Virus record (IMG/VR): IMGVR_UViG_2896201746_000001
Coordinates: 32,001 to 96,000 of that record
Length of the DNA stretch: 64,000 nt
Source: a virus
Lineage: Duplodnaviria > Caudoviricetes
Strand: one strand, 5' to 3'
The notes beneath the pieces were generated by a model. It did no database searches and had not been told where the DNA came from. It saw nothing but the letters and a program-made list of their open reading frames with translations. Positions 1 to 64,000 of the stretch are shown one piece after another (the stretch's first letter is position 1; the number at the start of each line of letters is the position of its first letter). Both the position numbers and the translations under genes were made by a program.

Positions 1-290
1 ACGAGCTGATCCATGTCCCAGGGGATCGCCACCTCGCGCAGGGTCAGGCCGAAATGCTGGCACAGCGCCCGGCTGGCGATCAGATCTTCTGACGGGCTTT
101 TGTCGATGTAGAAGGTGAAGCAGGTTGGCCGCCGGCCGCTCTCCAGCATCGCAAACAGCAGGGTCGCGCTGTCGATGCCGCCGGACAGGGCCAGTTCGGC
201 GGTGCGGTTCGGGTCTTCGCGCTCGATGCGCTCGATCAGGAGCTGGCGATAGACCTTCAGTTCGGAATTGGGGATGGGGATGGACGTCAT
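1..290 (-). CDS. PP-loop (asparagine synthase C-terminal/QueC-like) adenylating enzyme, truncated by window edge
   Basis: Manual translation from ATG 290: MTSIPIPNSELKVYRQLLIERIEREDPNRTAELALSGGIDSATLLFAML...; SGGIDS PP-loop; start overlaps upstream stop (TGATG). Confidence 0.75.
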   Translation of the reverse strand, partial: MTSIPIPNSELKVYRQLLIERIEREDPNRTAELALSGGIDSATLLFAMLESGRRPTCFTFYIDKSPSEDLIASRALCQHFGLTLREVAIPWDMDQL

Positions 291-1192
291 CAGGCGTTCT
301 CACAGATGGAGCGGCCGGCGGCGCTGCCGGCCGCGATGACGATGTCGGCAATGGCGATGCCGGACAGGTAGACGGCGGCCCCGCCGGGCTGGGCGGCATC
401 GCGGAAGTCGGGCGAGCGCATGTCGCGGCCGATCACGACCGGCTCGCTGTCCCACGGCCAGTCGTAGTCGCCGGTCGGATGGGCGTTCATCTGGCCGAGA
501 TGGTCGCAGAAGCTCGGCAGCGCCGAGCGAAAGCTCGCACCGAGCTGCCAGCCGCCGTCCTGGGCGACAAACAGCAGCGGCGCGTCCCCGCCCTCGCCGA
601 CGAAGTCGTCGATCTCCAGCACCTCGGCCCGGTCGCGGATCGTCGTGCATTCGATGACGACATCGCAGTCGGCCAGCGCCCGGGCGCGTTCGACCAGCAC
701 AGCGCCGGCCGGAAACAGATGCGCGTTCTTCGTTGGGTTGCGCGGGCTTGCCTTCAGCGAGAACTGCTCGCCCGACACGCCGAACAGCGACTGCAGGATG
801 CGCGCGGTCGCGAGGTTCGTGCGCCCGGTGCCGACCAGGCCGTAGCGCAGCCCTCCGGCCACCTTTCGGCCGAAGAACAGGTCGACGGCCAGCGCAGCCA
901 TCAGACCGCAGCGCTCGCGCGTGAGCTGGACGCTGTCGACGTTGGCGACCACAGAGCCGTCCCGGTCGAACACGATCGTCCGCGCCGTCATGCCGCCCGT
1001 GCGTTCGTCGACCCGGATGATCTTCGTACCGAACAGGCCGTCGGTCGTCATCGCGGGCATCACGTTGCCGTAGACGCCGAGCATGTCGCCGTCGCGCTCC
1101 AGGTCGACGGCGATCTTCGTGGGGTTCGAGGTGGCCGTCATCGCCAGATATTCGTGGCGCAGCCGGTCGTAGAGGGAGTCGATGGGCTTCAT
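290..1192 (-). CDS. Ornithine cyclodeaminase/mu-crystallin-like NAD(P)-dependent protein
   Basis: VMPAM...GTKII...LTRERCG segment, Rossmann GLVGTGRTN, DCDVVIECT, C-terminal SGIAIADIVIA typical of the OCD family; start at MKPIDS. Confidence 0.7.
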   Translation of the reverse strand: MKPIDSLYDRLRHEYLAMTATSNPTKIAVDLERDGDMLGVYGNVMPAMTTDGLFGTKIIRVDERTGGMTARTIVFDRDGSVVANVDSVQLTRERCGLMAALAVDLFFGRKVAGGLRYGLVGTGRTNLATARILQSLFGVSGEQFSLKASPRNPTKNAHLFPAGAVLVERARALADCDVVIECTTIRDRAEVLEIDDFVGEGGDAPLLFVAQDGGWQLGASFRSALPSFCDHLGQMNAHPTGDYDWPWDSEPVVIGRDMRSPDFRDAAQPGGAAVYLSGIAIADIVIAAGSAAGRSICENA

Positions 1193-1308
1193 AGCGGCAC
1201 ACCGAGCAGGCGGGCCATGCCGATCATCAGGCCATCGAGCAACAGCTCGCGATTCCTTGAAGTCATGTAGAGATGAAAGAGAATCGGATGGGTGATGTAG
1301 AGAGGCAT
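1189..1308 (-). CDS. Small 39-aa protein MPLYITHPILFHLYMTSRNRELLLDGLMIGMARLLGVPL
   Basis: Fills the gap between the ParB-like and OCD-like genes; ATGA overlap with the OCD start. Confidence 0.4.
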   Translation of the reverse strand: MPLYITHPILFHLYMTSRNRELLLDGLMIGMARLLGVPL

Positions 1309-1322
1309 GGCCGGCCACCCTG

Positions 1323-1991
1323 TCAGTCGTTGAAGCCGAACTTGCAGCGCGGGCAGACGTGCGCGAAGGTCAGGCCGCTCGGATCGAGGGTCTTGAATCT
1401 GTCCGGTTCCTGGGCTTCGCTCTCGTCGTCTTCATCGTCTTCGGCGCTGGCCGGAGCATTGCTCGGCTTGTCGTCGCCGGTGCTCAGCGTGAGCTGGCTG
1501 GTGTCGACGTTGATGAGGTCGATCATCGCCTGCACGCGCTCGGGCGTGTAGGGCAGGCTTTCGACAACGGCGGTCACGCCAAGCTCGTTCGACAGGTCGG
1601 CGACCATCTCGGCCAGCTTGACCGCGTCGAACTCGCCGCGCAGCGTGTTCGCCTTCACCGTGATGAGCTTCGCGTGCTCGTCGGTGATCGGGCCGAGATT
1701 GATGATCGGGATGCGCTTCATCCCGATGTCGAGGGCCTCCTTGTAGCGGTGCTCGCCGTCGACGATCTCCCACAGCGCCTCGGTCGTGCCCTTGCGCGCC
1801 GGCGGCAGCGGACGCACCAGGACCGGCACGATGAAGCCGTCCTTCTCCAGCGCCTTGCGCAGCTTGTCCCGCATGAAGCTGTCCATGCGGTTGGGGTTCC
1901 AGGTGTTCGGCGTCAGGGACGAGATGTCGACCAGCTTGTCGGCGAGGTCGTCGGGGATGGTGATGCCGGCTTCGATGACGGGGTCGCTCAT
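1323..1991 (-). CDS. ParB N-terminal (ParBc/Srx) domain protein with C-terminal CxxC
   Basis: NPNRM, GFIVPVLVR, IVDGEHR motifs; ends HVCPRCKFGFND. Confidence 0.85.
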   Translation of the reverse strand: MSDPVIEAGITIPDDLADKLVDISSLTPNTWNPNRMDSFMRDKLRKALEKDGFIVPVLVRPLPPARKGTTEALWEIVDGEHRYKEALDIGMKRIPIINLGPITDEHAKLITVKANTLRGEFDAVKLAEMVADLSNELGVTAVVESLPYTPERVQAMIDLINVDTSQLTLSTGDDKPSNAPASAEDDEDDESEAQEPDRFKTLDPSGLTFAHVCPRCKFGFND

Positions 1992-2172
1992 AGGTTCCTC
2001 ATGAGGAAGCGCAACCAGATGGTTGCCTTATATTCACCGCTAACTTATAATTTGGGGCCTTTAGGGGTCAAGCGGAAACGCTGGAGCAATTGCTTAATTG
2101 CTCAATTGCCCTATGTACGTTGCGCGATGATAATGTGACAGTCGAATCAAGCGCTTGAGAGGTGATGCTGCG

Positions 2173-4035
2173 ATGCCGATCATCGCGATGAACAATGTCG
2201 GAGCGAAGCTGCTGGGCGCGGACGAGCGCGCGATCGCCATCGTTTCCGACGCGCTGTCGTATGACGACGAGTCCGCCAAGCGCCGGAGCGGCATCTTCGG
2301 CCAGCTCAACTCCAAGCGCACCTTCCTGCGGTTCCCGGAGCTGATCTGCGAGGCCGGCTTCGTCCCGGTGATCCAACAGGCGCTGGCCGAGGCCGGCTAT
2401 GCCGTCGCCATCCATGACCAGCGCAACGCCCTCGACTGCCAGGGTCCGGCCATCGACCTGCAGAACCCGACAGGTTGGGAAACCTGCGACGACGGCAAGC
2501 AGTACCCGCTCTATGGCGGCTATCTCGACGGCATCGAGCTGCGCGACTACCAGGCCAACGTCGTCGAGACCTTCGTGCTGGAAAAGCGCGGCATCATCCA
2601 GGCCGCGACGGGAGCCGGCAAGACCGAGTGCGCCGCGGCCATCATCAAGCGCGTCGCCCGCCCCGCCCTGTTTCTCACCCACAAGCTCGATCTGGTCGGC
2701 CAGACCCGGCTGCGCTTCAAGAAGCGGCTCGGCATCAACGCCGGCATGATCTCGGAAGGCGAATGGCTGCCGGGCGAAGTCACCGTCGCCACCGTGCAGA
2801 CGATCATGGCGCACTGGACCCGCATCTGGTCGGGCCGGTTGCGCGTGCGCGTCGTCGACCAGACGCTGGTCGGCCCGATCAAGGCCTACAAGCAGGCCAA
2901 GCGCAAGACCGCGGAGCTGAAGGCGGCGGCCGACCGCGCCGAGGCCGAGATCAAGCGCCGCGGCCACTGCTACGTCATCGACCCGGCGACGGCCCCGTCG
3001 AAGAAGCCCCGGCCGCTGACCGAGGTGGTCGAGAAGCGCGTGCGCGGCCTGACCCAGGAGATGGCGCTGGAGACGGCGCGCGGGATCGAGCATGTCGAGG
3101 AGGTGCTGTCGCTGACGCTGGTCGACGAGCCGATCAACCGCGTCATCGAGTTCTTGCGCACCATCGAGCTTCTGATCGTCGATGAAGCCCACAGAAGCTC
3201 TGGGAATGGCTTCTTCACGATCATCAGCAACTGCCCGAACGCCTATTTCCGCGCGAGCCTCACGGCGACGCCGCTGATGAAGGGCAAGCGCGAGGATGAC
3301 CTGCGCCTGATTGCCACGTCCGGCCGCATCATCTGCCGCATCACGAACGGCGAGCTGATCCGCCGCGGCATCCTGGCGACGCCCTACTTCCGCTTCAACG
3401 AGGTGCCGGCCTTCGGCTTCAACGAGCGTGAGGTGCGCCGGGAGATCGTGAAGTCCGGCAAAAAGGTCCAGGCCAGCGCCATCTTCCAGGCGGCCTACCG
3501 GATGGGAATCGTTGAGAACGACGTGCGCAATCGCATGGTCGTGGAGGACACGCAGGAGTTGGTTGCCGAGGGCCGCAAGACGGTCGTGCTGTTTCAGCAG
3601 CAAGATCACGGCAAGCGCATTTACGACATGCTCCTCGCTGCAGGGATGCGCTGTCGGCTGCTCTACGGGGAAGACGACATCGACGTGCGCGAAGACGTCA
3701 AACGGGCGCTGCGGGAGGGCGAGATCGACGTGATGGTCGCGTCGACGATCCTCGACGAAGGCATCGACGAGCCGTGCATCTCCGGCATCGTGCTGGCCGG
3801 CGGCGGCAAGTCGAAGATCAGCCTGTTCCAGCGCGTCGGCCGGTCGGTGCGCAAGAAGACCGGCGAGGAGCTGCGCAAGCTCGGCAACACCGCCCGGATC
3901 ATCGACTACATCGACACCGGCAGTCCGCACCTGAAGAAGCACTCGGCCTTGCGGTTCAAGGCAGTCCGGGAAGAGGACGGCTGGATAGTCGAGGCGATCC
4001 GCATGTACGAGGACAGATACCGGCGGGCGGCTTGA
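2173..4035 (+). CDS. SF2 DEAH-box helicase (UvsW/XPB-like)
   Basis: LRDYQ Q-motif, ATGAGKT, DEAH, TATP, LDEGID, QRVGRSVR. Confidence 0.9.
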   Translation: MPIIAMNNVGAKLLGADERAIAIVSDALSYDDESAKRRSGIFGQLNSKRTFLRFPELICEAGFVPVIQQALAEAGYAVAIHDQRNALDCQGPAIDLQNPTGWETCDDGKQYPLYGGYLDGIELRDYQANVVETFVLEKRGIIQAATGAGKTECAAAIIKRVARPALFLTHKLDLVGQTRLRFKKRLGINAGMISEGEWLPGEVTVATVQTIMAHWTRIWSGRLRVRVVDQTLVGPIKAYKQAKRKTAELKAAADRAEAEIKRRGHCYVIDPATAPSKKPRPLTEVVEKRVRGLTQEMALETARGIEHVEEVLSLTLVDEPINRVIEFLRTIELLIVDEAHRSSGNGFFTIISNCPNAYFRASLTATPLMKGKREDDLRLIATSGRIICRITNGELIRRGILATPYFRFNEVPAFGFNEREVRREIVKSGKKVQASAIFQAAYRMGIVENDVRNRMVVEDTQELVAEGRKTVVLFQQQDHGKRIYDMLLAAGMRCRLLYGEDDIDVREDVKRALREGEIDVMVASTILDEGIDEPCISGIVLAGGGKSKISLFQRVGRSVRKKTGEELRKLGNTARIIDYIDTGSPHLKKHSALRFKAVREEDGWIVEAIRMYEDRYRRAA

Positions 4036-4116
4036 CCGTCATTTCTCTCTATAGAGTATATTTACATATATAATATACTCTTCTTTCTGTTCTCTTCTCT
4101 TGAAGAAACGGTTTTT

Positions 4117-4905
4117 GTGATGATCGAAGTGGATCTGTCTTCCCTTCAAGAGTATGTCGAGAGCGGCGAAAAGCCTCGCCGGGCCGCCAAGCCGAAGCCC
4201 ACGCCGGAGAGCATCCGGCTGAAGGCGCTGGAGCAGCATGCCGGCCCGGAGGAGGAGGCCCTCGACAAGAGCTGCTGGTTCCCCTACCGGCGCATGCCGG
4301 CCTTCGAGCGGACCTGCCTGTTCGTCTTCGTCTACGACGCGGTGATGTCGGCGCATCTGGTCAGCCAGAATGCCGGCAACTTCTCGCTGACCGGCCGGGG
4401 CAAGGTGTCGGTCCTGAAGAAGGCCGAGAAGGAATCGCCATGGTTGTCGGTGAAGGACGGCGTGCCGCAGCTCTCCCGGCGCTGGCTCGGCTACATGAAG
4501 GCCCGCCGGCAGGCCGACGCCTGGTTCATGAGCTATGCCGACTATGTCGCCGGGGCGCTGCACGCCGCCCAGAAGCGCAACTGGCCCTACATGCCCTCGC
4601 CCGGCCAGCTCACCAGCGACAAGCTGCTCGGCCGCGCCGACGGCTTCGAGGAAGCGACGATCCCCTGGTATTATCGCGACCTGTACCGGGACAAGGTGCG
4701 CTTCTGCGACGCCCCCTACTTCCAGGCCCAGCATTACCGCGGAGAGCCGCTGCAGGTCGAGTATCTCGCCTACATCGCCGGAACGCTGCGCTCGACGACC
4801 GGCGACCGGGCTGCCGATCTGTGGGCACGCTATCAGCGCGATGGGAAGATCACGTCTTCCCTATCGTTCGCAGACGCGCTATCACAGTATCGTGTTTTTC
4901 AGTAA
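4117..4905 (+). CDS. Hypothetical protein in replication cluster
   Basis: 262-aa ORF with host-like codon bias. Confidence 0.7.
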   Translation: MMIEVDLSSLQEYVESGEKPRRAAKPKPTPESIRLKALEQHAGPEEEALDKSCWFPYRRMPAFERTCLFVFVYDAVMSAHLVSQNAGNFSLTGRGKVSVLKKAEKESPWLSVKDGVPQLSRRWLGYMKARRQADAWFMSYADYVAGALHAAQKRNWPYMPSPGQLTSDKLLGRADGFEEATIPWYYRDLYRDKVRFCDAPYFQAQHYRGEPLQVEYLAYIAGTLRSTTGDRAADLWARYQRDGKITSSLSFADALSQYRVFQ

Positions 4906-4928
4906 ACGATGACAGAAGGTGACAAGTT

Positions 4929-5180
4929 ATGAATGTTGCCGCGTTCACGCCGGAGCGCCGCTACCCCGTCTCGCGGCCGACGGTCAATGAGGTGGGCGTG
5001 CTGGCCGATCTGAAGACCAAGGGAGCGGCCATCACGGTCAAGCCGAAGGGGCAGACCGAGCTGATCGGCCGGATCGTCTGGTCGGATTTGAACTGCATCG
5101 CCGTCGAGGTTGCGACCGGCCGCGTCCGGGTCTTCAACAAGATCGAGCTGGAGTTCTGGGAATACGCCAGCGCCCACTGA
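4929..5180 (+). CDS. Hfq/Sm-like protein
   Basis: LADLKTKGAAITVKPKGQTELIGRIVWSDLNCIAV...VFNK matches the Sm1/Sm2 pattern of Hfq (L..L+...v.v....l.G.I...D...I.....+.K). Confidence 0.55.
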   Translation: MNVAAFTPERRYPVSRPTVNEVGVLADLKTKGAAITVKPKGQTELIGRIVWSDLNCIAVEVATGRVRVFNKIELEFWEYASAH

Positions 5181-5201
5181 GCACGCCTGGAGATCGTGTG
5201 T

Positions 5202-6653
5202 ATGTCGAATAGCCCCGTTACCATCCCCACCGCCTTCGCCGGCGTCACGGCGACCGTCAACCCCGCCACGGGAGCCGCCAGCGCCGCTGCCGCGCCGGCC
5301 GCCTTCACCCCTCCCCCGCCGCCCGAGGCGACGCCCTTCACCGACCCGGAGTTCGGCTCGAAGGTGCTGGCGCTGCTGGCGCTCGACGACCGCTATGCCC
5401 GTGAGGCCGCGAGCTACCTGAAGCCCGGCCATTTCGTCGGGCCGGTCGACCAGAACCTCGCCAAGATCATCCTGGCCTATGTGCGCACCTACAGCCAGCT
5501 CCCGGGCGACATCAAGGCGCTGGCCGAGGTGGTGAAGGCGCATCCCGACGTGCCGGCCGCCGAGAAACCGCTTTATGCCCGCCGGCTGGTCGAGCTGCAC
5601 ACGCTCAACCAGGCCATGCCCAACCGGGCATGGATTCGCGACCAGGCCGTCGACTTCTGCAAGCGCCAGGCCCTCATCATGCTGGCGAGCGAAATCCCGA
5701 CCCTGCTGTCGAAGCCGCACGCCGATTTCGGCAAGATCCGCGACGAGCTGCACCGCACGATGACCATCGGCGAGGGGCTGGGCGCGAATTTCCGCAACCT
5801 CTTCGACGCCGCCGAGATCGAGCGCCGCCGCGAGCGCCGCGACGCCACCGCGACCGGCAAGGGCCGGCTCGGCGTGCCGACCGGCATCGCGTCGCCGCGC
5901 TACAATCTCGACGACCTGCTCTATCACCGCGGTTGGGAGCGCGGTGCGTTCACCGGCATCATGGGCCGGGCGAAGATGGGCAAGACGACATTCTGCGCGC
6001 AGAGCGCCCTGCTGTCGGCCCAGCTTCACGGCCAGAACTGGCTTTACGTCTCGCTGGAGGTGTCGGACGAGATCATTGAAGACCGCACCGACGCGATGCT
6101 GACCGGCGTCAAGATGACCGATCTGCTCGCCAGCCGCGACGCCATCGCCAGCCAGGTCAACGGCCTGACCAAGCTCGGCAAGTTCTTCGTCGAGCGCTAT
6201 CCGGCCAACACCCTGACGACCGACGCCACCGACGCGCTGGTCGGCCGCTATTTCGACCGCGGCATCAAGCTGGACGGCGTCGTGGTCGACTATCTCGGCA
6301 TCATGCGCGTCACGCCGGCCGACGACCGCTACATCGGCCTGGGCAACGCGACCAAGGAGCTGCGCCGCATCGCCGGCAAATACGACGTCGCCATGCTGTC
6401 GCCGATCCAGACCAACCGCGACGGCGTCGGCAAGGCCAATGCCGGCATGGACAAGGTCGGCGAGAGCTTCGCGATCGTCCAGGACTGCGACCTGTTGCTG
6501 GCACTGAACGCGACCGACCAGGAAATCGCCGCCGGCGTCCGTCGGCTCACCGTCGCGGCCTCGCGCAACACCGGCGGCTTCACGATGAAGGTGAAGTCGA
6601 ACATGGAGGTGATGCGCATCGTGGAGGACGTGCTCGATGTCACCTACGACTAA
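5202..6653 (+). CDS. dnaB: Replicative DnaB-like helicase
   Basis: GVPTG, MGRAKMGKTT Walker A, YVSLE, VVDYLG, SPIQTNR. Confidence 0.9.
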   Translation: MSNSPVTIPTAFAGVTATVNPATGAASAAAAPAAFTPPPPPEATPFTDPEFGSKVLALLALDDRYAREAASYLKPGHFVGPVDQNLAKIILAYVRTYSQLPGDIKALAEVVKAHPDVPAAEKPLYARRLVELHTLNQAMPNRAWIRDQAVDFCKRQALIMLASEIPTLLSKPHADFGKIRDELHRTMTIGEGLGANFRNLFDAAEIERRRERRDATATGKGRLGVPTGIASPRYNLDDLLYHRGWERGAFTGIMGRAKMGKTTFCAQSALLSAQLHGQNWLYVSLEVSDEIIEDRTDAMLTGVKMTDLLASRDAIASQVNGLTKLGKFFVERYPANTLTTDATDALVGRYFDRGIKLDGVVVDYLGIMRVTPADDRYIGLGNATKELRRIAGKYDVAMLSPIQTNRDGVGKANAGMDKVGESFAIVQDCDLLLALNATDQEIAAGVRRLTVAASRNTGGFTMKVKSNMEVMRIVEDVLDVTYD

Positions 6654-7251
6654 GGAGCCGTTCGTCCCGGGCGCGGACGGGATTCCGCTGATCTGCGAGG
6701 AGTTTGCCCAGGCGGCGATGGCACGCAACCAGCGCGCGGTGTTCGTCGGCGTGTCGAGCAGCAGCCGGCTGTCGCGGCGCGTCGACCGGGCCTGTGCCCG
6801 GGCCGTCGCCGCCTTCCCGCTCGACTTCATCACCACGCGGCCGGATGGCGAGCGGCGCATCTGCACCGACCGCCTGACCGGCGTCGACCTCCTGGTTTCC
6901 CGCGCCCCGGCCCAGGCCCACGAGTATCCCGAGATCCCTTGGGCCTTCTGGATGAAGAGTTCCTACGAGGTGGCCGTGCTGCTGGCCGACAAGGCGTCCG
7001 ATCTGCTCTGGATCGACCCCGGAGTCGTCCCGGCGGCACGCGAGTTCGAGGAGCGTTTCTTCGACATGGACTGGCAGGCCTATTCCCGCGGCGTCCCATC
7101 GGCCATCGGCTGGCCCACGGCGCAGTGGGAGGCGGTTCAGGCGAACGCGAGCATGGCACGGGCCGCCACGCGGATCATCGAGCGGCGCTGGTTTCCGCGG
7201 GAGGAGGATTCTACCTCCAAAGTGGCACCCGAATGGAGCGAGGGTTGGTAG
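6637..7251 (+). CDS. Hypothetical protein ending WSEGW
   Basis: Overlaps dnaB stop; codon bias. Confidence 0.7.
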   Translation: MSPTTKEPFVPGADGIPLICEEFAQAAMARNQRAVFVGVSSSSRLSRRVDRACARAVAAFPLDFITTRPDGERRICTDRLTGVDLLVSRAPAQAHEYPEIPWAFWMKSSYEVAVLLADKASDLLWIDPGVVPAAREFEERFFDMDWQAYSRGVPSAIGWPTAQWEAVQANASMARAATRIIERRWFPREEDSTSKVAPEWSEGW

Positions 7252-7329
7252 TTTCTTCTTGAATTTCACTAAGCGCTGACATATAAGCAACTCAGCTAAT
7301 CGAGTGTTTTTGGAGAGGCAAAGCCAACC

Positions 7330-7686
7330 ATGAAGTTTTCCGTCGTCGGGTCCAAGGCCTTTCGCGACGCCCATGATGCGTTCGCCGAAGCCAGCAAGGC
7401 AGCCGCTGAAGGGCGCGAACTTCCGCCGGCTGAAACCGCCGAGTTCGAGACGACCGCGCTGGTCAACGACTTCTACCGCGTCCACACGCTGACCGTCGGC
7501 GAGGACGGCAAGCTGGCCGTTACCGGCCAGTTCTTCGCCCGCACCATCGACGACATCTTCGCCGGGGCCGGCGACCGCGGCCTGATCCGCTACGAGCGCA
7601 TCAACGTCTTCCCGTTCCGCCAGCCGGCCGAACGTGCCCCGCGTGCCCCGCGTGCCTCCCGAAAGCTCGCCACCGCTCACGGCTGA
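7330..7686 (+). CDS. Hypothetical protein
   Basis: ORF with RBS-like GGAGAGG upstream. Confidence 0.7.
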   Translation: MKFSVVGSKAFRDAHDAFAEASKAAAEGRELPPAETAEFETTALVNDFYRVHTLTVGEDGKLAVTGQFFARTIDDIFAGAGDRGLIRYERINVFPFRQPAERAPRAPRASRKLATAHG

Positions 7687-7701
7687 TCCCGAGGTGCCCC
7701 G

Positions 7702-8181
7702 ATGACCCAATTCAAGCTCGGCCAGACCATGCGTGACCGCGCCTCCGGCTTCACCGGAATCGCCGTCTCGCGCTTCGACTTCCTCAACGGCAACGTCCAG
7801 TACAGCCTCCAGCCGAAGGCACCGGAAGGCGCGACGACCCTGCCCGAGGCCGTCAGCTTCGACATCCAGCAGCTCGAAGTCGTCGATGCCGGCATCAGCG
7901 ACACCGCCAGCAAGCCCGCCCGCACGCCGATCCGCGTCGGCCAGAAGGTAAAGGACACGATCACCGGCCTGACCGGCGTCGCCACGATGCAGGCGACCTA
8001 CATGAACGGCTGCGTCAGCTTCCTGGTTACGCCGCGCCGCCGGCTCCTGCGCGAGAACGACGCGGAATGGGTGAGCAGCGTGCGTCTGACCGCCATCGAC
8101 GAGAAGCCCGCCATCGAGCCGCCCAAGTCCGAGAAGCCCACCGGCGGCCCGCCGATGCGCGGCGTTCCCCGCGCCGCCTGA
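7702..8181 (+). CDS. Phage protein with two tandem copies of a small beta domain
   Basis: FKLGQTMRDRASGFTGIAVSRFDFLNG vs IRVGQKVKDTITGLTGVATMQATYMNG. Confidence 0.75.
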   Translation: MTQFKLGQTMRDRASGFTGIAVSRFDFLNGNVQYSLQPKAPEGATTLPEAVSFDIQQLEVVDAGISDTASKPARTPIRVGQKVKDTITGLTGVATMQATYMNGCVSFLVTPRRRLLRENDAEWVSSVRLTAIDEKPAIEPPKSEKPTGGPPMRGVPRAA

Positions 8182-8214
8182 TCTCTCACCCACCGCTCAG
8201 CAATAGGAAAGACC

Positions 8215-8409
8215 ATGAGCACCAGCACCTTCGCCGTCGGCAGCCGCGTCACCTTCCGTCCCGGCCGCTCCAAGACTTTCGTCACCGGCGTTGTCGAGCA
8301 GGTCATCCTGCCGACCACGACCGGCCGCGGCGCGTCCGTGTTCCTGGCCGTGAAGTGCGACGACGGCGTCGTGCGCAAGACCCGGCCGGGTGCCTGCCGG
8401 GCCGCCTGA
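8215..8409 (+). CDS. Small SH3-like hypothetical protein
   Basis: FAVGSRVTF...TGVVEQV pattern, RBS AGGA. Confidence 0.65.
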   Translation: MSTSTFAVGSRVTFRPGRSKTFVTGVVEQVILPTTTGRGASVFLAVKCDDGVVRKTRPGACRAA

Positions 8410-8508
8410 CGGCCGAGCCGATGGGGTCATTGCCCTATCGTCTCATTGCTCTATTGACCAATGGGCCGGGCGCTGTCGCCCGGCCCGCGGCGTTTCTAGG
8501 GAACCCCA

Positions 8509-9591
8509 ATGGCGGTTGATCTCCTGCAGCGGGCCGTCCAGGCCTTCGACGTGCGCGATTGGCTGTCCGAGCGCGTGCGTGTCCACAAGTCCGGCCCGAC
8601 CAACATCTCGGCGAACGAGTGCCCGATCTGCGGCAAGAAGAACGCGAAGTTCTACGCCCGCGCCAATGGCGACCGGCACAACGGCAGCTTCACAGCCTAC
8701 TGCTGTCATCACTCCGGCGGCCTGCTGACGCTGATCGGGCTGGTCGAGGGCTTCACGCGCGAGGAGGCGGTCGATTTCCTGATCGAGCGGCTGGAGGGCG
8801 AGGAGACGCGCATCATCCCGGTCCTGCGCGAAGCCGAGCCGGCCGTCGAGCAGCGCCCGCTCCCTGACTTGCCGCAGCCGCTCTACCCGGCCGTTCCCGA
8901 CTATCCGATCTTCGTGAAGGGCGAGCAGCGCACGCTCGCCTGGCGCGGGGCCGACCGCTACATCATCGACCGGCACGGGCTGGGGCTGACCTACATCGGC
9001 ACGGTCTACGGCAAGGACGACCGCGGCCGGCCGCAGCGCCGCAAGGATCTCGACTACCGGCTGGTGATCCCGATCCGTCGCGGTGCCGACGTCATCGGCT
9101 GGCAGGCCCGCGACCTCACCGACAGCTCCAAGCGCAAGTACCTGTTCCCCGCCGGCGACATGTCGCGCGAATGGCTCTACAACCTCGACGCCCATGAGGG
9201 CGCGACGATCATCATCACCGAAGGCGTGTTCCACAAGTGGGCCTGGGATCGCTTCGGGCTGCGCTACGGCTGCGGCTATGACCGGATGGCCGTCGCCAGC
9301 TTCGGCAAGAGCCTGACTGCCGCACAGATCGACCTGCTGATCGCCCGGCCGCAGATCACCGACGTCGTCCTGGCCTGGGATCTCGACGCCGCCCCTGAGA
9401 TCGACAAGATCGCGAAGCTGCTGGTCGGCCGCAAGCGCGTCCATGTCATGCACGCCCACCCGTCCGGACGCGACCATGACGAGCTGGACGATGCCGAGCT
9501 GGCCGGCCTGCTGCGCGGGATCGAGCCGTACACCCCGGAGCTGGGCGTGCGCATGAAGACTGCCCTCGCGCTCGCCAACATGGCGCGCTAG
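8509..9591 (+). CDS. DNA primase (Zn finger + TOPRIM)
   Basis: CPICG...YCCHH zinc finger, LVIPI...GWQAR...KY, IITEG, AWDLD TOPRIM. Confidence 0.88.
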   Translation: MAVDLLQRAVQAFDVRDWLSERVRVHKSGPTNISANECPICGKKNAKFYARANGDRHNGSFTAYCCHHSGGLLTLIGLVEGFTREEAVDFLIERLEGEETRIIPVLREAEPAVEQRPLPDLPQPLYPAVPDYPIFVKGEQRTLAWRGADRYIIDRHGLGLTYIGTVYGKDDRGRPQRRKDLDYRLVIPIRRGADVIGWQARDLTDSSKRKYLFPAGDMSREWLYNLDAHEGATIIITEGVFHKWAWDRFGLRYGCGYDRMAVASFGKSLTAAQIDLLIARPQITDVVLAWDLDAAPEIDKIAKLLVGRKRVHVMHAHPSGRDHDELDDAELAGLLRGIEPYTPELGVRMKTALALANMAR

Positions 9592-9652
9592 TTCTTGCCG
9601 CATTATCAGTCATCGCTTAACATCATCTTATCGTTTGTTTGTGGAGTTCGCT

Positions 9653-10246
9653 ATGTCCCTGGATTCCCTCGACCCCGCCTGGGCCAAGCTGGTGCAGGAA
9701 GGCTACGCCGCGGTGACAACGGACACGACGCCCGACAGCAAGCCCCGCATCGTCGAGCTGGCCGAGATCGTCAGCCGGGCGGCGCAGCATTTCGTTCAGG
9801 TCGGCCCGGCCGTCGTTCTCGACGCCGCGATCCTGCTGCTCGACAGCAGCAAGGGCGGGCGCGGCATGCGGATCTTCGTGAAGGCCGCCGACGCCGCCGG
9901 CGAGTTGCACAGCCTGATGCTGAGCGGCAACACGAAATACATCGACCTCAAGCTGCGCGAGTACCGCAGCGCCAAGGACGACACCTTCAAGTTCGACAAT
10001 TCCGCTGAATTAACAGAGGACTACCTGTTCTACCTCGCCCGAAAGGCGAACAAGTTAAAGCGGAATGGCAACAACGCGCCGGACATCAATCCGTCCTGGT
10101 CGAGCGCGGTGCTCGCCGAGGTGAAGGCCCGCTGGCAACCCGCTGCCGCGACACCGATAATCGCACCGCCGACGTCGACGGTGCTGCCCTGGCAGACGGC
10201 ACCGGCTGCGCCGGTTGTGGCCGGTGAATGGTCGGAGGGCTGGTGA
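9653..10246 (+). CDS. Hypothetical protein ending WSEGW
   Basis: ORF after operator motif; RBS GGAG. Confidence 0.7.
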   Translation: MSLDSLDPAWAKLVQEGYAAVTTDTTPDSKPRIVELAEIVSRAAQHFVQVGPAVVLDAAILLLDSSKGGRGMRIFVKAADAAGELHSLMLSGNTKYIDLKLREYRSAKDDTFKFDNSAELTEDYLFYLARKANKLKRNGNNAPDINPSWSSAVLAEVKARWQPAAATPIIAPPTSTVLPWQTAPAAPVVAGEWSEGW

Positions 10247-10707
10247 TGTCGACCATCAAGATTCGCGTCACCTATCTGGAGTGCCGCACCGGCCACTCGA
10301 ACAAGTGGTATGTCGGCGTCGACCTGTCCGAGGCGATCGCCGACGGCGAGGAGCGGGCGCTGGTCGGTCATGGCCCGATCGGCTCGATCCAGTCGCTGAC
10401 CGCGACGACGGTACGCGACATGAGCGCCAAGCTGCGCCAGAAGCAGTCGGCGCGGAAAGGCTACGACAGGGCAACGTTCGAGTTCGGCTCGGCCTGGGGC
10501 CGCACGCTCGCCGAGGCGCTGATCCGCAAGACCAAGGAGCTGCTCGGCAGCACGCTGGGGCCGGCCGTGGCAAGCGTCACAACGGAGATGGATGGCGCGG
10601 GCGGGCTGTGGCTGAAGCTCGATCTCGGCGAGATCGCGGAGACGCCCGCTCCATCCGCGCCGGCCGATGTCGTGCTCGACGACGCGCCATGGGCCGAGGG
10701 CTGGTGA
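10246..10707 (+). CDS. WGR-domain-like protein ending WAEGW
   Basis: YLECRTGHSNKWY...HGPIGS...KQSARKGY resembles the WGR domain consensus; TGATG coupling. Confidence 0.6.
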   Translation: MSTIKIRVTYLECRTGHSNKWYVGVDLSEAIADGEERALVGHGPIGSIQSLTATTVRDMSAKLRQKQSARKGYDRATFEFGSAWGRTLAEALIRKTKELLGSTLGPAVASVTTEMDGAGGLWLKLDLGEIAETPAPSAPADVVLDDAPWAEGW

Positions 10708-11129
10708 TGCCGGCGCTGGGAACGCTTGAGGCCGACTTCATCCTGATGGCCGACGAGCTGCTGGTCTGGGCGATGAAGCGCCAGCTCGATCCCGACCGCC
10801 CGGAGGATCTCGCCGAGATCCGCAAGAAGGCGCTTCAGCTCTTCGAGATGGACATCGTCCACGGCATCTTTCACCACGCCGACCAGGTTGTCGCGGACAT
10901 GGTGGCGCGGGTCACGCGCGATCTGCGCAGCGAGAAAGGCGTGCTGGAGACGATCAGGGCGACGATGGCGCGGATCAGGCGGCACGAGGAGCATCGGAGC
11001 GCCGTCGAGGAGCTGCAGGCCCTCCAGCGCCATCTGCCGCTCCTTGAGCGCCTGTCGGCCCGCCTGGAGGAATTGGCGGCACCGCTGCTCGAACAGCGCG
11101 CGGCGTATGAGGCATGCGAAGGGTGGTAA
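10707..11129 (+). CDS. Helical hypothetical protein ending ACEGW
   Basis: Starts MPALGTLE at TGATG overlap. Confidence 0.7.
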   Translation: MPALGTLEADFILMADELLVWAMKRQLDPDRPEDLAEIRKKALQLFEMDIVHGIFHHADQVVADMVARVTRDLRSEKGVLETIRATMARIRRHEEHRSAVEELQALQRHLPLLERLSARLEELAAPLLEQRAAYEACEGW

Positions 11130-11200
11130 CGCTTGCGCTCGCCGCGCGGCGTTTCAGCATGCGACTATCATTCATCAATGAGTGTTTGCGAGGTCTTGAC

Positions 11201-11758
11201 ATGAACGTCGATGCCGAAGCCGGAAACAACTTCTTCCAGTTCCAGTGCCAGATGTCCGGCCAGCGCCATTTCTACGGCGGCTGCCAGTACCGGATCGCCA
11301 AGATTGAGGCGCGCGAGGACCGCGGTCGCTGGCCGGAATGCGTCGGCGCGCTCGGCCGCGGCCAGTGCCCGGCCAAGGCGATGTTCGAGAAGGAAGTCGC
11401 GCACTGGGCGACGATCTTCTACCGCGACCGCGACGACTGCGGCCCCGGCATCGTCAAGCGCGCCGAGCTGGGCATGCCCGCCCGCAGCGAGCGCGAGGTC
11501 GCCGAGCATCACGAGCTGCTCCGCCAGCAGGGCCAGCAGCCTTACAAGCCCGTCGAACTGACGGCCAAGCAGATCGAGGCGCTCGCCCGCCAGCGGCAGA
11601 TTTCCGAGGCCATGAGCGCCGCCGTCGAGGCCCGCTCGAAGCGCTCGGGAAGCAAAAAGGACGCGCCCGCCCCGGCTCCCAAGCGCGACGTCGATCCGTT
11701 CGCCGGCATCGACCTGGGATCGCTCATCAACCAGGAGCTGGAGGGAGTGGCCGCCTGA
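11201..11758 (+). CDS. Cys-rich hypothetical protein
   Basis: C..C..C..C pattern in N-half; ends ...GIDLGSLINQELEGVAA. Confidence 0.7.
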   Translation: MNVDAEAGNNFFQFQCQMSGQRHFYGGCQYRIAKIEAREDRGRWPECVGALGRGQCPAKAMFEKEVAHWATIFYRDRDDCGPGIVKRAELGMPARSEREVAEHHELLRQQGQQPYKPVELTAKQIEALARQRQISEAMSAAVEARSKRSGSKKDAPAPAPKRDVDPFAGIDLGSLINQELEGVAA

Positions 11759-12066
11759 TGTCCCAACTCTACACCATCACCATCCGCCGCGTCCGGCTGC
11801 GCTATCTGGCCGACGGCACGCTGGTCGAGGAATCGGTGACGCAGACGATCAGCGGCCTGCCGCCGGCGCTGGTCGAGACGTGGAGGCGGGACTTCCCGCA
11901 GGCCTTCGTCTCGGCCATCGCAGAGGACGCGCATTACGACAAGCGCCGGCCCGGCCAGTATTGCAGCACCGGCGGCCGGCCGGGCATTGCCGAGCGCCGC
12001 GCCCAGGCCACGCGCAAGCCCTCGCCAGCGCCGGCCGGCATCGACCTGGGATCGCTCATCAACCAG
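11702..12066 (+). repeat. 33-bp perfect direct repeat (11702-11734 and 12034-12066)
   Basis: gccggcatcgacctgggatcgctcatcaaccag in both gene ends. Confidence 0.95.
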
Positions 12067-12081
12067 CAGCTCCAGGAATGA
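11758..12081 (+). CDS. Hypothetical protein
   Basis: MSQLYTITIRR..., TGATG coupled; ends ...GIDLGSLINQQLQE. Confidence 0.7.
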   Translation: MSQLYTITIRRVRLRYLADGTLVEESVTQTISGLPPALVETWRRDFPQAFVSAIAEDAHYDKRRPGQYCSTGGRPGIAERRAQATRKPSPAPAGIDLGSLINQQLQE

Positions 12082-12266
12082 GCGCCGACCGCTTTGTCGT
12101 CATCCGCAACTGCCCGCAGATGCCGCTTCTGGTCGGCGTGCGGGCACGGATCACCAACATCGACTATGTGCCGTTCGCCGAGCGCCGCAATGCGCTGGTC
12201 GAGGTCGAGACGCCCGCCGGGCATCGGGAGTGGCTGATGCTGTCGGACGTCTCGCTTGCGTCATGA
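12078..12266 (+). CDS. Small hypothetical protein
   Basis: MSADRFVVIRNCPQ..., ATGA overlap. Confidence 0.6.
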   Translation: MSADRFVVIRNCPQMPLLVGVRARITNIDYVPFAERRNALVEVETPAGHREWLMLSDVSLAS

Positions 12267-12342
12267 TGGCGCGGCGGGCTGGTTATACGGGATAGTCCGG
12301 TGTAGGTGTGCTGAGCGAATGCCACGATGGGAAGATAAGGAA

Positions 12343-12702
12343 ATGACAAAAGTTACCGAGCTATATTTGGTGGAAAAAACCCATCACATCAAAACCTCTG
12401 ACGGAAAAGAATATTACTATGGCAGTCTCCCAATGCAGCCGTACATAAAGTGGGTTGGGCTGAATGGAATAGACAACGAATATATCTATACTTTGCAGAA
12501 GTCTCTCGATGAGACCATTATCGGGTCAATAGTCTTTCGAGAGCTGCCACAAGGCGTCCATTTTGTTGGAGCATCAATTCTGGAGAGTCTTAGGAGACTC
12601 GACAAAGATCAAAGGTATTCGGATATTCTCGATAGGATACCGGCCGAACTTCTTGGGCAGCTTGCGGTAGACAACGCCCATCACAAGGATTTTAAAGGCT
12701 AG
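12343..12702 (+). CDS. Low-GC hypothetical protein (moron-like)
   Basis: AT-rich ORF, RBS TAAGGA. Confidence 0.6.
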   Translation: MTKVTELYLVEKTHHIKTSDGKEYYYGSLPMQPYIKWVGLNGIDNEYIYTLQKSLDETIIGSIVFRELPQGVHFVGASILESLRRLDKDQRYSDILDRIPAELLGQLAVDNAHHKDFKG

Positions 12703-13565
12703 GTCTTCTTCTCGTCTCCAAGGAGGTCGAGCTGCACCGCGTCGACCTTCTTGGCGATCCTGGCCTTCCGCCCGACCTTGTGCCGCTTCACCTCGGCCGC
12801 GGCCTCCTTGAGCGCGTCCTCCTCCTTCGGGAACCAGCGCAGCTCGACATGGGTGATCGCCCGCCCCTTCTTCACCGGCGACACCTGGACATGACAGCTC
12901 GACAGCGCGTCGACCTCGGCGACGGCCGGCTCCAGGCAGAAGCGCCGGAAGTCCTGCCAGCGCTCCATCTTGCCCTTCGGCACGCCCAGCGCCGCGCGCA
13001 GCGCCTCCAGCTCGAACGTCTCGGTGAAGCGCCCGCGCAGGCCCGCCCGCTTCTGGACGATCTCGTAGAGCGCTTGGCTGTATTTCGAGGTCATCGCCAG
13101 CATGACCTGCGCCTGCAACCGACCCCAATGGTCCGACTTCGTGATGATCTCGATCACGGTGTCGGTGAAGCGGTAGTAGAGGTTGCCGTCCGGGTCGTCG
13201 TGGGTGAAGCGCGGGCCGAGGATGTAGTCCCTGTACCAGCCCGGCTTGCCGTCGCGCGTCTGCCGCATCTCGATCTGTACCGAGCGCAGCCGGTCGATCG
13301 TCTCATTGATCCGGTCGGTGCTGTCGTGGTTGCCGCGCAGCAGGCGCTTGGCGATGACATGTTCCTTCTTCTCCGTGATCGTCTCCCAGGCGTTGACGAT
13401 CAGCAGGTTGAAGACGGTGCGGTCATATTGGGTCAGGGCTTCGCCGCCGCGAATCTCAATCAGCTCCCCCGGCTTGGGGAAGCTGCCATCGCCGCCTTCG
13501 TAGGCTAGAAGCGGTTGGCCGACGATCGGCTGGTTGACTGTCCGTGATCCCATGGGGCCGGACAT
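12699..13565 (-). CDS. repA: Plasmid replication initiator (Rep_3 family)
   Basis: MTSKYSQALYE, LRAALGVP..KMERWQDFRRFCLEPAVAEV; adjacent iterons. Confidence 0.9.
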   Translation of the reverse strand: MSGPMGSRTVNQPIVGQPLLAYEGGDGSFPKPGELIEIRGGEALTQYDRTVFNLLIVNAWETITEKKEHVIAKRLLRGNHDSTDRINETIDRLRSVQIEMRQTRDGKPGWYRDYILGPRFTHDDPDGNLYYRFTDTVIEIITKSDHWGRLQAQVMLAMTSKYSQALYEIVQKRAGLRGRFTETFELEALRAALGVPKGKMERWQDFRRFCLEPAVAEVDALSSCHVQVSPVKKGRAITHVELRWFPKEEDALKEAAAEVKRHKVGRKARIAKKVDAVQLDLLGDEKKT

Positions 13566-13599
13566 TACATGGCCGCGCAGCGCGAAGCGAGCGCCAGCC

Positions 13600-14034
13600 C
13601 AATCCCTCACCCTTCAGCGTGGGCAGAATCCTGGGAATCGCCGGCCCCGGCCCGATTCCTCACCTTTGGCCCGCCCAATCTCTCACCTTTGCCCCGGCCC
13701 CATTTCTCACCCTTCGGCCGCCCGATTTCTCACCTTTCGGCACGGCTCGCCGACAAGCGGCCGGAGACGGCGCAAACCGCGACTCCGCCCCATTTCTCAC
13801 CTTTGCCGGCAGCCAGATTTCTCACCCTGGGGATAAGTTGCCCGCCCGATTTCTCACCTTTGCAGGCCCAATAACTCACCAGAATCGGCCCCATTTCTCA
13901 CCAGAATCGGCCAGATTTCTCACCTGAAGCGGTGAATCAGGATTGCGATTCAATGGCTTGCCAGAGCCAAAGTATGAAATAGGAAATTAGAAGTTAGGGC
14001 GGGAGCAATCAGCGCCCGCCCGGTTTCTCACCTT
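13600..14034. repeat. Iteron origin: about 12 copies of ATTTCTCACC(TTT), many about 22 bp apart, plus an AT-rich tract
   Basis: Copies near 13600, 13655, 13677, 13701, 13723, 13791, 13816, 13848, 13870, 13892, 13914, 14022; AT-rich tract 13968-13995. Confidence 0.9.
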
Positions 14035-14299
14035 AGAAGCCCTGTGCGCGCAGCAGGTCGTCGAAGAACTCGCCGATTTCCTTGCCCTGGCTGACCAGAT
14101 CGGCCTTCAGTTTCAAGGCTCGCGAGCGCTCCAGCCGGAAGCAGACGTTAACCGTGTCCTCGGCGAGCAGCCCAGGACGCTTCGTGCGATGACGCCGGCG
14201 GACTTCCTCGGATTCCGGGATCGCTTCCTGCGTCGACGCCGCGGCGGCAGCGCGGGCGCGGGAGGCCATCTCTTCCGGGGTCATTCGGGGCTTAGCCAT
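14033..14299 (-). CDS. ParG-like RHH partition adaptor
   Basis: Flexible Arg-rich N-terminus plus TVNVCFRLERSRALKLKADLVSQGKEIGEFFDDLL (beta-helix-helix); overlaps parA stop. Confidence 0.7.
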   Translation of the reverse strand: MAKPRMTPEEMASRARAAAAASTQEAIPESEEVRRRHRTKRPGLLAEDTVNVCFRLERSRALKLKADLVSQGKEIGEFFDDLLRAQGF

Positions 14300-14924
14300 T
14301 CTTCGTGATCTCCAGGATGCGATCCAGCAGACGGGTGATCTCGGCAGCGCCTGGGTTCTTCGGATCGACGTCCGACAGACCCAGGCCCTCCATTCCGTAG
14401 GCTCCGAAGCCGACACGGTCGCGGATCGGGTCGGCAACGATCGCCTTGCCGCCGCTCAGCCCCGACACCACGATCGGCACCTCGGATTCCTGCTTTTCGG
14501 TTTTGATGCGGTTGGGCGCGACGAGCGGAATCTTGCCGGCCTTGTCGACCACCTCGAAGGTGCGGCCGAACGCGAGATAGTCCGGGCCGGTCGGCTGAAG
14601 GGGGAAAACGACCAGATCGGCGACCGTGACCGCCGGCTTGATCTCGGCTTTCTTACCGGGGGTGTCGATAAGAATGAAGTCCCACTCCTTCGACTGGATC
14701 TCCTTGGCGATCCGCCCTTCCAGCCGCGAAACATCAAGAGCGTGCAGCTCCATGCCCGTCTTGTTCTCGCGCTCCCGGTATAAACCTGCGAGCGTGCCCT
14801 GTGGGTCGATGTCGACCAGGAGCACTTTAAGTCCGCGAGAAACCATCTGAATCGCCAATTCCCAGGCGAGTGTGGTTTTCCCGGCACCGCCTTTGGAGGC
14901 GATGAACGAGACGGCTTTGGTCAT
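14292..14924 (-). CDS. parA: Short ParA (ParF-like, type Ib) ATPase
   Basis: KGGAGKTT, DIDPQG, IDTPG; 210 aa, no N-terminal HTH. Confidence 0.93.
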   Translation of the reverse strand: MTKAVSFIASKGGAGKTTLAWELAIQMVSRGLKVLLVDIDPQGTLAGLYRERENKTGMELHALDVSRLEGRIAKEIQSKEWDFILIDTPGKKAEIKPAVTVADLVVFPLQPTGPDYLAFGRTFEVVDKAGKIPLVAPNRIKTEKQESEVPIVVSGLSGGKAIVADPIRDRVGFGAYGMEGLGLSDVDPKNPGAAEITRLLDRILEITKNG

Positions 14925-15127
14925 ACGATAAGCCTATTGGTCAATTGAGTCATGAAACTAACCTAGTAGGGTTTTCACTAACCCGCATTAGGCTTGTTTG
15001 CCTGTTGAAAGCGGCAGTTATCGCGCTTATCATTCATCAAAGACTGAAGACAGTAAGTTATGACTGTAGGTAGCAAACTACCTATGGTGAGGTCATCGGC
15101 CTGGTGAATCAGATTTGGGTGAAATCA

Positions 15128-15442
15128 ATGGCATCGTACCTCGATTTAGTGCTCCCCGGTGAAATCGTGGCGCAGCGTCGCAAGGAGCTGCACATGACCC
15201 AAACCGAAGTGGCGAAGAAAATGGGCTACCGCAACCCCAACTTCGTCTCGATGATGGAAAGCAACAGCAGCCGCGTCCCGATCGAGCGGTGCTTCGAGCT
15301 TGCCGATATTCTTGAGATGGACCGCATATGGTTCCTTAAGCGCGTGCTCGGCGATCATTATCCACAAGTCTCCGAAGAGTTGTTCTCCGCCGCCAGCCTG
15401 CGTCGCCTCCTCGATGAGGCCGAGCAGAAGGAGGCCGCCTGA
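15128..15442 (+). CDS. XRE-family HTH regulator (candidate repressor)
   Basis: RRKELHMTQTEVAKKMGYRNPNFVSMME...RVPIERCFELADIL. Confidence 0.85.
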   Translation: MASYLDLVLPGEIVAQRRKELHMTQTEVAKKMGYRNPNFVSMMESNSSRVPIERCFELADILEMDRIWFLKRVLGDHYPQVSEELFSAASLRRLLDEAEQKEAA

Positions 15443-15474
15443 CCGGGCGGCCTTCCTATTCGTTTGTCCATTTT

Positions 15475-15517
15475 AAAAAGGCCCAGCTCGCTTTCGCTTC
15501 GTGCTGGGCTTTTCTTT
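15475..15517 (+). terminator. Intrinsic terminator
   Basis: aaaaggcccagc...gctgggcttttct. Confidence 0.7.
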
Positions 15518-15570
15518 CGCTATCGTTTATCAGTCAGCGATGACATATCGTGTGTATGTAGGAGGAACGA

Positions 15571-18159
15571 GTGCCACGCCCGCTGAAAAAGCTGTCTGCC
15601 CGGCCGGCTGAGCCGCTCCCCGAGCTGCCGCCGCTCAAGCGCGAGAGCAAGATGGAGGCGCTGCGCCGGACTGCCGCGATCATCTCCGGCAATTTCGGCA
15701 TCCAGGTCGTGTTCGCCGGCAACCGCGCCTACACCGACTTCAAGCGCATCGTCGTGCCAAGCCTGCCTGACAACGCGCCCGACGATCTGGTCGACGCGAT
15801 CACCGGCTATGTCGACCATGAGATCGGCCATATCCTATTCACCGATCCGAACGAGAAGCGGCCGTTCCGTGAAAAGGATAAGCGCGCCCAGTTCATGACC
15901 AATGCGGTCGAGGACGTGCGGCAGGAGTTCCAGACCGCCAATCTCTACCGCGGCATGGGTCTTAACCTCGACCGCTCGGCGATCTGGTCGATCTCCAAGA
16001 TCCGGGAGAACTGGCAGAACGACGACGCCTACCCGGCCTTCAGCCGGTTTCTCGTTCTTGCAATCTGCTGGTGGCGGGCAAAGGTCGGTGGCCTGCCGGA
16101 AGCCCAGCAATTTCTCGACGACTGCGGCGGCGAGACGCTGAAGGTCGTCAAGCACTTCGCGGCGCGCATCGAGAAGTGGCACACCCTGCCCTCGACGGCC
16201 GCGGCCTATGACGAGGCCAAGGCGATCCTGGCCGAGCTGGACAAGCTCAACCAGCAGGCCAAGCAGCCGCCGATGCCCCCTCCTCCCCCGCCCCCGCCTT
16301 CCCAGCAGCCCAACGAAGAGACGGGTGAGGGTGGCGGCCAGGGCCAGCAGGACGAGCGCGACAGCAGCGGCGAAACCGAGAACGAGGAGTGCTCGTCGAA
16401 CGCCGATCCCGATGAGCCTGTCGAGCAGGACGATGACGGCGGCAACAGCGAGGGCAGCGCCGGCAGCGACAGCGACGAAGAGGCCGAACACGACGAGGCG
16501 TCCGGGGTCGATGACGCCGACGGCGACCAGGGCGAGGGGGAGCAGGATGACGAGCAATCGGCCGGCGGATCCGATCAGGACGATGCTGACGATGGCGATC
16601 AGGGCGGCGATGGTAGAGCCGGCGGCGACGGCGCTGATGAAGGAGCTGACGACGATCAGGGCGATGGCGATGCTGCCGGCCCGGCCGCTTCCGAAGGCGA
16701 CGAAGACGAGGCTGCTGGCGACGACGCCGATGACGGGGACGACGGCTCTGCTGGCGGCGATGCTGATGGCGAGGACGCCGACACCGGCGCAGACGCGAAC
16801 GGCGCTGGAGGCGATGGCGACGCAGATGATGACGACGCTGCGGACGCTGGAGACGACAGCGAAAGCGATGCGGGCGGCGCTGGAGGCGATGCCGGCGAAG
16901 ATGGCGCAGACGGCGAGGACGATGAGGGCGACGCCCCGGCCCCTGGCGATGACGGTGCCGGCGATGAAGATGGCGATGCCGCCGGCGACAGCAACGGCGA
17001 CGATCCGGGAGGCGATGGAGAGGGCGAGGAGGCTGACGACGAGCCGGTAGAGGACAGCCAGGAGGCCAGCGACGGCCGCGGCACCGATGACGTCGCCGAG
17101 GGCGGACCGAGCGGCATGCGCGGCGTGCTCGATGCGCTGTGCGGCGAGCAGAAGCGCGAGGCGCTCGAAAAGTCGTCGACCCTGCACGCCGTCATGCAGA
17201 GCGAGATCGAGGTCGACAGCCGTGCCGTCACCGGCCATCGCGCCTACACCGAAGAGTTCGATCAGATCATCGAGCCGGTCGGCGAGGCGACGCTGGAGAG
17301 CTACAGCCGGGCCTACGACGCGGTGAAGCCCTACGTCAACGTCATTGCCGGCGTGCTGACCCGTGTTCTGCTGTCGCGCACCACCGCGACCACGCTGCGC
17401 GGCCGGCACTCGGGCGCGGTCAGCTTGAATGCGATCAGCCAGCTCCGCGCCGGCCAGTCGAACGTCTTCCAGACCCGCCAGGAGGGCGCGAAGCTCGACA
17501 CTTACGTCGAGCTGGTCGTCGATCACAGCGGCTCGATGGACGGAAGCAAGATCGAGACGGCGATGCAGACCTGCATCGCGCTTGCCGAGAGCCTGGCGAA
17601 GATCGGCATCCCGTTCGGCATCTCCGGCTTCACGACCGGACTTGGCTGCGAAGAGCACGAGGCACAGGACAAAGATCTGTGGCGACGCGCCCGCGATTAC
17701 GTCTATGGCGCGTTTGCCAATCCCGATCTGGCCGACTTCGAGCGGATCGACCCGATCGTCGAGTTCCGCTACAAGACGCCCGAAATCCCGTTCGCCCAGA
17801 TGAAGACCAAGCTCGCGCTGATGCCCGGGCAGATGATGGGGGCCAACGCCGACGGCGACAGCATCTACAAGATCGCCAAGCGCGTCTCCCGCCGGCGGGA
17901 AAGCCGCAAGGTCATCATCGTCATGTCGGACGGCTTCCCGGCCGCGCGCCAGGGCAAGAACATCGAGGGCGACGCGGCCGAGCGCTACATGGCCCATGTC
18001 GCCAAGCTGCTCGCCCGGACGCCGGGCCTGGAGCTGGTCGGAATCGGCATCATGTCGGACGCGGTGAAGCACTACTACCCGCGCTGCGCCGTCATCAACA
18101 ACGTCGCCGATCTGCCGGCCGTGGCGATGAACGAACTCAAACACGCCCTGATGGGGTAA
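15571..18159 (+). CDS. CobT-like vWA protein with long acidic linker
   Basis: HEIGH, NAVED.R metallopeptidase-like N-terminus; D/G/E-rich linker; DHSGSM MIDAS; VMSDG; GIGI. Confidence 0.88.
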   Translation: MPRPLKKLSARPAEPLPELPPLKRESKMEALRRTAAIISGNFGIQVVFAGNRAYTDFKRIVVPSLPDNAPDDLVDAITGYVDHEIGHILFTDPNEKRPFREKDKRAQFMTNAVEDVRQEFQTANLYRGMGLNLDRSAIWSISKIRENWQNDDAYPAFSRFLVLAICWWRAKVGGLPEAQQFLDDCGGETLKVVKHFAARIEKWHTLPSTAAAYDEAKAILAELDKLNQQAKQPPMPPPPPPPPSQQPNEETGEGGGQGQQDERDSSGETENEECSSNADPDEPVEQDDDGGNSEGSAGSDSDEEAEHDEASGVDDADGDQGEGEQDDEQSAGGSDQDDADDGDQGGDGRAGGDGADEGADDDQGDGDAAGPAASEGDEDEAAGDDADDGDDGSAGGDADGEDADTGADANGAGGDGDADDDDAADAGDDSESDAGGAGGDAGEDGADGEDDEGDAPAPGDDGAGDEDGDAAGDSNGDDPGGDGEGEEADDEPVEDSQEASDGRGTDDVAEGGPSGMRGVLDALCGEQKREALEKSSTLHAVMQSEIEVDSRAVTGHRAYTEEFDQIIEPVGEATLESYSRAYDAVKPYVNVIAGVLTRVLLSRTTATTLRGRHSGAVSLNAISQLRAGQSNVFQTRQEGAKLDTYVELVVDHSGSMDGSKIETAMQTCIALAESLAKIGIPFGISGFTTGLGCEEHEAQDKDLWRRARDYVYGAFANPDLADFERIDPIVEFRYKTPEIPFAQMKTKLALMPGQMMGANADGDSIYKIAKRVSRRRESRKVIIVMSDGFPAARQGKNIEGDAAERYMAHVAKLLARTPGLELVGIGIMSDAVKHYYPRCAVINNVADLPAVAMNELKHALMG

Positions 18160-18174
18160 TAGAGGAATAGCTCA

Positions 18175-18354
18175 ATGGTTCAATTGACGGGCCCCGAGCG
18201 CGCGGCCTTGAAGACCGCGCTGCGCAATGAAATCGAGCGCCTGGAGGCGCTGTGCGGCCTTCGGCACGCCCTCCCCTACGAGAGGGAGTCATGGTCCGAG
18301 CAGATCGCTGATTCCAGATCGGCGCTCGCCAAGTTGGAGGCGCTGTCCGCATAG
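18175..18354 (+). CDS. Small helical protein (59 aa) flanked by two 8-bp arrays
   Basis: Manual translation MVQLTGPERAALKTALRNEIERLEALCG...KLEALSA; RBS GAGGA. Confidence 0.55.
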   Translation: MVQLTGPERAALKTALRNEIERLEALCGLRHALPYERESWSEQIADSRSALAKLEALSA

Positions 18355-18491
18355 CTCAATGCAGCAATAGCTCTATTCGGCAATGACTCCATGCGTGAAC
18401 GCGCGGGCACGTCTTCAATTGCCCTCTGGCGCTCGCGCGTGCGATGTTCTATCAGTCAGCGATGATAATAAACCAATAAGGGGTTTGTGTT

Positions 18492-20699
18492 ATGTCCGCA
18501 CAGGTGATCGCGATGCGTAAACCCGCAATCGACATCGAGGCCAAGGTGAAGTGCCGGGAATGCGGGTTCGAGGGGCATTCCCTCTACAAGCATATCCAGG
18601 ACGCCCATGGCCTGAGCGCCGAGGACTACATCGCCAAGCATCCCGGGGCCGAGCTGCTGTCGCCGCTCGGCAATGAGGTGATGAAGGCGCATTTCTCGGC
18701 CCAGGCCGAGGTACGCTACACCAGCGAGCCGAAATCGTCGATCGACCTGTTCGCCATCGGCTTCGGCAAGGCGACCGGCTACACCAAGCAGATGCCGGTG
18801 CGTACCTATGCCGGCTTCACCAAGGAGCACGGCGTCCCGGACGTCGATCCGAACTACTACTTCCCCGAGGCCGTCAGCCGCGACCTCATCATGGGCATGG
18901 AGAAGGGCGGGCGCGTCTATGCCCACGGCCCGACCGGCTCCGGCAAGTGCCTCGGCAAGGGCACGCCGGTGATGATGTTCAACGGCACGATTCGGCCTGT
19001 CGAGGATGTGCGGGTCGGCGATCTGCTGATGGGGCCTGATAGCTTTCCGCGCCGCGTTGTGGCGATCGGCAGCGGGCGCGAGCCGCTTTATCGCGTCGTG
19101 CCGACCAAGGGCGATGCCTACGTCGTCAACGAGAGCCATATTCTGTCGCTGCGCATGACGAACGGATCAAAGCGCTCGTGCGGCATTGAGGATGGCTCAA
19201 TCGTCAACATCGAGGTGCGCGACTACCTTCAGAAGACATCGACCTTCAAGCATTGTGCGAAGGGCTGGCGCGCTGGTGTCGATTTTCTCCCCCTGGCCGA
19301 GCCGCTGCCGCTTGAGCCGTATTTTCTTGGTCTTTGGCTGGGTGACGGCAATTCGGCGAACTCGAACATCTGGTCGACGGAACCCGAGATCGGCGCGTAT
19401 CTTCACGACTACGCCCGTCGCCTTGGAATGGTGTGCCGCGAGGACCGCTCGGCGTCGTCCGTCGATCTCGTCACCTACTCGATCTCGAAGCCCGGAGGTA
19501 AGAAGCATACCCACGTTTTGCGCCAGGCGCTTCGCCTGCACGGCCTGATCGACAACAAGCATGTTCCGCATGCCTATAAGACGGCATCGCGTTCCGAGCG
19601 CCTGGAGCTTCTGGCCGGCATCATCGACACCGACGGCTGCCTCGGTGTCGGCGGCTATGATCTGACGCTGAAGTCCGAGCGCCTGCTGGATGACGTGGTT
19701 TTCGTGGCGCGTTCGCTCGGCTTTGCCGCATACAAGGCGGAAGCCAAGAAGACCTGCGCGAACAACGGCGTCGAGGATATCTATTATCGCTGCTGGATCA
19801 GCGGCGACATTGACCAGATCCCGTGCCGCGTCGAGCGCAAGAAGGCGACGCCGCGACAGCAGGTAAAGAATGTGCTGAACGTCGGCATCACGCTGGAGCC
19901 GTTGGGCGAGGGCGACTACTACGGCTTCCAGATCGAAGGACCGGATCGCCTGTTCCTGCTCGGCGACTTCACGGTGACGCATAACACCACCTGGTTCGAG
20001 CAGTTCGCTGCCCGCACCGGCCGCCCGTTCTGGCGCGAGCAGATGTTCCGCGAAAAGGAGCCGGTCGAGCTGACCGGCCTGTGGGTCGTCAATGACCGCG
20101 GCGCGATGGAGTATATGTACTCGGGCTTGGTGAAGGCGCTCCAGCAGCCGTCGATCATCTGCTTTGACGAATACGACAGCGGCAACGCGGTCGTCACGGC
20201 CATGTGCAACGCCCTGTTGGAGGGCAAGCCGCTGATCCTGGGCAACAAGGGCGGCGAGAAGATCTGGCCGCATCCGGAGTGCATCATGGTCGCCACCGGC
20301 AACACCAACGGCATGGGCGACGACACCGGCCTGTATGCCTCGACCAGCGTGCAGTCCTTTGCCACCATGAACCGCTTCCGCATGTTCGTGAAGATCGACT
20401 ACATGCCGGAGGAGAAGGAGCGCGAGGTCATCAAGCGCGTCTTCCCGAAGCTCCCCGAGGGCCGGGTGAAGAACATCGCGAAGGTCGCAAAGCTGGTGCG
20501 CGACGGTTACATCGGCGGCAAGGTGAGCTGCCCGCTCTCCACGCGCCAGGTGCTCAACTGGGCGGACTGGGATATGAGCACCGGCGAGTCCGGCCGCTCC
20601 TTCCGCCTCGCCTTCGTCAACCAGCTCAACGAAACCGACGCGAAGGTCGTCGGCGAGCTGTACCAGCGCGTTTACGCCAAGAGCATCGACGAGGATTAA
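18492..20699 (+). CDS. CobS/MoxR-like AAA+ ATPase with N-terminal C2H2 finger, intein-containing
   Basis: CREC...HIQDAH; GPTGSGK|T; FDEYD; ATGNTNG; NRF; STRQ. Confidence 0.9.
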   Translation: MSAQVIAMRKPAIDIEAKVKCRECGFEGHSLYKHIQDAHGLSAEDYIAKHPGAELLSPLGNEVMKAHFSAQAEVRYTSEPKSSIDLFAIGFGKATGYTKQMPVRTYAGFTKEHGVPDVDPNYYFPEAVSRDLIMGMEKGGRVYAHGPTGSGKCLGKGTPVMMFNGTIRPVEDVRVGDLLMGPDSFPRRVVAIGSGREPLYRVVPTKGDAYVVNESHILSLRMTNGSKRSCGIEDGSIVNIEVRDYLQKTSTFKHCAKGWRAGVDFLPLAEPLPLEPYFLGLWLGDGNSANSNIWSTEPEIGAYLHDYARRLGMVCREDRSASSVDLVTYSISKPGGKKHTHVLRQALRLHGLIDNKHVPHAYKTASRSERLELLAGIIDTDGCLGVGGYDLTLKSERLLDDVVFVARSLGFAAYKAEAKKTCANNGVEDIYYRCWISGDIDQIPCRVERKKATPRQQVKNVLNVGITLEPLGEGDYYGFQIEGPDRLFLLGDFTVTHNTTWFEQFAARTGRPFWREQMFREKEPVELTGLWVVNDRGAMEYMYSGLVKALQQPSIICFDEYDSGNAVVTAMCNALLEGKPLILGNKGGEKIWPHPECIMVATGNTNGMGDDTGLYASTSVQSFATMNRFRMFVKIDYMPEEKEREVIKRVFPKLPEGRVKNIAKVAKLVRDGYIGGKVSCPLSTRQVLNWADWDMSTGESGRSFRLAFVNQLNETDAKVVGELYQRVYAKSIDED
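18948..19985 (+). mobile_element. Intein with LAGLIDADG homing endonuclease in Walker A
   Basis: CLGKGTPV start, LGLWLGDG and LAGIIDTDG blocks, VTHN/T end; 346 aa. Confidence 0.95.
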
Positions 20700-20804
20700 G
20701 CGCGCCGTCGTCTATATGTCACCGCTGACGGACAGTAGCTTTTCCCCGCTCTGTCTGTCAGCGCTATAGTCATTTCACGAGTTATTTTTGTGGAGCGCAG
20801 TGAC

Positions 20805-21635
20805 ATGGACGACGTGATCTTCGAGGCCTCGCTCGTCGAGGCCGAGCTTCAGGCATTCCGCAGCCGTCCCTGCTACGGCACGCTGGCTCAGCCGGTCGCG
20901 CGCTGCGCGCTGTGCCTGGTTCATGACGACTGCGTGGCGCTGCGCAGCGAGGCTGCGGCCTCGCTCGACGTGATCGCCGAGCATTACGCCTATCTGCTGG
21001 CCGCCCGGCCCGCGCCGGCTACCTCCTGGCCCGAGGTGTTCGACGAGCTGGCGGTCGAAGCGACGCCGGCCCCGCAGCGCGAGCGCCGCCCTGCCGCCCG
21101 CCCCCGCCCGGAGGCCTTCGACTTCCGCGGCGTCATGCTGCGGCCGGACGGCGAGACGCTGGTGACGAAGACCCAGCTCACCGTCTCCGGCGATTTCCAG
21201 CAGCGCGCGAAGGACGTCCCCTGGCCCGAGCTGTTCTGCATGGAAAGCGGCAGGGATTACCGCATCACCTGCCCGGCCACCGAAGACCGCGACAAGCGCC
21301 ACCAGATCGACTGGTATCGCGCGGGAAGCTGCGTCGCCGTGATGCCCGACCTCGACCAGTTCGCCAATCTCGGCAACCCCTATGCCGGTCAGAGCCACGT
21401 CATTGGCGGCTCGATCGCCTACTGGACCTGGGAGATTGCCGGCGGCATGGCCGAGACGGTGCCGGTCGCGCCGCAGGACATCACCGACCGGGTGCTGTCG
21501 GCGTCGGGCATGCGCGGGACGGCCTACAACAAGGCCTGCGTGCGCGACGCCCTGCGCGACATGGCGCTGTTCGGAATCCTGCGCCGCTGCCGGCGCATCG
21601 ACAACGGACATCTGGTTTTTATCATCGAGAGGTGA
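20805..21635 (+). CDS. Hypothetical protein, Cys-rich N-terminus, possible C-terminal winged helix
   Basis: CYG...CALC...C; C-terminus resembles that of 49232..50488. Confidence 0.65.
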   Translation: MDDVIFEASLVEAELQAFRSRPCYGTLAQPVARCALCLVHDDCVALRSEAAASLDVIAEHYAYLLAARPAPATSWPEVFDELAVEATPAPQRERRPAARPRPEAFDFRGVMLRPDGETLVTKTQLTVSGDFQQRAKDVPWPELFCMESGRDYRITCPATEDRDKRHQIDWYRAGSCVAVMPDLDQFANLGNPYAGQSHVIGGSIAYWTWEIAGGMAETVPVAPQDITDRVLSASGMRGTAYNKACVRDALRDMALFGILRRCRRIDNGHLVFIIER

Positions 21636-21869
21636 TAATCTCCCGCCAGTCACAGAGCGGGACTGTGCTCCAAGAGCCACTGCCGGGGCAGGCGACTTCA
21701 AGCGCCGGCTCTTCCAAGCCTATCCTGCGCGCGAGCGCCGACCATGTGTTCCCCGCAATCGACGTCGTTGATGTAGACCATGGTGAAGGTGGGAAGCCCC
21801 GGCACTATTCGTTTGACCATATGTCAGTAATTAGTGAAGTATACGCAGACGCTGTTTTGTGAGGGCGAG

Positions 21870-24800
21870 ATGAGCATTCCCTTTCACCACCTGCACGGCC
21901 ACAGCTTTTTCAGCAATCTCCTGCAGCCTGACGCGCTCTCGTCTCCGGACGACCTCGCCAAGCGCGCGGCCAGCGTCGGTCTGTCCTCGATCTGCGTGAC
22001 CGATCATGCGTCGATCGCCGGCGTGCCGGCGCTGCTGAAGGCGGCAAAGAAGCACGGGCTGAAGGGCATCGTCGGATCCGAGCTTTACTGCACGACCGAC
22101 CCCGCATGGCGGCCGGCCAGCAAGGAGGAGGGCCGGCGCGACTACAGCCATGTCGTCGCGCTCGCGCAGAACCAGGATGGCTTCACCGAGCTGTGCCGGC
22201 TGCTGTCGAAGGCCTCCGGCGAACCGAACTTCTACGGCAAGCCGCGCAATGCCTTCGCCGACCTCTATGAGACGAAGAACCTGATCTTCACCACTGCCTG
22301 CGCCGGCGGCGTGCTCAAGCGCGGCGACGCCGACTGCGTGCTGCGCGAGCTGGTGGCGGCCGTCGGGCCGGAGCGCGTCTACCTGGAGATCCAGCCCCAT
22401 CAGGACGAGGGCCAGCGCCTGGTCAACGCGCGGGCGGTGCATCTGCGCGACCAGCTCGGCCTGCGCCTCGTTGCCACCCAGGATTTCCACTACGCCAACC
22501 CCGGCGACAATGTCGGCCATGAGGTGCTGCTGGCCGTCGGTAGCCAGGACGTCTGGTCGAACCCGGAGCGCTGGCGCTACCCGGTCGACGACCTCTATGT
22601 GAAGTCCGGCACCGAGATGCTCCAGGCCTTCGCGCCCTGGATCAAGTCGGGCGCGCTCGACAAGGCGCATGTGCTGGAGGCGTTCGAGAGCACGGCGATC
22701 ATCGCCGACCGGCTCGGCTTCGAGCTGACCAACCGCGCGATCTCCCTGCCGAAGATGTCCGACGACAGCCGCAAGACGCTGCTGGTGATGGCCGGCGAGG
22801 CGCTCAAGCGCAAGGGGCTGGCCGGCGACGAGCGCTATGTGAAGCGCCTCGTCCATGAGATGAACGTGCTGACCGAGGCCGGCTTCCTCGACTATTTCCT
22901 GATCCTGGCCGACATCATCGCCTGGGCGAAGCGCAACGGCATCGCGGTCGGCCCCGGCCGCGGCTCGGCCGGCGGCTCGCTGCTGTGCTATCTGATCGGC
23001 ATCACCACGATCGACCCGATCCGGCACGGCCTGATCTTCGAGCGCTTCTTCCGTCCCGGCCGCCTCGACCTGCCCGACATCGACACCGATTTCGAGGACG
23101 AGCGCCGCGACGAGGTGCTCGACTACATCGAGCGCAAATACGGCAAGGACCATGTCTGCGGCGTGGCGAGCTACACCATGCTCAAGCCCCGCGGCGCGAT
23201 GAAGGACGTCGGCCGCGTCTTCGAGATCAACCACGTCGAGATCAACCAGGTCACGGGCGCGATCAAGGTGCCCGACATCCAGGTCGACGATCCGGAGGCC
23301 GAGAAGGCGCATGCCGAGGAGATCTTCGCCGACCCCGCCGTCGCCGGCTTCTTCCGCAAGTACCCGGTCGTCGAGCCGCATGTCCGCGCGCTGACCGGCT
23401 GGATGCGCGGCACCGGCCAGCATGCCGCCGGCGTCGTGATCTCCGGCGTGCCCGTCGCCGACCTGTGCGCGCTGCTGCGCGGCAAGGACGGCCGGCGCGT
23501 GTCGTGCTGGGACAAGTGGCAGATCGAGAACATGGGGCAGATGAAGCTCGACATTCTCGGCCTGCGCACGATGACGATCCTGCGCCACGCCGCCGAGTAT
23601 GTGCTCCAGCGCACCGGCCGCCGCATCGTCTACGAAGACCTGTCCCTCGACGATCCCCGCACCCTGGAGCTGTTCGACAAGGGCGATACGACCGGCGTGT
23701 TCCAGTGCGAGAGCCACGGCATGCGCGAGGTCTTCAAGGGCTGCAAGGTCGACCGCTTCTCGATCATCGCCGACGTGATCTCGCTCTACCGGCCCGGTCC
23801 GATGAAGGAGATCCCGAAATACCAGCAGGTCCAGACCGGGCAGATTCCGGCGACCTACATGCACCCGCTCCTGCAGCCGATCCTGGAGCCGACCTTCGGC
23901 ACCCTGATCTATCAGGAGCAGATGATGGAGGTGTTCGTGCAGGTCGGCGGCTTCGACTTCACTGAAGCCGACAAGATGCGCAAAATCTGCGGCAAGAAGC
24001 TGGGGCCGGCCGAGTTCGCCAAGCATGCACCGCCCTTCATCGAGGGCGCGAAGCGGAACGGGCTGACCGAGCAGGAGGCCGAGGCGATCTTCGCGACGAT
24101 GGCCGAGTTCGGCATCTACTCGTTCAACAAGTCCCACGCCTACGCCTACGCCACCATCGCCTATTGGACGGCCTACATGAAGGCCAACTTCCCGGCCGAG
24201 TTCTGGGCAGCGCATCTGTCCTGCACCGAATCGTCCGAGAAGCTGAAGCTGGCGATGAAGGACGTGGTGAAGGCCGGCATGCAGATCGACTGGCCGAACG
24301 TTAACACCTCCCACGCCACGCGCTTCGTACCGATCTCCGACGTGATGATCGCAGCGCCGCTGACCGCGATCCACGGCGTCGGCGAGAAGGCGGCCGAGCT
24401 GATCGCCGGCGCTCGCGAAGGGCGCATCGACAACCAGGGCCTGGCCCGCGGCGAAGCTCGGCAAGAGAAGAAGGGCATCGTGCAATTCGACGCGAGCCGG
24501 ACAGTCGCAGGAGCGTTTACAAGCGCCCAGGATTTCGCCAATCGCATCTATGCGCGTGTCGTCAACAAGCGCGTGACAGACGCCCTACAGAGCGTTGGAG
24601 CGTTCCCTTGGGCACGTCCGCATGACGACGTGCTGACAGCGAAGCGACGCGAACTGATGAAGGATCTCGCGGTCGACGTGCTGACGGTCGACACCGGGGC
24701 AACGCTGCTGATCGACAACTCGACGGTGGCGGCGTTGCAGCGCATCTTTACGGTCCTGCCCGTGTTCGAGCAGGAGACGAAGATGAAGGCGGTCTACCCC

Positions 24801-25250
24801 GGCATGACCGGCAAGTCGGCGCGCATCATGGCGATCCTGGGTGCGCCGGGCTGGCAGGAGGAGAAGGCCGGCACGATGGGCCAGAACCCCGCCTTCGAGA
24901 AGCTGCTCGACGTGCTGCGGCCGGAGCTGTCGCTCAAGCCGTCCGACTTCTACTTCACCAGCCTGTACCGCTTCCGCAAGCCGCCGCTCGGCTTTGACCA
25001 ATGGCGCGATAGGTCAATTGAGCTATTGCACCATGAGATTGACATCGTGAAGCCGCCACTCATCATCGCCATCGGCTCGGACGTCACCAAGGCGCTGATG
25101 GGCGAGGATGCCAGCGTCATGCGCCTGCACGCCAAGACCGAGCGCTTCAAGGACTTCCCGGTGGTGTTCTGCAAGTCGCCGATGCTGGACGGTGTTGGCC
25201 CGGACGATCTCCGGCAAGTTTCGCTCGCCATCTCTGAGCTTCTTGTCTAA
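21870..25250 (+). CDS. dnaE: DNA polymerase III alpha with degenerate C-terminal UDG-like domain
   Basis: PHP HLHGHS/TDH, GPGRGSAGGS, PDIDTDF, QHAAG, KLDILGL, FNKSHA. Confidence 0.95.
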   Translation: MSIPFHHLHGHSFFSNLLQPDALSSPDDLAKRAASVGLSSICVTDHASIAGVPALLKAAKKHGLKGIVGSELYCTTDPAWRPASKEEGRRDYSHVVALAQNQDGFTELCRLLSKASGEPNFYGKPRNAFADLYETKNLIFTTACAGGVLKRGDADCVLRELVAAVGPERVYLEIQPHQDEGQRLVNARAVHLRDQLGLRLVATQDFHYANPGDNVGHEVLLAVGSQDVWSNPERWRYPVDDLYVKSGTEMLQAFAPWIKSGALDKAHVLEAFESTAIIADRLGFELTNRAISLPKMSDDSRKTLLVMAGEALKRKGLAGDERYVKRLVHEMNVLTEAGFLDYFLILADIIAWAKRNGIAVGPGRGSAGGSLLCYLIGITTIDPIRHGLIFERFFRPGRLDLPDIDTDFEDERRDEVLDYIERKYGKDHVCGVASYTMLKPRGAMKDVGRVFEINHVEINQVTGAIKVPDIQVDDPEAEKAHAEEIFADPAVAGFFRKYPVVEPHVRALTGWMRGTGQHAAGVVISGVPVADLCALLRGKDGRRVSCWDKWQIENMGQMKLDILGLRTMTILRHAAEYVLQRTGRRIVYEDLSLDDPRTLELFDKGDTTGVFQCESHGMREVFKGCKVDRFSIIADVISLYRPGPMKEIPKYQQVQTGQIPATYMHPLLQPILEPTFGTLIYQEQMMEVFVQVGGFDFTEADKMRKICGKKLGPAEFAKHAPPFIEGAKRNGLTEQEAEAIFATMAEFGIYSFNKSHAYAYATIAYWTAYMKANFPAEFWAAHLSCTESSEKLKLAMKDVVKAGMQIDWPNVNTSHATRFVPISDVMIAAPLTAIHGVGEKAAELIAGAREGRIDNQGLARGEARQEKKGIVQFDASRTVAGAFTSAQDFANRIYARVVNKRVTDALQSVGAFPWARPHDDVLTAKRRELMKDLAVDVLTVDTGATLLIDNSTVAALQRIFTVLPVFEQETKMKAVYPGMTGKSARIMAILGAPGWQEEKAGTMGQNPAFEKLLDVLRPELSLKPSDFYFTSLYRFRKPPLGFDQWRDRSIELLHHEIDIVKPPLIIAIGSDVTKALMGEDASVMRLHAKTERFKDFPVVFCKSPMLDGVGPDDLRQVSLAISELLV

Positions 25251-25291
25251 CTTCTCTATCAGTCACTAATTACAAATATAAAGGTGATGAT

Positions 25292-25582
25292 ATGAATGTG
25301 TCTGTTTCTGAACAGCAAGTCGAGGACGCCGTAAAGGCGCTGATCGCCGCGAACACCCGGCATCTTGAGGAGCTGGGGCCGATGGCCGGCATCGTCGCGA
25401 ACGAGGAGCTGACGAAGGGCCTGGTCGAGCGCTCGCTCGCGACGCTGGTCGAACTCGGCATGGCCGTGAAGGACGATCGGGGCGCGGCGCTCCTGACTGA
25501 CTTCGGGCGGGCGGTGCTTCAGCACCCCCGCGCCCGCGAGATCAGCGCCGCGATGCTCGGCGAGCAGGCCGGGAGGGCGTGA
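25292..25582 (+). CDS. Hypothetical protein, possible winged helix
   Basis: SLATLVELGMAV...LTDFG. Confidence 0.6.
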   Translation: MNVSVSEQQVEDAVKALIAANTRHLEELGPMAGIVANEELTKGLVERSLATLVELGMAVKDDRGAALLTDFGRAVLQHPRAREISAAMLGEQAGRA

Positions 25583-25585
25583 GCG

Positions 25586-26005
25586 ATGACGATTGTTCGC
25601 GACGCCCACGGCATGCTCTGCCCGAAGTGCGGCCAGGATGACTGCATCGACGTTGCCGCGCTTGTTCATGTTCGCCTGACGGGTAGCGGCAGTGACGCCG
25701 ATTTGAGCTTCGACGGCAGCCATGAATGGGACGATGACAGCCGCTGCTGCTGCGGTGCCTGCGGTCACGGCGGCACCGTGAGCGACTTCAGAAAAGCCGC
25801 AGAGCAGCAGATGGTCCGCGAGCTGGTCGACCTCTTCGGCGAGAAGGGCCGCCCGGACGACTTCCTGGATGGCCATGTCCATGACGCCAAGTTCGCCGAA
25901 GCCTCGCAGATCAACAACGGCGGCGTCGAGGATCAGATCGCCTATCTGATCGCCGTCGAAGGCTTCGAGGCGGTGCGCCAGATGATCGAGGAGGACGAGC
26001 AGTGA
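25586..26005 (+). CDS. Zn-ribbon hypothetical protein
   Basis: CPKCG...CGACG. Confidence 0.7.
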   Translation: MTIVRDAHGMLCPKCGQDDCIDVAALVHVRLTGSGSDADLSFDGSHEWDDDSRCCCGACGHGGTVSDFRKAAEQQMVRELVDLFGEKGRPDDFLDGHVHDAKFAEASQINNGGVEDQIAYLIAVEGFEAVRQMIEEDEQ

Positions 26006-26388
26006 AGATCACCAACCAGGAGCGCGACACCATCCTCGCCGCGCTGCGCTTCTACCAGAGCAAGGGCATGGGCGATCCCTTCAACCGTCCCGACGACATC
26101 CACGACATCGCCACTAACGGCGGCGACGGCATCAGCCTGGACGACGCCGGCATCGACGCCCTGTGCGAGCGCCTGAATGTCGAGCAGGAGGGGCCGGATC
26201 CGATCGGGGCGCTGATCGAAGAGTTCGGCGGCGACCGCGGCGTTTGGGGCGAGCACCCCGGCTACCCGCGTGCCGACTGGCGCTATCAGGTCGAGAACGG
26301 CGACACGAACCTCGGCTACTGGGAGTGGGTCGAGAACGAACTGGCGATCGAGCGCTCTGCGCCCGTCGCCGAGGGCGGGGAGGCCTGA
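26002..26388 (+). CDS. Hypothetical phage protein
   Basis: GTGA overlap; DWRYQVENGDTNLGYWEWV. Confidence 0.7.
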   Translation: MKITNQERDTILAALRFYQSKGMGDPFNRPDDIHDIATNGGDGISLDDAGIDALCERLNVEQEGPDPIGALIEEFGGDRGVWGEHPGYPRADWRYQVENGDTNLGYWEWVENELAIERSAPVAEGGEA

Positions 26389-26390
26389 CG

Positions 26391-26885
26391 ATGGAGCTGA
26401 TGCTTCCGACGCTCGGGATGGCGAACGCCCAGCTCACGCGGCATGAGAGCGTCAACTTCGACCATCGCATCGTCAGCACCTTCCGGGGCGAGCGGTTGGC
26501 CGAGGAGATCGCGGAGAAGGCCGCGGCGATCCGCGCCAGCTCGGGCATCAAGATCGCCATCATCGCCCCGCTGTCGATCAACCGCGTGCGCTATGCGCTG
26601 ACGGCCGAGACGGATTTCCGCGCCGGCGAGTGGAAGCTCTGGTGGTTCGGGCTTGCCAACGGCAAGCAGCTCACCGACGCCGCCCGCGCGCACCTCAACG
26701 GCATGGCGGACGTTCGCGAGGCGATCGCGCGCTGGTGCGACAGCAACGTCGCGGCCCTGCGCGAGGAGAGGGTCGCCGAGTTCGTGGCGAGCACCCTCGC
26801 CCATGTCTCGGCCATCGAGAGCAACATGCGCCAGGTCCGGGCCGCCCTGGAGGCCGTCGGCGCGCAGCAGAGGGAGACCGTCTGA
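26391..26885 (+). CDS. Hypothetical protein
   Basis: MELMLPTLG..., RBS GGAGG. Confidence 0.65.
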   Translation: MELMLPTLGMANAQLTRHESVNFDHRIVSTFRGERLAEEIAEKAAAIRASSGIKIAIIAPLSINRVRYALTAETDFRAGEWKLWWFGLANGKQLTDAARAHLNGMADVREAIARWCDSNVAALREERVAEFVASTLAHVSAIESNMRQVRAALEAVGAQQRETV

Positions 26886-27127
26886 TGCGCGACATCGGCC
26901 TGTTCGAGGCGATCAGCATCCGCGCCAAGGCCGCGCGGCTCGTGATGCGCGAGACGAGCGGTCACGAGTTCGAGGGGACCGACGAGGAGCTGATCGACCG
27001 GGCGGAAAAGGGACATCCGCGCCTCGCCCGCGCGCTCAAGATCGCCGACGGCATCATCCGCATGACCGAGGAGGCCCACTTCCCCGTCGCCAGCAAGACG
27101 CGGGGCATCGCCTCCGGCTGGGAGTGA
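26885..27127 (+). CDS. Hypothetical protein ending ASGWE
   Basis: MRDIGLFE..., TGATG coupled. Confidence 0.65.
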   Translation: MRDIGLFEAISIRAKAARLVMRETSGHEFEGTDEELIDRAEKGHPRLARALKIADGIIRMTEEAHFPVASKTRGIASGWE

Positions 27128-27366
27128 CCGAATTGCGCTGCCCCAAGATTCCCCGCCGGCGCAGCAACCGTCCCAGGCCCGCCTCCCGCTCCCTTCCCGG
27201 CCGCTGGTACGTCGATGAGTGCGGGTGGTGGGTCAGGCCGAACGCGAACGGCACGGCCACCTTTCTTAGCTGCTCCGGCAGCTTCACCGATCGGCTCGAT
27301 CCCCGCATGAAGCTCTGGCCGACCGATCAGAACCCACCCATCATCACGGAGACCGCCTTTCCATGA
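27124..27366 (+). CDS. Hypothetical protein
   Basis: GTG start overlapping upstream stop; ATGA overlap with the next gene. Confidence 0.5.
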   Translation: MTELRCPKIPRRRSNRPRPASRSLPGRWYVDECGWWVRPNANGTATFLSCSGSFTDRLDPRMKLWPTDQNPPIITETAFP

Positions 27367-27830
27367 TCCCCACCGACGGCATCGCACGGGCCTTCAGCAT
27401 CCGCCCGGAAGATCTTGCGATGGACCTGCAGATCAACCCGACCAACATGGACGACGCCATCATCCGGCAGGCCGGCCTGTACGCCTACTACGTCTCTGCC
27501 CATGCCGAGGCCGAGGGCCGGCTGCGTCAGGCCAAGCTGGAGCGGGACGTCTTCACGGCCGCGCTGGACAAGCAGCTCCGCGACCAGGCGCTGGCTCGCG
27601 GCCAGAAGCTGACCGAGAAGCAGGTCGAAATGCAGGTCATGCTGCATCCGGACTGGAAGGTGCGCGTGCAGCGCGTCAACGAGCTCGAGGCCGCGGTGTC
27701 GCAGTTGGAGGGCCTGGTCAGGGCGTTCGCCCAGAAGAAGGACATGCTGGTCACGCTCGCGACGAACATCCGGGCCGAGCGCCAGCAGAGCTTCGCCATC
27801 CGCAATCAGCCGCAGACGCCGTTCGGCTGA
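27363..27830 (+). CDS. UvsY-like recombination mediator
   Basis: DLQINPTNMD...QAGLYAYY...LTEKQVE...AFAQKKDML coiled-coil pattern; next to SSB and RecA. Confidence 0.6.
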   Translation: MIPTDGIARAFSIRPEDLAMDLQINPTNMDDAIIRQAGLYAYYVSAHAEAEGRLRQAKLERDVFTAALDKQLRDQALARGQKLTEKQVEMQVMLHPDWKVRVQRVNELEAAVSQLEGLVRAFAQKKDMLVTLATNIRAERQQSFAIRNQPQTPFG

Positions 27831-27986
27831 TCGACGAGGTGAGAATCACACCTTTGCGTGGGCAACTATCATTGACCGATGACAGAAACAAAGCTAGTTT
27901 GTATCTCGTGACGTGATGAACGTCCAACGCCGTAGTGCATCGTTCCACAGTTATCATTCATTCCTGATAGAAACTGAGGTTTTTCC

Positions 27987-29216
27987 ATGAACGCTCTCGC
28001 TCCGACCGCTGCCGCTGCCGCCCCGATGCCGTTTGGTCAGCTCGACCCGTTCACCGCCGCCCTGATGGCCGACGTCGATGCCGACGCCAAGGCCGCGGCT
28101 TCCAAGAGCGCCGACCGCTTCCGCTTCAAGGACGCCGGGGAATACTACCTGCGCCTTGTTCCGTCGAAGGGTTTCGGCACGCAGAAGCCCGACGGCACCT
28201 GGAACACCCGCTGGTTCCACAGCTTTGGCACCCACGCCTTCAAGCCGCCGGGGTATGAGAAGAAGGTCTGGTTCGGCTGTCTGCATCACACCTACGGCCA
28301 GGCCTGCCCGCTGTGCGCCGCCGTCGCCACCGGCAAGAATAACCCGATGGTGGCCGAGATCGCCGACGAGGCGTATGCGTCGCGCCGGTATCTGGTGAGC
28401 GGTCAGTTCTTCGACCCCGTCACCCGCACCTTCAACCCGGTCGTGCCGATCGAGCTGGCGAAGACCCAGTTCGAGAAGATCAAGGGTCTGCTGCTGGTGT
28501 CGAAGACGTTCTTCGCGCTGCAGGGCGGCTACGTCTTCAAGGTCGTCGCGACGCCGCGCTCGCAGGGCCAGGGTATGGAGATCGCCGTCTCCGACGCCTC
28601 GCCGTTCGACACCGGCATCACCGACGACGATCTGCTCGACCTGGAAGAGATCGTCCGGGCCGACATCATCGAGAAGAACGCCGCGGTCGCGTCCTTCACC
28701 GGCGATCTGCTGCGTCCGCTCGCCCAGCAGCCCGGGCAGCGCTCCGCCGGTGGCTTCGCGGCCGTCGGTGCGCCGAACGGCTTCCCCGGTGCCCTGCCCC
28801 CGCCGTCGGCTGCTCCGGCCGGCTTCCCGGGCGCTGCGACGCCGGGCTACGCTGCCGGTGCGCAGTTCATGCAGTCGGTCCAGCAGCCGGCCCAGGCGAT
28901 GCCCGGCTTCCCGGGTGCCGCCGCTTCGCCGGCCGCTCCCGCCTTCCCCGGCGCTGCTGCCCCGGCCGTCGCTCCGGCTGGCTTCCCGGGTGCAGCTCCG
29001 GCCGCGGCCGTCGCGCAGCCCCAGCCGGCCGCTGCTCCGCAGCCGACCGTGATCGACGTGCCGGCCCAGCCGGTCGCGCCCTCCCCTGCCCCGCAGCCGG
29101 CGGCAGCTCCCGCCGCCGTGCAGCCGGCCGCTGCCCAGCCCGCCCCGGTCCAGCCGGCCGCCACCTCGGCCGAAGCGCTGGCCGCCGAGCTGGACAGCAT
29201 CCTGGGCGGCCTGTGA
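27987..29216 (+). CDS. T4 gp32-like ssDNA-binding protein with Pro/Ala/Gln tail
   Basis: LRLVP, H...C...CPLC zinc motif, acidic end LAAELDSILGGL. Confidence 0.7.
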   Translation: MNALAPTAAAAAPMPFGQLDPFTAALMADVDADAKAAASKSADRFRFKDAGEYYLRLVPSKGFGTQKPDGTWNTRWFHSFGTHAFKPPGYEKKVWFGCLHHTYGQACPLCAAVATGKNNPMVAEIADEAYASRRYLVSGQFFDPVTRTFNPVVPIELAKTQFEKIKGLLLVSKTFFALQGGYVFKVVATPRSQGQGMEIAVSDASPFDTGITDDDLLDLEEIVRADIIEKNAAVASFTGDLLRPLAQQPGQRSAGGFAAVGAPNGFPGALPPPSAAPAGFPGAATPGYAAGAQFMQSVQQPAQAMPGFPGAAASPAAPAFPGAAAPAVAPAGFPGAAPAAAVAQPQPAAAPQPTVIDVPAQPVAPSPAPQPAAAPAAVQPAAAQPAPVQPAATSAEALAAELDSILGGL

Positions 29217-29239
29217 TCGCCTGCGATCGCTGACGAATG

Positions 29240-29270
29240 AGAGGGGCCTTCGCGCCCCTCTCCTTTTATC
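29240..29270 (+). terminator. Intrinsic terminator
   Basis: gagaggggc-cttcgc-gcccctctc-ctttt. Confidence 0.75.
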
Positions 29271-29282
29271 GGGAGCAACCCC

Positions 29283-30209
29283 ATGACAACGACTCTGCTG
29301 GTCGACGGCAGCAACATCGCCTGGGCGGCGTTCTATGTCGGCGAGACGCTGATCGACCATCTTGGCCGGCCGACCGGCGCGATCTTCGGCTTTCTGCGCA
29401 TGGTGCGCGCGGCGGCCGACCAGATATCCGAGCTGACCGGCGACACGGTCAAGGTGATGATCGCCTGGGACAGCAGCCGCGAGAGCCTGTGGCGGCGCGA
29501 CGTATACCCCGACTACAAGGCGAGCCGCGACACCGAGAAGACGCCGGAGGATCTGGCGAGGCTGGCCGACTTCGGCGATCAGGTGAAGCGCATCCGCCAA
29601 ATCCTGCCCTGCCTCGGCATCACGCAAATCCGAGCCGAGCGCTTCGAGGCCGACGATCTGGCCGGCTGGCTGACCCGGCGCTGGCCGCAGACCCGTTTCG
29701 TGCTGATGAGCGGCGACTATGACTGGCTCCAGCTCGTCAGCCCGACCGTGTCGTGCTGGATCGTCAGCAAGGCCCAGCTCGTCACCCCGCTCAACTTCGC
29801 CGACATCGTCCAGGCCCGCTACGGCGTGCCCCTGACCAACCCCGACCAGTATGTGCGCATGAAGGCGATCGCCGGCGATGACGGCGACGACGTGCCGGGC
29901 GCACCGGGTATCGGCACCAAGACGGCCGGCAAGTATATCCTGGGCGAGCTGGCGAAGAAGAAGGACGGCACGCAGACGGCCAAGGAGCAAGCCATTGTTC
30001 AATGGCTCAATGATCCAATGGGCTACGAGCGCTCGCTCAAACTGGTCGATCTGCGCGACATGCAGATCCCGGCCGAGGCGGTGACGCTGGAGCGCGGCGC
30101 GTTCGACGAGAGCGCCTTCGTCGATGTCTGCATGACCCACTCCTTCGACAGCATCTACAACGACCTTCCGACCTGGATTGTCCCCTTCAAGCTGGCTGCC
30201 GTCTCCTGA
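29283..30209 (+). CDS. 5'-3' exonuclease/flap endonuclease
   Basis: LVDGSN, YKASR, EADD, SGDYD, GDDGDDVPG..GIGTKTA. Confidence 0.92.
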   Translation: MTTTLLVDGSNIAWAAFYVGETLIDHLGRPTGAIFGFLRMVRAAADQISELTGDTVKVMIAWDSSRESLWRRDVYPDYKASRDTEKTPEDLARLADFGDQVKRIRQILPCLGITQIRAERFEADDLAGWLTRRWPQTRFVLMSGDYDWLQLVSPTVSCWIVSKAQLVTPLNFADIVQARYGVPLTNPDQYVRMKAIAGDDGDDVPGAPGIGTKTAGKYILGELAKKKDGTQTAKEQAIVQWLNDPMGYERSLKLVDLRDMQIPAEAVTLERGAFDESAFVDVCMTHSFDSIYNDLPTWIVPFKLAAVS

Positions 30210-30240
30210 CAGGGCGCTGCATCAATAGAGGAATAGCTCA

Positions 30241-31440
30241 ATGGACTTCGACAAGATCATGGAAGGGCTGGCGGACGCCGTCGGCAGCCGCGACAGCTTC
30301 TCCGGCTCCGTGCCCTACTGGCTGCCTACCAGCCTGCCCAACGTCAACATGGCGATCTCCGGCGATCCGAACCTCGGCTTCCCCGGTGGGCGCATCATCA
30401 CCATCGCCGGCCCGGAAAGCTGCGGCAAGACCGCGCTGATGACCGAGCTGATGACGAAGGCGCAGCGCATGGGCGGCTTCTCGGCACTGGAGGATTTCGA
30501 GCACGCCTTCGCCCATGTCCATGCCAAGCGCCTGGGGCTGGCCTGCGACGACACCGATAAGAACTGGTACTACCGCAAGCCGGCGACGGCGGAGGAGGGC
30601 TTCGCCCGCGTCTACAAGATCATGCGGTACGTCCGGTCGGTGGAGCTGGGCTTCACGCTGCCGAAGGACACCGACAAGAAGCCGCGGGCGTCGGCCGAGG
30701 CCCTCTATGACGCGATGCGCGGCGTCGATCTGTCGAAGCTGGTGCCAATGGTGCTGGGCATGGACTCCATCGCCTCGATGATCCCGGAGGCGCAGGACGT
30801 CGACTACACCAAGCAGAACATGAAGACCAAGAACATGGAGCACGCTGCCCTGCTCAGCATCGAACTGAAGCGGCTGGCGCGCGACGCCGACGTCACCGGC
30901 GCGACCATGATCCTGCTGAACCAGCTCCGCACCAACCCCGGCGTCATGTTCGGCGACAACTCGACGGAGCCGGGCGGCAACGCGCCGAAATTCTATGCGT
31001 CGGTAATGCTGCGCCTGCGCCGGGTCGACAAGTGGTATCGGAACTACGACGACAAGACGTCCGAGGTGATCGGCGACGTCGTGGAGTTGTATACCCGCAA
31101 GAACAAGGTCTTCCGGCCCTTCAAGAAGACCAAGTACGTCTTCCGCACCGTGGATCCGGTCGGCCTGGACCCGATCGGCACGATGATCCTGCTCGGCAAG
31201 GAGGCCGGCGTGCTCGGCCCGGTCGGCGGCGTCACGGTCGAGTTCGAGGGCAAGAAGCGCTGGAACGTGAACGACTTCGACGAAGCCTGCCGCAAAGACC
31301 CAGACCTCGCCAAGCGCCTGACCGACCACGTCATGTCGTCGATCAACCCGGTCGAGGACGGCCCGGTCCAGTCCGATGACGAGAGCACGCCGGCACCGGG
31401 CGGCGCTGGCAGCGTCGACCTGTCCAACGCCTTCTCGTAA
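30241..31440 (+). CDS. recA: RecA/UvsX recombinase
   Basis: GFPGGRI..IAGPESCGKT, DSIA, NQLR, PGGNAPKFYASV, KNKV. Confidence 0.92.
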   Translation: MDFDKIMEGLADAVGSRDSFSGSVPYWLPTSLPNVNMAISGDPNLGFPGGRIITIAGPESCGKTALMTELMTKAQRMGGFSALEDFEHAFAHVHAKRLGLACDDTDKNWYYRKPATAEEGFARVYKIMRYVRSVELGFTLPKDTDKKPRASAEALYDAMRGVDLSKLVPMVLGMDSIASMIPEAQDVDYTKQNMKTKNMEHAALLSIELKRLARDADVTGATMILLNQLRTNPGVMFGDNSTEPGGNAPKFYASVMLRLRRVDKWYRNYDDKTSEVIGDVVELYTRKNKVFRPFKKTKYVFRTVDPVGLDPIGTMILLGKEAGVLGPVGGVTVEFEGKKRWNVNDFDEACRKDPDLAKRLTDHVMSSINPVEDGPVQSDDESTPAPGGAGSVDLSNAFS

Positions 31441-31462
31441 ATCGAAAACGACTGACTGCAAA

Positions 31463-31500
31463 ATGAAGCCCGCGGAAAACTCCGCGGGCTTCTTTCATTT
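31463..31500 (+). terminator. Intrinsic terminator
   Basis: gaagcccgcgg-aaaact-ccgcgggcttc-tttc. Confidence 0.75.
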
Positions 31501-31583
31501 CTCCTGTCATTAATTGCTGAAGTATATTTCTCGTGTCGCGACACAGCGACGCTGATTTGTGTTGCATCAGTGGAGAATGCCAG

Positions 31584-32573
31584 ATGTCTTCTCTCGTTTC
31601 CTCTATCATTGCTTTGCCGATGCAGAAGCGCATGCTGTCCCCGAATGACGCCCGCGAGCTGTACGACAACCATGTCGACCGGCACTTCGTTCAGCGCATC
31701 TTCAAGCCGAGCAAGGCCAAGGACATCGAGAAGACAATCAAGGCCGGCACCTACATGGGCGTCGTGCCGTTCGTTTTCTTCAAGATCCGCGGCATAAACC
31801 GGCTGCTGCTGGTCGACGGCCAGCACCGCATGAGCGCCATCGCCAATGCCGGGGTCGTGGTCGAGGTTTTCTTTGTGGTCATGGAAATGCCGGACGAAGC
31901 GACAGCCCGCAAAGCCTTCCTAGAGTTCTATCGCGGGTCGACGCCGTCTGCCACCGATGCCGTCTCCCCGGCCCAGATGTCCGGCGCTGGCCTGACGCCG
32001 TCCGAGACGAAGCTGGTGCTGGGTGCGGGCCGGATCATCTACCGAAATTTCAACGTCAGCGCCAGCAAGGGCAAGCTGGACCCCGAGCTGCTGTCGGGCA
32101 TGTTCGAGAACTGGAGCGCTGCCGGACAGGAAGCGTTCAAGCTCATCCGCGCCGCGGCCGGCAGCGAGGCGAAGAATTGGGAGATTGCATCGGTGCTGGC
32201 CGTCATGATGCCGACCCTGCTGCCGTCCTCGATCAAGGTCGAGGCGACGCGCTTCTGGGAGAACGTGCTGAACAAGCACGCCCGCCGCTCAATGTACGAG
32301 CAGGAGACGCGGGAGGCGCGCATTCGCCATAACCTCACCGCGGGCGGCCACCATACCCGACAGGCGGTCATCAGTGGCATGCTGGCGGGCTGGAACGCCT
32401 GGCGCGATTCCCTGCCCCGCCCCTTTACCGGCTCGCCTCGCAATGGCGCTCCGATCTACGATGTCGACCTGTCCCGTGTGCCGGCCGGCCTCCTTATCGA
32501 CGCCGTGCCGTATGTGCAGCCGGCCGCGGCCCTGAAACCCGTCATCATGCCGTTTTCGATTGCTGCTGAGTAA
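31584..32573 (+). CDS. DGQHR-motif (ParB/Srx superfamily) protein
   Basis: FVQR...LLVDGQHRMSAI. Confidence 0.7.
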   Translation: MSSLVSSIIALPMQKRMLSPNDARELYDNHVDRHFVQRIFKPSKAKDIEKTIKAGTYMGVVPFVFFKIRGINRLLLVDGQHRMSAIANAGVVVEVFFVVMEMPDEATARKAFLEFYRGSTPSATDAVSPAQMSGAGLTPSETKLVLGAGRIIYRNFNVSASKGKLDPELLSGMFENWSAAGQEAFKLIRAAAGSEAKNWEIASVLAVMMPTLLPSSIKVEATRFWENVLNKHARRSMYEQETREARIRHNLTAGGHHTRQAVISGMLAGWNAWRDSLPRPFTGSPRNGAPIYDVDLSRVPAGLLIDAVPYVQPAAALKPVIMPFSIAAE

Positions 32574-32646
32574 AGTCGTCTTTTTCTTGCGCTATCAGTA
32601 AGCGATGACATAAACTAACGACATAGCAAACAACGAGGTGTGTTAG

Positions 32647-33015
32647 ATGTCCACCGCTTCCCAGACCATCGCACTCGACCGCGACACCTTCGGCCCCGAG
32701 CTGACCGAGAAGCTGAGCAAGCTGATCCCGGAGGCGCAGGCCCTCGCCAATGAGGCCGGCGATCGGATCGACGTTGGTCTACGCTACGCCGACCGCACGA
32801 TGACGCTGCTGCACTTTAAGGAGGATCAGGGGCCGGAAGACTTCCTGCCGCTCGTGACCGTGGTGCCGGGCGAAGAGCTGGTGCTGAGCAACAACCTGGC
32901 CTTCGCGATGCTGAGCCGATTCCTGAGCGTCTACTTCACCGCCCAGACGATGCGCGAGACGGTCGCTGCCATGGCCGCCGGCGCAAGCCGGCCGGCGGCC
33001 GCAACTGTCCATTGA
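32647..33015 (+). CDS. Hypothetical protein
   Basis: RBS GAGGTG; operator motif upstream. Confidence 0.7.
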   Translation: MSTASQTIALDRDTFGPELTEKLSKLIPEAQALANEAGDRIDVGLRYADRTMTLLHFKEDQGPEDFLPLVTVVPGEELVLSNNLAFAMLSRFLSVYFTAQTMRETVAAMAAGASRPAAATVH

Positions 33016-33026
33016 GGGCGCGGCCG

Positions 33027-34148
33027 ATGAAACTGATCGCCTTCTCCGATCTGCATGTGCATCGGCACCGCTTCGGCGCGAGCGTCGATGCGAAGACCGG
33101 CCGGCACTCGCGCCTCCAGCACTGCCTGGACGTGCTCGACGTGACGGCCAAGGCCGCCGCATGCCACTATGCCGATCTGCGCGTCTTCTGCGGCGACCTG
33201 TTCCATGTCCGGGGCCATCTGCGCCCGACCGAGCTGAACCCAGTCTTGGAGCATTTCCGGGGCGTCCATAGCGAGAATTGGGCACCCGGCTATGATCTGA
33301 TCGACTGGATGATTCCGGGCAATCACGACATGGAGGGCCGCGCCGACGGCGAGCACGCCCTCGATGCGCTGAAGCCGATCCCCGGCATCTCGATCTTCGA
33401 GGGCTTCGGCTACGAGGTGCTGGATCTCAACCGCGTTGCCGGCCTGTCCGTCGGCCTGGGCTGGATTCAATACGCCCCGGACGTGCCCGAGCTGATCCGC
33501 CGTGTCGATCAGGTCGCCGCCAAGCGGCGCACCCACGCCCGCCAGCCGACCCACACGATCTGCCTGATCCATCACGGCGTCGACGGCTCGATGGCCGGCA
33601 TTCCGGACATGGGCTTCGGCCCGCAGCATCTGCCGACCGCCGACTTCGACCTGGTGCTGTGCGGCGACTACCATACCCACAAGCAGCTCGCCCCGAACGC
33701 CTGGATGCTCGGCGCTCCGCTCCAGCACACATTCGGCGACGCCGGCCAGACGCGCGGCTACTCGGTGATCGAGCTGGTGCCGGGCCGGCCGCCGGCGCTG
33801 GAGCTGGTCGAAGTGCCGGGCGTGCCGAAGTTCGTAACCTGGGACGCCGGCGACGCGATGCCCCGTGACGCCGCCGGCAACTTCGTCCGGGTCCGCGCCG
33901 ACGACAAGGACGCGCTCGCCCGTATGCGCAAGATCGCCGAGGATGCCGGGGCGCTCGCGGTGCAGGACGAGCTGGTGCGCTCGATGGCGCAGATCACCCG
34001 GACCAGCGTCTCGCTGAAGATGAAGACGAGCGACCTGTTCCGCACCTGGCTCGACGGCCAGATGAAGGCCGGTCAATACGCCGGGCAGGATGCGGCAGCG
34101 CTGGCAGCACTGAACGATGCCTGCCTGGTAGAAGCCGGGGTCGCGTGA
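33027..34148 (+). CDS. sbcD: SbcD/Mre11-like metallophosphoesterase nuclease
   Basis: SDLH, GDLFH, PGNHD, GDYH, QHTFGD. Confidence 0.9.
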   Translation: MKLIAFSDLHVHRHRFGASVDAKTGRHSRLQHCLDVLDVTAKAAACHYADLRVFCGDLFHVRGHLRPTELNPVLEHFRGVHSENWAPGYDLIDWMIPGNHDMEGRADGEHALDALKPIPGISIFEGFGYEVLDLNRVAGLSVGLGWIQYAPDVPELIRRVDQVAAKRRTHARQPTHTICLIHHGVDGSMAGIPDMGFGPQHLPTADFDLVLCGDYHTHKQLAPNAWMLGAPLQHTFGDAGQTRGYSVIELVPGRPPALELVEVPGVPKFVTWDAGDAMPRDAAGNFVRVRADDKDALARMRKIAEDAGALAVQDELVRSMAQITRTSVSLKMKTSDLFRTWLDGQMKAGQYAGQDAAALAALNDACLVEAGVA

Positions 34149-34208
34149 AGGCTCGTTCTGTCGTATCATTCAACGATGACAGAACTAAAGCCCATAGGAG
34201 TGGATCAG

Positions 34209-34676
34209 ATGGCGACGACCTTCACGGCCGACCAGCTCCGTGTCGGCATGGCGCTGCGCTACAAGGGCGACGACGTTCCGTTCGCCACGCCCTTCCTGAA
34301 GAACAAGGGCAACAAGCTCGGCAACTGGCTGCTGCCGAGCTTCACCGTCAACCCGGCCGCCCCCAGCGGCCGGAAGTGGGAAGACCTCCCCGGCTCCAAG
34401 CGCGACACCTACACGATCACCAAGATCGAGACGGGCCGCAAAGGCAAGGGCGGCCGGCCGCTCGAAGACCTCATCCATATCGTCGGCGAGGGCTACGCGC
34501 AGGGCACCGTGTTCGGCCTCGTCCCGGCCGACGTGATCGCGAAGTTCGAGCTGGTCGGCGACGCGGTCGACATGCTCGATCCCGAGAAGCTGCCCGATGA
34601 GATCAAGGCGCATCAGGCGACGATCCTGCGGGAGGCAGAGTGGTCGCGGCAACTCCAGCTCACCGAGGGCTGGTGA
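34209..34676 (+). CDS. Hypothetical protein ending LTEGW
   Basis: RBS AGGAG; codon bias. Confidence 0.7.
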   Translation: MATTFTADQLRVGMALRYKGDDVPFATPFLKNKGNKLGNWLLPSFTVNPAAPSGRKWEDLPGSKRDTYTITKIETGRKGKGGRPLEDLIHIVGEGYAQGTVFGLVPADVIAKFELVGDAVDMLDPEKLPDEIKAHQATILREAEWSRQLQLTEGW

Positions 34677-34984
34677 TGGTCGATCTGGTTTCGCTCAGCG
34701 CCGAGGACATCGAGGCGGCCCGCGCCGTCTTCGGTATCCTGGCGCAGGCCGAGGACACGGTCGAGGATCTTGTCCGCCGGGCCGACCGCTCGGCCTGCGA
34801 TCTGGTCGTCACCGAGGACGGCGACGAGGTCGAGCTGGTGCTGGAGGGCGACTTGCTGCGAACGCGGATGTCGCGCGCAGCGTTCTGCGAGGCGGCCGTC
34901 AGCAGCGGCCGGTTCCGCTTCGCCGGCGAGCACATGCGCTTCATGCCGCTCGCCTGGAACCGGGCATGGAGCCAGGGATGGTGA
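34676..34984 (+). CDS. Hypothetical protein ending WSQGW
   Basis: TGATG coupled, MVDLVSL... Confidence 0.7.
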   Translation: MVDLVSLSAEDIEAARAVFGILAQAEDTVEDLVRRADRSACDLVVTEDGDEVELVLEGDLLRTRMSRAAFCEAAVSSGRFRFAGEHMRFMPLAWNRAWSQGW

Positions 34985-35430
34985 TCGACACCTTCAGCGG
35001 CCGATACCGCTTTCTCAGCAACTTCGCGCCCTCCCCGATCGTCGCCGTGGGCATCCGCTTTCCGACCGTTGAGCACGCCTTCCAGGCGCTCAAATCGACG
35101 AGCCGGAGCGACTGGGAGAAAATCGCTATGCTGCCGACGCCGGGGCTGGCGAAGCGCGCTGGCCGCGGGCTGGCGCTGCGGTCGAACTGGAGCGAGGTGC
35201 GCGTGGCCGTGATGACCACGCTCGTCCTGCTGAAATTCTGCACCCATGTCGACCTGCAGCGCCGGCTCGTCGCTACCGCGCCGGCTACCCTGATCGAAGG
35301 CAACACCTGGGGCGATCGCTTCTGGGGCGTCTGCGGCGGGGTCGGCGAGAACAATCTCGGCAAGATCCTGATGTACGCCCGCGATCTGGCCGCAGCCGGA
35401 TGCTTGCCGCATACAGCAATGCCCCAATAG
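34978..35430 (+). CDS. NADAR/YbiA family protein
   Basis: FLSNF, FPTVEHAFQALK, KF..H..L...L, EGNTWGDRFWG...G.N.LGKILM. Confidence 0.92.
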   Translation: MVIDTFSGRYRFLSNFAPSPIVAVGIRFPTVEHAFQALKSTSRSDWEKIAMLPTPGLAKRAGRGLALRSNWSEVRVAVMTTLVLLKFCTHVDLQRRLVATAPATLIEGNTWGDRFWGVCGGVGENNLGKILMYARDLAAAGCLPHTAMPQ

Positions 35431-35471
35431 CTCCATTGAGCAATAGCTCTCTAGCCCTCAGCAGGTGGCCG

Positions 35472-35690
35472 ATGGCGATCCTGAAAGAAAGCGACTGGGT
35501 GCGCTAAACCCAGGAGTTCTGTGAAACGAGCATGACCACGGCCGGCATGAACGATCTGCTGAGCCGGCGCGGCAGGGTCATCCGCGTCCACAGCGACGGC
35601 AAGCTCTGGGACATCGACTGGGGCGACGTCATCCTCCAGTCGCCCACCGACTCCTCCCTGCATGTCGTGACCGACCCGCCAACCCGATAG
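35472..35690 (+). pseudogene. Small SH3-like gene with in-frame TAA at 35505
   Basis: MAILKESDWVR*TQEFCE...RGRVIRVHSDGKLWDIDWG; RBS AGGTGG. Confidence 0.5.
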
Positions 35691-35710
35691 CTCCATTGAA
35701 GCATTGCCCC

Positions 35711-36052
35711 ATGGCTGCATTGCTGAATGCCGACCACATGGGCCGGTATGTCGAGGTCTGGCGCACGCTCTCGGCCATGCAGTCGCCGCTCTCGCGCGGC
35801 CGGATGATCTGGCGCTGGCATGACGTGGGCCTTGGCCTCGATCTTCCGGCGGAGCGCCGGTACACGACGCGGCCGGGGCCGGACGGGGAGCTTCGCAGGG
35901 AGCTGCTCTATCAGCGCGACTACGACCTCCATCGCGCCGCCCTGGAGCTGATCGCCGCCGGCGCTCTGCGGGTCGACCATCTTCCGAACGGCGACTGGGT
36001 CTATCCGGACGCCGCGTGCTGGGAGGCGCTGCAATGGGCGGACGGCTGGTAG
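35711..36052 (+). CDS. Hypothetical protein ending WADGW
   Basis: ORF flanked by 8-bp arrays. Confidence 0.65.
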   Translation: MAALLNADHMGRYVEVWRTLSAMQSPLSRGRMIWRWHDVGLGLDLPAERRYTTRPGPDGELRRELLYQRDYDLHRAALELIAAGALRVDHLPNGDWVYPDAACWEALQWADGW

Positions 36053-36104
36053 GCCGATAGAGCGATTGAGCCATCGAGTCATTGAACGATAGACCAATAG
36101 GTGC

Positions 36105-38228
36105 ATGATGAAACTTGTGTCTGTGAAGGCCGAGAATTTCGGCCCCTTCGTCGAAGCCGGCCTTCGTCTCGACGACCGCGGCCTGCTGCTGGTGCAGGGC
36201 GACAACCAGCTCTCCAGCTCGGCCGACAGCAACGGCTCGGGCAAGTCGTCGCTGCTGGAGGCGATCTTGTGGGCCAACTTCGGCCGCACGATGCGCTACG
36301 ACCTGCGCGGCAAGCCGACCGGCGACGAGTACGTCAACAACCGCTTCGGCCCGACGCCGGGGAAGAACTGCCGCGTGACCTGCACCTGGGACATCGACGG
36401 CCGGAAGGTCGAGATCCTGCGCACCCGCAAAGACAAGGCCCTCAAGAACGTCGTGATGGTGTCGGTCGACGGCAACGACATGACCCGCGGCACGATGAAG
36501 GAGACCGACCGGCTGATCGAGGAGCTGCTCGGACTGGACTTCAATGCGTTCGTGCGCTCGGTCTATTTCGACGGCTCGAAGATCGTCCCGTTCCCAACCC
36601 TGACCGACAAGGAGATCAAGGACGTCTTCGAGCGCGTCCTGGGGCTGGACGATCTGTCGAAGGTCGCCCAGGTCGTGAAGGACAAGCTGCGCCTCGCCAA
36701 TGCCAACCTGTCCGGCGTCCAGAACGATCTGCGCCTCGCGCAGGCCCAGCACTCCACCGCGCTGGTCGAGCAGCAGGTCGCCGAGGGGCGGCAGGCGACG
36801 TTCGAGGCCGAGCGCGCCGCGGAGGTCGAGCAGGCCGAGCGGGAGATCGCCACGCTGGCCGGCACCAGTCAGCGCGATGCCGCCGCGATCCAGGCCGATG
36901 ACGACGCGCTGGCCGCTCGGGAGGCCGAGGCGCATGCGAAGCTCGGCAAGCTCCAGCGCCTCGATGACGCTATTGCTCAATGGAGCAATGACCATGCCGC
37001 CGCACAGAGCAGCCGGGCGACGGCCGCGGCGACGCTCAATCATCTGCGCGCCCAGAACCCGGTGCCGCCGACGGCGCTGCTGATGGAGCGCCAGCAGATC
37101 GCCGGCGAGATGGACCGGCTGGCGCGCGAGATCGGCCGGGTGCAGCATGACATCCAGCATGCCGAGGGCAGGGTAGGGACGGCCTGTTCGGAATGCGGCA
37201 AGCCGGTGGAGCAGGGCGACGTCGAGGGCTTCGTCGCGGCGCAGAAGGGCAGGCTGAACGATCTTGGCCGCCAGCACGCCGACCTGAAGCCGAAGCTGGC
37301 CGACGTCGATGCCCGGATCGCCGCCGACGAGCAGACCCAGCGCCAGGCCATCGCCGCGCGGATCGCGACGGCCGAGGGCGAGCTGGGGGCGGCGAACGCC
37401 CGGCTTACGGCGCTGGGCGAGACGAAAGCGAAGCTCGACAGCTTCGCGACGCTGCGCACGGACATGCAGCGGGTGCTCGCGGAGCTTTCAGGAGCGCGTT
37501 CTCGTCTCGCTGACGAGCGACACGCAGCAGAGCGCGCGAACGCATCCATCGAAGCCCTGCGCGCCCGGATCGCAGACGTGCGCGCCAAGCCCAACCCCTA
37601 TGTCGAGGATGCCGGCCGTTGGAAGACGCGCATGGACGAGCTGGCAGCGCAGATGACCGGGCTGGAGGAGCGGGCGGCCGGCTACGAGAAGGAGATCGGC
37701 CAGCTCAAGGTGCTCGACGACGCCTACGGCCGGACGGGGCTGAAGGCGCATATCCTGGAGACGGTGACGCCGGTGCTGAACGACCGCGCCAACGACTATG
37801 CCCAGCGCCTGGCCGACGGCAAGGTGAAGATCGAGTTCGCGACCGTCACCCGGCTCAAGGACGGCACGCTGGCCGAGCGCTTCTCGGTGAATGTCGAGAA
37901 TGACGAAGGGGCAGGGGCCTATCACGGCCAGTCGTCCGGCGAGAGCCGCAAGATCGACCTCGCCATCGCGCTCGCCATGTCCGATCTCGTCGCCGCCCGT
38001 GCGTCCAAACCGATCGACCTGTTCGTCGCCGACGAGATCGCCGAGAGCCTGGATCCGACCGCGGTGGAGCGCGTCGTCGGGCTGCTGCAGGACAAGGCCA
38101 AGGAGCGCGGCACGATCCTCTGCATCAGCCACGCCGACATGCGCGACCTGATCCCGGACATCGTCACGGTGCAGAAGACGGCGGCCGGCTCGCAGATCAT
38201 CGACGGCGCGATCACGGGAGGGTGGTGA
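36105..38228 (+). CDS. sbcC: SbcC/Rad50-like SMC ATPase (ends ITGGW)
   Basis: NGSGKSS, coiled coil with CSECG hook, SSGE signature, VADE. Confidence 0.93.
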   Translation: MMKLVSVKAENFGPFVEAGLRLDDRGLLLVQGDNQLSSSADSNGSGKSSLLEAILWANFGRTMRYDLRGKPTGDEYVNNRFGPTPGKNCRVTCTWDIDGRKVEILRTRKDKALKNVVMVSVDGNDMTRGTMKETDRLIEELLGLDFNAFVRSVYFDGSKIVPFPTLTDKEIKDVFERVLGLDDLSKVAQVVKDKLRLANANLSGVQNDLRLAQAQHSTALVEQQVAEGRQATFEAERAAEVEQAEREIATLAGTSQRDAAAIQADDDALAAREAEAHAKLGKLQRLDDAIAQWSNDHAAAQSSRATAAATLNHLRAQNPVPPTALLMERQQIAGEMDRLAREIGRVQHDIQHAEGRVGTACSECGKPVEQGDVEGFVAAQKGRLNDLGRQHADLKPKLADVDARIAADEQTQRQAIAARIATAEGELGAANARLTALGETKAKLDSFATLRTDMQRVLAELSGARSRLADERHAAERANASIEALRARIADVRAKPNPYVEDAGRWKTRMDELAAQMTGLEERAAGYEKEIGQLKVLDDAYGRTGLKAHILETVTPVLNDRANDYAQRLADGKVKIEFATVTRLKDGTLAERFSVNVENDEGAGAYHGQSSGESRKIDLAIALAMSDLVAARASKPIDLFVADEIAESLDPTAVERVVGLLQDKAKERGTILCISHADMRDLIPDIVTVQKTAAGSQIIDGAITGGW

Positions 38229-38229
38229 G

Positions 38230-38535
38230 ATGCCGCGCACCCGCACGCCCTGGTCCCACCCTGCCTTCACCGGCGCTGCCGCGACCAGCGCAGCCGCCCG
38301 GCCGGGGCGGGCCACCACGACGATCCTTCAGGAGAAGATTCTGGAGCACCTCACCCTCTGCGGCGAGCAGGGGGCGACCCAGGAGGAGCTGGAGCAGGTC
38401 TTCGCCGGCCAGTACAAGCCGCAGTCCGTGCGCACCCGCACCCGCGAGCTGTACGACATGGGGAAGGTGAGGGCGGCCGGATTCACGCGGCCGACCACGT
38501 CGGGAAACCCGGCGAAGGTCTGGCTGGCCGCATGA
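38230..38535 (+). CDS. Small winged-helix protein
   Basis: GATQEEL...SVRTRTRELYDMGKV...R.T.SG. Confidence 0.7.
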   Translation: MPRTRTPWSHPAFTGAAATSAAARPGRATTTILQEKILEHLTLCGEQGATQEELEQVFAGQYKPQSVRTRTRELYDMGKVRAAGFTRPTTSGNPAKVWLAA

Positions 38536-38751
38536 CCGGCGAGAATGGAGGAGGTTGGGTCTGATCCCGTGAGAACGTGAGGCTCAACGGCAGGCGGCGC
38601 ATAGCACAGTAGCACGGCCTCACGTCCCGCGCCCGGGATACCGGACGCCATTTTGGTATCACAACATCTTGAGCTGGACAAGGCAGATTTCGCCTTGCCG
38701 TGCATAGATGTTGTATTATTATCAGTAAGTACTGACACGAAGCGAGGAATT

Positions 38752-38946
38752 ATGGCCCGCGTCAAGGAAATCCATGTGTCTGTCGGTCGCACGGTTGGGC
38801 TGCCCAACTACGGCTCGATCCGCTTCGACGATGCGGAGGTCGTCGAGCTGGAGCCGGGCGACGATCCGAACCAGGTTTATGCCGATGCCTATGCGCGCGT
38901 CGCCGGCCGGCTGAGCGCGAAGCTCCAGCAGATGGGCGTGAAGTAG
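38752..38946 (+). CDS. Hypothetical protein
   Basis: MARVKEIHVSVGRTVGLPNYGSIRFD; RBS GAGGA. Confidence 0.7.
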   Translation: MARVKEIHVSVGRTVGLPNYGSIRFDDAEVVELEPGDDPNQVYADAYARVAGRLSAKLQQMGVK

Positions 38947-39022
38947 TGCCGGCCCATTGGGTAATACGGCAATAGCGCAATTGACCTATTGGGTCATAGC
39001 CCAATACAGCAAGGACCGAAAC

Positions 39023-39613
39023 ATGAGCGAAATCACGGTGATGGGCCTCGACCCGTCGATCCGCCACACCGGCATCTGCGTCGGCCGGCTGATCCTGCCG
39101 CAGCGCCGCATCATCATCGACGACCTGGCGCTGATCGACACGGAGAAGCGCTCGGGCAAGGACGTGCGGCAGAACTCGGACGATCTGCGCCGGGCCGAGG
39201 AGATCATCACGCAGATCGAGGCCCGGATCGTGAAGCACAAGGTCGCCTTCGCCATCTCCGAAGTGCCGACCGGCGCGCAGTCGGCGCGTGCGGCCTGGAT
39301 GCTCGGCATGGCGGTCGCGACGCTGGCGTCGCTGAAGCTGCTCCGCGTGCCGCTGATCCAGGTGCAGCCGAACGAGACGAAGCTGGCATCGGTCGGCTCG
39401 AAGACCGCGACCAAGCAGCAGATCATCGACTGGGCCTACGACAAGTTCCCGGACCTGCCCTGGCTGACGCATCGCGCGTCGAAGCATCCGCACAAGCTGA
39501 CCGCCGACAACGAGCATATGGCCGACGCCGTCGCCGTCGTGCATGCCGGCATCGAGACGGCGCAGTTTCAGCAGGCCGTCGCGCTGGCCTTCGGCATGGC
39601 GCGGGCGGCGTGA
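39023..39613 (+). CDS. RuvC-like Holliday junction resolvase
   Basis: MGLDPSIRHTG, ISE, P.ETK, ATKQQII, EHMADA. Confidence 0.85.
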   Translation: MSEITVMGLDPSIRHTGICVGRLILPQRRIIIDDLALIDTEKRSGKDVRQNSDDLRRAEEIITQIEARIVKHKVAFAISEVPTGAQSARAAWMLGMAVATLASLKLLRVPLIQVQPNETKLASVGSKTATKQQIIDWAYDKFPDLPWLTHRASKHPHKLTADNEHMADAVAVVHAGIETAQFQQAVALAFGMARAA

Positions 39614-39700
39614 GCCTTGCCTTGGTTTGCGGTATCAGTAACCGATGACTAGAATATACCTCCCGACATCGAGCGGGACTCTTCACCGGAGACCCTCCCT

Positions 39701-41482
39701 ATGATCCAGATCGACTATAGCCGGGACGCTCTGCTGAGCGAGCAGTCCCTGAAGCTCCTGGCCGAGCATTACCTGCACCCCGGCGAGCGCCCGCAGGACG
39801 GCTTTGCCGCGGCGGCGATCGCCTGGGCCACCTTCCGCGGCGTCACCGATTGGGCGCTCGCCCAGCGCCTCTACGACTATGCCAGCAAGGGCTGGTTCGG
39901 CTGGGCCTCGCCGCCACTGTCGAACGCCCCGCGCGCCGGCAAGCCGACCAAGGCTCTGCCGATCTCGTGCTTCGCCGGCGCGGTGGAAGACACGCTGGAG
40001 AGCCTGGTCGCCCACGACAACGAGCTGAAGTGGCTGTCGATCATGGGTGGCGGCGTCGGCGGGCACTGGGATCTCGTGCGCTCGGTCGACCGCAAGGCTC
40101 CCGGCCCGATTCCGTTCATCGTGACGGCCGATGCGACGGTGCGCGCCTACAAGCAGGGTGCGATCCGGCGCGGCAGCTATGCGGCCTACCTGTCGGTCAG
40201 CCATCCCGACATCCGTGAGTTCATCGGCCTGCGCCTGCCGGCGGCCGCCGGCGACAGCAACCGCAAGTGCCTGTCCACCGGCTTCCACCATGCCGTCAAC
40301 ATCACCGACGACTTCATGCGCGCGGTGATCGAGGGCAAGAGCTGGGATCTGATCGACCCGCATCACGGCGACGTGCGTGAGACTGTCGATGCCGCCGAGC
40401 TGTTCGCCCAGATCCTCGAAACCCGTGCGCGCACCGGCGAGCCGTATCTGAACTTCATCGACACGGCCAACCGGCATCTGCCAGAGGCGCAGAAGAAGCT
40501 GGGCCTGAAGATTCTCGGCTCGAACCTCTGCGACGAGATTCATCTGGCGACCGGGCGCGACATCTTCGGCAAGATGCGAACGCTCGTCTGTTGCCTGTCG
40601 AGCCTGAACATCGAGAAGCGCGACGAATGGCTGCCGGTGATCTGGCAGTTCGTCGGCGACCTCATCACCGCCCTCGACAACATCATCGAGTATTTCATCG
40701 AGCACGCGCCCGACACCATCGCCACCGCCCGCTACAGCGCCATGCGCGAGCGTGCGCTGGGCCTGGGCACGATGGGCATTCACGCCTACCTGCAATCCAA
40801 GGGCATCCCGTGGGAGAGCTGGGAAGCGGTCGAGCTGGATGAGCGCATCCATGCCGAGATCAAGGCCGCGGCCGAGAAGCGCTCGCTGGAGCTGGGCGCT
40901 GAGCGCGGCGAGGCCCCGGACATGGTCGGCACCGGCCGGCGCAACTCGCATCTGCTTTCCATCGCGCCGACCGCGAACAATGCCTCCATCGTCGGCACCA
41001 GCCCGGGCATCGACCCGTGGAAGGCGAACGCCTTCGCCCACCGGACGCGCGTCGGCACCCACCTCGTCAAGAACCGGCACCTGGAAGCCCGGCTTGAGCA
41101 GCTCGGCCGCAACACCGACGAGGTTTGGCAAGACATCATGCTGAACCGGGGATCGGTGCAGCATCTGGACTTCCTGACCGAGCGGGACCGGGCCGTGTTC
41201 AAGACGGCGATCGAGTTGGATCAGATGTGGGTGGTGCAGCACGCGGCAGCCCGCCAGAAGCATATCTGCCAGGGCCAGTCGCTGAACCTGTTCTTCGCGC
41301 CCGGCACCGACCGCAAGCACGTCGCGAACGTCCACATTGCCGCCTGGGCGCTCGGCTGCAAGGGCCTCTACTACTACCGCACGGAGGCCCGCAACAAAGC
41401 CGACACCGTCTCCAAGTCCATCGAGCGCGTCGCGCTGAAGGACGCCGTCGCCGGCGACGACTGCATCTCCTGCCAGGGGTGA
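39701..41482 (+). CDS. nrdA: Ribonucleotide reductase class I alpha
   Basis: PISCF, GSNLCDE, LGLG.MG, IAPTAN, CQGQSLN, YY, C-terminal CISC. Confidence 0.95.
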   Translation: MIQIDYSRDALLSEQSLKLLAEHYLHPGERPQDGFAAAAIAWATFRGVTDWALAQRLYDYASKGWFGWASPPLSNAPRAGKPTKALPISCFAGAVEDTLESLVAHDNELKWLSIMGGGVGGHWDLVRSVDRKAPGPIPFIVTADATVRAYKQGAIRRGSYAAYLSVSHPDIREFIGLRLPAAAGDSNRKCLSTGFHHAVNITDDFMRAVIEGKSWDLIDPHHGDVRETVDAAELFAQILETRARTGEPYLNFIDTANRHLPEAQKKLGLKILGSNLCDEIHLATGRDIFGKMRTLVCCLSSLNIEKRDEWLPVIWQFVGDLITALDNIIEYFIEHAPDTIATARYSAMRERALGLGTMGIHAYLQSKGIPWESWEAVELDERIHAEIKAAAEKRSLELGAERGEAPDMVGTGRRNSHLLSIAPTANNASIVGTSPGIDPWKANAFAHRTRVGTHLVKNRHLEARLEQLGRNTDEVWQDIMLNRGSVQHLDFLTERDRAVFKTAIELDQMWVVQHAAARQKHICQGQSLNLFFAPGTDRKHVANVHIAAWALGCKGLYYYRTEARNKADTVSKSIERVALKDAVAGDDCISCQG

Positions 41483-41489
41483 TCCACCG

Positions 41490-42710
41490 ATGAGCCTGTT
41501 CGAGTACAGCACCGCCTACAAGCCGTTCCTCTTTCCCTGGGCCGTCGAGCTGGCGGTCGAGCACGAGCGCATGCACTGGACGGAGGAGGAGGTCGATCTT
41601 GCCGACGATGTCGCGGACTGGAAGACGCCGGGCCGCCTGACGCCGGCCGAGAAGAACTTCATCAGCCAGATTCTGCGGATGTTCACCCAGAGCGACGTGA
41701 ACGTCGGCCGCTTCTACCTCGACTACCTCGTGCCGCGCTTCAAGAACAACGAGATCCGCAACATGCTGGCCTCGTTCGCGGCACGCGAGGGCACCCATCA
41801 GCGCGCCTATGCACTGCTGAACGACACACTGGGCTTCCCGGAGAGCGACTACACCGCCTTCATGGAAATCCGGGAGATGGCCGACAAGTCGGACTTCATG
41901 CTCGACGCCGACCCCAGCAGCCACGGCGGCCTGGGGCTGACGCTGGCGAAGTCGGTGTTCAATGAAGGCGTCTCGCTGTTCGCCAGCTTCGTCATGCTCC
42001 TGAACTTCCAGCGCCGCGGCCTGATGAAGGGCATGGGCAAGGTTGTGGAGTGGAGCACGAAGGACGAGAGCAAGCACGTCGAAGGCATTGCCCGGCTGTT
42101 CCGGGCGCTCTGCGACGAGCATCCCCGGATCGTCACCGACGCCTTCAAGCGCGCGATCTACAGCATGGCCCGGCAGGCGGTCGAGCTGGAGGATCGCTTC
42201 ATCGACTTGGCCTATGCGCAGGGCGCGGTCGAGGGCCTCGCACCGGAGGAGGTGAAGGCTTACATCCGCTTCATCACCGACCGGCGGCTCGTCCAGCTCG
42301 GGCTGAAGCCGAACTTCTCGGTGGGCGGCAAGAATCCGCTGCCGTGGGTGGACGTGGTGCTGAACGCCCCGGACCTGACCAACTTCTTCGAGAACAAGGT
42401 TGCCGATTACGAGGTCGGCTCGCTGAGCGGCGACTGGAGCTTCGCGCCGCCGCGGCGCTTCCGCGTCTACAGCAAGGACGGCTGCCCGTTCTGCCGCCGG
42501 GCAAAGGATTTCCTGGCAGGGCAGGGGCATGCGCTGGAGATCGTCGATCTGAGCGACGACGCCGAGCGCCAGGCCTTCTACGACGAGCGCGGCTTCCAGG
42601 GCCGCGAGCGCTCGGTGCCGAAGATCTACGAGCTGGACGCGGTCGGCGGCGAGACGCTGATCGGTGGCTTCACGGAGACGCACGCGCTGCTGTCGCCAGA
42701 AGTCGCTTGA
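41490..42710 (+). CDS. nrdB: Ribonucleotide reductase beta fused to glutaredoxin
   Basis: EGTHQRAY, EGVSLF, DESKH, NFFE; C-terminal GCPFC...SVPKI...IGGF. Confidence 0.93.
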   Translation: MSLFEYSTAYKPFLFPWAVELAVEHERMHWTEEEVDLADDVADWKTPGRLTPAEKNFISQILRMFTQSDVNVGRFYLDYLVPRFKNNEIRNMLASFAAREGTHQRAYALLNDTLGFPESDYTAFMEIREMADKSDFMLDADPSSHGGLGLTLAKSVFNEGVSLFASFVMLLNFQRRGLMKGMGKVVEWSTKDESKHVEGIARLFRALCDEHPRIVTDAFKRAIYSMARQAVELEDRFIDLAYAQGAVEGLAPEEVKAYIRFITDRRLVQLGLKPNFSVGGKNPLPWVDVVLNAPDLTNFFENKVADYEVGSLSGDWSFAPPRRFRVYSKDGCPFCRRAKDFLAGQGHALEIVDLSDDAERQAFYDERGFQGRERSVPKIYELDAVGGETLIGGFTETHALLSPEVA

Positions 42711-42832
42711 GCAATGGCGCAATAGCTACATGGAGCCATGTAGCTATTGCCCTATGCGCGGCTGCCAACCTGCGCTGGATCTTCTCGGGTGCTGGCCCTA
42801 GTGTCCGCGCCCGAGCTACCAGGGAGCCAGTC

Positions 42833-43108
42833 GTGCAGAACGTGATCGCCGCGGCCGTTGCAGCCGCCATCGTGACCGGCGGGGCCGTCTACATCGCCCA
42901 GATGCCAAAGCCGCGCGATAGCGCGATCGGCCGCTTCCAGATGATGAAGAACGGCGAGACGGGAGTTTGGCGTCTCGACACAACGACAGGCGAGCTTAAT
43001 GCCTGCTACATTCTCTCTGGCAAGGACGGCGTCACGAGAGGATGCGTTGGAGTCGAGGTGCCTCCGCCCAACCACTTTGACAAGTACGACACGCCTGCCC
43101 AGAAGTGA
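42833..43108 (+). CDS. Small membrane-anchored/exported protein
   Basis: Hydrophobic N-terminus; GRFQ...VWRLDTTTG..C. Confidence 0.6.
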   Translation: MQNVIAAAVAAAIVTGGAVYIAQMPKPRDSAIGRFQMMKNGETGVWRLDTTTGELNACYILSGKDGVTRGCVGVEVPPPNHFDKYDTPAQK

Positions 43109-43114
43109 GCACCC

Positions 43115-43140
43115 AGCCCCGGCTTGCACCGGGGCTTTCC
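43115..43140 (+). terminator. Intrinsic terminator
   Basis: agccccgg-cttgca-ccggggct-ttc. Confidence 0.65.
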
Positions 43141-43215
43141 TGCGGCGCTCTTTTATATTCACCACTCACTGATAATATCGTATAGTCGCGTCATAGAACA
43201 CAACGAGGTGAGCAT

Positions 43216-43800
43216 ATGAGCACTCCCTTCACCGGAGCTGAGTTCCATCGACTGACAATGCGTACCGCAGCCTCGAACCTGCATCCCGAGAAGATCGAGC
43301 TGACCAAGCTGTGTGCCGGCATGGCCGGCATCATTGGGCTGGCCCGCGCCCTCGATCTACTGAAGAAGGGCTTGGTCTACGGCAAGGACATCGACGCCGA
43401 CGGCTTCGCGAACGCCCTCTATGAGGTTGTCAACGAGGATACCGCCCCCTTCACCGAAGAGGACGAGGACCGTATCAACCTCGATGCCGTCCCGGCCGAC
43501 GTCACCCACGCCATTCTCGGCATCGTCACCGAAGCCGGCGAGCTGGCCGAGGCGTGGCTGAAGGCGGTTCTCGGCAAGCAGCCGCTCGATCTGGTCAACG
43601 CCGCCGAGGAGACCGGCGACATCGACTGGTATCAGGAGCTGCTGGCGCGCGGCACCGGCATCGCCGTCGACGACGCCCGCGCCCGGGTGATCGCCAAGCT
43701 GGTCAAGCGCTACGGCGACAAGTTCTCGGAGGACCGGGCGCTGGTGCGCAACCTGGACGCCGAGCGCGCGGCGCTCGAAGGCAACGCCGAGGCGGCATGA
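43216..43800 (+). CDS. MazG-like nucleotide pyrophosphohydrolase
   Basis: GIVTEAGEL...EETGDIDWY...KLVKRY. Confidence 0.85.
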   Translation: MSTPFTGAEFHRLTMRTAASNLHPEKIELTKLCAGMAGIIGLARALDLLKKGLVYGKDIDADGFANALYEVVNEDTAPFTEEDEDRINLDAVPADVTHAILGIVTEAGELAEAWLKAVLGKQPLDLVNAAEETGDIDWYQELLARGTGIAVDDARARVIAKLVKRYGDKFSEDRALVRNLDAERAALEGNAEAA

Positions 43801-44060
43801 TGGTCGCGACGCGCAACACGCCGTCCATGAGCGCATCGGCCGGCGAAATGGGCACCGTGGCCAACATGATGGTCGAGGGCACGCGCCGGTCGGCCGGCCG
43901 TAAGCTCAACACGGTCGAGACGGCGACGGCAAACCTGATCGGCAGCCAAGTGGTCATCAACGCGACGCTGTTGCGCGTCGAGCATCGTCTGGCCGCGATC
44001 CAGTGGCTCCTGACGGCCGGCCTCGTCGCCGGCCTCCTCAAAATGTTTGGGGTGTTTTGA
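43797..44060 (+). CDS. Small protein with C-terminal TM helix
   Basis: ATGA overlap; [20 protein letters not shown]. Confidence 0.6.
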
Positions 44061-45100
44061 TGAGACAGTACCTCGACCTTCTCCAGGACATCATCAACAC
44101 CGGCACCGACAAGGCCGACCGTACCGGCGTCGGCACGCGCTCGGTGTTCGGCCGGCAGATGCGCTTCAACCTGGCCGACGGCTTCCCGCTGATGACCACC
44201 AAGAAGGTGTTCTTCAAGGGCGTCGCGGCCGAGCTGCTCTGGTTCATCTCCGGCGATACCAACATCAAGCCGCTGGTGGAGCAGGGCGTCTCGATCTGGA
44301 CCGACTGGCCGCTGGCCGACTACAACAAGCGGTGCCCGGTCGGTCAGATGATGACGCGCAGCGAGTTTGAAGCGAAGATCCTCGCCGACGACGGGTTTGC
44401 CCGGCAGTGGGGCGAGCTTGGGCCGGTCTACGGTCATCAGTGGCGCAACTTCGGCGAGGAGCTGGGTGGCGACGGCGTCGATCAGCTGGCCGAGGCGATC
44501 GAGACGCTGCGCACCAAACCCGACAGCCGGCGCATTATCGTCAACGCCTGGAACGCCGCCGAGGTTGAGGCCGCCGCGCTGCCGCCCTGCCACATGATGT
44601 TTCAGTTCAACAGCCGGCCGCTCGATTTTGGTCGCCGTCTGCGCTTCGCCGCCGAGCGGATGAACGCCGACTTCTCGACCACCCACGCCAAAATCCGAGG
44701 CTGGGTCGACCCCGACGATTGGGTCTCCGGCGGCAGGGTCGACGCCTATATGGACGAGATCGGCGTTCCTAAGCGCGCCCTCGACCTCCAATTCTACATG
44801 CGGTCGGTCGACGTCTTCCTGGGGCTGCCCTTTAACATCGCGTCCTATGCGCTGCTGACCCACATGGTCGCCCAGATCACCGGCCACGCGCCGGGCGAAG
44901 TCGTCTGGACCGGCGGCGACGTCCATATCTATCAGAACCATTTCGAGCAGGTGCGCGAGCAGCTCCGGCGCGAGCCTCGCCCCCTCCCGGCCCTGCGGCT
45001 GAACCCGGAGGTTCGGGAGATCGGCCAGTTCAAGATCGGCGACATCGAGCTGGTCGGCTACGATCCGCATCCGGCGATCAAAGCTCCGGTGGCCGTCTGA
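44060..45100 (+). CDS. thyA: Thymidylate synthase
   Basis: [35 protein letters not shown]. Confidence 0.96.
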
Positions 45101-45606
45101 TGATCGTCTCCATCATCGCTGCCGTGGCGCTCAACGGCGTGATCGGCAGTAAGGGCAAGCTGCCCTGGCATTTGCCGTCCGATCTCAAGCGCTTCCGCGA
45201 GCTGACGATCGGGAAGCCAATCATCATGGGGCGCAAGACCTGGGAGAGCCTGCCCGATGGCCGGCTCCCGTTCCGCACCAACATCGTGGTCAGCAGCCAG
45301 GCACACCGAGCCGCCTTCATACCCGCCCCCGATTTCGTCATGCCGTCGCTCGAAGCGGCGCTCGATCTGGTGCGCAGGGCAGGGGAGGGGGAGGCCTGCA
45401 TCATCGGCGGCGGCGAGATCTACAAGCAGGCCCTGCCGCTTGCCGACCGCGTCCATCTGACCCGCGTCAGCCTTCACCCGGAGGGCGATGCGACCTTCCC
45501 AATCTCCCCCTGGATGCCCGGCTTCAAGCAGACGCTGGAAAGCGGCTGGCTGATCGAGAACGGCATCCAGTTCCGCTACGAACTCTACCTGAAGGAGACC
45601 GCATGA
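45100..45606 (+). CDS. folA: Dihydrofolate reductase
   Basis: LPWHLPSDLKRF, MGRKTWESLP, IGGGEIY, EGDATFP. Confidence 0.96.
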   Translation: MIVSIIAAVALNGVIGSKGKLPWHLPSDLKRFRELTIGKPIIMGRKTWESLPDGRLPFRTNIVVSSQAHRAAFIPAPDFVMPSLEAALDLVRRAGEGEACIIGGGEIYKQALPLADRVHLTRVSLHPEGDATFPISPWMPGFKQTLESGWLIENGIQFRYELYLKETA

Positions 45607-45851
45607 ATCCCGCGATCTTCGTCGTGCTGCTGAGCGTGCTGACGCCGGCCGGGTACGCCTGCGCCGGCACCGCGCCCATCCTCTACGCCGCCCAGGCCGC
45701 AGCGCCGGCGGCCGATACGCTACGCACCGTCATCGCCGACGGCAGCGAGCACCTCTCCATTCTGCCCGGCAGCCGCACCAAGCGGCAGCCCGTCACCCAA
45801 GCCGCCGGCAAGGACGATTTCGGCCCGGTCGGTGCTATCATTCATCGCTGA
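45603..45851 (+). CDS. Small exported/lipoprotein-like protein
   Basis: Hydrophobic N-terminus; ATGA overlap. Confidence 0.5.
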   Translation: MNPAIFVVLLSVLTPAGYACAGTAPILYAAQAAAPAADTLRTVIADGSEHLSILPGSRTKRQPVTQAAGKDDFGPVGAIIHR

Positions 45852-45863
45852 GAGACGACGACA

Positions 45864-46253
45864 ATGAACCTAACGAAGCCCACCCTCGACGAAATCCGCG
45901 AAGGCGCTGCGCCGGAGTTGGCGGCAATCGGCGCTGTCGATCCCGCGGCCTACCGGCGCTCGCTGATCGAGACGCTGATCGAGGTCTGGAAGCTCTGCAT
46001 GCAGCATCCCGCCGCTCGCTTCCTCGATCCCAGCGCCGCCGAGAAGTTCCGTTCGGAGCTGAAGACGCTGCCGCTGGCCGACCTGGAGAAGCGCGTCATG
46101 GCGCTGCAGGAACAGAACCCGGAGGTGCTGGCCGCGGCAATGAAGAAGAGCGGCTTCAAATTCACCCACAACGCCGACGGCATGCGCATCGAGCTGGCCG
46201 ATGACAATCCGACCGGCCGCGTTGTCACCCGCGAAGAGTTCGAGGCCCTGTGA
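45864..46253 (+). CDS. Hypothetical protein
   Basis: Codon bias; operator motif upstream. Confidence 0.65.
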   Translation: MNLTKPTLDEIREGAAPELAAIGAVDPAAYRRSLIETLIEVWKLCMQHPAARFLDPSAAEKFRSELKTLPLADLEKRVMALQEQNPEVLAAAMKKSGFKFTHNADGMRIELADDNPTGRVVTREEFEAL

Positions 46254-46435
46254 TGCGATACGCACTCCCCTGCATCGTTGGATGGATTTCTGTCGCGGCG
46301 TCGGTGATCGCGCTGAGCGCGGCAGCACAGGCCGCCGTCGAAGGCGCGGCCACTGCTGCCGGCTTCGTCGGCGTGATCGGATCGGTCGCCTGTGCGGTCG
46401 CCACCGGCGTCTCGGCCACCCGTGGAGGCAACTGA
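46250..46435 (+). CDS. Small 2-TM membrane protein
   Basis: Two hydrophobic stretches. Confidence 0.55.
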   Translation: MMRYALPCIVGWISVAASVIALSAAAQAAVEGAATAAGFVGVIGSVACAVATGVSATRGGN

Positions 46436-46581
46436 TGAGCATTGGATCCGGAATCGCCATCCTCGGCATCTGGCTGGTGCCGGCTGCGGCCATGTTCTCC
46501 CGCCATGTCGGCGGCGCTGGCGTCCTGTTGGCGCTGGGCTGTGCCTGTGCCGCCACCGGCCTGATCGCAGGAGCGCTGTGA
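46435..46581 (+). CDS. Small 2-TM membrane protein
   Basis: MSIGSGIAILGIWLVP...; TGATG coupled on both sides. Confidence 0.6.
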   Translation: MSIGSGIAILGIWLVPAAAMFSRHVGGAGVLLALGCACAATGLIAGAL

Positions 46582-47228
46582 TGACCCGTCGCCCCGTCAT
46601 CCTCTTCACGGGCACCCAGGGGTCGGGCAAGACGACCGTCGCCCGCGAGCTGGCGCAGCGCCTGGGCCTGCCGTTCTTTGGCAGCCGCGCCGGCGAGATT
46701 CATCGCCTCTACGGCGTTCACGCAGACGAGCAGATCGACATCAACCTGCGCCTCGCCATCCAGGAAGCGATCCTGGAGGCGTGGCGCAGCGACCGGGAGC
46801 AGGCCGAGCACACCGGCGGCGTCTTCGACCGCTGCCCGGTCGACTTCGCCGCCTATATGCTGGCCGACGTAAATCGGGAGATGAGCGAGCAGGCGAGCCG
46901 GGTTGCGGCTCAATATGTTCGTCTATGCCTATCGTTAACCGATGATGTAGGTCAAATCATTCTGTGCAAACCCCTGCCGGCCGTGATAGAAGATCGAGGA
47001 CGCGACAAGGCGAGCGCCGCCAATGTTGCCTATGGCCTGCATATCCACATGCTGATCGCCGGCTTCCTCGCGGAGCACGCGATCCCGCACGCTGTCCTCG
47101 AACCGGATGAGCTGGAGAGCAGGCTTGAGGCGGCGACCGGCCTTGTCGATGAGGGATTCGATAAGGAGGCCAACCGTGTCATCGTCGACCGTCTCACAGG
47201 AGCAGGAGCAGACCGGCACTTCCACTGA
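46581..47228 (+). CDS. P-loop nucleotide-kinase-like ATPase
   Basis: TGTQGSGKTT, DRCPVDFAAY. Confidence 0.8.
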   Translation: MTRRPVILFTGTQGSGKTTVARELAQRLGLPFFGSRAGEIHRLYGVHADEQIDINLRLAIQEAILEAWRSDREQAEHTGGVFDRCPVDFAAYMLADVNREMSEQASRVAAQYVRLCLSLTDDVGQIILCKPLPAVIEDRGRDKASAANVAYGLHIHMLIAGFLAEHAIPHAVLEPDELESRLEAATGLVDEGFDKEANRVIVDRLTGAGADRHFH

Positions 47229-47508
47229 GCGCCCGGTCGTCCAGACCCGAGAGATCATCGAGGACATCCACAAGGCGACAGGCATTGAGCGCGGAGAGAT
47301 CGGCAAGGTCTTGACCGCGCTCTACGATGCCTGCGCCAGCCGCTTGGCGAACGGCGAGGAGATCGACCTTCGCGGTTTCATGAAGATGACGATCCGCGAT
47401 TACCAGAGCCGAAAATACTACGTCCCGCCCAAGGAAGATTACATCGAGCGCGGCCCGTCGACACGGGTCAACATCGCTCTGGCAGGGGCGTTCAAGAAAA
47501 AGCTGTAA
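47176..47508 (+). CDS. HU/IHF-like DNA-binding protein
   Basis: EIIEDIHKATG...LANGEEIDLRGFMKM.IR...AGAFKKKL; RBS AAGGAGG before GTG. Confidence 0.75.
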   Translation: MSSSTVSQEQEQTGTSTERPVVQTREIIEDIHKATGIERGEIGKVLTALYDACASRLANGEEIDLRGFMKMTIRDYQSRKYYVPPKEDYIERGPSTRVNIALAGAFKKKL

Positions 47509-47517
47509 CAGAAGGAG

Positions 47518-47546
47518 AAGGCCGGGCACCGTCCCGGCCTTTTTTG
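47518..47546. terminator. Intrinsic terminator
   Basis: aaggccggg-caccgt-cccggcctt-tttt. Confidence 0.8.
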
Positions 47547-47628
47547 CATCTGCCCCTTAAATTCCCTGTTTGGCTTACGTCCAAACATATATGCGAGATG
47601 CCAAGCATCCTAACCTATATGAACATGC

Positions 47629-48186
47629 CTATTCGGCCGGGGTGTTTTCGTCGCTCTTTGCCTCAAGCAAACGTAAAAGAGGAGGCATAGGCGGCTTTTC
47701 TGGAAGAGGGCAGCTTGCCAGCCCAATTACTGAAATGTCCGCCCGCTCACAAAAGCTTCTCACATTTTTATCATCACTATAGATTACCTTTGCACCTGAT
47801 ACCTTGGCTATCGCCGCGATCTGCCGATCATACTTGATCTTGGCCCAAGTCCCGTCACCATCGCGCTTGCTGCCGGAGTCCAGCGCATATCGTGTCATAA
47901 TTGCAACCTCAACAGCAGCGGCAGCGCCAAAATCCTCGATCCTGAAGGCGCTTGACCTCTGTATTGCAGAGACAATCTTAGGGCCAGCCTTACCAGCTCT
48001 AACTAGAACTTCACTCAGCGCAGGGGCTGGTATAATAATTTTTGTCTTGTTCTTCTCAAGAGACGCAACAACTAACTGAACGCGCTCTGAGGCGAAGTCA
48101 ATTGGTTGCTGAGTTACAGGATCTTTGGGCGTGGGGGCGTCAGGCCAGAGGGCCAACATCATCATGGTTGCATCAAATACGACCAT
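47629..48186 (-). CDS. PIN-domain protein
   Basis: VVFDAT, PAPALSEVL, DRQIAAIA, YSDD; lower GC. Confidence 0.85.
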   Translation of the reverse strand: MVVFDATMMMLALWPDAPTPKDPVTQQPIDFASERVQLVVASLEKNKTKIIIPAPALSEVLVRAGKAGPKIVSAIQRSSAFRIEDFGAAAAVEVAIMTRYALDSGSKRDGDGTWAKIKYDRQIAAIAKVSGAKVIYSDDKNVRSFCERADISVIGLASCPLPEKPPMPPLLRLLEAKSDENTPAE

Positions 48187-48935
48187 CAGTGTAGCTCGCT
48201 CGGTCCGTTGCGGAGTATATCCAATTCAGCCCAAATGTCTTCGGACGTATGCCACTCGGTGTCAGGCATGGCCCTCAGTTCTTCCAGAACCTGGCTAAGT
48301 GGCCGGTCGTCCAAAGGCTCGAAACGACGAATTTGGAAACGATCAAGGCTCCATGTACCAGTTTCGCCGCGAATCCACTTTCCAGTACCGAACACTCTCA
48401 CCTGCCCCGTGAACAGATATTCGGCCAAGGCTTTCGCTGTTGGTCTGGCGGCCACGCAATTATATCGGTTCGCGCCAGCCTGCAAGTGAACTGGAACGAG
48501 ATCCTTAGGCCCTCCTACCATAATCACTTCGCCATCCAGACTTCCTTCCTGGGTGACGTGCGAATACCCCTTCTCTTCGATGGCCGCCTTACCAGGAAAC
48601 TGAATAATTTGAGCGCCACGCCCCAACTCAGTAATTTCTGCAACGCCGTTGTCCTCGGCGAGGCGGCGATTGATCGCACCAAATGCCTTCAGCGCATCGG
48701 TCGGGCCATCACCCGTGCGAACGCGGTCGATCCGCTCATCAACTTTGGGAACAGCTTCATCTTCGATAACGTAAGCTAGTTTGGTGCTGCCCTCTTCCAG
48801 GCGCACGAAATGCACGCTCCCGTTCTCGCCAAGAAACGTGGCAAGGTCAGTCATATACTCGGCGAGCCGAGACATAGGGATGGTGTCAGGAGTATATGCA
48901 CTGATCCTGAATGTATACTCGCGACCTTTAGGCAT
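48186..48935 (-). CDS. PIN-associated protein (possible C-terminal OB fold)
   Basis: Coupled to the PIN gene (TGATG); lower GC. Confidence 0.75.
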   Translation of the reverse strand: MPKGREYTFRISAYTPDTIPMSRLAEYMTDLATFLGENGSVHFVRLEEGSTKLAYVIEDEAVPKVDERIDRVRTGDGPTDALKAFGAINRRLAEDNGVAEITELGRGAQIIQFPGKAAIEEKGYSHVTQEGSLDGEVIMVGGPKDLVPVHLQAGANRYNCVAARPTAKALAEYLFTGQVRVFGTGKWIRGETGTWSLDRFQIRRFEPLDDRPLSQVLEELRAMPDTEWHTSEDIWAELDILRNGPSELH

Positions 48936-49231
48936 GTTGCCTTTAAGCCTCCTTATTCAGGGCCAGTGCGGCCGACGATTCCATGCTCCACAAAATCGAC
49001 CTCGTTGCCCTGGAAATTTGGGCCGAAAGAGCGAAGAAGATAAGATCTTCTCGCTGGCTGTATGGTGCCGTTCCGGTTTGCGTTTTACAAGCATATAACG
49101 CTTATGCTTTATGCGCCGTCGCATATTCGCAAGGGACGCATTTGCTCGATGGTGGGCATCAACTCGTCTATTGTCTTGTCAGTCAGCGATGATGCTGAAC
49201 GTCGTTCCAATAGCGATTGTGTGGGTGTCCG

Positions 49232-50488
49232 ATGAACGCTATTCCCGCTGCCGCCATGAGCCTCGACGAGATCGAGCAGGTCATCAACGCCGCGACCGAG
49301 ACCTCCAGCCCCGTGCAGCCCGCCAGTGCCGATCTGTCGGCCTTCCGCGCGCCGGAGCCGGGCGAGGCCACCCCGCAGCCCGCCGCGTCCGACGAAGTCA
49401 CCTCGATCGAAGCGGAGCTGCGCGAAATCCTGGGTGCGCCCGTCGCCGAACCGGCCCCAGCGCCCGAGCCTGTCCCACAGCCGATCGCCGATGCAGCGTC
49501 GCAGCCGGCCGAGCCGGTGGCCGAGCAGCCCGTCGCCGAAACCCCGGCCGAACAGCCGGCCCAGGATGGGCAGAGCCTGATCGAGGCGATCACGAACGAG
49601 ATCAAGGCCGACGAGCAGGCCTCCGGCAGCGCCGAGCCGGCCCCGCTGATGAGCGACGACGACGTCACGGCGCTCGGCGAGTTCCTGCACGGCGCGATCA
49701 AGAAGATGATCGACGCCGGCAGCATCGCCAGCTACACCGAGCACCCGACGATGCAGAATCCGCCGGCGAGCTGGACGGCCGGCAGCTTCAAGAAGGCGAT
49801 CGCCTTCTTCAACCAGGGCACCGGCCGCAGCTTCGTCGTGCCGGACGACGACGAGCAGGCGCTGGCCTTCGCGCCCTTTTTCGAGCGCGCCATCGCCATC
49901 ACGACCGGCCTGTTCTCCGGTAAGCCGGTCAAGCAGAAGAAGCAGGCCGGCGAGAAGGCCCAGAAGCAACCGAAGGAGAAGAAGCAGCCGGAGCGTGTCG
50001 CGGCCGAGGTCTTCAAGGTAGCGCTGGCCAACGTGGCGCTGCCGGAAGAGCGCACGGCGAAGGTGGTGCTGCCGACCTGGCTGTATCTCGACGCCGACCC
50101 GGCGAAGATCACCAAGCGCAAGGGGCACCAGATCGACCCGTCGCGCGCCGCGAGCTGCATGCCGGTGATGCCTAACGCCCTGCTGATGGACGACACCGGC
50201 AACCCGTACCCGAACGACCCGGCGCACCCGACGATCGTCACCTTCGGCGACTGGGCGAAATACGTGAAGATCGGGCACGCGGTCTTCGAGCTGCTGAAGG
50301 AGCAGACCGAGGTGAAGGCGCGCGACGGCAAGTTCATCGGCGAGGTGCTGAAGCGCGCCGGCCTGCCGCAGGACACCAAATACGCCGAGGCCTCCGTCGT
50401 CGACGCCCTGCGCGATCTCGCCTGCTGCGGCTATGCGGTGCAGTTCCTGGAGGGCCGCACCCGCATCTTCCGCATCGCCGAGGAGTGA
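49232..50488 (+). CDS. Hypothetical protein with Pro/Ala/Glu-rich N-terminus and possible C-terminal winged helix
   Basis: Codon bias; operator motif upstream. Confidence 0.75.
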   Translation: MNAIPAAAMSLDEIEQVINAATETSSPVQPASADLSAFRAPEPGEATPQPAASDEVTSIEAELREILGAPVAEPAPAPEPVPQPIADAASQPAEPVAEQPVAETPAEQPAQDGQSLIEAITNEIKADEQASGSAEPAPLMSDDDVTALGEFLHGAIKKMIDAGSIASYTEHPTMQNPPASWTAGSFKKAIAFFNQGTGRSFVVPDDDEQALAFAPFFERAIAITTGLFSGKPVKQKKQAGEKAQKQPKEKKQPERVAAEVFKVALANVALPEERTAKVVLPTWLYLDADPAKITKRKGHQIDPSRAASCMPVMPNALLMDDTGNPYPNDPAHPTIVTFGDWAKYVKIGHAVFELLKEQTEVKARDGKFIGEVLKRAGLPQDTKYAEASVVDALRDLACCGYAVQFLEGRTRIFRIAEE

Positions 50489-50571
50489 GCCTCCCCGCAA
50501 TATCAACGGCTTGGTGCGGCCTGCTCATCGACGAGGTGAGCAGGCCGCAGCCCTTTGTGCGTCATCCCCTG

Positions 50572-51069
50572 TCAGCCAAATATCTTCACATACTCATCGA
50601 CGGACAAATGATCTTCGCACCATGAACGAAATTCTTCGGCCGAATAAAAAGTGTGAGGAACCCATTTCCTGGTTGCAAATAATGAACCCCTCTTTATTAC
50701 ATCATGGGTTTCATTTTCTTCGCCTTTGTAGTTCTGGACGCACAAAAAATATACGCCGTCAATATTTTTGTATAACAATCCATACACGCTTTTGTATTTT
50801 GCTATTGGATTGTTTGCATTAGAATCAGCAATGACAGCACTGCGCACCCTGCTATGAACAGCCGCTCTTGTTATGGCATGTTCTGTAAAATGATCCTCAA
50901 ATAGCCACTTGACAGGAACATGGGCGATCAGGGCAGACTCATCTGCAAAGCATTTAACGCCGTTCTTTATTTCCTTAAACCCTTTGATAGATTTAAGTCT
51001 TTCCTCCCTCAGCGCATCTCCAAATTCCGAAGTGATCTCAGAAACCTTGTTTATAATCCAGTTAAACAT
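50572..51069 (-). CDS. Low-GC inserted hypothetical protein
   Basis: AT-rich ORF opposite to the backbone strand. Confidence 0.65.
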   Translation of the reverse strand: MFNWIINKVSEITSEFGDALREERLKSIKGFKEIKNGVKCFADESALIAHVPVKWLFEDHFTEHAITRAAVHSRVRSAVIADSNANNPIAKYKSVYGLLYKNIDGVYFLCVQNYKGEENETHDVIKRGSLFATRKWVPHTFYSAEEFRSWCEDHLSVDEYVKIFG

Positions 51070-51243
51070 GATTATTCCTCGGGAATACTTCTATCGGATT
51101 GATCTTATAAAATTATAGTCAATCCGTCAAAGATTCATGGCGGAGGCTCCTGGCCGCGTTTAGCGTAGTTTTTCGGCCGTTCTATGGTGTCGCCCCTTCC
51201 AGGCATAATGCCCGCCGACGACACGACAATGGATTCCCCAGGA

Positions 51244-51444
51244 ATGAAGATCGAGAAGATCCCAGGCTTCGGAGCGCTGGAAATCTGCAAGGACACCGGC
51301 GATCTGGCCTTCACCATCCCCGAGCGTCTGCTCGACCATCCCGACCTGCTTCGCGACCTGTTGAAGCTGGCCGAGGCCGGCGGCGGGAAGGCGATCAGGA
51401 CGGTCGAGGTCAATGGCCGGCATTGGGTGCAGGTTCCCGAATGA
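51244..51444 (+). CDS. Small hypothetical protein
   Basis: MKIEKIPGFG...; ATGA overlap with the next gene. Confidence 0.55.
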   Translation: MKIEKIPGFGALEICKDTGDLAFTIPERLLDHPDLLRDLLKLAEAGGGKAIRTVEVNGRHWVQVPE

Positions 51445-51854
51445 TCCGGAGTTGGTCAGAGCATGCCCGCGACTTTGCCGACGAAGCGCATGAGGCTGTC
51501 CGCAAGGTCGCCGAGCGGCACGGCATTCACGTCACGATGAAGCCGATCGCGCCCAGCCGCGGCGCGACGCTGACCCTGACGATGAAGGCGCATCTCACCG
51601 AGCCGAAGCTCGACGGCATGGCCGGCGTCTTCCTCGGCACCCACCGTCAGCTCGGCCTGGACCGCGAGGATCTCGGCCGGCGCTTCGCCTGGAAGGGCAG
51701 GGTGGCGAAGCTGGTCGGCGCTGACTTCGGCGAGCGCCCGCTCATTGCCCAATTGCCCGATGGCTCAATGGAGCAATTGACGACGGACGAGTTCAAGGCG
51801 GGCTGCCGCGCGCTCGCCGACGGCGAGATCGAGCAGCTCGACGGCGACTGGTGA
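51441..51854 (+). CDS. Hypothetical protein ending LDGDW
   Basis: GLDREDLGRRFAWKG phage-type segment. Confidence 0.65.
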   Translation: MIRSWSEHARDFADEAHEAVRKVAERHGIHVTMKPIAPSRGATLTLTMKAHLTEPKLDGMAGVFLGTHRQLGLDREDLGRRFAWKGRVAKLVGADFGERPLIAQLPDGSMEQLTTDEFKAGCRALADGEIEQLDGDW

Positions 51855-51966
51855 GGCGACGAAAAAGAGTGACAGCCCATCATATCCTCATGTATTATCA
51901 CTAAGCGCTGACAGATAGCGCGCCGCAGCCTTGCCGCCCCAGCCCATTCAATGACAGGAGACTTCG

Positions 51967-52149
51967 ATGCCGTCCCCGCGGCTGACCTCCCCGCTTGAGT
52001 TCTACAACATCCTGGACGCCCACCGGGCCGCGAGCCGGATGATGCAGGAAGACGGCCTGGACCGCCGGATCAAGGCGATCACGGTGGGGCAGGTGACGAA
52101 GTACCGCATCGAGCTGATGCCGGCGCAGCCCGTCCTGCAGGCTGCCTGA
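51967..52149 (+). CDS. Small hypothetical protein
   Basis: RBS AGGAGA. Confidence 0.6.
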   Translation: MPSPRLTSPLEFYNILDAHRAASRMMQEDGLDRRIKAITVGQVTKYRIELMPAQPVLQAA

Positions 52150-52177
52150 TCCAGCCCTCCATCATCGAGCGACGACC

Positions 52178-52651
52178 ATGAATCCCATCGACGTGTTGAG
52201 CAGCCGGCAGCGCCAGCTCTGCGAGCTTGCCGCCCAGGGCAAATCGAACAAGGAGATCGCCCGCGATCTGGACATCACCGAGCACACGGTGAAGGTCCAC
52301 CTGAAGAACGCCTATGCGCTCCTCGGCATCGACCGCCGAACCGAGCTGGTCGGCCTGTTCCCGCCGCGTGCGCGCTCCGGCCGCGACATCATCGACCTGT
52401 CGGATCCGGTCGCGAACGCCGTTCCGGTCGACCGGGTGATCGACGACGAGACCGACCGCAACATCGTCGCGCTGGTCGCGGCCGGCAGCTCCAACCAGGC
52501 CGTCGCCCGGGGAGTCAGGGTGTCGCTGCCGACGGCGAAGAACCGCGTGCGCATCCTGATCCGCCGGGCCGGCGTGCGCAACCGCACGGAGCTGGCCCGC
52601 TGGTGGGCGGCGAACGCGACGAAGTTCCAGAGCATGCAGGAGTGCGCCTGA
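52178..52651 (+). CDS. Tandem LuxR/GerE-type HTH regulator
   Basis: LSSRQ...GKSNKEIARDL.ITEHTVKVHL and a second GSSNQAVA...TAKNRV...RNRTEL. Confidence 0.88.
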   Translation: MNPIDVLSSRQRQLCELAAQGKSNKEIARDLDITEHTVKVHLKNAYALLGIDRRTELVGLFPPRARSGRDIIDLSDPVANAVPVDRVIDDETDRNIVALVAAGSSNQAVARGVRVSLPTAKNRVRILIRRAGVRNRTELARWWAANATKFQSMQECA

Positions 52652-52971
52652 TGCAGACGTTCTACTGCGCAGTCATCACGCGCGACGCACTGCGTCTGGA
52701 GTTCTCCCTGCGCTCTCCAGAAGCGCTTGAAGACGCTATTGCGTCTGCGCTGCATGCTCGCTGTCTGACGCTCGACGACGTGACGGTGAACAGCGGCGTC
52801 GTCTATGCCGAAACCCTGCAGACGGCGGCCGGCATGGTCGCGGCCGGCGTGCTCGACGGGATCGACGCCAGCAGCAGCGCGCACGACCGGGCGTTGGCCT
52901 TCGCTGGAATCATTGCGGCGGCCCGGCGGATCGGGTATCAAATAACCGGCTGGAAGCCGATCGACGAGTGA
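52651..52971 (+). CDS. Hypothetical protein
   Basis: TGATG coupled, MQTFYCAV. Confidence 0.55.
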   Translation: MQTFYCAVITRDALRLEFSLRSPEALEDAIASALHARCLTLDDVTVNSGVVYAETLQTAAGMVAAGVLDGIDASSSAHDRALAFAGIIAAARRIGYQITGWKPIDE

Positions 52972-53241
52972 TCGCCCGGCCGCTTTTCCCTCCTGAAATT
53001 CAAAATCCTCCCGGTCAGCGACCCTGGCCCGGGAGGATGGCCGCCGCACATAAGTGCCATTATGGAAATATTCCTACGGATATAACGGTAAATTTCTCCC
53101 GTCTTTGCGGTGCTTTTCAAAAGCCTTAAAAGCTAACTAATATATATACTTATAATAGAATAATGATTGGAAGAAAGGGCTTCGCAGTTGCCCTTTCCCT
53201 TACTCCATTCTAAAGGATGGGCACCGCTCCCGGAGGCTTCG

Positions 53242-53502
53242 ATGAAAACAACCAAGACCGCGCGCAGTGTTAGACTTCCAGATCGCCGGACCACGATCGA
53301 GATGGAGGACGAGTTCTGGGATGCTCTTTACGAAATTGCCGGTCGACAGAACATCGGCCTGGACGAACTGGCCGGCCGGCTCGATCAGCGCCGGGGCGAC
53401 AACACGCTGACGACGGCCTTGCGCGTCTATGCGGTCTCCTACTACCGTTCGGCCGTGAGCGCCCAAGAGACCGGCGCGGCCACGACGCCTCGCATTAACT
53501 GA
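53242..53502 (+). CDS. Ribbon-helix-helix protein
   Basis: RSVRL..RRTTIEMEDEFWDALYEIA...LTTALRV. Confidence 0.85.
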   Translation: MKTTKTARSVRLPDRRTTIEMEDEFWDALYEIAGRQNIGLDELAGRLDQRRGDNTLTTALRVYAVSYYRSAVSAQETGAATTPRIN

Positions 53503-53525
53503 CGATACGCCCAGGAAAACCAGCC

Positions 53526-53978
53526 ATGGCACGCGCATTCAAAACCGGCCTCTGCGTGGCAATCGCTGCCGCCTCCCACTGTTTTATCCCATCTTCGCTG
53601 TTAGCCGCTGGCAAGCCAACAGGCGCTTCAGTTGAGAGCCCCTATTATTCGGGAGCCAAGCTCCGGGAGCTGGTTGACCACTATATGGTCCTCAATAGTC
53701 CCGCTTATGATAAGCTACAGGACAGACATAAAGTCGTTTACGCAATTCATGCTGCCGAATTTCAAGGCTTCGCTATTGGAATGCTGTATTCGGCCACTGG
53801 GAAAGATCCTTCAGCCTGCCTGTCGTGGCAAAGTCGCAACGAATATGTTGCGAAGTTTGCGATGGCCGTGCGCGATACTATGGCCTATCAGCACGAGAAC
53901 GACCAGCCCGGACCATTTATTATCTTCGCTGCTTCAGATATAGCCTGCGATCAAAGTGCCTGGAAGAAGAAGCAATAG
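53526..53978 (+). CDS. Exported hypothetical protein
   Basis: Signal-peptide-like N-terminus; lower GC. Confidence 0.6.
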   Translation: MARAFKTGLCVAIAAASHCFIPSSLLAAGKPTGASVESPYYSGAKLRELVDHYMVLNSPAYDKLQDRHKVVYAIHAAEFQGFAIGMLYSATGKDPSACLSWQSRNEYVAKFAMAVRDTMAYQHENDQPGPFIIFAASDIACDQSAWKKKQ

Positions 53979-53994
53979 CCGCTACTGGCGGTAA

Positions 53995-54222
53995 TTAGAA
54001 GTCCTTCACGCCCCAGGGCAGCTCTGCGAAGTCGATACGGCGTCGGTCGATCGCCGGCGTCTTCTGCACGATCCCTGACTCGGTGGCGCGTCCTGGCGTC
54101 GGTTTCGGTGCCGGGCGGGGTGCGCTCGCTGCAGGCGGGACTGCTCTGGCGGCGCGCTCGACGTCCGCCCAGCTCCAGACGGCCCGGCTGCGCCGCCGCT
54201 TCGGTTTTCCATCATCGGTCAT
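53995..54222 (-). CDS. Small hypothetical protein
   Basis: RBS AAGGAG upstream on the minus strand. Confidence 0.5.
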   Translation of the reverse strand: MTDDGKPKRRRSRAVWSWADVERAARAVPPAASAPRPAPKPTPGRATESGIVQKTPAIDRRRIDFAELPWGVKDF

Positions 54223-54418
54223 GGTGTGGCTCCTTTAACATCTTCCCGTATGCCTTTCCATGACAACCTTAAATCCCGTGTATGCCAACGAACGTCTTTG
54301 CCACCTCCGCTGACGCCGAGGCCTGTGCCTGCTCGTTCCGCTGTCCCTTCACTACTTTTGCCTGTTCGTGCTACAAGACGGGGTGATGGCCAGTATCGGC
54401 CAACCTAGGGAGGACACC

Positions 54419-54691
54419 GTGCCCATACCTCTGAACGATGTGCAAGAAGGGCTTTGCTATAAGACTCCAGGCGACCAATACCGGAGGGTGGTGAAGATCG
54501 AAAAGAGCAGCTCTGGCGACAGCGCCGACGACACCGTGATCTATGAGTCGTGGGGTGGTAACAAGGGCAATTCCAGCGGCCATCTCCCCAGGACGAAGGC
54601 CAAAAGAAAGACATTCGCCGGTGATGTTGATAGTACCATCGCGTGTCCAACTTCGATGCGTCCCCTGGGAACGGTTCAGTCGGAGCTGTGA
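54419..54691 (+). CDS. Small hypothetical protein
   Basis: RBS GGAGG before GTG. Confidence 0.55.
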   Translation: MPIPLNDVQEGLCYKTPGDQYRRVVKIEKSSSGDSADDTVIYESWGGNKGNSSGHLPRTKAKRKTFAGDVDSTIACPTSMRPLGTVQSEL

Positions 54692-54820
54692 TCTCTTTCG
54701 CCGAGTGGCGGAAGCTTAGATATAGACCCTGTAGAACTGGTTGGCTGTGCGGAGGCTTTTTGTTCGGCTCTCCGCGCAGCCATCGCGGCAAAATGACGAC
54801 CGCTCAATCATCTGCGCGCC

Positions 54821-55084
54821 TTGTGCAAAGAGTACCGGTGGCGTTTCCCCGGCAGGCGGCATAAGACAGAAGTCCTGATACCCGAGCTGGAGCGCTCCGA
54901 GTCGCTGCTGGCGGCCGGCGGGTTGCGGCCCTTCGCCAACTGCACGCCCTTCAAAGAGCTGCCGGTGTTCGACGCCTACCGGGCCACGCTGCGCGAGAAG
55001 TGGCGCAACGACGGGCCGGCAGCGCGCTGGACGAACTGGCGCAGGCCGGACTGGGCAAGGGTCGAGGTTTCTATCTTCCTATAG
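54821..55084 (+). CDS. Hypothetical protein or gene remnant
   Basis: 3' half has host-like codons; 5' start poor. Confidence 0.4.
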   Translation: MCKEYRWRFPGRRHKTEVLIPELERSESLLAAGGLRPFANCTPFKELPVFDAYRATLREKWRNDGPAARWTNWRRPDWARVEVSIFL

Positions 55085-55150
55085 ATTCTTCGTGACAAAC
55101 GGAGTACATCTATCGCATTATCAGTGAGCGCTTAACGATAAGAGGAGAAC

Positions 55151-55540
55151 ATGAGCACTCCGCATGCCCGTGTCGCCGACCCGATCACCAGCGACACCAT
55201 TCCCGATTTCCTCAAGGGCTGCTGCCCGGTTGGCCCCTTCCTGTTCCTGACCGAGGGCCACGAGCCGATCATCGAGTTCGCCAAGCGGCTGAAGCCGATT
55301 TTCCCGGCGATTCGCGGCTTTCATTGCAGCGACGCCAGCATGACCGATCGCGGCGTCGTCATCACCGCCTCGCTGATGTTCGCCACCGAGGCCGACGCCG
55401 AGGTCTTCTCCGGCAAGCTGCTGGGCGGCGATCCCGTCATCGTCGAGCCGTATGTCGAATGCGCCTTCAAAGACGAGGCCGATCGCGCCATGCTTCGCTC
55501 GCAGTTCGTGACGCTGCTGACCAAGCCCATCGCCGCGTGA
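55151..55540 (+). CDS. Hypothetical protein
   Basis: RBS GAGGAG; operator motif upstream. Confidence 0.7.
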   Translation: MSTPHARVADPITSDTIPDFLKGCCPVGPFLFLTEGHEPIIEFAKRLKPIFPAIRGFHCSDASMTDRGVVITASLMFATEADAEVFSGKLLGGDPVIVEPYVECAFKDEADRAMLRSQFVTLLTKPIAA

Positions 55541-55545
55541 TCGCC

Positions 55546-55824
55546 ATGCTGCGCCCGTTCCTCATCGTCTTCCTGATCGCCGCTGCCTGGCCGGCCGTCG
55601 CCAACGAGCGCGCCACGATCCGGGACCGCGCAGGCCGCGTCCAGGGGCATATCGTCGAGCGGCCGGATGGCCGGGTCGTGATCGAGGACACCCGCGGCCG
55701 TGAGAAGTATGAGGTGCTGGTTCCGCGCGAGCGCGTCGATACCCGCACCACCACCGACCCTGCCGAGCGCCACTACCAGGACACGCTCGATACGATTATG
55801 GGCCGGCCCTGGAGCCGGAAGTAA
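55546..55824 (+). CDS. Exported small protein
   Basis: MLRPFLIVFLIAAAWPAVA signal peptide. Confidence 0.65.
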   Translation: MLRPFLIVFLIAAAWPAVANERATIRDRAGRVQGHIVERPDGRVVIEDTRGREKYEVLVPRERVDTRTTTDPAERHYQDTLDTIMGRPWSRK

Positions 55825-55838
55825 AGGAGGTTCGCTCA

Positions 55839-56207
55839 ATGGAGCGCATCATCACCCTCGCCGTCCGTTCGCTGACCGAGGATGCCCTCGGCACCGCCCT
55901 GGGCGAGCTGCGCGCGGCCGTCGGCCGCATCAACGATCTGCCGATCAAGTCGGCCATCGAGTTCGTCGAAGCGCCGCCGGGCGTCCTCGAACGCGGCCTG
56001 ACCCCGCGCGAGGCGCAGGTGCTCGATTGCGTGGTCGAGGGGTTGAGCGGCAAGGCGATGGCCCGCCGGCTCGGCATGTCCGAAGGCACGGTGAAGTGCC
56101 ATCTCAACAACCTCTACCGCAAGACCGGCTCGGCCAACCGCACCCAGCTCGCCATGTGGGCGACGCGCAACCGCCCGGCCCGGCAGCCGGAGGCCCTGTC
56201 CGCATGA
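55839..56207 (+). CDS. LuxR-type HTH regulator
   Basis: LTPREAQVL...GLSGKAMARRL.MSEGTVKCHL. Confidence 0.88.
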   Translation: MERIITLAVRSLTEDALGTALGELRAAVGRINDLPIKSAIEFVEAPPGVLERGLTPREAQVLDCVVEGLSGKAMARRLGMSEGTVKCHLNNLYRKTGSANRTQLAMWATRNRPARQPEALSA

Positions 56208-56434
56208 GCGTCGTCAACCCGGAGGATGTCCTGCGCGAGGTCGTGCGCCAGTTCCCCGCCAGCCCGGCCGACATCGCCGGCCGGCTCAATATGCAGGGCG
56301 GCTACGCCATCGTCTCGATCGGGAAGGTCATGTCCTCCCTGCACCAGGCCGGCTACCTGCAGGGCACCCAGCGCCTTGGCCGCATGATTTACCGTCCAAC
56401 CGAGAAGGGGAGAAGCTACGTTTCCAATTTCTAG
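56204..56434 (+). CDS. Small winged-helix protein
   Basis: SPADIAGRL...SLHQAGYL...YRPTEKG. Confidence 0.65.
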   Translation: MSVVNPEDVLREVVRQFPASPADIAGRLNMQGGYAIVSIGKVMSSLHQAGYLQGTQRLGRMIYRPTEKGRSYVSNF

Positions 56435-56556
56435 TAAGCGCTGACATCTTCCCTTGAAGATGCTTAGCTAAGCTGGTAGGTTAGCTTCGATTCCCTTCCG
56501 GGCTAATCCGGAGAGCAATCTGGAGAAGTCCGGCCAACCCAACCCAGCGAGAGATC

Positions 56557-56766
56557 ATGATCCAAATGACGGCTGATTCCGTGTTCATTGATTCGCGCGC
56601 CGCGGCCGACGACATCAGCGCGGCCCTGGCGAAGTTCGCCGCTGAGCATGGTCTGAGCTACGACATTGAGACAGCGGAGCACATTGCGTTGGATCTCTTC
56701 CCCGGCGGTCTGCCGGAACTGGCCCGCCAACTGATTCTCGTCTGCAACATCACCCCTCAGAGTTGA
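56557..56766 (+). CDS. Small hypothetical protein
   Basis: ORF track only. Confidence 0.45.
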   Translation: MIQMTADSVFIDSRAAADDISAALAKFAAEHGLSYDIETAEHIALDLFPGGLPELARQLILVCNITPQS

Positions 56767-56855
56767 TCTACACCACCGGCGATGAATGATCGTGCGCGGC
56801 GGCAGCTTATGCGCGAAGATCATTCATCGCTGACAAACACAAAGCAGGTGTGTTT

Positions 56856-57185
56856 ATGACCATCACGATGCCCCTTACCTTCGAGGTCGTCGAGCCGCCC
56901 AGGCTCGACCCGGAGAACCGCCAGTTGATCGGCCATGTCCGGATCAACGGCGTCGATCATCACGTCACGCTGATGCAGGTCGTCGATCTGGCTGCCGCCG
57001 AGGAGGACTCGGCCGGCGAGGATGTCGAGAGCTTCGACACGACCTTCGGCGACCAGGCCCCGGCGCATGAGCACTCCAGCCGGTTCCAGGCGCTGCAGGA
57101 CTTCGAGAGCACCGGCGAACCCTTCCGCACCGTCCCGGTCGATGGCCGGGAATACGTCTGCGTCATCACCCCCTTCACGGCGTGA
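56856..57185 (+). CDS. Hypothetical protein
   Basis: Codon bias; operator motif upstream. Confidence 0.65.
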   Translation: MTITMPLTFEVVEPPRLDPENRQLIGHVRINGVDHHVTLMQVVDLAAAEEDSAGEDVESFDTTFGDQAPAHEHSSRFQALQDFESTGEPFRTVPVDGREYVCVITPFTA

Positions 57186-57745
57186 CGGCCATGGACGGCT
57201 TACTCGACACCCGCACCGGTAGCTTCGTGACCACCGTCTCCGGCCGCCGCTTCTTCCCGCTCGACCCGCGCGTCGAGGACATCTGCATCAACGACATCGC
57301 CCACTCGCTCGCCCGGCAGTGCCGCTACAACGGCCATGTCAGGGCCGGCCACTACTCGGTTGCCGAGCACAGCGTCCTCTGCTCGCTGGTCGTCGACGAG
57401 GAGATCGCGCTGCAGGCCCTGCTCCATGATGCCGCAGAAGCCTACATTGGCGATTTGGTCCGGCCGATGAAGGTGCTGCCGGAGCTGCGCGCGGTCTGGA
57501 CGCCGATCGAGGAGGGCGTCGAGCGCGTCATCTCCGAGCGCTTCGGCCTGCCCTTCCCCTGGCATCCGGACGTCAAGCGCGCCGACAACGCGGTGCTGGC
57601 CCGGGAGATCCTGGAGATCCGGCCGGCGACACCCTGGGCACACGAGTGTGCCGAGCTGCCGGCTGACGTCGAGGTGACGGGCTGGCAGCCGGGCTATGCC
57701 GAGTGGAAATTCCTCAAGCGTTTCAACGAGCTTTGTCGCCCCTAA
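57182..57745 (+). CDS. HD-domain 5'-deoxynucleotidase (YfbR-like)
   Basis: DIAHSLARQCRYNGH, YSVAEHS, LLHDAAEAYIGD. Confidence 0.9.
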   Translation: MTAMDGLLDTRTGSFVTTVSGRRFFPLDPRVEDICINDIAHSLARQCRYNGHVRAGHYSVAEHSVLCSLVVDEEIALQALLHDAAEAYIGDLVRPMKVLPELRAVWTPIEEGVERVISERFGLPFPWHPDVKRADNAVLAREILEIRPATPWAHECAELPADVEVTGWQPGYAEWKFLKRFNELCRP

Positions 57746-57823
57746 CAGTAGATCGCGGACGAAGGAGAGCCTTCAAGAAACCCTTTTAATGAGCTATGCT
57801 CCAACCTCAGGGACTCGTCTGGA

Positions 57824-59641
57824 ATGAAAATGGAAGTTATCCAGTATAGTAAGCGTCAATCTGCGTCGAAAGCAGCAAGCCCGGCAGAAAGTTTGAATGC
57901 TGCCCGAGTAATGGCGCGTGCGCTTTCTGAAGCGACGCCGGAGAGTGATCGGGGATCTCTGGCGCGTTCTTTTTGCCACCGGCTTGTCTCGGCTTGGTGG
58001 AGGGCTCTGACGTCTCCTGCTCATGACCTTGAGCTTCGCCCTTTGTTTGAGCACGAAGAGCTATCGGATCTTCCAGAGCCTGCCGCCGCGTCGGCCGACA
58101 GCATCGGCATGGCAGCGGCGACTTACGATCCAGAGCGTGCGGCCTACGCTATCGGCCTCATCTACACGGGCATGCTGCCACAAGCCTTTCGGGCTAGTCA
58201 CGGCATGTACTATACGCCGCCGGAATTGACAGCCCGTCTGATCGAGCAGGCGACTGTCGCTGGAACGGATTGGGCGCGCTGCAGGGTCTTGGATCCAGCC
58301 TGTGGTGGAGGGGCGTTCCTGGCTCCTGTTGCTCGGAGGATGCTCTCAGAGCTTGAAGGCGTTACCCCGGCCATCGCGATTAAAAATGTGTCAGGCCGGT
58401 TGCGTGGCTATGAGATTGACCCGTTCGGAGCTTGGCTTTCGCAGGTCACTCTTGACGCCGTGATGCTGCCGATGTGCCGACAGGCAAAGCGGCACATGCC
58501 GTTGGTGGTGACAGTTTGCGACAGCCTTAAAAGCCGTCCGCCGCGTGAGAGGTTCGACCTAGTTATTGGCAACCCACCCTACGGCAGGGTGAAGCTCTCT
58601 CAAGACGAGCGCGCCCGCTTCCAGCGCAGCCTTTATGGCCATGCCAATCTTTACGGGCTTTTCACCGACATAGCCCTTCAACATGTGCGGGCTGGAGGCG
58701 TCATCGCCTATGTCACGCCAACGAGTTTTCTGGCTGGAGAATACTTCAAGAATTTGCGTTCTCTGCTCGGCTCCAATGCTCCACCTGTGACGGTGGACTT
58801 TATCGCCGTGCGTAAGGGCGTATTTGAGGACGTTCTTCAAGAAACTCTCCTCGCTACCTATCGCCGGGACGGGAAGGCCACTGGTGCTGAGGTATTCGAG
58901 GTTATGCCGAATGGGGAGCAGGGAATCCGGGCAATCCGCGCCGGCAGCTTCTCCCTACCTGAAGACCAATCTCAGCCCTGGAGGCTGCCGAGAACTCCAG
59001 ATCAGGCCCCTCTCGTTGAGCAACTTCAGGTCATGCCACACCGGCTGGCTGACTGGGGCTATGGTGTCAGTACGGGGCCTCTCGTCTGGAATCGACACAA
59101 GGAACAACTCTGCAGTGCGAAGGGCTCCGGACAGCTTCCACTTATCTGGGCCGAAGCAATCACGGCTGATGGGAAGTTCATTTTCCGCGCAGAGAAAAAG
59201 AACCATGAGCCTTACTTTAAGCCGTTGCCGGCAGATGATTGGCTAATTACGCGCACGCCTTGCGTTTTGTTGCAGCGTACGACTGCAAAAGAACAGAGCC
59301 GGCGGTTGATTGCCGCCGCTCTGCCGGCGTCCTTTCTGAAAAAGCACGGCGGAGCCGTGGTGATTGAGAACCACCTCAATATGCTGCGCCCAATGGGTGC
59401 AAAACCCAAAGTGTCGGCTGCTGTTCTAGCTGCTTTCCTGAACAGCGATGCCGCAGACAAGGCTTTCCGCTGCGTCAGCGGCAGCGTCGCAGTATCAGCC
59501 TATGAACTCGAGGCTTTGCCCCTCCCTGATCCGGCATCGCTCAAATCGCTCGCCGAACTAGTGCGCCGTCGGGCCGGAAGAAAGGCCATCGAAGATGAGT
59601 GCAATCGACTTTATAACAGAAAGACGGAAGACAGTGAATGA
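57824..59641 (+). CDS. Type II N6-adenine DNA methyltransferase (gamma class)
   Basis: YYTP, LDPACGGGAF, GNPPY; lower GC. Confidence 0.92.
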   Translation: MKMEVIQYSKRQSASKAASPAESLNAARVMARALSEATPESDRGSLARSFCHRLVSAWWRALTSPAHDLELRPLFEHEELSDLPEPAAASADSIGMAAATYDPERAAYAIGLIYTGMLPQAFRASHGMYYTPPELTARLIEQATVAGTDWARCRVLDPACGGGAFLAPVARRMLSELEGVTPAIAIKNVSGRLRGYEIDPFGAWLSQVTLDAVMLPMCRQAKRHMPLVVTVCDSLKSRPPRERFDLVIGNPPYGRVKLSQDERARFQRSLYGHANLYGLFTDIALQHVRAGGVIAYVTPTSFLAGEYFKNLRSLLGSNAPPVTVDFIAVRKGVFEDVLQETLLATYRRDGKATGAEVFEVMPNGEQGIRAIRAGSFSLPEDQSQPWRLPRTPDQAPLVEQLQVMPHRLADWGYGVSTGPLVWNRHKEQLCSAKGSGQLPLIWAEAITADGKFIFRAEKKNHEPYFKPLPADDWLITRTPCVLLQRTTAKEQSRRLIAAALPASFLKKHGGAVVIENHLNMLRPMGAKPKVSAAVLAAFLNSDAADKAFRCVSGSVAVSAYELEALPLPDPASLKSLAELVRRRAGRKAIEDECNRLYNRKTEDSE

Positions 59642-60720
59642 GTTTACCTCCTTATGTGTCGCGTAGCATTGTTTCTGAACGCCTCCCGCTGATATTTCCG
59701 GAAGGCACTCCAAACAGGACCTACTGTATTCGGGAGTTGGCTGCAAGCGCAGTCTTTACTGCTATATACATAGGAGCAGTTGAAGGTGCGGCGCGCTATC
59801 TTGGGCCGGTACACGTCTATCGGATGACAGAACAGCAGGCAGCGTTGGCCGATTCGGGGAGCCGCGAGGCTTACGCAGCAGGAATCCTGAAGAAGAAATT
59901 CCGTGTGCCCGGCGAACGTTGGTACGCCGATAACACCCGTGAGCCGATCCGTGACGAAACTCTAAGGGATGGATTGGTCGCCGTCGGAGCGGTTCTGCGC
60001 CGTGAGGATCTGCCGACCACGTCCGGGTTGCCGCGTTATCAACTCAAGGGAAGTTTTGCTGGGCTTTTTGATCCAGCTCTCGAGGGAGAAGGTCTGGAGA
60101 AGGCCATTGCTAATTTCCAAGCAACGCACCTCAGCAAAAGCGCTTTAGCGAGGATATCCATCATTCTTGCTGGAGCTGCTGGGAAAGAGGGTGGAGTTCT
60201 TGTCACCTTTCCCAACAAGGAGACAAGAACGCTGGCTCCGGGGCCAAGCTCAATTATCTCTAAAGACGTTATCGAAGTATTTTCCGCGCACTTCCTTGAT
60301 AAGCCTGCCGTGCTTTGGTTGAGCGAAAGCGGAAATAAGGTGGTTGCTAAAGACGATAAACTTGCAGCAGCCATTGGTTTGAAGATAGAGGCTGACAAAA
60401 ATCTTCCAGATCTGATTCTGGCGGATCTTGGACCGGCCGACCCGCTCATTGTATTTGTCGAAGTGGTGGCAACAGACGGCGCAATGACCAAAAGGCGAAA
60501 GGAAGCTATGCTAGAGTTGACGGATGCAGCCGGCTTTCCGCGCACCCAGATCGCCTTTTTAACAGCCTACCAGGACCGGGAGTCCGCTGGATTCAAGAAG
60601 ACGGTGGCGGGGCTTGCGTGGGGGTCATTTGCTTGGTTAGTCTCCGAGCCGAAAGGTATTATTCACATGCGTGACGGCGAGACGAGTTTTCGACTCTTGG
60701 ATGCGGTGATAAAAACATAA
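59638..60720 (+). CDS. BsuBI/PstI-family restriction endonuclease
   Basis: YADNTREPIRDETL, LAPGPSS, LPDLIL, FVEVVATDG, FLTAY, LAWGS. Confidence 0.9.
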   Translation: MSLPPYVSRSIVSERLPLIFPEGTPNRTYCIRELAASAVFTAIYIGAVEGAARYLGPVHVYRMTEQQAALADSGSREAYAAGILKKKFRVPGERWYADNTREPIRDETLRDGLVAVGAVLRREDLPTTSGLPRYQLKGSFAGLFDPALEGEGLEKAIANFQATHLSKSALARISIILAGAAGKEGGVLVTFPNKETRTLAPGPSSIISKDVIEVFSAHFLDKPAVLWLSESGNKVVAKDDKLAAAIGLKIEADKNLPDLILADLGPADPLIVFVEVVATDGAMTKRRKEAMLELTDAAGFPRTQIAFLTAYQDRESAGFKKTVAGLAWGSFAWLVSEPKGIIHMRDGETSFRLLDAVIKT

Positions 60721-61200
60721 TAGAGATAACCGACTTTGGAGCAGATGCGGTGGTAATGAAATGAGAAAGCTAAAATAAGGCTGGCCAATATCACTATCCT
60801 TTATCGAGCTTATAAAATAAATCTCCATCATCTTGAGTTGTCAGGAAACCTCCGCTTATGGAATGCTTCCTGGCAACTCAAGATAATATTGAAAATATTC
60901 TTTCTGGCTAGTTAGGCTGAATGCCGCCCGCAAGCCATCTTTCTGGTTCAGTTCACAGCTAGCGTTGTTTGTGAGTGCCCACTGCGCGTTTCTAGTGTGA
61001 GCGTAACTTCGATTCGGTCTGCGTGGAGAAGGTACAAGTCAAGTCGCTGCGCAAAATCGCCGAAGAGCTGGGCATGTGCCGCAGGCTCCTGGCAAAGCGC
61101 ATCTGATTTCTTCTCCGTAAGCGGCGCGCTTTCATTTCCGCGGAAGCGCGCCGCATGCGACTATCATTCATCGCTGATCGACAACGACGAGGAATGAGCG

Positions 61201-61479
61201 ATGAACGTCGAAGCCCTGCAAGCCGCCCTTCAGCGCGCGATCCGCCTGACTGGCGACGACTTTCACCTCACCCTGACCGGCACCGGCGCATACGTCACCC
61301 ACTGGACCCGCCCCGCGGCCGACCTCTTCGAGGACTGCACGGCGGTCGCGAGCGGCAGCATCCCGGAGTGCCTGGCCGCGCTCGATGCCTATGTCGACGT
61401 CCTCGTCTCCCAGCGCGCCAAACCCACGGCTCCCGCCCGCCCGGCCAGCGCCCGGGCGCTCGATGCCGTCTTCGCGTAA
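61201..61479 (+). CDS. Hypothetical protein
   Basis: RBS GAGGA; operator motif upstream. Confidence 0.65.
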   Translation: MNVEALQAALQRAIRLTGDDFHLTLTGTGAYVTHWTRPAADLFEDCTAVASGSIPECLAALDAYVDVLVSQRAKPTAPARPASARALDAVFA

Positions 61480-61502
61480 TGAGCCAATGGAGCAATAGAG
61501 CA

Positions 61503-61733
61503 ATGGCACTCGATCCTGTTCGCGCAGCCCGCGTCCGTCGCATGCTCCCCGACAAGACAACCTGGCCCGGCACCGTCCTTGCGATGAAGCGCATCGAGGA
61601 GGGCTGCATCGTGGAGTTCGGCGATATCCGCAGTTCCACCGCCCCGTTCTTCATCCACCTCGGTCCCGGCCGCGCGCCGCTGCGCTTCGATACGGTCGAC
61701 GAGCTGATCGCGGCCGGCTGGGCGGTGGACTGA
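61503..61733 (+). CDS. Hypothetical protein
   Basis: MALDPVRA...FDTVDELIAAGWAVD. Confidence 0.65.
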   Translation: MALDPVRAARVRRMLPDKTTWPGTVLAMKRIEEGCIVEFGDIRSSTAPFFIHLGPGRAPLRFDTVDELIAAGWAVD

Positions 61734-61735
61734 CC

Positions 61736-61972
61736 ATGAGCCGCGCCCCCTGGCCCGGCAAGGCCATCACCGGCTACGTCCGGAAGAGCCTGGACGACAA
61801 GCCCTGGGACGCCTCCTTCCAGCCGAAGCCTGACGCGAAGTTCTTCACCGCCCGGCCACGGCCGCTCGAAGACAACGGCTGGAAGGTGCAGTTCGAGGGC
61901 CGCTGGTATCCGCTGCGGGGCGGCATTCACGTCCCGTTCTCGATCCTCCTGAATACGCCGCTATCGCCATGA
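61736..61972 (+). CDS. Hypothetical protein
   Basis: ATGA overlap with the next gene. Confidence 0.6.
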   Translation: MSRAPWPGKAITGYVRKSLDDKPWDASFQPKPDAKFFTARPRPLEDNGWKVQFEGRWYPLRGGIHVPFSILLNTPLSP

Positions 61973-62478
61973 TCCTCGCCGTCACCGGGCACCGACCCGA
62001 GAAGCTGGGCGGCCACTCGCCGGCGCTACGCCGCAAGCTCGCCGTCTTCGCGTCGTTCCGGCTCCGTCACTTCATCCAGACCCACGGCCGGCCCGACAAG
62101 ATCATCTCCGGCATGGCGCTGGGCTGGGATCAGGCAATGGCGATCGCGGCGATCGCCGCCGGCATCCCGCTGGTGGCGGCCGTCCCCTGCGACGCCCAGG
62201 ATGCGACCTAGCCGGCCGAGAGCCGCGCCTTCTATCGGATCCTGCTGCACCGCGCCGCCGAGTTTCACGTCATCAGCCCCGGCCCCTACGAGGGCTGGAA
62301 GATGAACACCCGCAACGAATGGATGGTCGATCACAGCGACCGGCTGCTGGCGCTGTGGGATGGCTCGCAGGGCGGCACTGCGAATTGCGTGCGCTATGCC
62401 CGCGGCCTCGGCCGGCCGATCGACAACCTCTGGAGCGAATGGGAGAAGTTCACCGATGCTCTTCATGCCGCTGATTGA
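61969..62478 (+). pseudogene. SLOG/YspA (DUF1273-like) gene interrupted by in-frame TAG at 62209
   Basis: AVTGHRP, ISGMALGWDQ, AVPC..QDAT*P, then RNEWMVDHSD.LLALWDGSQGGTANCVRYA in the same frame. Confidence 0.85.
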
Positions 62479-62686
62479 GATTCCGGACCAGCTCGCCGAC
62501 CGCGTTCAGGCTGCCTTCTACCCGGAGAAGCCGCTCAACGAGCGCCAGTTCGCCGTCCGTTCCTACATGGCCGACCGGATCACCGACATGGTCCTGCAGC
62601 ACATTCCGCTGGTCAGCCGGGACAGCATGAAATGGGACAACCGCCGCGGCGACGCCGCCGGCGACGGCAAAGTGCTCGCGAGCTGA
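62456..62686 (+). CDS. Hypothetical protein
   Basis: MLFMPLIEIPDQ...; RBS GGGAG. Confidence 0.55.
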   Translation: MLFMPLIEIPDQLADRVQAAFYPEKPLNERQFAVRSYMADRITDMVLQHIPLVSRDSMKWDNRRGDAAGDGKVLAS

Positions 62687-62690
62687 GCCG

Positions 62691-62948
62691 ATGGCGGTCG
62701 TTCCGCAGGAGGAGCGCCTACGGGCGTTCCGGGCGATCGCCCAGGCGCGGCTCCGGCGCTGGCCTGGGCTTGCCGATGCGGCGAGCGACGCCGGCTTCGT
62801 CGCCCTCCCGCCGGCCGTGAAGATGCAGCGCTTGATGGCCGAGGGCGGGCCGTGGTCGAGCTATCGCTTCGGCGATCTGGATCGGCCGGAGCGGGCAATG
62901 ATCCTCCGGGAGATCGCCGAGGCGGCCTTCTTCGCCGACGGCTGGTAG
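62691..62948 (+). CDS. Hypothetical protein ending FADGW
   Basis: ORF track; codon bias. Confidence 0.65.
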   Translation: MAVVPQEERLRAFRAIAQARLRRWPGLADAASDAGFVALPPAVKMQRLMAEGGPWSSYRFGDLDRPERAMILREIAEAAFFADGW

Positions 62949-63057
62949 GCGCTGGCAGATGTGTGCAAGCGAAGCCCTTGACAGGCCGCGGGGATGAAGG
63001 CTTCTGCCACGTTCCGTTGGTGGTAGAGCAACTCGAAATCGCTTGGAGGAGCGAGGT

Positions 63058-63957
63058 ATGCGTGACTTCCTGAAATTCGTGCGGAAGCTGGTGCTGTTCG
63101 TTGTCGTGGTCGCCGTCTCGGCCGTCGTCGGTACGGGGATCGGCGTGAATATGGGCGGCGGGAAGGAGAATCCGGCCGGCTCCGGCCTGGGCGGGCTTTT
63201 CGGAATGCTCATCGGTGCCGCGACGCCGATCGTCATCGTGGTGATCCGGGCAATCCTCCGCCAGCGCCGCAAAGAGCGCGAGATGCGGGAACGGATGGAG
63301 TGGGAACGCGACCGCGCCGCCAGGACCGAAGCTGCCATCGCCCACGTCAACGAGATCGTCCGCACGCATGCCAAGGCGCTCGCCCGGCAGTACCTGACGA
63401 AAACCAAGGTGGACGCCTATGGGGCGAATGACTTCTCCGCCTGGTTCAAGGAAGAGGATCATTTCGTGGCGCGCGTGCTGTCTCCGCGGCTGTCCGACGA
63501 GGAGCTGGAGCTGCTCAACCGGGCCGACGGGGTGACGCTGAAGGACGTGTTCCTGGAGGCCTTCGACGAAATCGTTCTGGCCGAGGTCGTCGCACTGAAG
63601 AATGGCGCGGCCAGCATCGAGAACATCACCCCGGCCGAGTATGAGCGCCTGTGCGCCCGCCTGCTGGACGAGGCCGGCTGGGATACGAGCGTGACCGGCG
63701 CGTCCGGCGACCAGGGTGCCGACGTCATCGCCACGCTCGGCGGCGAGACGCTGGTCGTCCAGTGCAAGCTCTACAAGCGCCCGGTCGGCAACAAGGCTGT
63801 CCAGGAAGCCGCTGCTGCCCGCACCCACTACCGCGCCACCCATGCCGTCGTCGTCGCCCCGCTCGGCTTCACCCCAGCAGCCCGTGACCTGGCCGCGAGC
63901 ACCGGCGTCGTGCTGTTGCACCATGACGATCTGCCGCAGATCGCCGACCACATTTAG
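63058..63957 (+). CDS. Membrane-anchored Mrr-type restriction endonuclease domain protein
   Basis: Two N-terminal TM helices; EYERLC...SGDQGADVIA...VVQCK...AVQEA...FTPAA. Confidence 0.85.
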   Translation: MRDFLKFVRKLVLFVVVVAVSAVVGTGIGVNMGGGKENPAGSGLGGLFGMLIGAATPIVIVVIRAILRQRRKEREMRERMEWERDRAARTEAAIAHVNEIVRTHAKALARQYLTKTKVDAYGANDFSAWFKEEDHFVARVLSPRLSDEELELLNRADGVTLKDVFLEAFDEIVLAEVVALKNGAASIENITPAEYERLCARLLDEAGWDTSVTGASGDQGADVIATLGGETLVVQCKLYKRPVGNKAVQEAAAARTHYRATHAVVVAPLGFTPAARDLAASTGVVLLHHDDLPQIADHI

Positions 63958-64000
63958 AGGAAGAATCAACATATTGTTGCTTTGTCGACTAAATAAGGCA

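Follow-up and report, generated by a model that had tools for sequence, protein, structure and literature searches.

A phage operon joining a CmoA-CmoX-CmoY-type pathway to an OCD-fold enzyme and a D-Ala-D-Ala-ligase-like ATP-grasp enzyme: a candidate system for cytosine hypermodification

The operon described here combines, judged by homology, the CmoA-CmoX-CmoY pathway of DNA cytosine modification with two enzymes that are new relative to the published pathway, an OCD-fold enzyme (OCDl) and a D-Ala-D-Ala-ligase-like (Ddl-like) ATP-grasp enzyme. On balance we lean towards the view that the operon would hypermodify cytosines in the phage's own DNA, OCDl and the Ddl-like enzyme shaping the amine. 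The DNA analysed, a stretch of 64,000 nucleotides (hereafter the window; positions 32,001 to 96,000 of IMG/VR record IMGVR_UViG_2896201746_000001), is a portion of a complete 112-kb phage, of which, judging from the source run, an isolate may exist.

Four elements, all on the minus strand, occupy positions 1-1991 of the window: the ParB-N gene (1323..1991, 222 aa), which is the first gene of the operon, a 39-aa ORF (1189..1308), the gene for OCDl (290..1192, 300 aa) and the start of a PP-loop gene with an SGGIDS motif (1..290, coding 3-290). The last of these is represented by its first 96 codons, including LALSGGIDS, and exits at the left end; the full gene lies at G000 31385-32290 and encodes 301 aa. 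The original prediction had described a coupled minus-strand run of a ParB-N protein with a CxxC, a 39-aa ORF, a divergent OCD-like gene and a PP-loop gene, and each was found where it had been placed. It had also called for retrieval of the genes downstream, and these, beyond the window edge, are a D-Ala-D-Ala-ligase-like ATP-grasp gene, a 92-aa membrane ORF (ORF92), a cytosine-C5 transferase gene and a CmoA-like gene. In transcriptional order the genes are ParB-N, ORF39, OCD-fold enzyme, CmoY-like ligase, Ddl-like ATP-grasp, ORF92, CmoX and CmoA-like, with overlapping stop and start codons at each junction from ORF39 through CmoA and a spacing of 14 nt between ParB-N and ORF39. The ParB-N, OCD-fold and PP-loop genes are the promoter-proximal part of a single operon. 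The whole cassette, including the ATP-grasp gene, is shared by estuary-metagenome contigs at a nucleotide identity of about 98%.

The AT-rich intergenic region (window 1992..2154) that separates ParB-N from a divergently oriented helicase gene on the plus strand likely holds promoters for both genes, as its sequence suggests. A promoter scan returned three sigma-70-like sites on the plus strand (L003 14023-14183), and on the minus strand a TTGACC-16 nt-TATAAG arrangement can be recognised by eye at window 2071-2044, the final G of its second hexamer breaking the rule of the scan. GAGGAA precedes the ATG of ParB-N. Likewise, the ATG of the 39-aa ORF (MPLYITHPILFHLYM...) is preceded at 7 nt by GGGTGG, its stop overlaps the OCDl start (ATGA), and its GC content at the three codon positions (0.59/0.33/0.72) is coding-like but weaker than that of the neighbouring genes, where GC3 reaches 0.91. 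The ORF is plausibly a real gene, possibly a coupled small gene or a leader.

The ParB-N (ParBc) protein scores 32.6 bits against Pfam ParB_N (cutoff 26.3, E 8.1e-08), matches phrog_723 at 3e-24 and contains a VDGEHR motif. Its C-terminus, HVCPRCKFGF, forms an H-x-C-P-x-C knuckle, and a motif FK..D...H.CP.CG that includes this knuckle is invariant in all seven cassette-linked ParB-N proteins aligned. The protein probably recruits the enzymes of the cassette to DNA. A ParA-type gene is found beside a Rep3 gene at a distance of 12 kb from ParB-N.

We assign the core of the operon by homology to the CmoA-CmoX-CmoY pathway, because its transferase matches CmoX (8YF3), including both the SPPC motif and the arginine for carboxy-SAM, and is encoded beside a CmoA-like gene. 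Among solved structures the transferase is closest to SpCmoX 8YF3 (E 5.6e-64; next match 1e-22); its LDGSPPCQTF aligns with the SPPC catalytic motif of 8YF3, and ERVGRSVPPLMM with ERVGRMVPPLMM (ERVGRSVPP vs ERVGRMVPP), the carboxy-SAM arginine being kept. According to the published study, this residue, R350 of SpCmoX, replaces the motif-X Asn and binds the carboxymethyl group (PMC12783734). The CmoA-like gene adjoins CmoX, again with overlapping stop and start, and its product finds E. coli CmoA as its best PDB match (1.2e-08), aligns over its full length with the CmoA proteins of E. coli and phage S-B43 at 20-22% identity, and matches phrog_4752 at 4.8e-37; its best NCBIfam model is also CmoA, at 43.6 bits, under the equivalog cutoff of 193.3. 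The PP-loop protein (Pfam Asn_synthase 34 bits, cutoff 21) lacks a glutaminase domain and is, by sequence, a homologue of the CmoY amide ligase: over 281 residues, or 93% of its length, it shows 26% identity (E 3e-27) to the CmoY of Synechococcus phage S-B43. Thus the proposal that this is a DNA base-modification operon is upheld, at the level of homology, by the presence of CmoX, CmoA-like and CmoY-like genes together.

The function of such a core can be taken from Synechococcus phage S-B43, in which the CmoA-CmoX-CmoY pathway was shown experimentally (Yang et al., Nat Commun 2025, December; PMC12783734) to place a carboxymethyl group on DNA cytosine and then to form an amide with glycine, CmoY being the glycine ligase. 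The masses given there are m/z 286.1 for 5-carboxymethyl-dC and 343.1 for its glycine amide, and carboxy-SAM was supplied by laboratory E. coli. The same study describes ParBc genes adjoining many such cmo clusters, as well as a second ligase cluster with a glutaminase domain that presumably uses glutamine-derived ammonia, and leaves open which other amines phages use on the carboxyl handle (PMC12783734). Common to both systems are a C5 transferase that has SPPC as well as the motif-X arginine, an AsnB-type PP-loop ligase devoid of glutaminase, and a ParBc-domain gene alongside, and the CmoA-like gene is a putative counterpart of the carboxy-SAM synthase. The present operon differs in gene order and in the divergence of its CmoY, and carries four extra coupled genes, those for the OCD-fold enzyme, the Ddl-like ATP-grasp and the 39-aa and 92-aa ORFs. 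The main text of the paper mentions neither an OCD-fold nor an ATP-grasp partner, and its supplementary spreadsheet gave no match to the contig ids or family names searched (PMC12783734).

The OCDl gene begins at the ATG at window 1192 (MKPID...) and, at its other end, shares a TGATG stop-start overlap with CmoY. A GTG start at 1318, which would yield 342 aa, was rejected, since upstream the in-frame GC3 is about 0.34-0.38 and homologues begin at the ATG. Against Pfam OCD_Mu_crystall (PF02423) OCDl scores 18.5-18.9 bits, under the gathering cutoff of 24, the match ending near residue 201-243 and leaving the C-terminal part unmatched; the same model matches 28 of 71 members of the OCDl family at E up to 0.01. 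The AF2 model (pLDDT 94.4, pTM 0.93), a single 300-aa chain, shows no visible DNA-binding extension. All Foldseek matches listed to rank 46 are structures of the OCD/mu-crystallin family (TM 0.57-0.72, E 1e-12 to 2e-07), among them mu-crystallin, the amino-acid dehydrogenase 8j1c, CmnK, OCD and AlaDH, with TM up to 0.72, and an Atlas structure search gave the same OCD-fold result. The family profile also finds PDB entries of the OCD family at about 1e-10. The model clearly indicates a two-domain OCD fold with an NAD(P) Rossmann domain, the fold search leaving the OCD subfamilies undistinguished. A prephenate-related role was rejected, prephenate dehydrogenase matching only the Rossmann part of OCDl (E 0.06).

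Conserved residues are consistent with an enzyme of amino-acid chemistry. Invariant across 71 OCDl sequences are P24, K26, K57, R94, G121, G123, G278 and D283. In archaeal AlaDH (1omo) and in 8j1c, for which a literature search yielded no paper, the aligned counterparts of K26, K57 and R94 are the PPK, K and TxxR positions. We take the equivalents of these three residues in OCD-family structures to bind the substrate alpha-carboxylate. D212 within AQDGG, which is 90% conserved, may correspond to the catalytic Asp of the OCD GxD motif, a reading based on the motif and not on an alignment. OCDl shares both its fold and a Rossmann GxGxxN with the wider family (OCD, lysine cyclodeaminase, archaeal AlaDH, Pyr2C reductase, the L-Dap enzymes SbnB/CmnK, iminosuccinate reductase), but stands apart as a small family (111 representative clusters at 50% identity), sub-threshold in Pfam, and the viral members found sit inside DNA-modification cassettes.

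That the OCD-like gene is unusual, as had been supposed with regard to phage replication regions, agrees with the lack of any tblastn match to OCDl in 50,697 deposited phage records. Scans of IMG/VR with the single protein or with a 6-sequence alignment found no relative either; viral relatives emerged only in profile scans of IMG/VR with wider alignments, which yielded 12 contigs. In the neighbourhood analysis, as proposed at the outset, in 13/13 viral records, including the present phage and representing six lineages, OCDl stands immediately upstream of CmoY, with CmoX, CmoA and ParB-N alongside. This holds for proteins that have diverged considerably, the OCDl of L006-L010 being 27-37% identical to the present one and the CmoY proteins of other cassettes 38-42% identical to the present CmoY, and the cassette-linked members are scattered over the OCDl family tree. 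OCDl belongs to the Cmo cassette. Homologues in purely metabolic contexts had been named as refuting the original prediction; one small cellular lineage is of this kind, whereas the phage lineages with Cmo cassettes number six. It consists of three near-identical contigs, 39-40% identical to the present OCDl, where the neighbours are an acyltransferase, a ketoacyl synthase and an amine-oxidase-like gene and cmo genes are absent; among 301 genomes of the carrier's class, OCDl was found in that carrier itself and in no other. Conversely, none of 12 loci found through CmoX has OCDl. Since L032 (CmoY 38% identical to the present one, CmoX and CmoA present) lacks OCDl, and L034 (7.8 kb; CmoY 32% identical, CmoA present) has a match to neither OCDl nor CmoX, CmoY enzymes of this clade can occur without OCDl.

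The ATP-grasp protein is of full-length Ddl type (Pfam Dala_Dala_lig_C 3.3e-29), with 30% identity to E. coli DdlB; its nearest relatives, at 36-43%, are alphaproteobacterial Ddl enzymes. With these it shares the ATP-grasp type and the catalytic residues, E15, S150, K215, R255, D257, E270, N272, S281 and L282 of E. coli DdlB all being kept. It differs from them in being encoded between the genes for a DNA-amide ligase and a DNA carboxymethyltransferase, with translational coupling on both sides, and in its sub-cutoff score (NCBIfam NF002378, 186.1 bits; Ddl cutoff 243). Relative to DdlB, H63 is replaced by I, Y216 by L and G276-M-T by VLN, and one close relative is altered at the same places, the pair having H63 as I/V, Y216 as L/T and G276-M-T as V-L-N/K. 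H63, Y216 and the G276 loop are, we assume, positions of the Ddl substrate site. A scan of IMG/VR with the single protein found no relative, and one with two phage-type ATP-grasps found six distant relatives (identity at most 32%), none with cmo genes; among the viral contigs scanned, a Ddl-like gene is cassette-linked only in the present phage, where it may have come from a host recently, as a passenger. A second amino-acid-adding enzyme directly after CmoY is found in three lineages, the present one included: in L009 and in the seven-contig L037 group the post-CmoY gene encodes an LPG_synthase_C-like protein (PF09924, 2.7e-19).

How, then, could these enzymes act together? The CmoA-like enzyme would produce carboxy-SAM from SAM and prephenate, CmoX would place the carboxymethyl group on cytosine C5 in DNA, and the CmoY-like PP-loop enzyme would adenylate the carboxylate and form an amide bond with an amine; given the homology to enzymes proven in S-B43, we regard these three steps as highly probable. 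The expectation that an amine or amino acid is joined to a nucleobase is thereby retained, with the PP-loop enzyme most likely adenylating a carboxylate, but the further supposition of an undescribed route falls away for the Cmo core, which is published (PMC12783734). OCDl would then be an NAD(P)-dependent amino-acid enzyme, of cyclodeaminase, amino-acid dehydrogenase or imine-reductase type, supplying a non-standard amino acid, possibly diamino or cyclic, that this CmoY clade ligates, and the repurposed D-Ala-D-Ala ligase would add a further amino acid to give a two-residue side chain. These two later steps, suggested by fold, conserved residues and gene order, we advance tentatively, at somewhat under even chances. 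It counts against the supply step that cells are well stocked with the common amino acids, so that a dedicated supplier implies an unusual product. Since the cassette carries two extra amino-acid enzymes the final DNA base of this phage is probably one not yet characterised. A more specific version, which we think unlikely, is a dipeptidyl-cytosine: 5-carboxymethylcytosine would be amide-linked to a non-proteinogenic amino acid made by OCDl and extended by the host-derived Ddl with a second, possibly D-, residue, other lineages employing an MprF-like, aminoacyl-tRNA-dependent extension.

The position of OCDl in the sequence of events could, in principle, be different. It might modify the amino acid after attachment by CmoY, oxidising, epimerising or cyclising the tethered alpha-amino-acid end, with no free substrate made. 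The K/K/R carboxylate site would suit the free alpha-amino-acid end of a side-chain-tethered residue equally well, the same end is recognised by site 2 of Ddl-type ligases, for which R255, S281 and L282 are kept, and viral OCDl is always within a cassette of DNA enzymes; however, known OCD-family enzymes act, to judge from structure titles, on small molecules, the model offers no extension for binding DNA, and the cellular homologues occur in non-DNA contexts, such that we hold this order of events to be doubtful. Very improbable, in our estimation, is a role as ammonia generator, in which OCDl would stand in for the missing glutaminase domain of CmoY and the product would be 5-carbamoylmethylcytosine. 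Cyclodeaminases and amino-acid dehydrogenases do release ammonia, OCDl adjoins CmoY in all viral records found with OCDl, and the ligase cluster with a glutaminase furnishes a parallel for ammonia as the presumed amine (PMC12783734). A primary amide would nevertheless give the second amino-acid-adding enzymes of three lineages no handle, and many synthetases manage with free ammonia. Moreover, no OCD-fold enzyme is known to serve as an ammonia donor.

OCDl, the Ddl-like gene or both might instead be metabolic passengers, auxiliary to host takeover through, for example, proline or cell-wall precursor metabolism. The kinship of the ATP-grasp with genuine bacterial Ddl, its absence from every other cassette found and the cellular OCDl lineage devoid of cmo genes are all compatible with this, but the recurrence of such dissimilar OCDl proteins in the same pre-CmoY slot in 13/13 viral records argues against it, as do the substrate-site changes common to the phage-type ATP-grasp pair and the coupling of that gene on both sides, and we rate it as distinctly improbable. 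A wholly undescribed route, with the PP-loop enzyme acting directly on the base by QueC-like chemistry or base amidation and no carboxymethylation, could draw on the QueC matches of the PP-loop protein in Pfam and NCBIfam, which are weak and sub-cutoff (17.6-22 bits), and on the fact that ParB-like and PP-loop pairs are known in other DNA-modification systems. The near full-length match to a proven CmoY, the presence of CmoX and the CmoA-like gene in the same coupled operon, and a Pfam survey (E up to 1e-05) of the 91 other ORFs of at least 90 aa, among which no 7-deazaguanine pathway family was found, leave that route with a next to negligible probability.

In phage DNA hypermodified by way of 5-hydroxymethylpyrimidines, thymidine or cytidine bears amino-acid or polyamine adducts. 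The present operon would follow the same logic, a reactive handle on pyrimidine C5 in DNA that is subsequently decorated with an amine, whereas the handle itself differs: in those systems it is a hydroxymethyl group activated by phosphorylation, and in the reading of the present operon that we prefer it would be a carboxylate joined by amide bonds. Systems of the 5-hydroxymethylpyrimidine type are cited in the Discussion of the S-B43 paper (PMC12783734).

The preferred reading, hypermodification with an amine shaped by OCDl and the Ddl-like enzyme, would mean that one CmoY clade is paired with its own amino-acid-making enzyme and that some lineages add a second adding enzyme, of two unrelated kinds. 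The cassette is hence a concrete candidate answer to the question of which other amines phages attach. Were the dipeptidyl version true, dipeptidyl-cytosines would form a family of DNA bases, and enzymes of the Ddl and aminoacyl-tRNA types would for the first time be seen to act on DNA. If confirmed, the proposal would bring to light new hypermodified bases and a re-use of cell-wall and lipid-aminoacylation enzymes on DNA, and would provide enzymes for linking chosen amines or peptides to DNA.

All the minus-strand genes of the original prediction are present (ORF listing, Pfam): a ParB_N protein of 222 aa (window 1323-1991), which carries VDGEHR and, C-terminally, HVCPRC, a 39-aa ORF, ORF39 (window 1189-1308), an ornithine cyclodeaminase (OCD)-like ORF of 300 aa, starting with the ATG at window 1192, at which its homologues also begin, and, at the left edge, the 5' portion (96 codons) of a PP-loop gene with SGGIDS. 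The virus record spans 112,120 bp, has direct terminal repeats and is rated complete; the window comprises its bases 32001-96000 and, since the PP-loop gene crosses the window edge, the DNA to the left (record positions 20001-36000) was added. There the operon continues on the minus strand with the whole PP-loop gene (record 31385-32290), whose 301-aa product matches Asn_synthase above the cutoff and has no glutaminase domain, a Ddl-type ATP-grasp of 308 aa (record 30459-31385), a 92-aa ORF, ORF92 (record 30181-30459, equivalent to 10181-10459 of the added segment), a 384-aa homologue of C5 DNA methylases (record 29030-30184) and a 247-aa CmoA-like class I methyltransferase (record 28287-29030), after which come small ORFs and then an ATP-dependent DNA ligase. 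Read directly from the sequence, stop and start codons overlap at the junctions from ORF39 onward, and GC3 is 0.90-0.93 in all the larger operon genes and 0.72 in ORF39. The AT-rich region of 163 bp between the ParB-N gene and a divergent helicase gene contains plus-strand sigma-70-like hexamers found by promoter scan; on the minus strand of this gap TTGACC-16-TATAAG was spotted by eye, a pair which fails the rule of the scan.

The closest solved structure to the C5 enzyme is 8YF3 (E 5.6e-64; next match 5.6e-22), with alignment of both the SPPC motif and the Arg of 'ERVGRSVPP'. 8YF3 is CmoX, the DNA cytosine C5-carboxymethyltransferase of Synechococcus phage S-B43, in which R350 replaces the motif-X Asn and touches the carboxymethyl group of carboxy-SAM, itself the product of phage CmoA, while CmoY, an asparagine-synthetase homologue, joins glycine to 5-carboxymethylcytosine; many cmo clusters are accompanied by ParBc genes (PMC12783734). 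The CmoA-like protein has E. coli CmoA as its top solved match and CmoA as its top NCBIfam model, with a score far under the cutoff, and aligns end to end with the CmoA proteins of both E. coli and S-B43. For the PP-loop protein, the match in S-B43 is the 'putative asparagine synthase' (26% identity, E 3e-27), the gene for which sits between those for CmoA and CmoX. Taken together with the identities of the C5 and CmoA-like proteins, this match argues that the PP-loop gene is a CmoY homologue and the operon a Cmo-type cassette, as judged from sequence. Consistently found at the C-terminus of the ParB-N protein is an HxCPxC knuckle, invariant in all seven aligned cassette-linked ParB-N proteins. 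On IMG/VR contig L032 (3396-5585), one ORF of 729 aa encodes a CmoX homologue together with an intein (Intein_splicing, LAGLIDADG_3 and Hint domains), which interrupts SPPC precisely at its catalytic Cys.

The OCD-fold protein is under the Pfam threshold, has no match in PHROG or NCBIfam and no tblastn match among 50,697 phage records. An exhaustive search gathered a family of 111 representative clusters, almost always 255-361 aa in length apart from a few short fragments. PF02423 is matched (E up to 0.01) by 28 of 71 members, and the family profile matches OCD-family structures at about 1e-10. With the AF2 model (pLDDT 94.4) the structure search returned only OCD/mu-crystallin structures to rank 46 (TM 0.57-0.72), among them mu-crystallin, the amino-acid dehydrogenase 8j1c, the L-Dap enzyme CmnK, OCD, lysine cyclodeaminase, AlaDH, Pyr2C reductase, iminosuccinate reductase and SbnB. 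The family invariants include a GxGxxN motif and K26, K57 and R94, which align with the PPK, K and TxxR of AlaDH and 8j1c, positions that we take to be the carboxylate-binding ones of the OCD family. By its fold and conserved residues, the protein thus seems to be a functional NAD(P) enzyme whose substrate would be an alpha-amino or imino acid.

Two profile scans found the OCD-fold gene on 12 IMG/VR contigs, and in all 12, as in this phage, it lies directly upstream of CmoY in a cassette also containing CmoX, CmoA and ParB-N. By sequence these represent six lineages: this phage, L006/L007, L008, L009, L010 and L037-L044 (seven contigs, 95-99% identical). The gene is absent from L032, where a CmoY 38% identical accompanies CmoX and CmoA, and from L034, where a CmoY 32% identical accompanies CmoA with no CmoX match within its 7.8 kb, and it occurs in none of 12 loci found through CmoX. 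In L008, a truncated-looking S-adenosylmethionine synthetase N-domain gene (7042-7854) immediately precedes two ParB-N genes and the Cmo cassette. A purely metabolic setting, which would speak against a role in modification, was encountered in one near-identical cellular group, as against the six phage lineages in Cmo cassettes. These cellular copies come from two metagenome contigs and one MAG contig, none of them viral; they lack cmo genes and lie beside an acyltransferase, following one of PlsC type in L012 (609-2348) and in the MAG contig L013 (3250-9135), where the copy also follows a ketoacyl synthase and an amine-oxidase-like flavoprotein. This neighbourhood may belong to an amino-lipid or similar pathway and could hint at the product of the enzyme; the gene was found in no other genome among 301 of the carrier's class. 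In a quick unrooted tree with many unsupported forks, members linked to cmo genes occur to either side of the midpoint, and the cellular copies cluster tightly on a single twig adjoining a viral one.

The ATP-grasp following CmoY is homologous to Ddl over its full length, shares 36-43% identity with alphaproteobacterial Ddl and scores under the NCBIfam Ddl cutoffs. In an alignment with E. coli DdlB its catalytic residues are retained, and both it and a close relative (P0114, 43% identical) have H63 changed to I/V, Y216 to L/T and G276-M-T to V-L-N/K, positions of the Ddl substrate site. It was found in no other IMG/VR cassette scanned, nor were cmo genes found at any other viral ATP-grasp locus. 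Estuary-metagenome contigs, obtained from three samples in a single study, span the cassette, ATP-grasp included, at about 98% identity, with unlike sequence in place of some 220 bases at its 5' end. In two related phage lineages (L009 11570-12472; L037-L044 about 6581-7450) the slot directly after CmoY, between it and CmoA, is occupied by an LPG_synthase_C-like gene of the MprF C-terminal type (PF09924, E 2.7e-19), a family that transfers amino acids from aminoacyl-tRNA. The occurrence of two unrelated amino-acid-adding enzymes in one slot suggests a CmoY product that could be extended, and counts against a plain primary amide.

Pfam matches of the other ORFs scanned suggest a siphovirus-type phage with DnaE, RNR, ThyA, DHFR, a CobT-like protein and a GTA-type holin, and include no amino-acid-metabolism family; as for the host, both the holin and the relatives of the Ddl-type protein are a hint of an alphaproteobacterium. 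An AAA_5 (CobS-like) protein with an internal Hint/homing-endonuclease intein (window 18492-20699, plus strand) adjoins the CobT-like VWA protein (15571-18159, plus). A Rep3-type replication initiator (12699-13610, minus) and a ParA-type ATPase (14292-14924, minus) constitute a predicted plasmid-like replication and partition pair in this 112-kb terminally repeated genome. The thymidylate synthase (44003-45100, plus, 365 aa) may carry an insertion, because Pfam matches it in two separate stretches. Also encoded is an Mrr_cat restriction endonuclease domain protein (63043-63957, plus), of a family that cuts modified DNA, which is notable where a phage modifies its own DNA.

The proposal of a base-modification pathway is supported in part: it holds as regards a modification operon, and the suggestion of an undescribed route does not hold for the core, CmoA-CmoX-CmoY being published (PMC12783734). 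In the searched literature this paper alone used CmoX in the DNA sense and, by titles and abstract openings, alone described a natural phage carboxymethylcytosine system; a word search of its main text returned neither accessory enzyme (OCD-fold, ATP-grasp), and no publication was found combining ornithine cyclodeaminase, phage and DNA hypermodification. ORF92, predicted to combine a single membrane helix with a charged coiled-coil tail (GC3 0.90), is a membrane protein coupled between the ATP-grasp and CmoX inside a DNA-modification operon, and its estuary relatives have a net in-frame deletion of 21 bases in the 3' end. The core is best described, on sequence grounds, as a new member of the published Cmo system, and three additions, namely an OCD-fold partner, a Ddl-like ligase and ORF92, set this cassette apart as a variant form.

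Follow-up and report, generated by a model that had tools for sequence, protein, structure and literature searches.

Dispersed 8-bp-periodic arrays of a phage-plasmid as candidate binding sites for an 88-aa partner of ParA

Closest described partition systems

The parCAB locus (type Ib) of Myxococcus fulvus plasmid pMF1 encodes a 75-aa ParB beside a small ParA and has iteron sites ItA-ItF (PMC3235114). ParB was reported to bind, by EMSA and footprint, six arrays of degenerate, near-palindromic 8-bp AGATGTCT units with ∼3-7 units each. As described in that paper, the arrays lie beside the par genes and are also dispersed, some being inside ORFs, with the six sites within ∼6 kb and a plasmid size of 18.6 kb (PMC3235114). 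The omega protein of Streptococcus pyogenes pSM19035 binds as one RHH dimer per short repeat at six parS arrays, each with 7-10 adjoining repeats of either orientation, and full activation of the ParA ATPase requires 4 or more repeats in a row (PMC9499535). These arrays overlap promoters, so omega is described as both centromere binder and global regulator (PMC9499535).

Two further systems had been invoked in an earlier, sequence-only reading of the phage DNA analyzed here. TP228 ParG was said to bind boxes with an 8-bp period, which agrees with the published description of 4-bp boxes with 4-bp spacers and one dimer per box (PMC3130281). The 20 boxes, direct or inverted, are placed there in a single block upstream of parFG, with the parH centromere and the OF operator (PMC3130281). 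N15 was said to use several dispersed centromeres; four inverted-repeat centromere sites are described (PMC7205306) and are cited as dispersed (PMC3235114).

The DNA analyzed was a window of 64,000 nt, meaning the whole stretch, taken from a tailed phage with a full genome of 112,120 bp and 139 predicted proteins. The two ends of the contig overlap, as expected for a circular assembly. Genes for terminase, portal, scaffold, major head, tape measure and tail fibre were found together with a replication and partition module, and the replicon is thus a phage-plasmid. Nearly all phage genes are on one strand. The partition system belongs to the plasmid module, whose parts are the first four features below (window coordinates); the fifth is a second RHH protein.

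12699..13610, minus strand: Rep_3-family plasmid replication initiator (Rep3_C 8.4e-12, Rep3_N 1.9e-8)
13600..14035, no strand given: at least 12 iterons, core GATTTCTCACC, spacing 22-24 bp, a repeat distinct from the 8-bp arrays
14033..14299, minus strand: P0001, candidate centromere-binding protein, 88 aa, Arg-rich disordered N-terminal tail and RHH-like C-terminus (∼46-85)
14292..14924, minus strand: ParA, 210 aa, small Walker-type (matches to AAA_31 at 1.2e-16, CbiA, MipZ and ParA)
53167-53502: second RHH protein, RHH_4 match 5e-17

The phage arrays resemble those of pMF1 in their 8-bp units with AT in fixed phase and in the small ParA-partner protein, P0001 and ParB being compared by description. 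They differ in having another unit sequence, in number and extent (17 arrays over 71 kb of the 112-kb replicon) and in lying at DNA-metabolism genes and ahead of packaging genes. Since pMF1 already shows the same arrangement, the idea of dispersed arrays is less new than the sequence-only reading assumed. As in pSM19035, arrays of at least 4 units prevail (16/17 in the phage); the pSM19035 repeat, in contrast, is a non-palindromic 7 bp (WATCACW) on a Firmicute plasmid, and its sites are all described as lying at promoters, whereas four phage arrays are in genes and several are between co-directional genes. Omega-type heptads were ruled out for the phage by the period of exactly 8 bp.

In both TP228 and the phage a small ParA is followed by a small protein, RHH in TP228 and predicted RHH-like in the phage, whose N-terminal tail, flexible in ParG and modelled as disordered in P0001, carries arginines in a motif. 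Also common to both are the 8-bp box period and an operator or array directly upstream of the ParA gene. The TP228 box is described as ACTC with AT-rich spacers, whereas the phage box is AT-centred with G+C-rich flanks, and P0001, unlike ParG, has no Pfam ParG match. N15 is likewise a phage kept as a plasmid with several separate centromere sites, but its sop system is described as type Ia, with single inverted-repeat sites and a large spreading ParB (SopB) in place of an RHH protein. The N15/F-type (type Ia) class, which has a large HTH-domain ParB/SopB, was rejected for the phage, where the ParA partner has 88 aa and the sites are 8-bp arrays. Outside partition, RHH dimers of MetJ bind cooperatively to tandem 8-bp palindromic metboxes, 2-5 in a row; this chromosomal repressor of metabolism works with a co-repressor, has no known role in partition and is relevant to the phage arrays only as a binding model. 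No description of this arrangement in phage-plasmids was found in the literature covered, with subscription journals mostly outside that coverage.

Distribution, unit structure and conservation of the arrays

All 16 arrays listed by the sequence-only reading were found in the window with the same starts and unit counts, as given below. Scanning of the full genome raised the number to 17.

2087..2118, 4 units: divergent genes on either side; overlaps promoter-like TTGCCC-N17-GATAAT, 37 nt before a helicase gene (2155)
8419..8466, 6 units: intergenic; 43 nt ahead of a gene at 8509 (weak primase zinc-ribbon match)
14926..14957, 4 units: 2 nt from the parA start codon; region common with a divergent XRE-type gene (15104)
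18149..18188, 5 units: covers the stop codon of the cobT-like gene together with the ATG of a 59-aa ORF
18349..18396, 6 units: promoter/operator motif copy (18452) 56 nt downstream; 96 nt before the cobS-like gene
24999..25038, 5 units: within dnaE, 212 nt before the stop; promoter-like TTGACA-N16-CATCAT directly after
29992..30023, 4 units: within the 5'-3' exonuclease gene
30223..30246, 3 units: fills the gap preceding recA; recA ATG (30241) in the last unit
35409..35448, 5 units: intergenic
35685..35732, 6 units: where two small ORFs meet
36055..36110, 7 units: fills the 52-nt gap preceding the SbcC-like gene; contains its ATG (36105) in the last unit
36962..36993, 4 units: within the SbcC-like gene
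38954..39009, 7 units: follows a stop at 38946 and precedes the RuvC-like gene (probable ATG 39023)
42712..42759, 6 units: 2 nt past the stop of the ribonucleotide reductase small-subunit gene
51742..51781, 5 units: within ORF 51423-51854; promoter/operator motif copy (51898) 117 nt downstream
61477..61508, 4 units: starts on the stop codon of ORF 61201-61479
73296 (genome 105296), beyond the window: 17th array

The array that had been placed on the parA start region begins 2 nt from the start codon at 14924 (minus strand), and the packaging operon has an array 8 nt upstream of its promoter motif. The virion-gene region holds no arrays, a lack that is not significant when non-coding space is taken into account (p = 0.12).

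The exact 8-bp period was reproduced by a count of AT dinucleotides, which gave 16 runs of 4-7 units at 8 bp in the window. Among the other periods from 5 to 13, only period 9 gave 4-unit runs (2 of them), and no run was longer; at period 7 the window held only four 3-unit runs. Of the CNATNG unit proposed earlier, the AT at positions 3-4 proved invariant, while the strict consensus was found in only 47/81 window units, with C at position 1 in 64/86 and G at position 6 in 65/86. The unit is nearly symmetric, with position 1 not differing significantly from the complement of position 6 (chi-square p = 0.74), and CT and AG are equally frequent as spacer dinucleotides (18 each); full symmetry is lacking at positions 2 and 5 (p = 0.01). 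Such strand-symmetric units at exactly 8 bp fit a small dimer reading double-stranded DNA and not an RNA signal.

A weight matrix was derived from the arrays, and its top 4-unit score of 36.7 in the genome is circular in that respect; the reversed genome reached 11.0 and 20 first-order Markov genomes at most 15.3. Neither the reversed nor the simulated sequences, nor alphaproteobacterial DNA, held anything comparable to the arrays. AT runs of 3-4 units at 12317, 38648, 53142 and 60699 were unlike the arrays, were not retrieved by the matrix scan and were rejected. Five-unit matches numbered 19 in the phage genome and 0 in the control, with at most 9 per genome in alphaproteobacteria among the listed genomes of at least 3.3 Mb. 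Around 80 other ParA genes (906,760 bases) 6 chance-like runs were found.

The sequence-only reading had also noted AT-rich codons where arrays lie within genes, and codon positions agree with this. GC3 was 7/14, 5/11, 5/12 and 9/14 in the four in-gene arrays, whereas the remainder of each gene has 0.88-0.91 (Fisher p = 1.4e-4, 3.6e-4, 3.4e-5 and 0.035). In relatives from three metagenome runs a 437-bp replacement reaches the third unit of the 35409 array, and its 5 units stay in register. In relatives from four runs, 0/11 of the indels listed fell inside the five arrays of 34000-40000. The lowered GC3, the kept unit number and the indel-free arrays suggest that the arrays are under selection.

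The candidate ParA partner and a homologous module

Family matches of ParA begin at residue 3-7, and its best relatives are annotated as ParA/ParF-type partition ATPases. The P0001 gene lies directly downstream of parA and overlaps its stop by 8 nt; the tail of the protein carries a conserved RRxRSKR-G motif. An AlphaFold model of P0001 from a 5-sequence alignment has an extended segment (46-57) followed by helices 58-71 and 75-85, and the single-sequence model is one long helix. Residues 43-88 were aligned by a VIA structure search with NikR, RelB, DinJ, the PutA RHH domain, Arc and MetJ. Z was 3.6 for omega (1irq), 3.3 for ParG (1p94_B, rmsd 2.7 Å over 46) and 2.8 for the MetJ-DNA complex 1cma; the matches were mostly RHH proteins, with a best Z of 4.5 that is below the tool's own trust level. 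Foldseek gave nothing below E = 3.5. No Pfam family was matched at E ≤0.01, nor at 0.1 in a batch scan, no PHROG family was matched, and no PDB sequence was matched even as a profile, ParG 1p94 included.

The fold matches are weak but consistent, and P0001 is accordingly described here as having a predicted RHH-like domain. The earlier designation as a ParG-like RHH protein is consistent with the model and the alignments to omega and ParG; the protein was not assigned to the ParG sequence family because no Pfam or PDB sequence match was found. Its homologues are P0122-P0125, and searches of IMG/VR, PLSDB and 401 alphaproteobacterial genomes added no others. The neighbouring iteron block is the probable plasmid origin.

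A ParA-RHH-iteron-Rep_3 module in the same order was found on an unrelated 4.3 kb metagenome contig (L241). Identity to the phage proteins is 38% for ParA, 42% for the RHH protein and 52% for Rep_3; only these 3 of the 139 phage proteins have an L241 homologue, and the iterons of both replicons have a common GGTGAGAAA core. Three AT-phased 8-bp arrays are present on L241: a 7-unit array that stops 5 nt short of the parA ATG, a 6-unit array at 1588 and a 5-unit array at 928. Two or more runs of at least 5 units were obtained in 0/2000 simulated sequences, and the phage-array matrix scored 16-20 on the three sites, a value of 16 being reached by 1/80 control ParA loci. An array thus adjoins parA in both replicons; the co-occurrence of module and arrays comes from one independent replicon, the L239 and L240 sequences having no DNA upstream of parA.

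Proposed reader of the arrays and competing explanations

A small ParA and a short-repeat array beside the par genes, both features of type Ib systems, are present in the phage. We lean towards the arrays being cooperative binding sites of P0001 dimers, with P0001 as the centromere partner in a type Ib (ParF/ParG-, delta/omega-like) system. P0001 is the most likely binder on the grounds of array geometry, parA position, the protein model, the co-occurrence on L241, rarity, selection and array length. Counting against P0001 are the lack of family and sequence matches, the low fold scores, the co-occurrence in one independent replicon, the second RHH protein, the 8-bp arrays in phage records with no P0001 homologue in the stretches examined, the partial asymmetry at positions 2 and 5 and the non-significant lack of arrays among virion genes. 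One dimer per degenerate palindromic unit would be centred on the unit's invariant AT, and neighbouring dimers 8 bp apart would coat each array with 3-7 dimers. The parA-adjoining array would serve as autoregulatory operator and centromere, and the other 16 as extra loading sites that enlarge the partition complex, damp nearby transcription, or both.

It is conceivable, though rather doubtful, that P0001 is a genome-wide switch, such that coating of the 17 arrays would hold the lytic DNA-metabolism programme down during plasmid inheritance and tie segregation to the lysis-lysogeny state. Its targets would be the arrays covering the recA and SbcC-like start codons, the arrays before the RuvC-like, helicase and cobS-like genes and before the packaging-operon promoter motif, and those inside dnaE and the exonuclease and SbcC-like genes. 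The in-gene arrays would act as roadblocks, or as extra anchors for a multi-site partition complex.

Operators of another DNA-binding protein, a regulator unrelated to partition, are an unlikely explanation. The RHH_4 protein (53167-53502), an unrecognised small phage protein or a host factor could be that reader: the RHH_4 match is strong, most small proteins could not be placed in a family, 5/17 arrays have a promoter-like site or a copy of the promoter/operator motif within ∼160 bp, and the fold evidence for P0001 is itself weak. L241 argues against this, since it has arrays of equal geometry and has only ParA, the P0001-type protein and Rep_3 in common with the phage, as does the parA-adjoining array in both replicons. 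A common host factor is to some extent disfavoured by the lack of an array density like the phage's in 101 alphaproteobacterial genomes.

Less probable still is that selfish or slippage-driven copying of tandem octamers filled the gene junctions with no dedicated binder, although about half of the arrays lie exactly within short stop-to-next-start gaps, some of which they fill entirely. Arrays with an 8-bp period also occur in phage records G001, G002 and L156 with no P0001 homologue in the stretches examined; IMG/VR record G001 has at least 25 CCATTGAG arrays in both orientations in nearly every intergenic gap. The phage units, however, are degenerate within one array yet keep AT, C1 and G6, no inverted array pairs were found among the phage arrays, and four arrays lie within genes at a cost in codon usage. 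The freedom from indels in five arrays, the unit number that survives rearrangement and the specific tie to the parA start in two replicons also stand against copying. The class of simple-sequence or hairpin octamers, with near-identical units, inverted pairs and variable length, was rejected for these arrays. An action in mRNA, as translation-initiation or RNA-protein signals, is very improbable. Several units contain GGAG/GAGG and ATG, the recA and SbcC-like start codons are in last units, a 21-of-22-nt stretch with GAGGA and ATG is present at both 18157 and 30223, and a weak Hfq-like protein is encoded at 4929-5180; but unit and spacer statistics are strand-symmetric despite the one-sided gene orientation, and arrays also occur in genes, past stops far from starts and upstream of the minus-strand parA.

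On the comparison made here, the phage arrays can be regarded as a larger, phage-plasmid example of an arrangement known by experiment in pMF1, pSM19035 and TP228. To our knowledge, RHH centromere binders do not spread on DNA, unlike ParB clamps, and scattered landing pads may let a 112-kb replicon assemble a partition complex of sufficient size. Synonymous recoding of the in-gene arrays, which are retained despite their cost in codon usage, gives direct access to that idea. The value of the system is in its scale, its phage setting and its use as a clean test system, the mechanism itself not being new. If P0001 reads all 17 arrays, this would be a large natural case of one RHH protein tying plasmid inheritance to many phage genes.

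Octamer arrays and their background

The 16 dispersed arrays listed in the sequence-only reading were all confirmed in the window sequence, both in position and in unit count. A 17th array was located beyond the window, at genome position 105296. The window contains 16 runs of 4-7 AT dinucleotides at exact 8-bp spacing; every other period from 5 to 13 gave at most 2 four-unit runs and none longer. The unit has the consensus C-A-A-T-[G/T/A]-G-[C/A]-[T/G], and of 86 units 64 start with C and 65 have G as their sixth base, the AT at the unit centre being invariant by construction of the array definition. The original description of the units as CNATNG hexamers fits 47 of the 81 window units strictly; the remaining units deviate from it.

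A weight matrix derived from the arrays, circular for the arrays themselves and valid in its controls, gave a top score of 36.7 vs 11.0 in the reversed genome and ≤15.3 in 20 Markov genomes. Scanning the genome with this matrix located no further arrays beyond the 17. A five-unit AT pattern was matched 19 times in the phage genome and 0 times by its backward control. Alphaproteobacterial genomes were used as a stand-in for host DNA. The same pattern was matched at most 9 times in each listed genome of at least 3.3 Mb (101 genomes searched), and the densest small genome had 38 matches in 1.1 Mb with 43 in its own control. In the surroundings of 80 other ParA genes of alphaproteobacteria (906,760 bases in all), 6 chance-like runs of at least 4 units occurred, none of them array-like. 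These loci were taken from a contig scan with a ParA alignment (Walker-A pattern only; at least 80 loci) and were used solely as a background control, because the best locus listed is 33% identical. The comparison of array density with shuffled or host sequence proposed alongside the arrays thus produced nothing comparable in reversed, Markov or alphaproteobacterial proxy DNA. A chance origin is ruled out by the other periods, the reversed sequence, the Markov simulations and the bacterial DNA.

The units are nearly strand-symmetric. Position 1 matches the complement of position 6 (p = 0.74) and the spacer dinucleotides CT and AG each occur 18 times; the symmetry is weaker between positions 2 and 5 (p = 0.01). 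Since nearly all phage genes lie on one strand, these unit statistics point to a reader that would act as a dimer on double-stranded DNA, rather than to an RNA signal.

Array positions and the plasmid module

The window spans bases 32001-96000 of a contig of 112,120 bp (64% G+C), which has overlapping ends, consistent with a circular assembly. Virion genes were found for the large terminase, portal, scaffold, major head protein, tape measure and J-type tail fibre. DNA metabolism is represented by DnaE, a DnaB-like helicase, RecA, an SbcC-like ATPase, a 5'-3' exonuclease and a RuvC-like resolvase; ribonucleotide reductase, thymidylate synthase and CobT/CobS-like proteins are also encoded. A plasmid module is carried on the same replicon, which by its gene content is therefore a phage-plasmid.

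Plasmid module (window coordinates)
12699-13610, minus strand, Rep_3 initiator, next to the iterons
13600-14035, minus-strand module, at least 12 iterons with core GATTTCTCACC, spacing 22-24 bp
14033-14299, minus strand, gene for P0001 (88 aa), overlapping the end of parA
14292-14924, minus strand, parA (210 aa)

Just past rep, a 43-nt direct repeat (93% identical) is present at 11702-11744 and 12034-12076, the copies being 332 bp apart. The CobS-like AAA_5 protein (18492-20699) contains an intein, with matches to Hom_end_hint, Hom_end and LAGLIDADG_3, and its N-terminus gave a weak, sub-threshold ROS/MucR match. An 83-aa protein at 4929-5180, directly before the DnaB-like helicase gene, gave a weak, sub-threshold match to Hfq_1 (E = 0.0018). 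A low-GC3 island at 52178-60720 is probably acquired cargo; it encodes an RHH_4 protein (53167-53502), an Eco57I-like N6 methyltransferase (57824-59641) and two LuxR/GerE-type HTH proteins (52178-52651 and 55839-56207, identified by eye among the small ORFs scanned).

Gene calls were made with a custom GC3 script and their start codons are approximate; the start at 38957 is probably 39023. Thirteen of the 17 arrays lie in non-coding DNA, and the other four within dnaE, the exonuclease gene, the SbcC-like gene and the ORF at 51423-51854. About half occupy short gaps, directly past a stop codon or on the following start codon. The array reported on the parA start region was located as described, beginning 2 nt from the parA start codon, and the ATG start codons of recA and the SbcC-like gene fall within the last unit of their arrays. 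The claim that in-gene arrays impose AT-rich codons was also borne out: A/T-ending codons are far commoner there than in the rest of the same genes, which supports selection on the DNA itself, as judged from codon usage. The stretches 18157-18178 and 30223-30244 are identical at 21 of 22 nt (AATAGAGGAATAGCTCAATGG), and these array units also provide a GAGGA ribosome-binding site and ATG for a 59-aa ORF and for recA.

A second dispersed motif, TCAGTCAGCGATGA, together with a downstream -10-like element, marks promoter regions genome-wide, including those of the virion genes. In most cases TA precedes it and cATAt or TAAT follows. About 50 matches at ≤3 mismatches, some of them false, were found in the whole genome, across the replication and virion regions.

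Examples of TCAGTCAGCGATGA (window coordinates)
15530
18452
49179
32595
39635

TCAGTCAGCGATGA looks like the real promoter/operator signal of the phage, unrelated to the 8-bp arrays. For five arrays, the distance to a promoter-like site or TCAGTCAGCGATGA motif is no more than about 160 bp, and the array at genome 105296 ends 8 nt ahead of TCAGTCAGCGATGA, before the packaging genes. The arrays are ruled out as the main phage promoter element, as TCAGTCAGCGATGA marks the promoter regions and lies anywhere between 8 nt and several kb from an array. They are likewise ruled out as Rep iterons, which form a separate repeat, spaced at 22-24 bp and adjoining rep. Nor is a distribution specific to the early region supported: the 71-kb non-virion part contains every one of the 17 arrays (by length, p = 0.0005), but p = 0.12 after correction for non-coding DNA. 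The skew is not significant because the virion-gene region has little non-coding DNA, the non-virion part holding 88% of it by crude gene calls.

No relative of the phage was obtained by a ParA search of IMG/VR, and a DnaE search for close relatives returned one locus, at 34% identity. Searches of phage and plasmid collections with the DnaE gene (DNA) and ParA (protein) gave only distant matches and no close relatives. Contigs of four public runs were aligned to 34000-40000; the small word shares of sequencing runs say nothing on habitat. The 10-kb contig of run X2 has 115 differences in about 4,576 aligned bases. In X2 and two further metagenome runs (X6 and X7), 23-29 other bases stand in place of 34988-35424 (437 bp). 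The exchange extends into the array at 35409, and the new bases restore two in-register AT units, so that five units are still present. The segment 34988-35424 may have been inserted recently into the phage genome or deleted from the relatives. None of the 11 listed indels of the four runs falls inside the five arrays of 34000-40000.

A candidate array reader

P0001, the 88-aa protein encoded just after parA, gave no sequence match in Pfam, PHROG or PDB. A full HMMER search returned four small homologues and one weaker match to a 318-aa protein; a word-based search returned P0001 only. No homologues were found in IMG/VR, in PLSDB (3 queries) or in 401 + 3 alphaproteobacterial genomes, and these empty searches show rarity in the searched sets, not absence. 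P0001 was aligned with the four small homologues, excluding the 318-aa protein. In this family, a variable tail that contains a conserved RRxRSKR-G precedes T-x-N/Q-V-C-F-R-L/I-E, and two helix-like segments follow.

Modelling of the single sequence with AlphaFold was uninformative. Given the family alignment, AlphaFold predicted an extended stretch (46-57) followed by two helices (58-71 and 75-85), with a mean pLDDT of 71. In a search of 48,161 PDB representatives, residues 43-88 aligned with successive ribbon-helix-helix (RHH) proteins. The best matches were NikR, RelB, DinJ and the PutA RHH domain (Z 4.2-4.5), followed by omega (Z 3.6), Arc (Z 3.4), ParG (Z 3.3) and MetJ (Z 2.8), all below the Z trusted for a single match. 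A Foldseek search with the model was not significant, although Arc or AmrZ made up 3 of the 5 rows. On the predicted model, P0001 is probably an RHH domain with a ParG/omega-like tail; by its sequence it is outside the ParG family.

Scanning metagenome contigs with the family alignment yielded three loci. Two were too short to cover the DNA upstream of parA, leaving one informative contig, L241 (4.3 kb, 57% G+C), in which the module has the same order as in the phage. Identity to the phage is 38% for ParA, 42% for the RHH protein and 52% for Rep_3, and the iteron core GGTGAGAAA is common to both. The array ending 5 nt before the parA ATG has 7 units, one of them imperfect, in 8-bp AT register; further arrays of 6 and 5 units lie about 200 bp and about 900 bp upstream. 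In simulations for L241, one run of at least 5 units occurred in 4 of 2000 sequences and two runs in 0 of 2000. Among the 139 predicted phage proteins, only ParA, the RHH protein and Rep_3 have homologues on L241. The iterons are explained by Rep_3, which leaves the RHH protein as the simplest candidate reader of the arrays, judged from one independent replicon.

Pattern scans of IMG/VR returned mostly perfect tandem octamer microsatellites, unrelated to the phage arrays. One provirus record (G001, loci L136 + L137, 38,164 bp) has at least 25 arrays, built of 8-bp CCATTGAG and the complement CAATGGCT and frequently arranged in convergent pairs, in almost all intergenic gaps; its genes are all on one strand and some ORF calls run through arrays. 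Within 6 kb of a second phage record (G002, locus L009), YGATTKAG and its complement AAATCACT make up five arrays, and a third record (L156, 67% G+C) carries near-identical CAATAGGG units in three arrays. No P0001 homologue was found in the examined stretches of these three records, and their octamer arrays may be a different phenomenon.

Proposed mechanism and dispersed arrays in known replicons

Each unit would be occupied by one RHH dimer centred on its AT, adjacent dimers lying 8 bp from each other, and 3-7 units would be coated. The parA-proximal array would be both operator and centromere. Distant arrays would be additional loading sites, and may aid segregation, silence neighbouring genes, or both. 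Binding of this kind has been shown for ParG at its boxes (PMC3130281) and for the ParB of pMF1 at arrays of AGATGTCT units (PMC3235114). In the omega system, full ParA activation needs at least 4 contiguous repeats (PMC9499535); 16 of the 17 phage arrays have at least 4 units.

On pMF1, the small type Ib partition protein ParB binds six dispersed arrays whose units are 8 bp long, some of the arrays lying within ORFs (PMC3235114); the paper also credits N15 and RK2 with dispersed centromere-like sites. On pSM19035, six dispersed heptad arrays at promoters are bound by a small type Ib protein (PMC9499535). No paper on dispersed partition-protein arrays in phage-plasmids was found in the literature searched. 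As dispersed arrays are published for pMF1 and pSM19035, the phage-plasmid arrays extend a known arrangement, of which they are a larger instance.

Follow-up and report, generated by a model that had tools for sequence, protein, structure and literature searches.

Why do nine otherwise unrelated proteins of a single phage all end in Gly-Trp? The stretch of DNA analyzed here (the window, 64,000 nucleotides) belongs to a 112,120-bp virus of 64% G+C, in which a codon-usage caller written for this analysis identified 142 genes; the caller overlooked at least two real genes (an R-M pair, 57824-60720), so that all gene-count denominators below are approximate. A first-pass annotation of the window had listed nine genes closing with G-W-stop, and all of them were found where it had placed them: WSEGW-TAG (7251), WSEGW-TGA (10246), WAEGW-TGA (10707), CEGW-TAA (11129), TEGW-TGA (34676), WSQGW-TGA (34984), WADGW-TAG (36052), GGW-TGA (38228) and ADGW-TAG (62948). 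The two variant tails that it had proposed, SGWE (27127) and DGDW (51854), read as described, and the nine tails indeed use all four glycine codons and all three stop codons. In every one of the nine proteins Trp directly precedes the stop, which places an aromatic residue at the extreme C-terminus. Position -3 is Glu or Asp in seven tails, Gln in one and Gly in one, i.e., a single acidic residue with no acidic run. BLAST among the nine proteins detected no mutual similarity, and for eight of them neither Pfam nor PHROG gave a family. Outside the window, in a stretch where the caller placed no genes, a 17-codon ORF closes with a tenth copy, ..GGWAEGW-TGA-TGA; with this mini-ORF included, six ends share W-[SA]-[EDQ]-G-W. 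No description of such tryptophan-ended phage tails was found in the literature searched.

The nine carrier genes, all on the plus strand, sit in the non-structural half of the genome. The first is an orphan of 204 aa (6637..7251) whose start overlaps the end of a DnaB-like helicase gene; it ends ..PEWSEGW, TAG, and has no homologue outside its own cluster. Three carriers follow one another further downstream. The orphan at 9641..10246 (201 aa), located downstream of a primase gene, reaches ..GEWSEGW, TGA, within GAGGGCTGGTGATG through a Pro/Ala/Thr-rich linker, and the next ATG overlaps its stop. The gene opened by this overlap (10246..10707, 153 aa) ends ..APWAEGW, TGA, in the same 14-mer GAGGGCTGGTGATG, again with a TGATG overlap; an entry of 153 aa in the protein database begins at the same ATG. 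It occupies the position of an annotated WGR-domain gene in Rhizobium phage RHph_X66, a likeness seen by synteny and by eye and with no Pfam match. The third, an orphan of 140 aa (10707..11129), ends ..YEACEGW, TAA, and the 71-nt gap on its 3' side holds an operator-like TCA-N8-TGA site.

A second group surrounds the recombination genes. The gene at 34200..34676 (158 aa), which sits between the SbcD-like and SbcC-like genes, ends ..W-x7..TEGW, TGA, in a TGATG/GTGA overlap. The orphan at 34673..34984 (103 aa) ends ..RAWSQGW, TGA, and the start of a NADAR-domain gene overlaps its stop. This NADAR gene is missing in near-identical relatives (joints 34987>35419/35425 in runs X2, X6 and X7), and despite its absence the 34984 tail shows no difference among the relatives' rows shown. 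It is followed by an orphan of 110 aa (35720..36052; ..LQWADGW, TAG) with a 70-nt gap behind it, and by the SbcC/Rad50-like ATPase (36123..38228, 701 aa; Pfam SMC_N/AAA_23, phrog_77 at 3e-108), which carries a short Gly-rich extension ending ..AITGGW, TGA, with GGAGGG 7 nt ahead of the next ATG. The last carrier is an orphan of 85 aa (62691..62948; ..AFFADGW, TAG) separated by 109 nt from an Mrr-like nuclease gene. A possible variant member, also on the plus strand (51441..51854, 137 aa, without Pfam or PHROG family), ends ..QLDGDW, TGA, and is the tenth W-terminal protein of the genome; the 112-nt gap behind it holds an operator-like site. Ahead of three tails the sequence is P/A/T-rich or otherwise of low complexity, with P/A/G/S/T fractions of 0.7 (9641..10246), 0.47 and 0.4.

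That nine such ends lie far above chance, as the first-pass annotation had asserted, is borne out by the counts. C-terminal GW was counted in 9 of 142 genes, whereas the GW dipeptide frequency of the proteome predicts 0.27 (binomial P 1.5e-11), and four cases would still have given a P of 1.8e-4. Trp is the final residue of 10 of 142 proteins, compared with 2.1 expected. The motif is enriched specifically at the C-terminus: W-x-x-G-W is present six times in the proteome, five of them at the extreme C-terminus, and seven of the ten occurrences of [ED]-G-W are terminal. W-ended genes are confined to the early region (10/98 vs 0/44 elsewhere). As a separate observation on C-termini in this proteome, Ala-Ala-COOH is also over-used (15/142 vs 2.4 expected).

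The genetic context of the tails bears on whether peptide or nucleotide sequence is selected. Five of the nine (10246, 10707, 34676, 34984 and 38228) double as the Shine-Dalgarno sequence and stop/start overlap of the next gene. The other four (7251, 11129, 36052 and 62948) end in TAG or TAA ahead of promoter-bearing gaps of 78, 71, 70 and 109 nt, respectively. With translational coupling defined as a Shine-Dalgarno sequence 5-10 nt before an overlapping or abutting start, the same five junctions are coupled and the same four are not, nor is that of the related locus L011 described below. Among same-strand junctions, uncoupled ones carry GW at much the same rate (4/56) as coupled ones (5/50), in agreement with the earlier claim that a ribosome-binding or overlap sequence cannot explain all tails. 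Signs of constraint at the nucleotide level are also present: three junctions are an identical 14-mer, a WAEGW-TGA-TGA copy exists without a called gene, and where Trp stands at -5 the codon preceding it has A as its last base in five of five cases, creating an ATG 19 nt upstream of the last base of the stop (product of codon frequencies about 6e-6, calculated post hoc).

These signs would be expected if the tail were a nucleotide by-product, with GAGGGNTGGTGATG a coupling cassette spread by recombination, the uncoupled copies its decaying remnants and the peptide functionless. Phage nickie, in which an analogous GGAGGNTGGGCATGA junction yields G-G-W-A-stop on four genes, fits such an origin, as do the five tails ahead of a coupled start, the repeated 14-mer, the recurrent ATG and the copy in a gene-poor region. 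However, the Trp codon falls in the spacer, on which the Shine-Dalgarno sequence imposes nothing; a cassette does not need it, and about 45 other coupled junctions lack Trp. Uncoupled copies lose the Shine-Dalgarno sequence yet keep the amino acids (GAC GGC TGG TAG). In homologues, G-W persists before TAA, TAG and TGA alike, whether or not another gene follows, and also at 55% G+C, and it is retained at the protein level in 17 of 30 distant homologues of one carrier. Nor is GGNTGGTRR dispersed, as gene ends account for 9 of its 15 copies on the plus strand. Because the tail is kept in homologues that differ in G+C content, stop codon and gene spacing, a selected peptide motif accounts for it better than a coupling by-product, which we consider highly improbable. 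The coupling junction is a secondary use of the tail and leaves the Trp unexplained. A Chi-like dispersed hotspot was likewise rejected: besides the 15 plus-strand copies of GGNTGGTRR, nine of them in-frame gene ends, there are 11 on the minus strand.

Evidence from orthologues comes from two of the nine proteins, the 34200-34676 protein and the SbcC-like ATPase; two other GW proteins have no homologue outside their own 90% cluster. With phmmer, the 34200-34676 protein matched 34 homologues among 1.84 billion representatives; 32 were fetched, and 30 of these are full length. Apart from one near-copy (96%), the full-length homologues are no more than 53% identical to it. Their tails comprise 17 GW, three other W, one EGWG, one GDWF and eight [WF]-G-x-F, and syntenic copies of the gene are present in two related loci (L009 and L010). 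In this protein a conserved beta-rich domain of about 110 aa is joined through a variable linker to a terminal helix. The linker ahead of the tail is unconserved in the family, unlike W148 and the terminal GW. In an AF2 model, pLDDT exceeds 93 in the domain, is 57 in the linker and 73-85 in the terminal helix, with the last three residues in coil. Across the family the tail swaps between two discrete types on an unchanged domain. The GW end is thus retained across deep divergence, and the orthologue check favors a tag at the peptide level in the two families with detectable homologues, over conservation of nucleotides only and over free loss.

The SbcC-like homologues place the tail on a different scaffold. 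P0044 (51% identity) and P0047 (43%) end in GGW, and P0046 (44%) ends in TW. The SbcC-like protein of L011 (66% identity) keeps GGW, encoded as GGT TGG TAG, with about 95 nt of intergenic sequence behind it, and that of L009 ends ..EGGW as GGT TGG TAA-TG. In SbcC the tail is an add-on beyond the point where the conserved ATPase domain stops; it is absent from 7 of 10 fetched SbcC homologues, and W-ended copies number 0 of 53 in IMG/VR loci. L010, a relative of 55% G+C with the same gene order, has ..EEGW, ..ETGW, ..ATW and ..KGWL ends around SbcC, SbcC itself ending in TW; 3 of its 30 genes are W-ended (P 0.015). Across 57 IMG/VR loci, which are not phylogenetically independent, 48 of 1163 unique proteins are W-ended against 14.9 expected, and [WFY]-G-x-[WF] tails recur on several unrelated families. 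Judged from these sequences, related lineages bear other aromatic tail types. Different tails within a locus agreed in their last residue in four of five loci, a result that is not significant (permutation p 0.09). In a DnaE search, SSU5-like and nickie-like phages came out as distant neighbors of this phage. RHph_X66, the closest of the cultured relatives examined, has 56 annotated genes, none of them encoding a W-ended protein.

The same two families allow for an explanation without a common reader, in which the terminal Trp serves each family separately (as a helix cap, in self-association or in DNA contact), its conservation reflecting structural constraint and its recurrence convergence or small-scale 3'-end exchange. 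The 34200-family tail closes a conserved helix that contains a second invariant Trp, and this W..GW helix may be part of the family's own structure instead of a portable tag. Many homologues of SbcC function with no tail, and conservation was examined in two families only. Such an explanation is improbable in our judgment, given that nine unrelated proteins share their last two residues and six ends, with the mini-ORF, share W-[SA]-[EDQ]-G-W. The alternation of two discrete tail types on an unchanged domain in the 34200 family and the placement of the SbcC tail as an extra piece behind the conserved ATPase domain also argue against it.

We therefore favor, with more confidence than doubt, a selected C-terminal peptide motif that likely acts as a docking tag for a common putative partner. 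The motif would be [W/F]-[S/A]-[E/D/Q]-G-W-COOH with G-W-COOH as its minimal form, carried in the replication and recombination modules of a phage-plasmid-like siphophage by nine or more proteins that are otherwise unrelated. The terminal Trp and the free carboxylate, often beside an acidic residue, may dock in a pocket of one partner, which could recruit or regulate accessory proteins at the replication/recombination machinery, much as SSB tips, T7 gp2.5/gp4 tails or clamp-binding tails do. In five cases the tail codons (GAG GGC TGG TGA) serve secondarily as the ribosome-binding site and stop/start overlap of the next gene. That a single hub reads all tails is our inference. Our preferred guess is a partner encoded by the phage and varying in step with the tail type; candidates include the CobT-like vWA/CobS-like AAA+ pair, the odd C-terminal domain of DnaE, SSB and SbcD. 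The CobT-like vWA domain retains an intact D-x-S-x-S MIDAS motif, the sole point in favor of CobT as the reader. The peptide-level tag and the insufficiency of coupling that the first-pass annotation had proposed thus stand, the former through orthologues of two families that keep the tail. Its suggestion of capsid loading is unlikely, as the tailed proteins belong to replication and recombination.

Protease recognition offers another reader for a shared tail. The tail would then be a C-terminal degron for timed destruction of early/middle accessory proteins by a host or phage protease (ClpXP/ClpAP/Lon-type or tail-specific), the reader being the protease or its adaptor. Location at the extreme C-terminus, restriction to non-structural genes and occurrence on many unrelated proteins are all consistent with a degron, and the over-use of Ala-Ala-COOH, which resembles the end of the ssrA tag, suggests turnover-related selection on C-termini. 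We regard a degron as unlikely. A long-lived enzyme such as SbcC bears the tail, no protease gene was found by Pfam among 40 window proteins, and we know of no degron with a GW-tail sequence. The tail type also differs from one related phage lineage to the next (GW, [WF]G.[FW] and others), which is better explained by a co-evolving phage partner than by conserved host proteases.

The proposed docking tag resembles several known systems of C-terminal recognition in part. Class III PDZ ligands have the form [E/D]-x-hydrophobic-COOH, a pattern that fits seven of the nine tails; Pfam matched no PDZ domain among the 40 window proteins scanned. Phage T4 gp43, gp33 and gp55 have gp45-binding C-terminal tails, and clamp motifs in general resemble the proposed tag in that many DNA-metabolism proteins with no relation to one another dock in one hub pocket through a short hydrophobic/aromatic motif, often at the C-terminus. 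The bacterial clamp-binding motif (CBM) is given as Q-phi-x-[L/M]-[F/L] or Q-phi-x-[L/M]-x-[F/L] in the review PMC11139829, which also reports weaker clamp binding when Trp replaces the terminal Phe. A CBM was rejected for the present tails, as none of the nine has Gln or Leu/Met at the motif positions, and no clamp gene was detected among the 40 window proteins scanned.

The C-terminal tip of bacterial SSB consists of acidic residues ending in Ile-Pro-Phe-COOH. It is also described in PMC9917605. Like this tip, the GW tail is a short peptide at the extreme C-terminus that has an aromatic last residue with a free carboxylate and belongs to replication and repair; a single acidic residue often stands nearby, and some of the tails may follow a flexible linker. 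It differs in sequence, being G-W without Pro-Phe, and in arrangement: SSB is one tailed hub with many readers, whereas here many unrelated tailed clients imply one reader. The SSB of L010 ends ..ADDEIPF and that of the studied phage ..ELDSILGGL, not GW. In phage T7, gp2.5 and gp4 have acidic, Phe-ended C-terminal tails, and both bind T7 DNA polymerase. The gp2.5 tail is the subject of PMC12339929 and PMC10359462. T7 has two carriers, both in the core replisome, whereas the present phage has at least nine, mostly small orphans plus SbcC, and its tails end in Trp instead of Phe and are much shorter and less acidic. The two systems are alike in that several different phage replication proteins carry an aromatic-ended C-terminal tail, acidic in T7 and mostly with a single acidic residue here, which in T7 is read by one phage protein.

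The nine gene ends reported to carry a terminal G-W directly before the stop codon (the GW tail; window positions 7251, 10246, 10707, 11129, 34676, 34984, 36052, 38228, and 62948) were all present as described when the genes were re-read. G-W-stop closes 9 of the 142 genes called with a purpose-written codon-usage caller (an approximate count, as the caller overlooked, at a minimum, the restriction-modification pair at 57824-60720), against 0.27 expected (P 1.5e-11), which rules out chance as the origin of the tails. Trp is the last residue of 10 of the 142 genes versus 2.1 expected. The six copies of W-x-x-G-W in the proteome include five at the extreme C-terminus, and an acidic residue adjoins G-W in seven of the nine tails. 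Paralogy of the carriers was also ruled out, as BLAST links none of the nine proteins to another; eight belong to no Pfam or PHROG family and the other one is the SbcC-like ATPase. Decoding of TGA as Trp is incompatible with TGA being the main stop codon (100/142). A TGA-to-TGG mutation at tandem stops would add a single Trp and leaves unexplained the Gly at -2, the acidic residue at -3, the Trp at -5, and the conservation in homologues.

The virus record containing the window, which spans its bases 32001-96000, is a single 112,120-bp sequence of 64% G+C. The window covers the non-structural half of this genome, with nearly all genes on the plus strand; W-ended genes are confined to the early region (10/98 versus 0/44 elsewhere). 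It encodes an SF2 helicase and a DnaB-like helicase, a primase, a CobT-like vWA protein, DnaE, SSB (27987-29216), a 5'-3' exonuclease, RecA, SbcD-like and SbcC-like nuclease subunits, a RuvC-like resolvase, ribonucleotide reductase (by BLAST to the annotation of Rhizobium phage RHph_X66), thymidylate synthase, and DHFR. The CobS-like AAA+ gene (18492-20699) is split by an intein with a Hint domain and a LAGLIDADG homing endonuclease, at residues ~153-442. Within the otherwise plus-strand phage replication module, a minus-strand gene for a Rep3-type plasmid replication initiator (12699-13565) suggests a phage-plasmid lifestyle. The restriction-modification pair at 57824-60720 is of the PstI/BsuBI type (N6 methylase plus endonuclease) and atypical in codon usage, and an Mrr-like endonuclease gene (63058-63957) follows closely on the last GW gene. 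By DnaE comparison the nearest cultured phages are distant, with 33% identity to RHph_X66, which has the same gene order as the window, and ~30% to Pseudomonas phage nickie and SSU5-like Escherichia/Klebsiella phages. Searches for close DNA relatives returned a single 39-nt ribonucleotide reductase match among phages and none among plasmids. Single-protein locus searches of viral and genome contigs with SbcC, primase, DnaE, and the SbcC homologue P0047 found no relative except DnaE matches of 32-34% identity.

The first-pass annotation had proposed asking whether orthologues keep the tail, and this check, run on two families, supports selection on the peptide. A full search of 1.84 billion cluster representatives with HMMER detected 34 homologues of the 158-aa product of 34200-34676 (the 34200 protein). 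We retrieved 32 of them, leaving out two long multi-domain proteins; two of the 32 are fragments of ~100 aa, so that 30 are full length, all but one with 25-53% identity to the query. Among these 30, the tail is G-W in 17, another residue followed by W in three, EGWG in one, and GDWF in one; a second and equally sharp type, A-A-N-x-x-[WF]-G-x-F, closes eight. In the family alignment, conservation extends over a domain of ~110 residues, is lost in a linker that varies in length, and returns at a Trp and at the terminal G-W. Short linear motifs usually show up in this way, as a conserved island closing a variable region. The AlphaFold model of the 34200 protein agrees with this layout, its predicted domain having a pLDDT above 93, the linker 57, and the terminal helix 73-85, with the last three residues modeled as coil. 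The fold of the domain gave only weak SH3/Tudor/FeoA/CarD-like matches (Foldseek E >0.1; VIA Z <=5.9), within the range of common arrangements. With the family profile, hmmsearch detected the 34200 family in this phage and in L010, a locus from another contig, and not in 57 related IMG/VR loci or the RHph_X66 stretch. No homologues of the 6637-7251 and 10246-10707 proteins were found beyond their own 90% clusters in the protein homologue search; tblastn against phages with the 6637-7251 protein, the 34200 protein, and the protein P0030 gave no match, nor did tblastn against plasmids with the 34200 protein.

The tail of the SbcC-like protein leads to the same conclusion as the 34200 family. In the alignment of SbcC homologues the conserved ATPase core finishes at ..K-x-x-x-G-S-x-hydrophobic. 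Beyond it, short Gly-rich extensions ending in Trp are found in P0044 (51% identical; ..GAGGGW), P0047 (43%; ..RLGGGW), and P0046 (44%; ..AGRTW), while 7 of the 10 retrieved homologues have no Trp-ended extension. Three relatives, L009, L010, and L011, could be read at the DNA level. In L011 the SbcC, 66% identical, ends ..AGGGW, encoded GGT TGG TAG and followed by ~95 nt of intergenic DNA with an operator-like site; a tail that is coupled to the next gene in the window is thus uncoupled in L011. L009 has the order SbcD, a 34200-family gene ending ..MEGGW (GGT TGG TAA-TG), and SbcC. L010, part of a 105-kb contig of 55% G+C with the gene order of the window, carries ..VQEEGW on its 34200-family gene, ..IKETGW on an unrelated 110-aa gene, ..QMATW on SbcC, and ..KEKGWL on a further gene. 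The GW tail is thereby shown to be a peptide motif under selection at the C-terminus of unrelated proteins of replication and recombination. Separately, the site within the L011 intergenic DNA (L011:565-660) closely resembles the TCA-N8-TGA operator-like motif of the window (7265-7285), including its central AGCGCT core, so that this regulatory motif is common to relatives.

Five of the nine tails (10246, 10707, 34676, 34984, and 38228) are coupled, all ending in TGA with the next gene immediately after, and at three of these junctions an identical 14-mer, GAGGGCTGGTGATG, can be parsed as a Shine-Dalgarno sequence followed by a 6-nt spacer and the TGATG overlap. The GW tail could on this evidence be a by-product of translational coupling, which we nevertheless judge very improbable. 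The TGG codon sits in the spacer, where the Shine-Dalgarno sequence puts no demand, and ~45 further coupled junctions of this genome lack TGG. G-W is similarly frequent at uncoupled (4/56) and coupled (5/50) junctions, which bears out the earlier claim that ribosome-binding and overlap sequences cannot account for all tails. In the four uncoupled tails (7251, 11129, 36052, and 62948), each followed by 70-109 nt with operator and promoter motifs, the amino acids are kept while their codons (GAC GGC TGG TAG) destroy the Shine-Dalgarno sequence. Nor is GGNTGGTRR dispersed, 9 of its 15 plus-strand copies being in-frame gene ends. Coupling therefore fails to explain the Trp. The 34984 tail adds a natural comparison. 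The NADAR gene that overlaps its stop (34985-35430) is an indel difference from near-identical relatives in three public sequencing runs (X2, X6, and X7), whose contigs join 34987 to 35419/35425 with 23-29 other nucleotides in the gene's place and share the window sequence through three bases beyond the stop; the tail is thus not maintained by that overlap.

Other nucleotide-level candidates were rejected. The E. coli Chi octamer resembles GCTGGTGA; the count of in-frame gene ends among GGNTGGTRR copies excludes a Chi-like dispersed motif. A prfB-type programmed +1 frameshift, brought to mind by the Shine-Dalgarno-like GAGGG just before UGG-UGA, was ruled out by inspection, since +1 re-pairing is not open to the Trp-tRNA and a downstream ORF is missing in four cases. 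As a side observation, phage nickie (NC_042091.1) has a recurring junction, GGAGGNTGGGCATGA, that combines a Shine-Dalgarno sequence with an ATGA overlap and is analogous to the coupled junctions of the window; through it the genes ending at 68029, 84946, 86317, and 88716 terminate in G-G-W-A, S-D-W-A, or G-S-W-A, counting only ends that match the record annotation because our caller misassigned strands there.

The DNA of the tails does carry features of its own. In five of five cases an A closes the codon ahead of the Trp at -5 (GAA, GAA, CCA, GCA, and CAA; 7231-7236, 10226-10231, 10687-10692, 34964-34969, and 36032-36037), making ATGG. Codons ending in A account for 4-19% of those codon families, so that there may be some nucleotide-level constraint. 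The resulting ATG shares the frame of the downstream gene in three cases and opens an ORF of only 8-9 codons in two. A stop other than TGA closes 4/4 uncoupled GW genes versus 23/56 uncoupled genes generally (P ~0.03). A G-rich stretch about 6 kb past the window end, in which no gene was called, holds a 17-codon ORF (G000:C1:102045-102098) that closes with ..GGWAEGW and tandem TGA TGA stops, an 11-codon ORF coming next; this may represent either the decayed remains of a gene junction or a junction cassette that was copied there. The ATG pattern, the avoidance of TGA, and this WAEGW-stop copy in apparently non-coding DNA suggest that the dozen nucleotides of the tail are also under some RNA-level selection, or else were copied from one junction to another. 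The protein-level evidence stands nonetheless, and the same 12 nucleotides can serve both a peptide motif and a translational-coupling signal.

We extended the comparison to 57 IMG/VR loci (L012-L068) obtained through the SbcC alignment, ~20 kb each from contigs of up to 118 kb, using the same caller, which called two or three of them mostly on the wrong strand. Trp ends 48 of 1163 unique proteins versus 14.9 expected, an excess whose P overstates independence because the loci are related. In many loci, one to four genes near SbcC/RuvC end in [WFY]-G-x-[WF], often following D-N-P (..DNDAWGMF, ..DNPVWGSW, and ..DAPNFGAF); in other lineages the tails are ..[ED]-[AST]-W or ..A-V-W. Between SbcC and RuvC, 28 loci contribute 28 members of a family of 123-240 aa whose C-terminus is invariably [FWY]-G-x-[WF], in many cases preceded by D-N-P, and unrelated small genes adjoining it bear the same tail. 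Besides this family, several others with no BLAST link carry such tails. PHROGs gave no function for the families with these tails. None of the 53 SbcC copies in the IMG/VR loci ends in Trp, so the SbcC tail goes with the GW lineage, as does the 34200 family. In RHph_X66, 0 of 56 annotated genes end in Trp and eight in Phe, including two unrelated ..FGAF proteins and a WGR-domain protein ending ..YGRF. Agreement in the last residue among tails of one locus (4/5 loci, p 0.09) was not significant. These sequences present a picture of lineage-specific aromatic tail types.

A second over-used C-terminus is Ala-Ala, found genome-wide in 15 of 142 proteins versus 2.4 expected (P 2e-8), for example at window 4035, 8181, 8409, 15442, 39613, and 52149, many of them not overlapped by a downstream start. 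In the related IMG/VR loci, 228 of 1163 proteins terminate in Ala versus 113.7 expected, and Ala-Ala closes 10 of 56 RHph_X66 genes. Ala-Ala-COOH is also the end of the ssrA degradation tag.

What the GW tail does can be approached from its form. The strict extreme-C-terminal position, which places a free carboxylate beside the aromatic side chain, the acidic neighbor in most tails, the linkers ahead of the tails, and the interchange of discrete tail types within one family lead us to infer a docking tag read by one partner. Its main rival, that the tail is a degron, we consider improbable. The first-pass annotation had pictured an element-encoded peptide tag docking its clients on one hub; the orthologue tails uphold the selected peptide, and the hub is hypothetical. 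The bacterial clamp-binding motif was ruled out as the identity of the tail, the Gln and Leu/Met positions being missing; PMC11139829 reports that a Trp at the last position weakens clamp binding. In SSB, five G/A-F-P-G-A repeats lie in a long disordered tail, and the protein terminates in ..ELDSILGGL; tips in the wider clade are of the E-L-D-D-L-L-G-[DE]-L type rather than the usual acidic Ile-Pro-Phe, and the L010 SSB ends ..ADDEIPF. The repeats of this phage's SSB suggested an aromatic 'sticker' or condensate, an idea left without comparative support by the SSBs of relatives, which have no such repeats. A 262-aa protein encoded upstream of DnaB, another hub candidate, had no match in the PDB sequence search or the ESM Atlas. 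The CobT-like vWA domain retains an intact MIDAS motif (D-H-S-G-S), and a 2026 preprint on the true cobalt chelatase puts the final two helices of CobN, a client there, near the MIDAS of CobT; CobT, among the readers proposed in the first-pass annotation, is, by analogy, at most a plausible reader of the GW tail.

We tentatively raise the possibility of a private address code in DnaE-encoding phages and phage-plasmids of ~100-120 kb, in which each lineage's own aromatic tail (G-W in this phage, [W/F]-G-x-[F/W] or others in further lineages) would be read by one co-evolving phage-encoded hub. The tail would plug a changing set of small accessory proteins, and enzymes such as SbcC, into this hub, for which the conserved CobS/CobT-like AAA+/vWA machine in the replication module is a candidate; a new gene would have to gain just five codons to enter the replication/recombination factory. 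If the tail is a docking tag, it provides a first functional handle on eight orphan proteins, as clients of one replication/recombination partner, and the five-residue peptide is a simple bait for that partner. Such phages would build insulated, lineage-specific interaction networks from tiny portable tags, which would explain how newly acquired genes are integrated into mosaic genomes and may give a lead on the CobS/CobT-like genes common in this group, whose role is unexplained. Nothing in the literature searched describes phage proteins sharing a Trp-ended tail, or a phage system of many clients with one tail. The docking-tail device itself is of a known kind: SSB tips, the tails of T7 gp2.5 and gp4, and clamp-binding tails dock in the manner that, by analogy, we propose for the GW tail.
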